Positions 1 to 21,839 of a stretch of DNA of 21,839 nucleotides are shown one piece after another. Origin of the DNA: Psammoneis japonica (taxonomy: Eukaryota); contig QPGO01000080.1 in NCBI GenBank assembly GCA_008632985.1, positions 372,001 to 393,839 of the forward strand, read 5' to 3'. How positions within the stretch are numbered: position 1 is the first letter of the stretch; each line of letters starts with the position of its first letter. The notes beneath the pieces were generated by a model. The model searched no databases. It worked only from the letters and a program-made list of their open reading frames with translations, and was not told the DNA's origin. Position numbers and translations under genes: made by a program.

Positions 1-140
1 TCAGGAGTGACGCCGCCTGCTCGTGGGTTCGCCAAGTGGAAACCGCCAAATCGGCACGAGAACCACACATTTTTCTCACTTTTCCCCACTCACACAAGTG
101 GATGCTCACGCGTTGAAACGCGAATGTCTGCTGATGCACC

Positions 141-1292
141 ATGGCCACTGCCACAGCCTTTGCCGCTTGTCTTGCACATTGTGGATGCAATGCGCAGACG
201 CGTGCCTGCACAGCCCATCAAGGCTTTGCTGCTGTTGAGGACTTGGAACAGGTCCCTTTGACAGAAATTGCTGACATGACCAAGGGCATCATGAAAAGCA
301 TGGATGCCACTGCCAACCCCCAAGTCCGCTTCCCACACCTGGTGAATCGCAAGCTCAAGGCACCAGGTGCATGGATTGACCACCGCAGGGCCCAAAACCA
401 AGAGCTGGCCACTGCTCTCTTCACTGGCGACGTTGTTGGAACATGGACGGCACGTCTCATGGAACTGGAACAATTCAAGTCAGCAGACTCAGATGACAAA
501 TCGGCTGCCAAGTCGGCCATGGAGCTCAAGAATCCATGTGGCTGGCCCACCTTCCAAGAGTCACTGGAGACCAAACTGTGCAATCATCGCAGTGCCGTCA
601 CAGGCGTGCCCCTCATCTGCCTGACAAGGGAGCATGAAGACGTCACCGCCGAAATGTTGGCTGCCACCTGCACCATCATTGACGAGGACCTCATTGCCAC
701 TGCTCGACTTGCAGGAGCTCAGCACATGCAGGACAGGCAACGCCTGTGTGATCTCTTGAAGAAGTCAGTGACAGGGGGGCCCGGATGGGCTTTTGTCAAA
801 CCTTCCAATCGCAATCGCAATGGTTGCACTGCTTTCTTTGCACTTGAGAGGCAGGCAGAAGGATCGGCTGCCGCCACCACCCGAAAAAAACGTGCTGCTC
901 ATGCACAGATTGCCACTGCGGAAGCACACTGGATGGGGTCGATTCACTTTCGACCAGTGCGTTCAACGCCATCAAAAGGCTCACAACAACTTGTCTGAGC
1001 TTGATGAACCAGCAGCCGAGACCAAGAAGGTCTCTGACTTTCCAAAGGGCATCTCCGACCCCAGGTTGGAAACTGGTGAGAGTGCAGTGGACGGTGACCC
1101 GATGAAGCTCACAGATTTCGAAGCATGCCAGCAGCACATGAAGACTCTGGCAGAAAATGCAAAGAACCACAATGCTGACACTTGTGGAATCGCGTCCATC
1201 AAACGCCACAACAACCGGTGCAGAAACCCTGGCGGAAAGCGCCAACCTAAAAAGGACAAGCCCAGGATCCGGGCAGGCCATTGTCCTGTTGA
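141..1292 (+). pseudogene. gag: Ty1/copia (diatom CoDi-like) gag relic, frameshifted near 920, 3'-truncated
   Basis: ORF 141-998 continues into ORF 793-1386 after a frameshift. Motifs GVPLICLTR, GPGWAFVK..RNG..AFFAL and GRFTFDQCVQRHQKAHNNL..LDEPAAETKKVSDFPKGISDPRL match recalled diatom copia gag once C/H are read as Y. Ends abruptly at the gypsy fragment. Confidence 0.72.
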
Positions 1293-2275
1293 TCAAACCA
1301 TCCGGTTGCTGGATCAATCATTGTCAAACATTTCAGGACTGGGGATTTCTTCTTTCCCTCATGACACATTTTGTATGGTCCAATGAGATCCACACACAGT
1401 CGTTCCCATGGCACTGATTCTGCACACCCAGGAGGCAAATGTCCGCATTTCTTGTGTTTCTTTTTGAGTTTTTGGCACGTCTCACATCTCGACACGTGTT
1501 TTCGCATGTCTTCACGCAAGGTGGACCACCACAAGTGTTGTGAGATTGTTTCTTCTGTTTGATTTGTGCCAGGGTGAAGAAGGTGTGCATGACACCAATC
1601 TGTCACTGCCTTGCAACGTCTTTGGAATGACGATTTTATCCTTGTGACATGTGAGCACCTAGTCTCGCTTGCCTCCATGAAAAGTCTTTGTGTGAAATGT
1701 CTTGTTGGACAATTTGGAGAGAATGTCTTTTTCCCGTTTTTGTTCTGTGTCAAGAACTTTGCAATTTAATGGAAAGACATTGTCGCAGGATTTTGGCAGG
1801 ACCTTCTCAGCCAACTCTTCTGTGCTGAGGTTTTCCATGGGTTCTGTTTTTTTCACAGCAAGTCAGCCAATCGCATCTGTGACAACATTTGCCTTGCCCT
1901 CGAGGTGTGTCATTTCGGGACTGCACTCTTTTGTCATCAGATGCCAATGCACGACTCTGTCCGTTGTGAAATTTTTGTGTGTGAGATTTTTGTGGTCCGT
2001 GTGCACATTCATCTGTTGGCCAAACAAAGTGTTTCGGAACTCTTTTGATGTCTCCACTGTGGACAACAGCTCTTTTTCCATCACAGCACAATGTGTCTGC
2101 GCTCCATTCAGCTTGTGGCTGTAGAAGGCAATTGGTTGGTTGTTCTGTGTGACAACCACCCCCAATTGAGAATTGCTTGCATCAGCGTGTGTCTCAAAGG
2201 GTGTGTTGAAATTCGGATGTGACAACAGTGTGTCTTTAGAGACAATGAGCTTCTCATTTTTGAAGGCTTTTGCTG
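1293..2275 (-). pseudogene. pol: Ty3/gypsy pol fragment (RNase H, integrase zinc finger, start of integrase core)
   Basis: RNase H motifs PFETHADAS..QLG..PIAFYSHKL..EKELLS..VHTDHKNL..NVVTDA (ORF 1863-2450). HHCC finger H..LHPG...CETCQK and PWERLCVDLIGPY..LTMIDPATGWF (ORF 1247-1753). RH-then-IN order is gypsy-type. Contains stops and frameshifts. Confidence 0.9.
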
Positions 2276-2468
2276 GATCGAAAGCAAAGAATGGCTGGAG
2301 GTGGACAGTGTGAGTTAGAGTTGGCAGTGATTTTGGGTGGTGGGCCGAACTCAGAAAATGCAGCACTTGTGACTCAATCCACTTCAAACTTGGCAAGTTG
2401 CTGTCAATCACAGTGACAAATTTTAACATTTTACTTCCCATTGTCCACACAAATTTCCTGCTTCACAA

Positions 2469-3009
2469 TCAGTCATCACGATGGAGCGCATCGTTGACAC
2501 TGTCTTGGGCATCCTGCTTCCACTTGTCACAGTTGCCCTGAATGCCCTCCTTCCAGTTGTCGGCACTGTCTTTCCAACCCTGCTTCTTGTCATTGAACTT
2601 CTCCTTGGCTCCCTCCACAGCCTCATTGGCATCGTCCTTCCAGCCCTGTGTGGTCTCAGTCACCTGATCTTTCCAGCCCTGAGTGGCATCTTTGATTGCG
2701 TCGTTCACACCTTGCTTGGCATCGTCCAATTTGCCTTCAATCGCCTCTGTAATTCAAAGATGTCATCAAGCAGGAAGGCACATGAATTGCAAAGCTGCCG
2801 AAAAGCCAAACCACCATGTGCTGCACATGCTGCGCACCTTTTCCACATTTGGCTGCAATTTCCTTTCCAGCATCATCGATCTCATCTTTGTGCCGGTCTC
2901 CCGCCTCTTGCAAATTTCCTTTAATCTCCTTGTTTGCGTCCTCTGCCTTGTTGTTCCACTCCTCCTTCTTGGTGGCGCAGTGCGATGCGAGATCATCTCC
3001 AAAGCCCAT
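2469..3009 (-). CDS. Two-exon LEA-like / amphipathic helical-repeat hydrophilic protein (149 aa; exons 3009-2838 and 2746-2469), possibly pseudogenised
   Basis: ATG at 3009 in an AAACAAACC-ATG context. Removing GT..AG 2837-2747 joins ORFs 2737-3024 and 2469-2729 in frame (..AAKCGK-E-AIEGKLDDAKQG..). K/D/E/A/G-rich with QGWKD repeats at roughly 11-aa multiples. Confidence 0.6.
2747..2837 (-). other. Predicted 91-nt spliceosomal intron (phase 1)
   Basis: AAG|GTGCGC donor and TTACAG| acceptor. Removal restores the reading frame and the amino-acid composition on both sides. Confidence 0.6.
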
Positions 3010-5839
3010 GGTTTGTTTGTTCACAATGCACTGTGCTGTTTGGATCTAGAGTGCGTGTTGCCATGAACGGTGACAGCTGCCGCAGATGATGTCAATTTTG
3101 TGGTTGGAAGCTTCTGTGAGAACAATGATGATGTGGTCGTAAAAGATCGCGTGTCACGTGAGACTGGCTTGGAGGTGCACAAATCGTCTGTTGTCACCCG
3201 ATGCGCGCAAACGCGCAGTCGACAAAACGATGAGGTGGGTCACACGCGTAGATCTTCAACGTAAGATCTGTCACGATGTGCTGCACCCGCAAGAAATTTC
3301 ATGGATCGAAATCCACGATTTCCCTCCAACGCAACGTTTCGGCACAACACACTCAGCATCCATGTTCTGTCACACCCAACAACATTGTCACTCGCATTGA
3401 CATCAGACTGTCTCCAAAACATGCCAAGGTCACAGTTGCTTGCATGTGATAAATGCCAGTGCAACTGGAGTGATTGCGAATTGTTTTGTAAAGAGATCAG
3501 TCAGCACTGCATTGCCACCAACACCGCGCATCTGTTGTTGGGTTATTGTCAAGTTCCAGAAGGGAAAAAGCTGGGCACTGTTGCTTTGAGAGCTTCATTC
3601 ATTCGGTTGCTTGGACAGGGATTCAAGGGAAAAGGTGAAATGGTCATTGCAAGACACCATTTTTACCTCAAGTTGATGGAGAGGAGTGGAACAAAAAAAT
3701 CCGCACGACTTGCTGCCAAGGATGGAGCGCAGATCGAGTTGGATCCATTGCCTGGTGCCGGGGGTGCATTTCGAAATGTCACTGCTCCCATGGATTTGGA
3801 TGCTGCCCGCAGCATGGGCATTGTGCATGAATCCAAGCGTGTGTTGCTGGAGGAAATGACGGATGGCACCAACAAGTGTGGATGTGTCCAAGCGCCGCTT
3901 GCCTCCAGAGGGGATGTGCAGGCCATCATAAACTCGTTTTCTTCAGATCGAGTGGCTTGTGCCGTCATCAGGAAATCTGTTGAAGGCAACAACATGGAAG
4001 AAGCAACCGAGGAGGAGGTTTCATCAGCAGCCGCCGGTTGGACTGGCCCATTGGTGCCTTCTGTTGTGCAGCTCACACACAAGCTGAGTGCCTTGCACAC
4101 AGAAATGATCAACAACAGCAGTGACTCCACGGACAACAACAGTGATGAGGAGTTCATGTGCCATCCAGATGTTGTGGCTGTTGTGAAACTGTGCTGCAAG
4201 TGCTGTGACAAGAATGATTTGGTGCCACTTGGAAAAAACAAAAAGAACATTCAAGCACACTTGTGCCCGTGTTCATCTCATTGTCTCAATGAGCACACAA
4301 CAAATTGCACAATGTTTTCCCTTGTCCAAAGGAGAAAAACAGACACCGGTGACTGTGGGTCCTGTGGTGCATGCAACAAATCCGCAAAGTGTCGCAAGAT
4401 GGATTCCAAGTGTGTGGGAGAGATTCACCCATCAACCCGACATGGCTGCTGTTCTCATGAGCAACTGGAGAACAAGATGTCAAGCTTGGCAACCAACTTG
4501 AGGAAAGTTAGAAGCAGATTAAAGTCTTTGCAAAAACTCATGCACTCTGACAAGAGCCGGCTCTGCATTGGCTCAAATGATGACCGTCTGCGTGATTTGC
4601 TGTTTGACTCTGCAAAATGCTGTGAAGACAACAAGAATGATGTCCACAAAAAGATCCCAGAGTGTGTGGTCAAGCACATTGCAGAAATGGAGGGTGCACT
4701 TTTGCCATCAAAGCAGGTGGAAGCCGAGGCATCACAGATGGTGGATGAGCTGCTGGGCGCCATTTGCAACTTTGCCAAGAGAGCCGCAGGAAAACCAAAA
4801 CAATGCAGCTTCTCTCCCCGACTCATGCGGATGGCCTTGGCTTTGTGTGCTGAATCTCCAAAAGGCTGCAAACACTGGAGTGAGTCTGGAATCACACAAT
4901 GCCTTCTGTGCCACATTTGAAGCGAGTCAAGAAAGCCATGGCACCCAAGGAGGGGATGTTCCCAAACATCTGCGGATGGGCTGCAGATGCATTCACAGGT
5001 GGCTGTCACAAGAAGGTGGTTGGCCAATTTTTTTTTGATCAACTCAAGCTGAGATCTGACTTCTGCTTCAACCCAATGACCTCTGTCTGCACTGGCATTG
5101 TTGTTGCTCATGACCAAGACAGGATCCAGCTGGCTGATGAGGTTCTGGCATTGGTGAAGAAAACTGACAAGGAAATTGCCAACGTTGAGCCAGAAGACAA
5201 CCTGGTTGAGCAAGAGAGTGCCAAGGACAGTGGCAAGGAGGAGAGCACAAAAGAGGCCAGCTTCAGCATCTCTCTCTACGTCAACCAGTTTTTTTTGCGA
5301 GTCAGAGCAGCCTGACAGGTGGAACAAAATGAATGTGAACTTGGTCAAGCAAGTCCTTCACTCTGACACAATCAATGAGCTCACAAACCACCTGTCTGAG
5401 GAGCTTCAAATTTTCCACCCAGAAGCTCAGTTTGCCAGCAGTGCAGACAAGACCATGGTGCAGACTGTGACCAATTTGAAGGACCAGTTTGTGAAGATTG
5501 ATGCATCCACTGTGGCCAGCTCTCAGCTGCCTCAATTTGAGACAGCAATGTCAGACCCGTCGCACTCGTGGCAGAGGGGTGTAATTCGGGGTGTAACTTT
5601 GGGGTGTAAAAACGCGCGTCCCCTCAAAAAAAATTACAGCCAACAAATGGGCCTCCAGACGCACGCATTTTTTTCCTGTAATTTTCGTGCGAGAGCAGAC
5701 CGCATTGGCGGCAGAAAACGCGCCGCGATCCGTTTCTCATTGTGTGTCCATCTAAAGACAAAAAGAAACGACTTGTGAGTCAACGACAGACTGCAGTGTC
5801 TGCAGATGCAAAGCTTGACTGCAACGTCTGTCAAGCATC

Positions 5840-6245
5840 ATGAGTGCTGCGGCCTCCATGGAAGATTTTGATCTCTGTGTGATCATTTTGCTTCTGCAGT
5901 TTCTTCTTCTTGAAATCAACACTTTGATGTTGAATGCAAAGCAAGCCCTTGATGAGTTGATTGAGGAAGAGCAACAAAGAAACCGAACCCCTGAACGAGA
6001 GAAAGATCGTCCATCATGGAAATCTCTTTTCAAATCAACGAGCAACAGGGTGTTCCGTCGGATGTTTCGCATGAAAAAGAAATCATTCATGAAACTGTGC
6101 AATGAAGTTTGTGACAAAGTGGGAAAAGACACGTTCTTGCCAGAAGATTGCATCAATGGCACGGAGCACAAGAAGAAGACAGATGCCGCGACAGCATTCA
6201 GGGGTGGTGCAATTCCTGGAGAGATGAAAATTGCCACGGTGCTTT
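5840..6245 (+). pseudogene. 5' fragment of Harbinger/PIF transposase
   Basis: FRRMFRMKKKSFMKLC and IPGEMKIAT.L resemble the N-terminal helical region of Harbinger transposases. Similarity stops before the DDE domain. Confidence 0.62.
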
Positions 6246-6700
6246 TGTTGAAGCATGGCGGCGGCCGCACGAATCGCATCTTTGGGAGTGCGATTTTCCT
6301 GGTGCTTGCTCGTGGTGGAGTGCCAACAATTCTCAAGGTTCAAAATGACCATTGGGATCCCACCGTGCTCGTTGTTGTTCTGGAGCATGAAGACCTTGTC
6401 ATTCTTTCCATGCTTCCAAAGGCTTGGGTGCACCTCAGTGCAGTCTGTGTGTTTCCCAGTGCGAACCAAAACCTTGGCAATGGCATCCTTGCTTCTTGTT
6501 TGGTTTGTTGGAAGGTTGGGAAACCTGTTGGCCTTCTGTTGCTTGCAAAGGGCAGTCAAAAACTTCCCCATTGCAATGTGCTTTAAGGTTTTTGCTTTGC
6601 TCTTTGCATCTTGAACGCCTTCATCTTGAAGACTTGTCATCAGTGAGTGCAAAGTGGGGCACAGCTTCTTGTCTTGAGCTGCCTGGTGTGGCTCGGCCAT
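6246..6700 (-). pseudogene. 5' fragment of a convergent second ORF of the Harbinger-like element
   Basis: ATG at 6700 just inside the right TIR (MAEPHQAAQDKK..). Basic, protein-like composition. Harbingers normally carry a second gene, but no domain was recognised. Confidence 0.4.
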
Positions 6701-9700
6701 GCACGTTTTTACACCCCCAAATTGCACCCCGAATTGCACCCCAATTTCCACGAGTGCGACGGGTCTCAGACGTGATGACTCTTGAGTTTGTCACACACTT
6801 GACAAACATCTACACAGAAATGTTCATGAACAGGTTTGCATGAATCACCCCCAAGAACATTCAGAAGTGGAAGGACAAGGTGGCAGCGACACTTGAGCAC
6901 CTTCATGATTGGCGCGCAGAGCAACTGAAGGGCAAAGAGGAGCTAAAGTTGAAAGACTCTGAGTCTAAAGAGTGGCAAAAGTGGTTTCCATCAAGTCAAA
7001 CTTGCCACGCACTGCATGTGAGTGTTTGCGGTTTCATGGTTTGTGTGGAAACTGTGTGGAAGGTGGCGGGAGACAAGGTTTTCATCCCATTCTTGCACTC
7101 CAACACCAGCATTCTGGAAGCACTGTTTCCCTTGTCCGGCAACACAAAGGTGACACGCTGCTGAGTTGCCTGAGCACAACAGGAATTGTGGACTCGCAAA
7201 AGGCATTTGCAGCCTTGGATGGAAATCCGATGTGCGACAGCGAAGATGTCACCAGAGCCAAGTCAACGGGCAACGACCTCACCAATCACACAGACAAACA
7301 AAGACACGCCATGGTGAACCAATGGCTGCAGGATCGGAGTGCCAGGAACTCAACTCACACCCTGGATTTGTCCACTGGACAACAAATCAAAACAAACAAA
7401 TCAAAAGGCAGTCAAGGCGCAAAGTTGGTGCTGGACAGAATGAACACGGAAAGCAGGACATGGCATGACAACATGATGTTGAGCGACGTTGACTTCATGG
7501 AGCATGCCAAGTTGGCAGTTGGCACTGAAGAAGAACATTGCTTTCAAGCACTGTGTCGACTGAACAAAGCTGAACAAAAAGCCTTCCATGAAGCCTGTCA
7601 GTGCCTTTGGGGAGAGATGGAAAAAGGATGTGAGAAGTTTGGAAGGCGCGGAGTTGAGCGGTCCTTCATGGTTCAAGTGTGCAAATTGCAAACAGACATG
7701 GAAAGGATGGGCACTCACCATTCCAGGCTCCCAAACACTCTGCAGGCAGAAACGGCAGAAGATGGCAAGCCCAAAAAGCTGTCGGCATTCCACGTCCTGA
7801 TTGTCAACTTCTTTGCCTCTTGGTTTGCAGAAGAATTCACACAAACTCTGGACAATGCCATGGAGGATGGAATCTTCCAAGAACCCAGAAGCGTTGATGA
7901 AGCAGTCGAGAAAGCCACAGCAAAAGACAACAAGAAATGGGAAGCAATTGCCTCATCTGCAAATGCCATTTCTCAGGAGGACACAAACAAGGAGGTGACG
8001 TGGTTCCCAGGCTGGGCAACAGCGAACGCACGCAATCATTTTGAAGCAGACTCTGAGAGTGGAAAGAAAGCAGCAGCAATGCTTGATGAGATGGTGACAG
8101 ACAAAATGGAGTTGAGAAATGCAGCGCCATCCATTCAAGAAATGGTGCATCCCAAGATGCTCAAGCTCAAAGACGAGTCTCGCGGCCGCGCCGGAAAAGA
8201 GGATTGCACGTTGGTGTCCCCCAAGTTTTTTGCATTCGGGTTGTGATTGCTTGCTGCAATTCGTGGTCACTTCAATGAAGCCACAACAAAGAAGCTGGGG
8301 GAGGACAGCGCAACTGCAGCATGCAACAAACTCACAGACGAGGCCGTGGAATTGCTGTGGAATGACTTCGCAGAGTCGATTCCTGATGCAGTGTATGATG
8401 CTGCAAGCAATGATGAAGCCGTGCAGCAACTGTTCGTTTGCATTGTCCAAAAAACATTTGCAGCTCGAGCATCACGAGTGGTTGACTCGTTTCGGGAGGA
8501 ACACACAAGCAGATGTGCATCAAAAGTGGTGGATGCTGCATTGCGGGAGGGACCAAAAGTCATGGCAAAAAGGGGAAACAAAAAAGACGATGTCAGCAAA
8601 GAAGAACAAACAATGACAACAATGCACAGTTCAATCTTACCTTGCCATTCATTGTCACACATTAAGAAGCAACAAACGGCTGTCCAAACCATGCCACAGC
8701 TCATCCGCAAGAACAGCACAATGCTGCGGACGCCTGCTCACGACCACAAATGCACGATTGACGTTGGTTTTTGTCTTGTTGTGCTGCAAGCATTGTCCAT
8801 GAGCATTGTCACGTCAAGCCTTGTTGACCACCCCCTTGTGTCGACATGGAGACAAGGCTGTGCAGCCACCAGCACCAGTCAAAACCACAATGCTCTTGCC
8901 TGCCCATCCCACTGCAGCTCCCGAAGCAACATCAGCTTGTGCCAAGGACAAAAGGCATTCTCAGTGCTGGCGGCATCTTGGCTGGAGCTCAAATTGTGCG
9001 TGTGACCATGGTGGCTGAGGAGACATCCCCCAGCTGTGTGCAAGCAACTGATTGTTTTAATGCACTCAGGTGGGTGTTGTTGTTGGTGCATTGAAACATT
9101 TGCAAATGAGTGGAGCATTGTTTTCCAATCAACAGTGGTTTGATCACAAGTTGGTGACACTGCACGAAATTTGTGAAAATGTTGCCATTTTTAATGCACG
9201 TGTTCGCCTGTGGCTGGAGCATGTCAGCCATTGGGAAAAACAATCTGCTTGGGTGCCAAGTCTGATGGAATTGAGAGAGATGATTCCAAGAGCTCCTGGG
9301 TGCAGTCTTCTTTGAATTGATGATCTTTTGCACTGGGACGGTTGTTGAATTGCCCAAGGACAGATGGTGCTCCTCCATCATCTCCATCATTTCCAGATTT
9401 CATTCACAGCATGTTGGCCCCTCCAAGTGTCAAGCCCCCTGTTGCTCCAGCTGCACTGGTTTTGGCTCCAGAGGGAAACCCAACTGCACCTGGATCACCT
9501 GAAGCAAAATTGGTTGTTGACAATGATGACCATTTTCCCAAACCTCCAGACTTGCTGGGTCCTGCTTGGATGTGCTCTTGTGGAGCTGTGCACATGCCAG
9601 ATCATCATGGCAATGAAGGCAACAACCATCACAACTGTGACAGACACACCTTCAAAGGTGCTGCTTCTTTTGTTTTGAGCTCATCATGTTGGTTCAATGA

Positions 9701-9975
9701 TTCATGCAATGTTTGCTGATCTCAACTTGCACATGCATCCTCCATTGGACATTTTTGTGAGCAACAAGAAGACTCATGATCCTGATGTTTTTTTGCATCA
9801 TAGAGCAATGGCAGGACTGCATGCCAAAGAGTTAAAAAAAGCTGTGAATTCAGAGAGATCAATGATTTAATGTGACACAGCTCATTTGCTCTGACACTGT
9901 GCATGTTGGTGCCTCCTCAGGGATCATGCCAATGTTTTGACCAGCACTTGGTGGGTGCCCAAGATCAAGAGATGC

Positions 9976-10372
9976 CTTGATGGATGTGTCTCAAGAAGGC
10001 AGTGCTGCAAGTTTGCAGTGCAGGTTTTGCTGCTGGATTGTAGAGCTGCAAAGATCAAAATGATCCAGCACATGTCAAGAGTCAGCCTGGCTCTGCATTT
10101 TGACCACTGGCAGAGCACAACCCAATGATTTGGGCTCCCAAGCTGCAAACTGAGATTTTGCACTGTCCATGCTCCAGGCAGAGCACATCCCCTTGTCCAA
10201 GGTGATGTGAGTTCCACCAAAAATGAAAAAGAGCTCATCAAGGAAGTGGCTTTTTTGATGAGCATTGACAGGCTTGATGGGTGTGTCTCAAGAAGGCAGT
10301 GCAAGGTTGCAGCGCAGGTTTGCTGCTGGATTGTGAAGCTGTGAAGATCAAAATGATCCAGCATGTGCCAAG
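9976..10372 (+). repeat. Imperfect ~100-bp direct repeat (9976-10079 and 10273-10372)
   Basis: Shared CTTGATGG.TGTGTCTCAAGAAGGCAGTGC...TTTGCTGCTGGATTGT..AGCTG..AAGATCAAAATGATCCAGCA. Confidence 0.9.
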
Positions 10373-10379
10373 CTTTTGG

Positions 10380-11090
10380 AATGGATTGAGGGCTTTGTGA
10401 ACAATGCACCAGAATTCAACAATGATCCTGGTGCTTCCACACCACCACCCAGTGTGATTGTTGCACCCACAAGTGCTGATCATGGCCAAAACCTGCTCCG
10501 AGAAGCTGTGCTCTTCTTCTTCCACTTCAAGGGGCATGGGTGTGTGGTCAAGTGTGAGAGGTTTGGCTTGGCAAAATTCATGACTCTAAGGACTCTTGTG
10601 ACATTGTGGGTGACACAATTGTTGGAGAGCTGCAGAAAGAGCCGTGCAAATTACAGCTGTGCCAGATGCCAATGACAGAGAAGCTCTTGTTTGCATGAGT
10701 GCCAATGAAGGAAAATGTTTCTGCAGGCGCATTGAGAGAAAGCAGAGAGAAGAATGGGAGCAGATGGATGAACTGGTGCTGGTGCATGTGTTCCTGAAGG
10801 AGGTCATGTGGACAAGGACCATGGCCCAACAAGGCTTGGGTTTGCAGTCATTGGGGACATTGCTTTCTGCAAAACTGTCCTGGGTCAGGAAGGCACTCAT
10901 GGGTTCTGTTGGAGATTGCTTTGGCAGCAAAACAAGCAAGTCAAAGATGGATGGAACAATGTTGCTTGTGACATGAAGATGATGGAACAGATCATCAACA
11001 TTGCATCCAACATTGTTGCAAATGGGGAAACAGCCAAAATGGAAGAGGAGCTTGGCTTGAAGGAGAGGATCCATCCACCCAAATGAGAGG
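10380..11090 (+). pseudogene. Possible relic of an RNase H-fold DDE transposase (DHG / KD.Y / GD.AF..LG..C motif order)
   Basis: Across frameshifts: SADHGQNLLR (about 10472), DSKDSCDIVGDT (about 10582), VIGDIAFCKTVLGQEG..GFCW (about 10847-10912). Motif recall only; heavily decayed. Confidence 0.35.
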
Positions 11091-11469
11091 GAACATGGGG
11101 TGGACCATGGGTGTGCCAGTGAAGTGGTCAGTGGAAACACAGCTGTCAATGTCAACGCCATTTCCAACGCCATTCAACAATGGGTCAAGATGATCATCAA
11201 TGCTGACAAAGGGAACCCTTGAATGTCTGCACCCCCTGCAAAGCTGGGAGTCATGGGATGAACCCCAGCAGCCCACTCTCCAGCTTGCAATCCCAAAAAG
11301 CAGGATCCAGTGGCTGTGCTCCCCAAATGAGGAAAGAGCACACAATGTGCACCCCCCAGCACAGTTGTCAAAGGGTGCATCCACTGACATTGCTGCACCA
11401 ACAGCACAAATGTGGGGCACAGGACAAACGCTGGCAATGACATCAGGAGAACTGTCAAAGAGTGTGGAA

Positions 11470-11720
11470 GGACTGACTGCACCCCTCACAAGCACAGGTG
11501 GCATGGCAGCATGATGGATGTCCCTCACACCACAACCATGAGGTGGTGCATTGCAGCTGCAGATGGACAATTCTGGATCTCCTGGCAGCAACTTCTTCAT
11601 GACCCCACTGTTGGCTGCATTCAGACACTGTTTCTTTGATGGACAACAGTGGTGGTGGCTCCTCCATGCCTTTGAGCCACTGGAAGGGGACAAACGGCAA
11701 TCCACGATGCACTGGAAAAC
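11470..11720 (+). pseudogene. Possible 2OG-Fe(II) dioxygenase C-terminal relic
   Basis: One frame with TGA stops reads GGALQL...P...CFFDG...LLHAFEPLEGDKRQSTMHW, resembling GG.L / F..H..P / R.S..W of the double-stranded beta-helix fold. No clean HxD motif. Confidence 0.25.
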
Positions 11721-12049
11721 AAAAAATGGGTGTGTGGAAATGTTGCTCTGTTGCCAAAATAAAAAAGATGTCACAAAACAGACAAATTGTGAGTGAAATT
11801 TGCTTCCCTTTTCCAACTGAATCAAACAAAATTTTTGGAGAGCATGGGAAAAACAGAGATTGCATTTGAGAAAAAAGATTGAGCATCACCAAAAGAGAGC
11901 TTGCAGCCAGCTGAGTGGCTGGATCATGTGCAGACACATGTGGCTGGGGTGTGACAACTTGAACAATTTTGGAAAATGTGTCCTTTTCTGTTGGAGAAAC
12001 ACAAGTTGTGTTCAGGAATGGTCAATTGAAATCACACAGGAAATGGGTT

Positions 12050-13830
12050 CTCACAGCCTTTCTTCAACTCAAGGGTTTTCTGCCTTTTTTTCTCCATGTC
12101 AAGGGTTTCCTTTTCCTTCCTTGTGTTGGGTTCCCATGTCAGGGGTGCTTGGCATCCCAAGTGAGTTGTCCCCAAAATTCCCTTGAGTTGGCATCCCTCC
12201 ATTTGGTTGCATCATGCCAGACATTTTTTGTTTGATGACAATTTCTTGATGTCACATGATGTCATCACTGCCACAGTGTGAAGCACTCTTCTCACTGCTC
12301 TCACCCCAGCTGCTGATGTGACCATCACACTGTCAGACCATGATCACCACACTGTGGTGCCATCACAATGTGTTGGATGACATCGCTGGCACACTGTCAA
12401 ATTCATTGCTGTTTTGTGGTCTGGCACTGCCAAAGACATCAGCACCATGTCATCAGACATTTTCTTGCTCATCCACCTGGATGCATTGTTTCACATCAGC
12501 ACCATCAATGTCGGCGCTGTCAAATTGCATTGCTCATTGCAGCAAGGCAATGGGAACCTCCCTTGCTGGCTCAGTTTTCCTTGTTGATGCAACTCCCCAG
12601 CCCCAGTGTCATTTTGGGACAGACATCTGAGAAGCACTGTCTTTCACAATGGCAGGTTGACATGACATTTTGTGGTGTTGATGCCAAGTTGTTGAAGAAG
12701 CTCTTGACTGTCCTCCTCCAACTCCAGAGGAAACAGTCACTCTGGATCAGTGTCATGTGTGGTTGAGAAATGAAATTTCATGCAGAGAAAAAGAAACTTG
12801 GACTCATTTGCTGCACAAAGCCAACAAAAATGTCAAATCCAAAAACACGCACTTGTGCCAAGGCACTGTTGCTGAGTGTGTGAAGAAAAGAAGGGCTCAC
12901 CATGCCAAATGTCACCATCATTGTTGACCAAGAATTGAGGAGGCAAAGATGAAGTCAAGCAAGTTTTTGGCCCCATTGGCAGCAACAGCCTCCAATGTGC
13001 AAAAACTTCTGCTGCACATGAGCCCCCAAAAGGGTGTTGCATGGCAGGGGAGAAGCACAGGCAGGTGACACCAATGCTGAAAACAATGTGTTGTTGGTGG
13101 GCTTGAAGAGCATCCTGAATTTTATGATCCAACATCTGTCAAGAAAGATGAGATGCGTTTGCAGGATTCTGGGGGCTGTTGACCTTGAGGGGTGCCTTGT
13201 TGAAGAGCAATGCTGCCATTGATTCTTTGGTGGGATCAAGGGTTTCCAGTGGGATGAGTTCTGTGAAGATGCACTTTCTCAACAGATCAACAACATTGTC
13301 CTTGGATTGCGCATGTTGTGCATTGTCCAAAATTGATCTAGATCAATGACGATGCTGCCGCAAAGGGCATTGAAGATCTGAGTGGTGTCATCATTGCATC
13401 CGTGTGGTGCAAACACTGTGGAGATCTTGATGATGCCATCACAAGCCTGTTTCTTTGGAGTGTCAGGTGCCATGGTTGATGAGGTGCACAAAATGTTTGG
13501 TCACACAGGATTTTGGGGGCTGTCAACCTTGAGGGGTGTCTTGTTAAAGAGCAATGCAACCATCAATTCTTTGGTGGGATCAAGGGTTTCCAGTGGGATG
13601 AGTTCTGTGAAGATGCACTCCCTCAACAGATCAACAACACTGTCCTTGGATTGTGCATGTTGTGCATTGTCCAAAAATTGATCCAGATCAATGATGACAC
13701 CACCACAAAGGGCATTGAAGATCTGAGTGGTGTCATCATTGGTGCAAACACCATGAAGATCTTGCTGATGCCATCTTGAGCCTGTTTCTTTGGAGTGTCA
13801 GGTGCCATGGTTGATGAAGTGCACAAAATG
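12050..13830 (-). pseudogene. Highly degenerate coding relic of unknown product
   Basis: Protein-like minus-strand stretches (FTELIPLETLDPTKE..ALLFNK.PLKV; QFDSADIDGADVKQ) broken by TGA stops (possibly CGA->TGA) and frameshifts. Boundaries approximate. Confidence 0.3.
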
Positions 13831-13838
13831 TTTGGTCA
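13162..13838 (+). repeat. Diverged tandem duplication, ~344-bp unit (13162-13505 and 13506-~13838)
   Basis: Copies align throughout; copy 2 lacks about 9 bp (CATCATTGCATCCGTGTGGTGC vs CATCATTGGTGC). Many differences are TG/CA/TA/CG interchanges. Confidence 0.95.
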
Positions 13839-14232
13839 TGCACACGCAGAAACCTGGCATTGTTCTGCAGAGCCTGTGTGCTGATGAAAAAGTTGGGCTC
13901 AGGATCAAAAATGGTGGCCTGCTTGTTCAGCTCACAAACTGAACAAATCAAAATTGGGTTTTTGTTGCAGAGAATGACAGGATTTGAACAGGATTTAGGT
14001 GCACGCGAAATGTCGTGCGCTGTTTGGTTTGCTGCGCACAGTTTTGTGTGCTTTGGTTCCGCGCGTTCGCACACAATGCAGTTTGCTTTCGAGCCACAAG
14101 GCTCACAAGAACAATGACAGTAGCCCGATTGTACCGACTTGCACGTCTTTCGGCTCCTGCAACGGTCTCTGAGCGGAGACTCATCTGCTGTTTAGACAGC
14201 AGCAAGGAGTTGTTGTTTGAACTCTTGCCATT

Positions 14233-14358
14233 TGCCTTCAATTTCTGTCAGAGAAACAAGTGACCTGACAATGCCTTCAATTTCTGTCAGATTGACAGTC
14301 TTGCTCATTGTCAACCCATTGAGCAACCGCCATCGTCGTCGTTGATTTACCGACGACG
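14233..14358. repeat. 20-bp direct repeat followed by two hairpins
   Basis: TGCCTTCAATTTCTGTCAGA at 14233-14252 and 14272-14291; TTGCTCA..TGAGCAA at 14301-14326; CGTCGTCG..CGACGACG at 14334-14358. Confidence 0.8.
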
Positions 14359-14448
14359 CCATTTCAATTCTGCGTGCACCTCCGTGTGTGTTCTACATGC
14401 ATCGGCAAGTCTGCGCGCATTCAATGCCAGGCATCAGCAGGATTTTAA

Positions 14449-16378
14449 CGGGGACCCCCCGCAAGTCTGTACAACCATCCGATGGAGCATTTTTTGCGAG
14501 TTGAACGCAACTCTTCTCGTGTTGTCACCGCGGTGACCTTCCTTTGAAGTCTGTTGCACACCAACCTTGTTGTGGCTGTCCTGCTGGCGATCCTTTTCGA
14601 TGAATTGTTTGTTCCACTCCTGTTGCTGACATTTGGTGAAAAGGATCGCCAGCAGAAAGTGTTTTGCAACAACAACAATTGCGTCTCAATGTCACCGTCA
14701 CCAATCAGCAGCGACACCCCAAACGCCTCCAAGCCAACTCAAATGGAAGAAAAAGCCGACAAGTGGAAGCATGCAATCCCGGCAGATGATGCATGGGGCC
14801 AGCATGGAAGAAAACCAGGGTTTCAGTGCCATGGGTGAGTCGCAAAATGTCAATGTTCCTTGTCAGTGTTGCATCAACGTCTCGCATCTCACAAACGTTT
14901 GTTTGGTCGTTGCAACTGTCCTGCTGTCAATGCTTTCACATAAGTCGTTTTTTCTGCTCCTGTTGGTGACATTTGATCGAAAGGATTGATGGCAGCAGGT
15001 GTTTTTATGACAACAATTGTTTGTCTCTATGTCGCCGTCGCCAAGCCAGCGACACAAAAAACGCCTCCACCAGGTCACCCAAATGGAAGGTAAAGCCGAT
15101 GGAAAGAAATGAAGGAAGAGGCGCAAGCAAGAGACACAGAATGCCCCAAGCTGTTCCTTTGTTGACAGAGAAGTTTTGAACATGAAAATCACCACAAGCT
15201 CTGTCTTTTGTGGATTGGTGGCAACAAACAAACATGCATTCAGTCAGAGGCGCCGGAAACAAAAAAGGAAAGTCAAGATGTCTCCTGTGGGATGTTCACA
15301 ATGCCTGCCCATCAGAGAATGACAGTTTGAGGGTTTGAAACATGGTCTGAGCTGGGACAACTGCAACTAGAAACACTGCTGTTTGTCAGCATGCACAGCA
15401 TTCGCCACAACTCTGCATTCCAGGTTTTGATTCTGTGGCTCTCATCCCAGGTTGTGTCCAACAGAAAGACTCCACAGAGTGTTACATTGGTGTCTTGTGA
15501 TGGCAATTGCTACAGTGCTTGAGCAACTCCTGCACAGAGAAACACCCAACACACCAGTCGTGTTGCGTTCTCGTGGATGGGCTGACTGTGGTCGTTGTCG
15601 AACAGAAACACTCTACAAAGCATTGCGTTGGTGTCTTGTGATCATGTGTGAACAGTTGTTGCTGTGCTCAAGCAACTCCCACACAGAGAAACCGCTCTCA
15701 AGCGTCATCCTGCCGTGTGCCGGCACGCAAGGGCATGCTGCTCCACCGCAGCTCATTTGCAGAAGCAATCGACTGATCAACCAATTTCTTGCCCGATTCT
15801 TTGGATCCGCCATCATCAACAGTCTCGGAATCTGACTCAATGTGACGTGTTTCCGAATTGCCAGAAGCATCGGGAGAAGCATGACCTTTGTTCTTCTTGC
15901 ATGTGCGAGTGGCCTGCTTCTGACAAAGTCTGAATTGCCTCCACCACTGCTGCACCGTCCTTTTCCCTCGCGTTGCTGAGGAGATGTTTGTTCCCAATCC
16001 TTTGAGGAAGACACCCTTCAAAATTCTGTGCATCACAGCAACTGTGTTGGAGTTCTTCACCCGCCAGAGCAACAGCATGGTGGCACTTGCCTCTGCAGTC
16101 GTTTGCTGGGAGGGCAACTGAATTTGATGCGCCTTAGAGGCAGATGAGACATTGGACTTGTGGAGTCCTGGAAAGCCACCAGATTGCAGTGACTTCAGCA
16201 TGAGGTCACTGTCCATCCATGCACATGGAACCGCAGCTGGAAAAGCGGCAATAAGAAGCCACACGGCCTCGACAATCTCCACAGTTGGTTTGCTGTTTTT
16301 GTGATTAAAAAAACATCACGCAGCAACCACGGAGCTGAAGGAGCTACGGACAACGTACAGACTTACGGGGGGTCCCCG
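14449..16378. mobile_element. Non-autonomous TIR DNA transposon (1930 bp) flanked by TTAA
   Basis: 24-bp TIR CGGGGACCCCCCG(C/T)AAGTCTGTAC at 14449-14472 and 16355-16378 with one mismatch. TTAA at 14445-14448 and 16379-16382. A TA target with a 1-bp longer TIR fits equally well. Confidence 0.85.
14576..15099 (+). repeat. Diverged ~184-bp direct repeats within the TIR element (14576-14759, 14916-15099)
   Basis: Colinear blocks CTGTCCTGCTG, CTCCTGTTG.TGACATTTG, AAAGGAT, CAGCGACAC, AACGCCTCCA, CAAATGGAAG, AAAGCCGA at a 340-bp offset. Confidence 0.85.
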
Positions 16379-16436
16379 TTAACGTCACCGTCAAGTCTCC
16401 TTGCCGCTGGACATCTGGATTGATTGTGCTGCCTTT

Positions 16437-17016
16437 TGTCGCTGAAGACATGCATTCAACGGTCATGTCCAAGTCTATCCTTGATCCTCATCCCTTGACA
16501 TGCCCATTCAACGGTTAACGGTCAAGAACCCCACATGTTCAAGGATCTTCGTCGCTGAAGACATGCACACACACATGTCTTCACGGCCAAGAACTTGCAC
16601 CGACTCTTTGGACTGCGGCTTTGCTGCCACTCTACAAGCACACCAAGTCCACTGCACCTGATCTGCCCGGACCACTGGTGCTCTGCAGTTCTGCCAGGTC
16701 CACGAGGACGACTGTGAGAGCAAGCAGCCGTGGTTGCAGCCTGCATTGGGGCGAGGGTGTTTTCCCACGTTTGTTCGTTCGTCCACAGTGCCTGGCGCCT
16801 GCATCAACTGGCCAGCCTGATTGGGAAATCCAACCAACATAAAACAAGAACGGTTCGGGGTCTTGTCCACCTCTGGTCAGCTCACCTGCAGGGGTTTGCA
16901 ACCCGCCACTCCGCTCGCAAGCAACCCAAAGCGCCGCTGGCTGCGGGTTCGGACGTGCCGGCACAACTCTGCAGACCGGATGGGAAGTTTAGCACTCAAC
17001 AACGAATGGGGTGACA
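16437..17016 (+). repeat. Tentative 5' LTR of the downstream copia element
   Basis: TGTCGC...GTGACA inverted termini about 140 bp upstream of gag; internal repeat GTCGCTGAAGACATGCA (16438, 16551). No second LTR or recognisable PBS to confirm it. Confidence 0.3.
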
Positions 17017-17053
17017 CAGCCCGGCGACTTCTGATTTTAAGATAGTTCAAGAT

Positions 17054-17085
17054 TTCAAGTCAAGTCCATTTCAAGTCAAGTCCAT
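17054..17085 (+). repeat. Perfect 16-bp tandem duplication in the copia leader
   Basis: TTCAAGTCAAGTCCAT x2, among further TTCAAG units. Confidence 0.9.
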
Positions 17086-17157
17086 TCTCACCCAAGTTTC
17101 AAGTCCACCTTCGCGTCCCAACCAGAATCGCTTGTTCTGACACCGCTTTTGTCTGCC

Positions 17158-20100
17158 ATGGTTCTCACTTGTCAGCAACAAACTGATGGTTTCAAGCACC
17201 TTGTTGGAACCGTGCTTGCCCAAGGTGCTGGAAGCCCTCTTGGTTTGGCTTTGACCCACGACGGCACGGACTCGCATCAAGAACTCTTCACGTTCACACC
17301 GCCCCAAATCGACTCGCTTGAGTGCGACAACGGCGCTGATGTGATCCCTTTGCCCCGTGGTTGTAAGAACATGTTAGCAGCTCTAGTTAGTCTGTACATT
17401 GTCAAAGCACACAAAGGTCTTGATGTTGCCAATGACTCCTCGTTGTTCACGCATGAGGATTTCCTTGCCTGCTGCCTCAGCCCCGACTGCATGTCTTCTG
17501 TGTCCGTCGGCAGCTCGCCTCTTGCACCTCCGCACGTCACCAACCCGACCAAGGCACGTGACCTGGTGTGAGACTTCAAGCGAGGTGTCAAGCGTGACCC
17601 CACTGCTTTCACGGCTCTCAAATCCGACAAGCAGTGGCACACTTGGCACACCTCACTTGTGGCACAAGCCCGTGCCCAAGACGTTGAGTGCATTCTAGAC
17701 TCGTCGTACAAACCGACCAGCCCCAAAGACAAACTGCTCTTTGCTGAACAGCAAAAGCACATGTTCGCCGTCTTCGAACGCATCCTTCTCACTGACAAGG
17801 GCAAGGCTCTCATTCGCGAAAATGTGGGTCTTCTGACGCCCAGACCGTCTGCCGCGCCTTGTCCGAGCATGCGCTCGCCTCCACCCGCGCATCCATCGAG
17901 TCCTCCACCTTGCTCACGCACCTCACCACCGCACGTCTTGGTGATGGCACTTGGAAAGGTCTGACCCACGGGTTCATCCTTCATTGGCAGGATCAGTTGC
18001 GCAAGTGCGAGGCACTCATCCCGGCCAGTGACCACTTCTCTGAAGGACAGAAGCGTGTCATGCTCGAGAATGCCGCACATCCTGTCGAGGAACTCCGCGC
18101 CGTCAAGAACCAAGCTGATCAGCNGATCAGTTGCGCAAGTGCGAGGCACTCATCCCGGCCAGTGACCACTTCTCTGAAGACAGAAGCGTGTCATGCTCGA
18201 GAATGCCGCACATCCTGTCGAGGAACTCCGCGCCGTCAAGAACCAAGCTGATCAGCATTGCACGCAGGTGGCAAGAGCCTCACACATGATCAACATTGTG
18301 GCTTGCTCCTCTCCCGGCGGCCCAATGCAACAGCACGTTTCAACCCAAGACGACACCTCGAGCTCCCCAACGCGCCACATGCGCACACGACGTCTGCTCC
18401 GAGGAACCGTCCGACGATGTGTTCTACGACATTGACAGCGACGTTGACGTCCTTCAAGCCAATGCTGCCTGCACCCGCGGTCCCAGCCTCACCGGTGTCC
18501 AATGGAGACGTCTCCCTCCCGACCACCAACGGCTCTGGGATTCGTTGCCCGATTCCTCCAAGGCGATCATCCTTGAGCATTCTCGTCCGCCTCCCCGCAA
18601 CCCGCGAGCCAGCAACTGCCATGAGTCTGTTACGGCCAACCTTCACGACCAACGCCTTGGGAGTGACGGTGATGTCAACTTGTCCAACACGACTCCTGCT
18701 GACTCTGGTGACTCCGCTCCACATGTGGACGCCACTTCGGACAATCCCATCCTGGCGCACCTCACCAAGCGCAAGCCACTGCCACCCGGTGATCTGCAAC
18801 GTCTGTTGTCTCCTAACCAAGCCCCCAATGCCAGTCGACCGGGGCCATCCGCCGCTTCCTCTACCCCGCCAGCTTCTGCAGATGACATGGAACTTAACGG
18901 CCGCACTTGCCGCCGCGTTAACAACCACAATGTCATTTGCTCTGCCTCTGCTCATCGCTCCACACGCACTGGCGCTCTAGTCGATCGTGGGGCCAACGGC
19001 GGCATTGCTGGCGACGACGTTCGCGTCATTGCACGCACCTCTCGCCAAGTCGACGTTCAGGGCATTGACGATCATCAATTGGTGGACATCCCCATTGTCA
19101 CCGCTGGTGCCGTCATTGAGACCCAGCGTGGTCCCGTCATCGCCATCCTCCATCAGTGCGCATGCACGGGAAAGGGCAAGACCATCCATTCCTGCGGCCA
19201 GCTCGAATGGTGCAAACAGGATGTCAACGATCGCTCTGTCAAGGTGCCCAACGGCTTGCAACGCATTGCCACTCCTGATGGCTATGTCATCCCCATTGAC
19301 ATCAAGGCTGGCCTGCCTTGTGTTGCCATGCGACCTTACACTGACGCCGAATGGGACACCCTGCCCCATGTCATCCTCACCGGTGATGACACATGGGACC
19401 CTTCCGTCCTCGATCACTCTGTCACTGACGACGACCAGTGGTGCGACGCGATCTCTGACCTACAGGACGATCCCACTGCCAACCTGTTTGACGAATGCGG
19501 CAACTGCCGTCACCGTGTCGTTGTCAACGAGACCATCTTGTCCGCTTCCTTGTCTGCCGATCACGCGTCCGCCCTCGATGATCACCTCATTCCGAACGAC
19601 GACGTGTTCTACGAGTGTCATCTGCATGCGATTGACCCCAAGGGCGATGACGTTCCACCTCCGGAGCGCACTGTACAGCCCAAGGACCCCCCCTTCGAGT
19701 CTCTTCGGCCTTGCTTTGGCTTCCTACCTGCCGATGCGGTCCGTCGTACTTTTGACTGCACCACGCAGTGCGCCCGCATGCCCGCCGGTACACACCTTCG
19801 CAAGGCCTGCAAATCACCCAACCCCGCCCTTAATGTGCACCGCCGCAACGAGCCTGTCGCCACTGACACCGTTTGTGCCGACACCCCGGCCGTCGACTCT
19901 GGTTGCACCAGCGCCCAACTGTTTGTTGGCACCGAGTCTACCGTCACTGACGTCTACGGCACTAAGACGGACAAAGAGTTTGTCAACACACTCGAGGATC
20001 AGATCCGTGAACGTGGTGCCCCATCCAAACTCATTAGCGACCGTGCTCAAGTTGAGATCAGCAACAAAGTGCTCGGGATCCTACGCGCCCTCTTCATCTC

Positions 20101-21493
20101 CAGCTGGCAAAGTGAGCCTCACCAGCAACACCAAAACTTTGCCGAGCGTCGACACCAGACCGTGAAGCGCATGGCGAACACTGTCATGGATCGTTTTGGT
20201 TCGCCCGCCCACACATGGCTGCTGGCGCTCATGTGCGTGTGCTTCACACTCAACCACACAGCGTCCCCACGTCTCCACTGGCGCACGCCCCTCGAGACTC
20301 TCACTGGCTCCACCCCGGACATCAGCCCATTGCTTCGCTTTCACTGGTGGGAACCCGTGTGCTTCCACCTCGATGACTCCGATTGGCCGTCCGAATCCCG
20401 TGAGTTGCGTGGACGCTTCGTTGGCATTGCTGAGCACGTCGGCCACCAGATGACCTTCAAGATTCTCTCTGACGAGACTCAGAAGATCCTCTGCCGGTCC
20501 AACGTATGATCCGCTGCCACCGATCCTGCCGTTCGAAACCTGCGTCTTGATCCTCCTGATGGGGAGCCACCTGAACCCATCATCAAATCTCGCCATGACG
20601 ACAACCCCGTCGATTCACCTGATGGGGAGATCAGGACACCCAAGATGCCAGTTTTCGATCCGCAAGACATCATCGGACGCACCTTCCTCATGCAGCCACA
20701 AGAGGACGGACAACGCCACAGAGCTTGCATCGTCAAGGCCGTCGAAGACCACGAATGGAAAGTGAACGGCAACCCTGAGCTCACTGGGTTCATCTGCTCT
20801 GTCAACAACGACGAATGCGAGGAAGTCCTGGCCCACAACGACATCATGAATCACATTGAGCAAGAAGACGAAGACACCACTGTTTGGAAATTTCGATGCA
20901 TTGTGTCACACGAAGGACCTCTGAAGCCTCATGACCCAACCTGGAAAGGCTCAAGCTACAACATCATGCTTGAATGGGAAAGTGGGGAGATCACGTCCGA
21001 GCCTCTTGCCATCATCGCCAAGGACGACCCTGTCACCTGTGCCATCTGTGCACGAGAGAACGGACTTCTCGACACTGATGGCTGGAAGCGGTTCCGCACC
21101 ATCGCGAGGCGCCAGAAGAAGCCACTCCGCATGGCCAACCAAGCCAAGCTTCACTCCTTCCACACTGCACCTCGCTACAAGCACGGATGCGAAGTTCCCC
21201 GGAACTGCAAACACGCCATGTCACTAGACGAACACAACGGCAACCGCAAATGGGGAGACGCAACTAATCTCGAGATGGACCAACTCGATGAATATGAAGT
21301 CTTTCATGACTGCGGGCCCTCCGAGTCTTCCACTCCTCCTGCGGGACACAAGAAGATCCGAGTGCACCCAGTGTGCGACATGAAACACGACGGCCACCAC
21401 AAGGCACGACTCGCAGCCGATGGGCACCTCACGGACGCACCCATCGACAGTGTCTACTCCGGAGCAGTCTCCCTCCGTGGCCTTCGGCTGATG
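17158..21493 (+). pseudogene. gag-pol: Ty1/copia (CoDi-like) gag-pol: gag, protease, integrase, start of RT; truncated within RT
   Basis: gag FKRGVKRD..AQARAQDV..LTDKGK; protease LVDRGANGG (about 18977); integrase ATDT / ISDRA / AERR; RT KKIRVH...KHDG.HKARL.ADGHLT..VYSG.VSLR. PR-IN-RT order. In-frame TGA at 17569 and 20507; frameshifts near 17825 and 18260-18320. Confidence 0.93.
17991..18256 (+). other. 133-bp duplication around a single N (probable assembly join)
   Basis: 17991-18123 is repeated at 18125-18256 with a 1-bp deletion; N at 18124. Confidence 0.85.
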
Positions 21494-21839
21494 GACGCGT
21501 TCCAGGTCTAGGTGGGACCACGCACTGCTGAACTGTGACATCGATGGTTTTTTGAATCGCGTCGTATGTCGCGCACGTACATTTCTACGTGATTTTGGCG
21601 AAATTTTGCATCATTTTACAGTGCAATTGTCAGGCGATCCATTCAACAACTTTTAACATTTTTTTCTTCTACGCCATTCTCGAGTGTCTCAAGAATGGTG
21701 CAGGGCAGGCGCATTGTCCAAAACTTCGAGTACGAACAGAGATGTGTGCACTGCAAACTTGGCCGTTTGTTTTGTGTCAAAGACAAATGCATCCATTAAC
21801 CAGAGTGCGAACTACAGAGCTCGCACGCAGAATTCTACG

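Follow-up and report, generated by a model that had tools for sequence, protein, structure and literature searches.

A nest of dead transposable elements, probably of diatom type, with near-complete TpA loss that points to DNA-level conversion to TpG and CpA

Introduction

To our knowledge, no cellular process erasing a single A:T dinucleotide from chromosomes was known before 2026, and we know of no characterised natural enzyme that acts on chromosomal DNA at TpA to saturation. Recently, mutation-accumulation lines of Bigelowiella natans were reported to show hypermutation of TpA to TpG/CpA in integrated DNA of NCLDVs and virophages (bioRxiv 10.64898/2026.01.13.699255; all statements on this work refer to the accessible part of the preprint). 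In these lines, 231 of 302 de novo mutations fell in two viral regions and 230 were A>G or T>C, all of them on TpA according to the authors, who propose an ADAT2-like adenine deaminase (bioRxiv 10.64898/2026.01.13.699255). TpA-depleted coding sequences of B. natans are enriched for DDE endonuclease and reverse transcriptase domains, the NCLDV region has a rho(TpA) of 0.45, and clusters were delimited by rho(TpA) of at most 0.43 together with rho(CpA+TpG) of at least 1.52 (bioRxiv 10.64898/2026.01.13.699255). In the literature outside subscription journals, on diatoms or elsewhere, this preprint is the only report of the same phenomenon that we found, and it has overtaken the novelty implied by a sequence-only reading of the locus described here.

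Several better-known processes share part of this outcome. Fungal RIP likewise leaves dense, dinucleotide-specific transitions on both strands, mobile elements riddled with missense changes and a compositional scar; its enzymology is that of the RID/DIM-2 cytosine methyltransferase family, and its C>T changes, mainly at CpA, create TpA. RIP requires duplicated sequence and a sexual phase. The A-to-I products of ADAR, ADAT and TadA, and of TadA-derived adenine base editors, are read as A>G, and ADAR prefers a 5′ U or T; in tRNA, A34 is always preceded by U33. Unlike the process considered here, the natural enzymes of this group act on RNA, and no such gene lies in the DNA analysed. Decay of 5mC yields the same two products, TpG and CpA, and diatom transposons are CpG-methylated (PMC9998398, accessible part).

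Depletion of TpA across the window

The window, meaning the whole stretch of 21,839 nt that was analysed, contains 126 TA dinucleotides where about 1333 are predicted from base composition (obs/exp 0.09), and the product dinucleotides lie above expectation (TG 1.69, CA 1.57). As the sequence-only reading had stated, AA, TT and AT are still common (1.21, 1.20 and 0.89); obs/exp over the whole window is 1.04 for TC and 0.57 for CG, and G+C is 0.51. GC-biased gene conversion or a general AT>GC pressure was rejected because AA, TT and AT are untouched. The two TA-free stretches located earlier by eye (1-1247 and about 6968-8393) proved correct on recount, the full set being 1-1247, 6967-8393 (1428 nt), 10653-11759 and 11761-13122; the chance of meeting no TA in 1247 nt, where 76 are predicted, is about 9e-34. 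rho(TpA) is 0.00-0.28 in all 21 non-overlapping 1-kb windows and TA obs/exp is 0.00-0.21 in all 11 defined segments, while the baseline from 80 related copia loci in metagenomes has a median of 0.71 (range 0.27-0.97). When the B. natans thresholds are applied, with a pooled CpA+TpG formula assumed, the 1-kb windows fall below the TpA value in 21 of 21 cases and satisfy both values in 17 of 21, namely the first 17 consecutive ones.

RIP would leave TpA in excess and lower G+C. Here TpA has been destroyed and G+C raised (TpA 0.09, CpA 1.57, G+C 0.51), which upholds the earlier opinion that RIP is not responsible.

The window has 146 frames that run for 75 codons or more from stop to stop. Long false ORFs arise in TpA-free DNA because TGA is its only stop; such DNA therefore yields spurious ORFs on annotation, and its degraded transposon proteins evade Pfam.

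Contents of the window

All sequence in the window that could be identified is mobile DNA, and no host gene was found in it (Table 1). Among its 18 long ORFs, Pfam at E<=0.01 recognised two gypsy domains only; relaxing the cutoff to E<=5 gave nothing meaningful, and another 104 ORFs, each 75 aa or longer, had no match.

Table 1. Features of the window, with strand, TA obs/exp where given and supporting observations
Feature	Position	Strand	TA obs/exp	Observations
Continuous TpA-depleted, TpG/CpA-enriched tract	1..21839	.	0.09	Composition counts; extends past both window ends
Repeat, unclassified	1..1246	.	zero TA	Summed contig depth ~5100-6600 vs ~110-120 in lowest-depth parts
Gypsy-type LTR retrotransposon fragment	1247..2462	-	0.11	Pfam and Ty3 alignment
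P-element-like DNA transposon, left part	3373..5550	+	0.06	19 relatives, best E 5e-26; tblastn 3373-5544
TIR-bounded element (1215 bp) nested in P-like element	5551..6765	.	0.10	Inverted repeat I1; ~65-nt TIRs
P-like element, right part	6766..8600	+	0.04	Relatives P0257, P0253 align at 6859-7149, 8202-8600 (tblastn); includes the 1428-nt TA-free stretch
Low-copy unclassified DNA	8601..13161	.	0.04	Contig depth ~115-270
Tandem repeat, two copies of ~340 bp	13162..13838	.		Families D1, D2, D5
Very high-copy repeat, first part, continuing at 16378	13975..14431	+		Depth to ~179,000; loose ends at 13975
Insertion (1946 bp), unclassified	14432..16377	.	0.13	Missing from other copies
Copia-type (diatom CoDi-like) LTR retrotransposon	16378..21839	+	0.21	Runs past window end, which falls inside the RT region
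Exact 133-134-bp duplication flanking the window's sole N (18124)	17991..18256	+		D4, D6; 100% identical

The gypsy identity given by the sequence-only reading was confirmed by Pfam, with an RNase H at 1863-2462 (RT_RNaseH, E 2.5e-21) and an integrase zinc domain at 1247-1765 (Integrase_H2C2, E 4.3e-12); the repeat to its left, at 1..1246, has no Pfam match. The copia identity was likewise borne out by homology. Although Pfam gave no match directly on the copia ORFs of the window, 210 long polyproteins carrying PF07727 are related to them (best identity 56%, best E 9e-257), were placed at 17158-21493 by tblastn and link the element to RVT_2-bearing Gag-protease-integrase-RT polyproteins. The copy has frame breaks and one in-frame TGA. 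Of the 120 copia relatives listed, nine bear eukaryote names; all nine are diatoms, Bigelowiella not being among them, and the ESM Atlas offers diatom-labelled clusters; judged from these proteins, the transposons are probably of diatom type, the relatives, at 37-47% identity, being those of transposons rather than a host marker. The repeat at 13975 probably represents the copia element's 5′ LTR, with an approximate left boundary, and contigs of the sequencing runs X2 and X4 connect 14431 to 16378 and bypass the insertion, in which Pfam has no match. The duplication around the N is probably an assembly join and not biology.

The P-like identity is moderately supported: besides the homology in Table 1, Pfam found PF21787 (TNP-like_RNaseH_N) above cutoff in two of 12 relatives scanned and Tnp_P_element below cutoff in one, and the ESM Atlas returned only weak P-element leads, below 0.9, for 3265-4920. 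An X1 contig connects 5550 directly to 6766 without the nested element, whose TIR extent was determined by lengthening the inverted repeat through reading of the flanks and whose arms differ as TA vs CA at two places. A Harbinger element had been named at this place. PIF/Harbinger hallmarks are a DDE_Tnp_4 transposase and a 3-bp TWA target duplication. A TIR-bounded element is indeed present, and none of the searches confirmed the Harbinger assignment: the ORF at 5819-6586 has no relative among proteins of 140-447 aa, Pfam at E<=5 gave no relevant match in the element, and DDE_Tnp_4 homology was not found.

The low-copy stretch (CG obs/exp 0.12, TG+CA 1.88; no Pfam match) agrees with an X1 contig of 4017 bp and depth 112 that matches 9241-13251 with 0 mismatches. 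Since about 4.5 kb of the window is low-copy now and still has a TA obs/exp of 0.04, targeting by repetition is not demonstrated, and the label "repeat-targeted" given to the process earlier gained no support. In terms of present-day copy number, the high-copy copia element retains more TA (0.21) than the low-copy parts (0.04).

Direction, strand and context of the changes

The direction of change can be read from tyrosine codons, TAY, which TpA conversion turns into TGY (Cys) or CAY (His). At 26 Tyr columns conserved among 40 copia relatives, the window reads C 12, H 4, Y 8 and F 2, whereas the corresponding columns of 77 control loci read C in 9 and H in 43 of 2676 cases; 16 of 26 vs 52 of 2676 is a difference at Fisher p = 1.8e-20, the highest fraction in any control being 0.11. 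When 120 relatives are used instead, the window has C 11, H 4, Y 7, F 3 and W 1 at the 26 columns, and non-Tyr residue classes are retained in 74-100% of copia columns, mostly at least 82%. About 70% of the expected TA has gone from this copy, yet 92% of its other conserved columns are intact. None of the 77 related environmental copia loci shows the signature, and the control locus lowest in TA (L001, 0.27) was rejected as a second case, because it keeps Tyr at 14 of 19 columns, C standing at none and H at one. We also rejected selection against UpA in RNA, since it does not account for Tyr>Cys in catalytic motifs. The motifs quoted in the sequence-only reading (HQCAC, FDECGNC, TTQCAR, DTVCAD, CAICA, ERRHQ, RLAADG and SGAVS) occur in the window translations, and the relatives shown have Y (or V) at the matching positions.

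The same pattern extends to the other elements. In the Ty3 alignment of the gypsy fragment (E 1e-5), Ty3 tyrosines stand opposite C, C, H and N (C or H at three of four), and of 97 pairs in the P-like element with a Tyr in the relative, the window residue is C in 24, F in 10, H in 5 and Y in 5, the remainder being spread over other residues. Both retrotransposons and DNA transposons are thus affected, as had been claimed.

Other genomic copies were compared in the sequencing runs X1-X4, which contain the stretch and represent one sample of one study. The sequence-only reading had proposed tabulating substitutions by dinucleotide context. Among the best-supported 40 of 1320 differences, all 12 G>A changes relative to the window lie at a window TG and all nine C>T changes at a window CA; therefore the other copies have TA at these 21 of 21 sites, and because TA is retained in copies from the same runs, the depletion is not uniform. 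Only one of the nine A>G differences in this set is at AA. In the whole X1 difference table, transitions number 1079 and transversions 235. An APOBEC-type process was rejected because C>T is the wrong direction.

Artefacts at TA or at a modified base, arising in sequencing, base-calling, polishing or assembly, have to be weighed here. The only runs that contain the stretch come from one sample and one study, X1 is no support from an independent platform because it may be the assembly's own data, and the exact duplication flanking the N indicates that the assembly is not flawless. However, X1 contigs from an independent assembler match the window over 4017, 433 and 667 bp with 0, 0 and 1 mismatches, and TA is evidently readable in these contexts, because other copies in the same runs show it at window TG/CA sites. 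Each site is consistently TG or CA, where miscalling on one strand would leave about half of the reads in each state, and Tyr>Cys/His in an otherwise intact polyprotein makes biological sense. We therefore regard an artefact as highly improbable.

RNA A-to-I editing of transposon transcripts by an ADAR-like enzyme, followed by reverse transcription into DNA, would fit the 5′ U/T preference attributed to ADAR in the Discussion of the Bigelowiella preprint (bioRxiv 10.64898/2026.01.13.699255, accessible part), as well as the excess of coding-strand TG over CA (12 vs 4) at copia Tyr codons. It would be confined to sequences that pass through RNA and to the transcript strand; in the window, however, the P-like transposon, the TIR element, the tandem repeats and the low-copy DNA are depleted equally or more, the strands are about equal overall (TG 2202, CA 2240) and AA is spared. 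This explanation, which had already been dismissed because it would be strand-biased and would not become fixed in DNA transposons, retains hardly any probability.

Involvement of both strands, together with A:T transitions after a 5′ T, would also be expected if a Pol-eta-type Y-family polymerase were repeatedly recruited to silenced DNA and misinserted G opposite T during error-prone repair, the Pol-eta hotspot being the WA motif. AA is part of WA but is undepleted (1.21) and accounts for the single A>G change in nine mentioned above, and such near-complete change of a single dinucleotide, with the other conserved columns 92% intact, is far above the specificity of polymerase errors. Error-prone repair is accordingly a very unlikely source.

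Taken together, the copia Tyr columns, the 21 of 21 copy differences and the Tyr-to-Cys/His changes in the P-like and gypsy elements establish a DNA-level, TpA-specific A:T-to-G:C process on both strands, on top of ordinary CpG decay, in agreement with the A-to-G change at TpA on either strand that had been proposed. Because TpA reads identically on both strands, A>G and T>C are indistinguishable. All the results would equally suit T>C at a modified thymine, such as an oxidised or hydroxymethylated uracil made at TpA by a TET/JBP-type enzyme and pairing with G, and symmetry between strands is natural for a symmetric modified site. Dinoflagellates carry 5-hydroxymethyluracil in place of T, with a preference for TpA and TpC. 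The window, however, gives no sign of modification, TpC is undepleted (TC 1.04), and the sole study of the phenomenon prefers adenine deamination, as a hypothesis (bioRxiv 10.64898/2026.01.13.699255, accessible part). We consider thymine as the mutated base unlikely, though it is the strongest of the rival explanations.

The 126 surviving TAs are followed by T in 8% of cases (30% in 80 loci) and by A in 37% (22%), and among tetranucleotides TTAA is enriched 3.6-fold and ATAT is at 0.08-fold. Trinucleotide gains relative to control loci were rejected as a measure of product context, being confounded by CpG decay and differing element make-up. Strand-coordinated tracts were absent at the 500-bp scale, since the TG-vs-CA skew shows no greater dispersion than that of 80 control loci (ratio 1.45 vs 2.15). 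A processive single-strand deaminase might leave such tracts.

CpG decay alongside TpA loss

CpG loss is a distinct process in its own right and is most marked in the oldest parts of the window. CG obs/exp is 0.11-0.12 over 8601-13838, and TA and CG obs/exp are correlated over 43 bins (Spearman 0.54, p = 2e-4), in keeping with a gradual build-up of the changes. The two losses are separable because the copia element at 16378-21839 has a CG obs/exp of 0.92 and a TA of only 0.21; TpA is lost throughout, also where CG is 0.92-0.99. CpG decay can neither remove TpA nor convert TAY codons to TGY/CAY, and the earlier rejection of 5mC decay as the cause of TpA loss therefore stands. Ordinary CpG decay, not separated in the sequence-only reading, accounts for part of the excess of TG and CA.

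The two tandem copies differ by seven TG<->CA double differences, two of TA vs TG/CA and three of CG vs TG/CA, besides eight other transitions and three transversions. At sites seen only as TG-vs-CA differences, the ancestor may have been TA or CG, both decays giving TG/CA.

Comparison with Bigelowiella and proposed explanation

Our main reading, to which we assign a probability of roughly 0.8, is that the window consists of a nest of mobile elements, now dead, that has undergone DNA-level TpA-to-TpG/CpA conversion of the Bigelowiella natans type in addition to CpG decay. On this reading the nest belongs to a nuclear genome and is made up of a copia element, part of a gypsy element, a P-like DNA transposon interrupted by a TIR element, and unclassified remains, and TpA conversion in it was probably far faster than background substitution. 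Compared with the accessible part of the B. natans preprint, the mutation class, the TpA context and the involvement of both strands are shared, as is the footprint of low rho(TpA) with high rho(CpA+TpG). Unlike in B. natans, the transposon relatives are diatom rather than chlorarachniophyte, viral genes are missing from the targets, which comprise LTR retrotransposons and DNA transposons, depletion approaches saturation (rho 0.09 across 21.8 kb or more vs 0.45 in the NCLDV region), strong CpG decay coexists, and a 3′-neighbour bias is visible that we did not find described in that part of the preprint.

Adenine after T may be deaminated by an enzyme that targets silenced or foreign DNA, the product being hypoxanthine, which would be read as G. 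Such a deaminase would act on whichever strand is exposed, with a putative 3′-neighbour bias in which T is favoured and A disfavoured, and repeated hits over time would push a region towards zero TpA. This would remove all Tyr codons together with TAA and TAG stops, and the elements would thus be killed.

More tentatively, and at somewhat less than even odds, a diatom (a stramenopile) may possess a RIP-like defence of opposite chemistry, in which a TpA-specific DNA adenine deaminase empties transposon islands of TpA. If so, together with the rhizarian Bigelowiella, the system would be widespread or ancient in the SAR supergroup, and a natural adenine deaminase of chromosomal DNA, hitherto isolated by no one, would be indicated.

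Conclusions

The same signature is found here at saturation, in both transposon classes and in what is apparently a diatom; if this is correct, the phenomenon extends beyond one species and transposons are a main target. rho(TpA), combined with Tyr>Cys/His changes in transposon proteins, provides a simple screen for further hosts, and comparative genomics over such hosts could locate the enzyme, predicted to be a natural editor of adenine in DNA.

Composition of the window

Nothing but mobile or unclassified DNA was found in the window, and the elements that could be delimited are listed in the table. In addition, 19 relatives (best E 5e-26) were found for an ORF at 3265-4920, and among the 12 of these that were scanned, two contain TNP-like_RNaseH_N (P-element type) and one a sub-threshold Tnp_P_element HTH. 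Since alignments of the relatives cover 3373-5544, 6859-7149, and 8202-8600, a P-like DNA transposon of about 3373-8600 could be recognized. Contigs from four sequencing runs of one sample (X1-X4), which include many other repeat copies, were aligned to positions 1-20000. An X1 contig lacks the TIR element and joins 5550 to 6766; the sequence-only reading had assigned this element to Harbinger, a family supported by no search. The unclassified insertion within the high-copy leader (or LTR) of copia is absent from other copies, as X2 and X4 contigs join 14431 to 16378. Pfam scans of ORFs in 1-1246 and 8601-13838 found nothing, and both parts are unclassified, the latter being low-copy in the sequencing run compared. 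An exact 133-134-bp duplication (17991-18256) flanks the single N of the window (18124) in the copia gag region and breaks the copia reading frame; it looks like an assembly join rather than biology.

Mobile elements delimited in the window
Element	Positions	Strand	Features
copia retrotransposon	16378-21839	+	210 long polyprotein relatives, best 56% identity, with PF07727
copia high-copy leader	start near 13975		split by a 1946-bp insertion (14432-16377)
gypsy fragment	1247-2462	-	RT_RNaseH and Integrase_H2C2 (Pfam)
TIR element	5551-6765		1215 bp; TIRs of about 65 nt; nested in the P-like element

Extent of TpA depletion

The window has 126 TA dinucleotides compared with about 1333 predicted from base composition (obs/exp 0.09), together with a strong surplus of TG (1.69) and CA (1.57) and a CG value of 0.57. 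The observation from sequence alone that AA, TT, and AT are still common was confirmed by ordinary values (1.21, 1.20, and 0.89, respectively), and the two TA-free stretches it had described proved to be exact (1-1247 and 6967-8393), with two more exceeding 1.1 kb. The probability of finding no TA over 1247 nt is about 1e-33 on base composition. Depletion extends over all 21 1-kb windows (rho(TpA) 0.00-0.28) and all 11 delimited segments (TA obs/exp 0.00-0.21). It is not a trait of the copia family, since 80 metagenome loci coding for related copia polyproteins have a median TA obs/exp of 0.71 (range 0.27-0.97). The lowest of these control loci, L001 (TA 0.27, TG+CA 1.52), was ruled out as a second case of hypermutation, as its conserved tyrosines are kept (14 of 19 Tyr, no Cys, one His).

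Loss of TAA and TAG leaves TGA as the sole stop codon, and 146 frames run for at least 75 codons from stop to stop in 21.8 kb, in all six frames and often overlapping. Degraded copia ORFs have no Pfam hit, yet match real polyproteins with E values of 1e-250. False calls by gene finders are to be expected in such DNA.

Direction and specificity of the change

That TA came first and that TG or CA arose from it is shown by four independent lines of evidence. Tyrosine is the only amino acid whose codons (TAY) contain TA in every case. In columns of the copia polyprotein with at least 70% agreement among relatives, the window keeps the residue in 92% of non-Tyr columns, whereas the 26 conserved Tyr columns contain 12 Cys (TGY), 4 His (CAY), 8 Tyr, and 2 Phe. 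The same test in 77 control loci (three with too few columns were left out) gave 9 Cys, 43 His, and 2217 Tyr in 2676 columns (Tyr to Cys/His, Fisher p = 1.8e-20; highest control fraction 0.11). When all 120 relatives were used, the Tyr columns of the window were 11 Cys, 4 His, 7 Tyr, 3 Phe, and 1 Trp. In the P-like element, 97 aligned pairs with Tyr in the relative, which are not independent, as one column may be covered by more than one relative, include 24 Cys, 10 Phe, 5 His, and 5 Tyr in the window, the remainder being various other residues. Cys, Cys, His, and Asn stand opposite Ty3 tyrosines in the gypsy RNase H.

Differences between the window and other copies were examined for the 40 best-supported positions (1280 more exist). 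Within this set, all 12 G>A differences lie at a TG of the window and all nine C>T differences at a CA, which places TA in the other copies. Eight of the nine A>G differences lie at CA, and at three of these (16883-16884, 16907-16908, and 17297-17298) the adjoining C differs too, with T commoner than G, so that some copies must have TA there and others TG, as would follow if one ancestral TA gave rise to two products. One ancestral TA is thus now TA, TG, and CA across the family, and many copies, not the one in the window alone, have mutated independently. The other five A>G differences at CA and one T>C at TG correspond to CpG in the other copies, i.e., ordinary CpG decay in the window.

The arms of the TIR element, which differ as TA versus CA at two places, are a neat internal example of mutation at the ends of a DNA transposon. 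The left arm (5551-5617) retains three TAs within repeats of a GGGGTGTAA-like unit, and the right arm (6701-6768) retains one, with CA at the remaining two. The two tandem 340-bp copies show seven TG-versus-CA double differences, two of TA versus TG/CA, and three of CG versus TG/CA.

Possible sequencing artefact

An artefact of sequencing or base-calling is disfavoured by several observations, with the caveat that X1-X4 all stem from a single sample, could be the data behind the assembly, and are no proof of platform independence. Across long TA-free stretches, Logan contigs of X1 agree with the window over 4017 bp (9241-13251, 0 mismatches, depth about 112), 433 bp (0 mismatches), and 667 bp (1 mismatch). 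A blanket miscall is excluded, since TA is read in these runs wherever other copies have it at the homologous positions, and a strand-specific, modification-dependent miscall predicts a TG/CA mixture at each site, whereas one clean state was found.

Properties of the process and CpG decay

Both strands are affected equally (TG 2202, CA 2240), and TG/CA skew varies locally no more than it does in the control loci, so that long strand-coordinated tracts are not seen. TA loss outpaces background change: the copia element is otherwise well preserved (CG 0.92), but its TA value is 0.21 versus 0.71 in the family, a loss of about 70%. TA loss also accumulates, as TA and CG values fall together across bins (Spearman 0.54, p = 2e-4) and the parts with the strongest CpG decay have essentially no TA. 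Targeting may be guided by repetition, chromatin region, or foreignness; the most TA-depleted parts are those that are low-copy today. The copia leader insertion is lower in TA (0.13) than copia although it is younger at the site, and it may already have been mutated on arrival.

At the 126 surviving TAs (strands pooled), the base 3′ of A is T in 8% (30% in controls) and A in 37% (22% in controls), and TTAA is enriched 3.6-fold while ATAT is at 0.08-fold, implying that removal is most efficient at TA followed by T and least at TA followed by A.

Conventional CpG to TpG/CpA decay is a separate process, which peaks at 8601-13838 (CG 0.11-0.12, and 0.00 in some 500-bp bins) and there, on top of TpA loss, raises TG+CA to 1.9 times expectation. 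It fits the CpG methylation known from diatom transposons (PMC9998398) and adds to the TG/CA surplus, yet is unable to remove TA.

Nature of the process

These data show a TpA-specific A:T-to-G:C process that acts at the DNA level on both strands and affects both retrotransposons and DNA transposons as well as non-coding repeats, which upholds the proposal of a context-specific DNA mutator of mobile elements that is neither RIP nor 5mC decay nor RNA editing. Edited RNA copied back by reverse transcription does not account for the DNA transposons, and Pol-eta-type synthesis is disfavoured because AA is spared. In the mechanism we infer, the adenine after T would be enzymatically deaminated in silenced or foreign DNA. 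Mispairing of G with a modified thymine at TpA would leave the same sequence, since TpA is its own reverse complement, but we consider it improbable.

Comparison with Bigelowiella natans

Full-text literature searches found a single report of the signature, a preprint on Bigelowiella natans dated 2026-04-14 (bioRxiv 10.64898/2026.01.13.699255). It reports that 231 of 302 new point mutations in mutation-accumulation lines fell in integrated NCLDV and virophage DNA, and 230 of the 231 were A>G or T>C, all on TpA according to the authors. It also describes 124 clusters of TpA-poor, CpA+TpG-rich 1-kb windows and 324 TpA-depleted CDS enriched in DDE endonuclease and reverse-transcriptase domains, and proposes an ADAT2-like candidate deaminase. 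The cluster thresholds given there are passed by the first 17 consecutive 1-kb windows of our window, and the TpA threshold by all 21, so that this kind of process has already been described and the earlier suggestion of a wholly new system has been overtaken (bioRxiv 10.64898/2026.01.13.699255).

Several differences from the B. natans case, as far as the preprint text describes it, are evident. Transposons of both classes are hit here rather than integrated NCLDV and virophage, depletion is deeper (rho 0.09 over at least 21.8 kb versus 0.45 in the B. natans NCLDV region), CpG decay occurs alongside, and a flanking-base bias is visible. The host lineage, judged from transposon relatives and not from a host marker, is very likely not Bigelowiella and is probably diatom. 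Among the 120 near-length copia matches listed (identity at most 68%), all nine eukaryote-named relatives are from diatoms (Nitzschia inconspicua, Phaeodactylum tricornutum, Cylindrotheca closterium, and Nitzschia sp. Nitz4) and none is from Bigelowiella, though its proteins are public; the nearest ESM Atlas clusters are diatom-labelled as well. The window represents a second instance of the process, saturated, transposon-centred, and probably in a diatom.

Follow-up and report, generated by a model that had tools for sequence, protein, structure and literature searches.

The window, i.e., the whole 21,839-bp stretch of DNA analyzed here, represents a nest of defunct mobile elements, comprising copia-like, gypsy-like, P-element-like and Harbinger-type elements and a TTAA-flanked element with terminal inverted repeats (TIRs) (Table 1). 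The TIRs of the Harbinger-type element align over ~64 bp (5554-5617 versus 6701-6765), and TCA stands on each side of it, so that both the TIRs and the 3-bp target-site duplication of PIF/Harbinger elements are present; the usual target of this superfamily is TWA. Its transposase remnant resembles P0122, a 492-aa protein with a DDE_Tnp_4 domain (PF13359) at residues 243-386. Clear similarity to this PF13359-bearing protein was confined to the N-terminal ~140 residues, and the DDE domain was not found by Pfam search in the copy in the window. The insertion splits a P-element/THAP9-like gene remnant, for which tblastn matches were obtained on either side; among its weak homologues, P0124 and P0140 carry PF21787 and P0141 carries PF12017. 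The arms of the TTAA element are 28 nt long and 96% complementary, with a target duplication of the piggyBac kind (14445-14448 and 16379-16382). A piggyBac-type transposase was not found in 14445-16382 (no Pfam match at E ≤ 10 for the longest ORF); the element may be a non-autonomous copy, and we assign it to no family.

Table 1. Mobile elements and repeats in the window.
Feature	Position	Strand	Basis
Ty3/gypsy fragment, RNase H + integrase	1256-2369	-	PF17917 and PF17919 matches; 31 homologues
P-element/THAP9-like transposase gene remnant, split by Harbinger insertion	3373-8600	+	Weak homologues
PIF/Harbinger-type element, internally deleted	5554-6765	+	TIR alignment; TCA flanks 5551-5553 and 6766-6768
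Left TIR subrepeats, 3 x GGGGTGTAA	5576-5609 (starts 5576, 5588, 5601)	+	Sequence reading
Harbinger-type transposase remnant, N-terminal part	5837-6478	+	43% identity to P0122 residues 18-223
Right TIR subrepeats, GGGGTGCAA x2 (6722-6730, 6734-6742), GGGGTGTAA x1 (6709-6717)	6709-6742	-	Sequence reading
TA- and CG-depleted unannotated stretch	9003-14000	.	TA o/e 0.04, CG o/e 0.08
Dispersed direct repeat	9976-10372 (9976-10079 vs 10273-10372)	+	86.5% identity
Tandem duplication, 342 and 333 bp	13162-13503 and 13506-13838	+	Spacing 344, 88.6% identity, 28 mismatches
TTAA-flanked element, 24-bp TIRs 14449-14472 and 16355-16378	14445-16382 (arms 14445-14472 and 16355-16382)	.	Repeat search, sequence reading
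Internal direct repeat of TTAA element	14569-15099 (14569-14759 vs 14909-15099)	+	74% identity
Internal direct repeat	15455-15692 (15455-15543 vs 15596-15692)	+	74% identity
Degenerate Ty1/copia-like (diatom CoDi-type) retrotransposon	17041-21511	+	120 homologues; tblastn over 17143-21493

The window as a whole is severely depleted of TpA (observed/expected, o/e = 0.09) and enriched in CpA (1.57) and TpG (1.69). It holds 126 TA, or 0.6% of dinucleotides, against 4442 CA + TG, which makes CA/TG ~35 times more frequent, and with TAA and TAG nearly absent the reading frames stay open. The TA o/e was at most 0.29 in all 21 one-kb windows (CA 1.25-1.98, TG 1.43-2.12) and lay between 0.03 and 0.19 in 11 of 12 segments; depletion was weaker (0.41) in the final 328 bp. 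While TA loss is near-uniform, the strength of CG loss differs 15-fold among segments, and across the 12 segments TA o/e is higher where CG o/e is higher (Spearman rho 0.81, p = 0.0014), which we read as an age trend. The Harbinger insert, for example, has higher values (TA 0.10, CG 0.72) than the P-element-like gene it split (TA 0.04-0.05, CG 0.35-0.51). Few of the remaining TAs have an A on their 5' side (9 of 126, where 22% would be expected; p = 8e-6) or a T on their 3' side (12 of 126, where 21% would be expected; p = 7e-4). It is most improbable that such a composition stems from an artefact of sequencing or assembly or from selection against TpA (through stop codons, UA-cleaving RNases or TATA-like signals). 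TpA is commonly under-represented to a mild degree and is described as the most depleted bacterial dinucleotide (PMC11282364), but here an o/e of 0.09 extends over non-coding DNA and dead elements alike, depletion is graded with CpG decay, and conserved tyrosines have become Cys or His in three broken elements. Nor would an artefact be expected to yield coherent TGY/CAY codons within a single consistent assembly.

These tyrosine codons give the direction of change. Among 28 columns with conserved Tyr in the three elements, TAY was kept in five, while 20 now read TGY (Cys, 15) or CAY (His, 5) and the remaining three TTC. In the copia-like element, the 18 such columns hold four TAY, nine TGY, two CAC and three TTC, against 386 of 428 columns in which other conserved residues are retained (Fisher p = 1e-10). 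Both consensus-Tyr columns of the P-element-like remnant are TGC, and the eight of the gypsy fragment are one TAC, four TGY and three CAY. Isoleucine codons of the gypsy fragment have moved the same way: five of 14 conserved Ile columns are retained, four encode Thr (three as ACA) and three Met (ATG). In typical homologues the median retention of Tyr at these columns is 85%, and the loss to Cys or His is shared by only two of the 120 copia-like homologues (P0038 and P0097); where one independently decayed copia-like protein has Cys at a Tyr column, another has His. TA has thus changed to CA or TG at Tyr and Ile codons, as the first-pass annotation had proposed. The evidence it offered for this direction, i.e., differences between paired repeats, did not carry the claim.

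All strings quoted in that annotation are present at their positions and the repeats are real. The Harbinger TIRs contain two TA/CA differences (GGGGTGTAATTCGGGGTGTAA at 5576-5596, + strand, versus GGGGTGCAATTCGGGGTGCAA at 6722-6742, - strand), and CCGCAAG versus CCGTAAG is the sole mismatch in the 24-bp TIRs of the TTAA element. The 344-bp duplication pairs TTGTTGAAG (13196) with TTGTTAAAG (13540) and GATCTAGATC (13335) with GATCCAGATC (13680), and provides the doublet example GTTGACC (13177) versus GTCAACC (13521). These pairs had been taken to reveal direction without any external consensus. We combined six repeat pairs holding 118 mismatches in all (some transversions coming from flanking bases included in both TIR alignments) and redistributed their transitions and transversions at random 5000 times, keeping the count of each. 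Single TA-versus-CA/TG differences were not enriched above chance in the six pairs (10 observed, null 16.1 ± 3.5, P(sim ≥ obs) 0.98); with transitions tied up in doublet swaps removed, our own rescaling lowers the expectation to ~10. Since CA/TG is abundant and TA rare, ordinary transitions suffice to produce such differences, and because a comparison of two copies cannot separate TA loss from TA gain, it does not follow that each copy of the duplication lost a different TA.

A somewhat less than even chance is given to the reading that the five single differences cited are background transitions at abundant CA/TG, some of them newly gained TAs. The null yields as many single differences or more, with 4442 CA + TG against 126 TA the flux would, near equilibrium, be equal both ways, and TA is common to both copies at only three aligned sites, as expected if most present TAs are young. 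Opposed to this are the context bias of the residual TAs, which context-free regeneration from even-flanked CA/TG would not create, and the GGGGTGYAA subrepeat of the Harbinger TIRs. TA is found in four of the six subrepeat copies, including the innermost of each arm, which would favor TA as the ancestral state at the two differing sites, although this polarizes the change more weakly than the codons do. A metagenome scan for this subrepeat returned 39 loci, all chance matches.

Doublet TG<->CA swaps, in contrast, far exceeded chance (16 observed, null 1.8 ± 1.2, maximum 8 in 5000 runs), although one of the 16 lies just beyond the 24-bp TIR, where homology is doubtful. The tandem duplication contributes six swaps alongside two TA<->CA/TG, three CG<->CA/TG, eight other transitions and three transversions; the 9976-10372 repeat two swaps, one TA<->TG and one CG<->TG; the 14569-15099 repeat four swaps; and the 15455-15692 repeat three swaps and three TA<->CA/TG differences. 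The six pairs also hold 12 CpG changes, 30 other transitions and 34 transversions, and these non-TpA changes argue against TpA decay as the sole process, the pairs being old copies on which several processes are overlaid. The swaps reported in the first-pass annotation are thus real and enriched; their origin from TA is not compelled, as CpG decay makes them too. The paired repeats are compatible with TpA decay and no proof of it alone. Where base composition is strongly skewed, a difference between two copies at the rare dinucleotide is expected by chance and bears no direction, and the informative readouts are doublet swaps and codons compared with a homologue consensus.

CpG methylation and deamination (CG to TG/CA) leads to the same TG/CA sink, can likewise leave old copies differing by TG<->CA swaps, and has been active in the window. 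Conserved Arg codons of the gypsy fragment polarize it: in eight columns Arg has become His four times, Gln once and stop once (CAY, CAA and TGA), and this shows that CpG decay also acts. The stretch containing the 344-bp duplication is strongly depleted of CG (o/e 0.08 across 9003-14000), and three CGs in copy 1 of the duplication are TG or CA in copy 2. Nevertheless, it is rather unlikely that most swaps came from CG without involvement of TA. The only pair allowing an estimate, 14569-15099, should have 1.1 swaps under a CG-only model and has four; polarized changes derived from TA outnumber those from CG in the gypsy fragment (13 vs 6) and in the copia-like element (11 vs 1, a single Arg column with TGC); and Cys versus His at the same Tyr columns of copia-like proteins is a TA-derived swap. 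CpG decay, moreover, is unable to remove TA, and its 15-fold variation among segments is unlike the near-uniform loss of TA. That TpA loss is independent of CpG decay is seen in the copia-like element, where CG is almost intact (o/e 0.93, Arg retained in 27 of 29 columns) and TA o/e is 0.18.

Deaminases of the ADAR and APOBEC families edit retroelement RNA or cDNA, and such edits become fixed in genomes; as may hold for the changes in the window, these are clustered, deaminase-driven transitions in mobile elements. An ADAR-like activity converting A to I after U in retroelement RNA, fixed by reverse transcription and not by mutation of DNA, would fit the excess of Tyr to Cys (sense-strand TA to TG) over Tyr to His (15 vs 5 in 28 columns) and the preference of ADAR for U 5' of the edited A (bioRxiv 10.64898/2026.01.13.699255). 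We consider this improbable because DNA transposons without an RNA step are equally depleted (TA o/e of 0.10 for the Harbinger-type, 0.12 for the TTAA and 0.04-0.05 for the P-element-like element), both retroelements contain CAY codons that represent antisense events, and the corresponding changes in Bigelowiella natans are described as having arisen in integrated, transcriptionally silent DNA (bioRxiv 10.64898/2026.01.13.699255).

The pattern matches the TpA hypermutation recently reported for B. natans. In mutation-accumulation lines of this species, Mettrop et al. describe hypermutation of A/T to G/C at TpA only: of 231 mutations found across two viral regions integrated in the genome, 230 were A to G or T to C, these all at TpA. 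They report 124 TpA-poor, CpA+TpG-rich clusters in a genome with otherwise normal TpA, and enrichment of DDE and reverse-transcriptase domains in low-TpA coding sequences, and they suggest that adenines 3' of T are deaminated (bioRxiv 10.64898/2026.01.13.699255). The window likewise exhibits TpA depletion clustered over one-kb windows with CpA+TpG enrichment, and changes of TpA to TpG or CpA (A to G or T to C); the paper, too, ties the signature to DDE transposases and reverse transcriptases. In contrast to the system as described, the evidence is historical and does not come from de novo mutation; four or five kinds of nested transposon take the place of a giant-virus or virophage insert as targets; TpA is far more depleted, making up 0.6% of dinucleotides compared to 3.3% in the NCLDV region of that paper; and CpG decay runs alongside.

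Overall, we consider it likely (probability of roughly 0.7) that A:T to G:C transitions specific to TpA drove the element DNA to CpA/TpG, with hypermutation of the B. natans type as the likeliest agent, i.e., a localized, TpA-restricted process that would act on foreign or repeated DNA. TpA reads the same on both strands, so that attack on one strand would read as TG and attack on the other as CA; this palindromy would explain why CA/TG is in excess and why repeat copies differ by TG<->CA doublets, and a slower decay of CpG to TpG/CpA would feed the same sink. We infer the enzyme, its targeting (as opposed to genome-wide action) and its time of action. A broader reading, possible but doubtful, is that TpA-directed hypermutation constitutes a general anti-transposon system, directed at LTR, P-element-like, Harbinger-type and TTAA-type elements and possibly existing outside B. 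natans, with a preference that avoids ATA and TAT; its sense-strand bias (Tyr to Cys 15 vs Tyr to His 5) might then suggest that an adenine deaminase works on the non-template DNA strand while transcription leaves it exposed.

Should TpA scrambling be what routinely befalls transposons of this lineage, it would be the mirror image of fungal repeat-induced point mutation (RIP) and a second eukaryotic genome defense acting by point mutation. RIP converts CpA to TpA (C:G to T:A) (PMC2621366). Both scramble repeated or mobile DNA by dinucleotide-specific transitions and leave a compositional scar, but the direction is opposite: where RIP gives high TpA/ApT, the window has a TpA/ApT of 0.107 and a (CpA+TpG)/(ApC+GpT) of 1.68. 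RIP also makes stop codons, whereas damage in the window is missense (Tyr to Cys/His). Elements would accordingly be disabled by missense, chiefly loss of Tyr, and by erasure of TA-containing signals instead of stop codons, and each of the six frames would be left with open reading frames of misleading length.

The TTAA element combines near-perfect TIRs, with TTAA and GTAC intact on both sides, and a TA o/e of 0.12 (CG o/e 0.59). This combination indicates that its TA depletion was probably in large part inherited from the source copy and did not arise locally. Its flanks have a TA o/e of 0.19, higher than that of the element itself and contrary to the age trend.

The window is eukaryotic DNA crowded with transposon remains, and it holds 126 TA dinucleotides at an observed/expected ratio (o/e) of 0.09, alongside ratios of 1.57 for CA, 1.69 for TG and 0.57 for CG. 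Counted on both strands, 92 TAA and 67 TAG compare with 1018 TGA, and 21 TAT and 72 TAC compare with 1121 TGT, 1272 TGC, 1019 CAT and 1089 CAC. Because TAA and TAG are almost absent, leaving TGA as the one common stop, long open frames abound: 37 frames running >=150 codons from stop to stop are spread over both strands. Residual TAs seldom had A on the 5' side (9/126 vs 22% expected, p = 8e-6) or T on the 3' side (12/126 vs 21% expected, p = 7e-4), a scarcity suggesting ATA/TAT as the preferred target. The commonest surviving contexts were CTAC (22) and TTAA (21); CTAC far outnumbered its reverse complement GTAG (4) and mostly represented retained plus-strand Tyr codons.

Features located in the window
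Feature	Coordinates	Strand	Remarks
Ty3/gypsy fragment	1256-2369	minus	31 homologues
P-element-like remnant	3373-8600	plus	Cys/His-rich frames, weak homologues
Harbinger-type element	5554-6765		TCA flanks on both sides; inverted termini align over ~64 bp
Repeat pair	9976-10079 with 10273-10372		self-BLAST
Tandem duplication	13162-13503 and 13506-13838		88.6% identity, 28 mismatches
TTAA-flanked element	14445-16382		24-bp TIRs, one mismatch (CGCAAG vs CGTAAG)
Repeat pair	14569-14759 with 14909-15099		self-BLAST
Repeat pair	15455-15543 with 15596-15692		self-BLAST
Copia-like element	17041-21511		120 homologues, from diatoms and metagenomes

The first-pass annotation had proposed that differences between paired repeats record the loss of TA to CA or TG directly, and the strings it quoted were each present at the position it gave. 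Pooling six repeat pairs (the two sets of TIRs, the tandem duplication and three further direct repeats) yielded 118 mismatches, which were sorted into 16 TG<->CA doublet swaps (32 mismatches), 10 single TA<->CA/TG differences, 12 single CG<->CA/TG differences, 30 other transitions and 34 transversions, the last count being inflated by a few flanking bases within the two TIR alignments. These were compared with a null in which equal numbers of transitions and transversions were scattered randomly over 5000 rounds. Single TA<->CA/TG differences did not exceed chance (10 observed vs 16.1 +/- 3.5 expected, P(sim>=obs) 0.98), and rescaling by 52/84, after removal of the 32 swap-bound transitions, gave an expectation of ~10, equal to the number observed. 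CA and TG together are ~35 times commoner than TA, and a C->T change in the abundant CA, or G->A in TG, itself yields TA, which accounts for the chance level. The five single differences cited previously are thus real but carry no signal above chance and no direction, and the assertion that they need no external consensus was wrong. TA was also the least conserved dinucleotide between copies (6/19 occurrences matched); this was dropped as evidence, as the null simulation showed that TA rarity alone produces it.

The swaps, in which one copy has TG and the other CA, are a genuine internal signal, with 16 observed (one of them doubtful, lying just outside the 24-bp TIR) against 1.8 +/- 1.2 expected and a null maximum of 8, and they demand a hypermutable ancestral dinucleotide, either TA or CG. 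A moment estimate assuming CG alone was solvable in one of the four direct-repeat pairs, where it predicted 1.1 swaps vs 4 seen; for the two short TIR alignments the moment estimates were <=0.5 swaps. Around the tandem duplication, whose copies are spaced by 344 bp, CG o/e is 0.08, so the swaps there could stem from TA or CG. A weaker internal polariser is provided by GGGGTGYAA, which is triplicated in the Harbinger TIRs and has TA in 4/6 copies, including the innermost of both arms.

Direction was set independently using conserved codon columns in homologues. In the copia-like element (columns with >=60% agreement among >=30 aligned homologues), 18 conserved-Tyr columns comprised TAY 4, TGY (Cys) 9, CAC (His) 2 and TTC 3, whereas all other conserved residues were kept in 386/428 columns (Fisher p = 1e-10). 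A MAFFT-based count over the protease-integrase part agreed (13 Tyr columns: Y 3, C 8, H 1, F 1), both consensus-Tyr columns of the P-element-like remnant read TGC, and the 8 Tyr columns of the gypsy fragment contained TAC 1, TGY 4 and CAY 3. The gypsy fragment also kept Ile in 5 of 14 conserved columns, with Thr in 4 (ACA in 3) and Met in 3 (ATG), amounting to ATA->ACA/ATG changes, and kept Arg in 2 of 8, the remainder being His 4 (CAY), TGA 1 and CAA 1, amounting to CpG->CpA/TpG. Taken together, the Tyr, Ile and Arg codons polarise both TA->CA/TG and CG->CA/TG in the window. The direction proposed earlier was therefore right, as judged by homologue consensus at Tyr and Ile codons; inference from the pairs alone was unsound, and it is this independent polarisation that supports the direction. 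Tyr was replaced by Cys more often than by His (15 vs 5 over 28 columns; 4 vs 3 in the gypsy fragment), tentatively indicating a strand bias. Raw TG/CA skew by element was inconsistent (-0.13 to +0.15) and was dropped as evidence for a strand-specific mechanism.

Among ordinary copia-like homologues, the median share of conserved-Tyr columns still reading Tyr was 85%. Cys/His replacement was common to 2/120 only, namely the copia-like proteins P0038 (Y 1, C 9, H 4 in 17 Tyr columns) and P0097 (Y 0, C 3, H 2 in 8), so the signature is present in other public assemblies; the protein P0121 falls in one cluster with P0097, and the Tyr scores cover P0038 and P0097. At three Tyr columns, Cys in one decayed protein was matched by His in another, a TA-derived TG/CA swap visible at the protein level. 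Selection or an artefact as the origin of TA loss does not fit these data, as Tyr is lost to Cys/His in elements that are broken.

Loss of TA is distinct from loss of CpG, as the copia-like element has a CG o/e of 0.93 and kept Arg in 27/29 columns despite a TA o/e of 0.18. Across 12 segments the two ratios correlated positively (Spearman rho 0.81, p = 0.0014), which fits both decays advancing with residence time, TA decay being much faster. Nesting offers a partial check on this, since the Harbinger-type element sits mid-gene within the P-element-like remnant and is less decayed (TA 0.10, CG 0.72) than the gene it splits (TA 0.04-0.05, CG 0.35-0.51). Conversely, decay has gone further in the TTAA-flanked element (TA 0.12, CG 0.59) than in its flanks (TA 0.19), against the trend. 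The element's TIRs are near-perfect, and TTAA and GTAC are preserved at either side, which suggests that it was TA-poor on arrival, in which case the depletion was not wholly acquired at this locus. The least decayed segment lies past the copia truncation (~21,495), the last 328 bp having GC 0.45, TA 0.41 and CG 1.26. Alignments of the copia-like reverse transcriptase end at 21493 with roughly 80-230 homologue residues remaining, and 21495-21839 either was inserted more recently or marks the border of the decayed block. At the other extreme, a 5-kb stretch at 9003-14000 (TA o/e 0.04, CG 0.08, CA and TG near 1.9-2.0) matched nothing in Pfam, contained no recognisable element and may be the oldest part of the window.

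Thymine modification is known from dinoflagellate biology, and a route of this kind may lie behind the TA loss, as the same double-strand pattern would be expected of it. ADAR-type editing at the RNA level is unlikely, given that DNA transposons are depleted to an equal degree. TpA-directed A:T->G:C hypermutation of mobile DNA is the explanation we favour for the window, with an enzyme and its targeting that we infer. Both dinucleotide indices (TpA/ApT 0.107; (CpA+TpG)/(ApC+GpT) 1.68) are the reverse of the RIP signature. A full-text literature search returned one directly relevant paper (Mettrop et al., bioRxiv 10.64898/2026.01.13.699255). In that preprint, mutation-accumulation lines of Bigelowiella natans carried 231/302 nuclear mutations inside two integrated viral regions; 230/231 of these were A->G or T->C, every one on TpA, and the events were restricted to some lines. 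The B. natans genome is described as containing 124 clusters that are TpA-poor and CpA+TpG-rich, low-TpA coding sequences are enriched in DDE-endonuclease and reverse-transcriptase domains, and the authors propose that an ADAT2-like enzyme deaminates adenine in DNA. The window fits this kind of hypermutation and lies far past the cut-offs described there, TpA making up 0.6% of dinucleotides vs 3.3% in the B. natans NCLDV region (bioRxiv 10.64898/2026.01.13.699255). It adds a further example to a recently described kind and does not constitute a new one.

Pfam searches of the window's long ORFs matched an RNase H fragment only, so the copia-like and P-element-like identities derive from homologues; some weak homologues of the latter contain transposase domains of the P-element/THAP9 kind (PF21787, PF12017). 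The ORF remnant of the Harbinger-type element shares 43% identity with the N-terminal portion of a 492-aa protein, P0122, which has DDE_Tnp_4, a domain that the window copy lacks. When used to scan metagenome sequence, the degenerate TIR subrepeat matched 39 loci, none resembling the window beyond the pattern and none TA-poor (TA o/e 0.35-1.02). No transposase was found by Pfam in the TTAA-flanked element, which contains a perfect 18-nt inverted repeat at 14581-14655 (CTGCTGGCGATCCTTTTC and its complement, 39 nt between); the repeat's central CG became CA or TG in the diverged second copy (14909-15005). In the copia-like gag region, two ~133-bp copies (17991-18256; 99%, one gap) flank the sole N in the window, at 18124, and this doubling most likely arose as an artefact of gap closing or assembly, a genuine duplication being less probable. 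An apparent two-exon gene (2476-3010, minus strand; TA o/e 0.07) with a GT..AG intron, its bounds set by eye, lies immediately upstream of the gypsy fragment and encodes a repetitive, Lys/Asp/Trp-rich, tyrosine-free protein.
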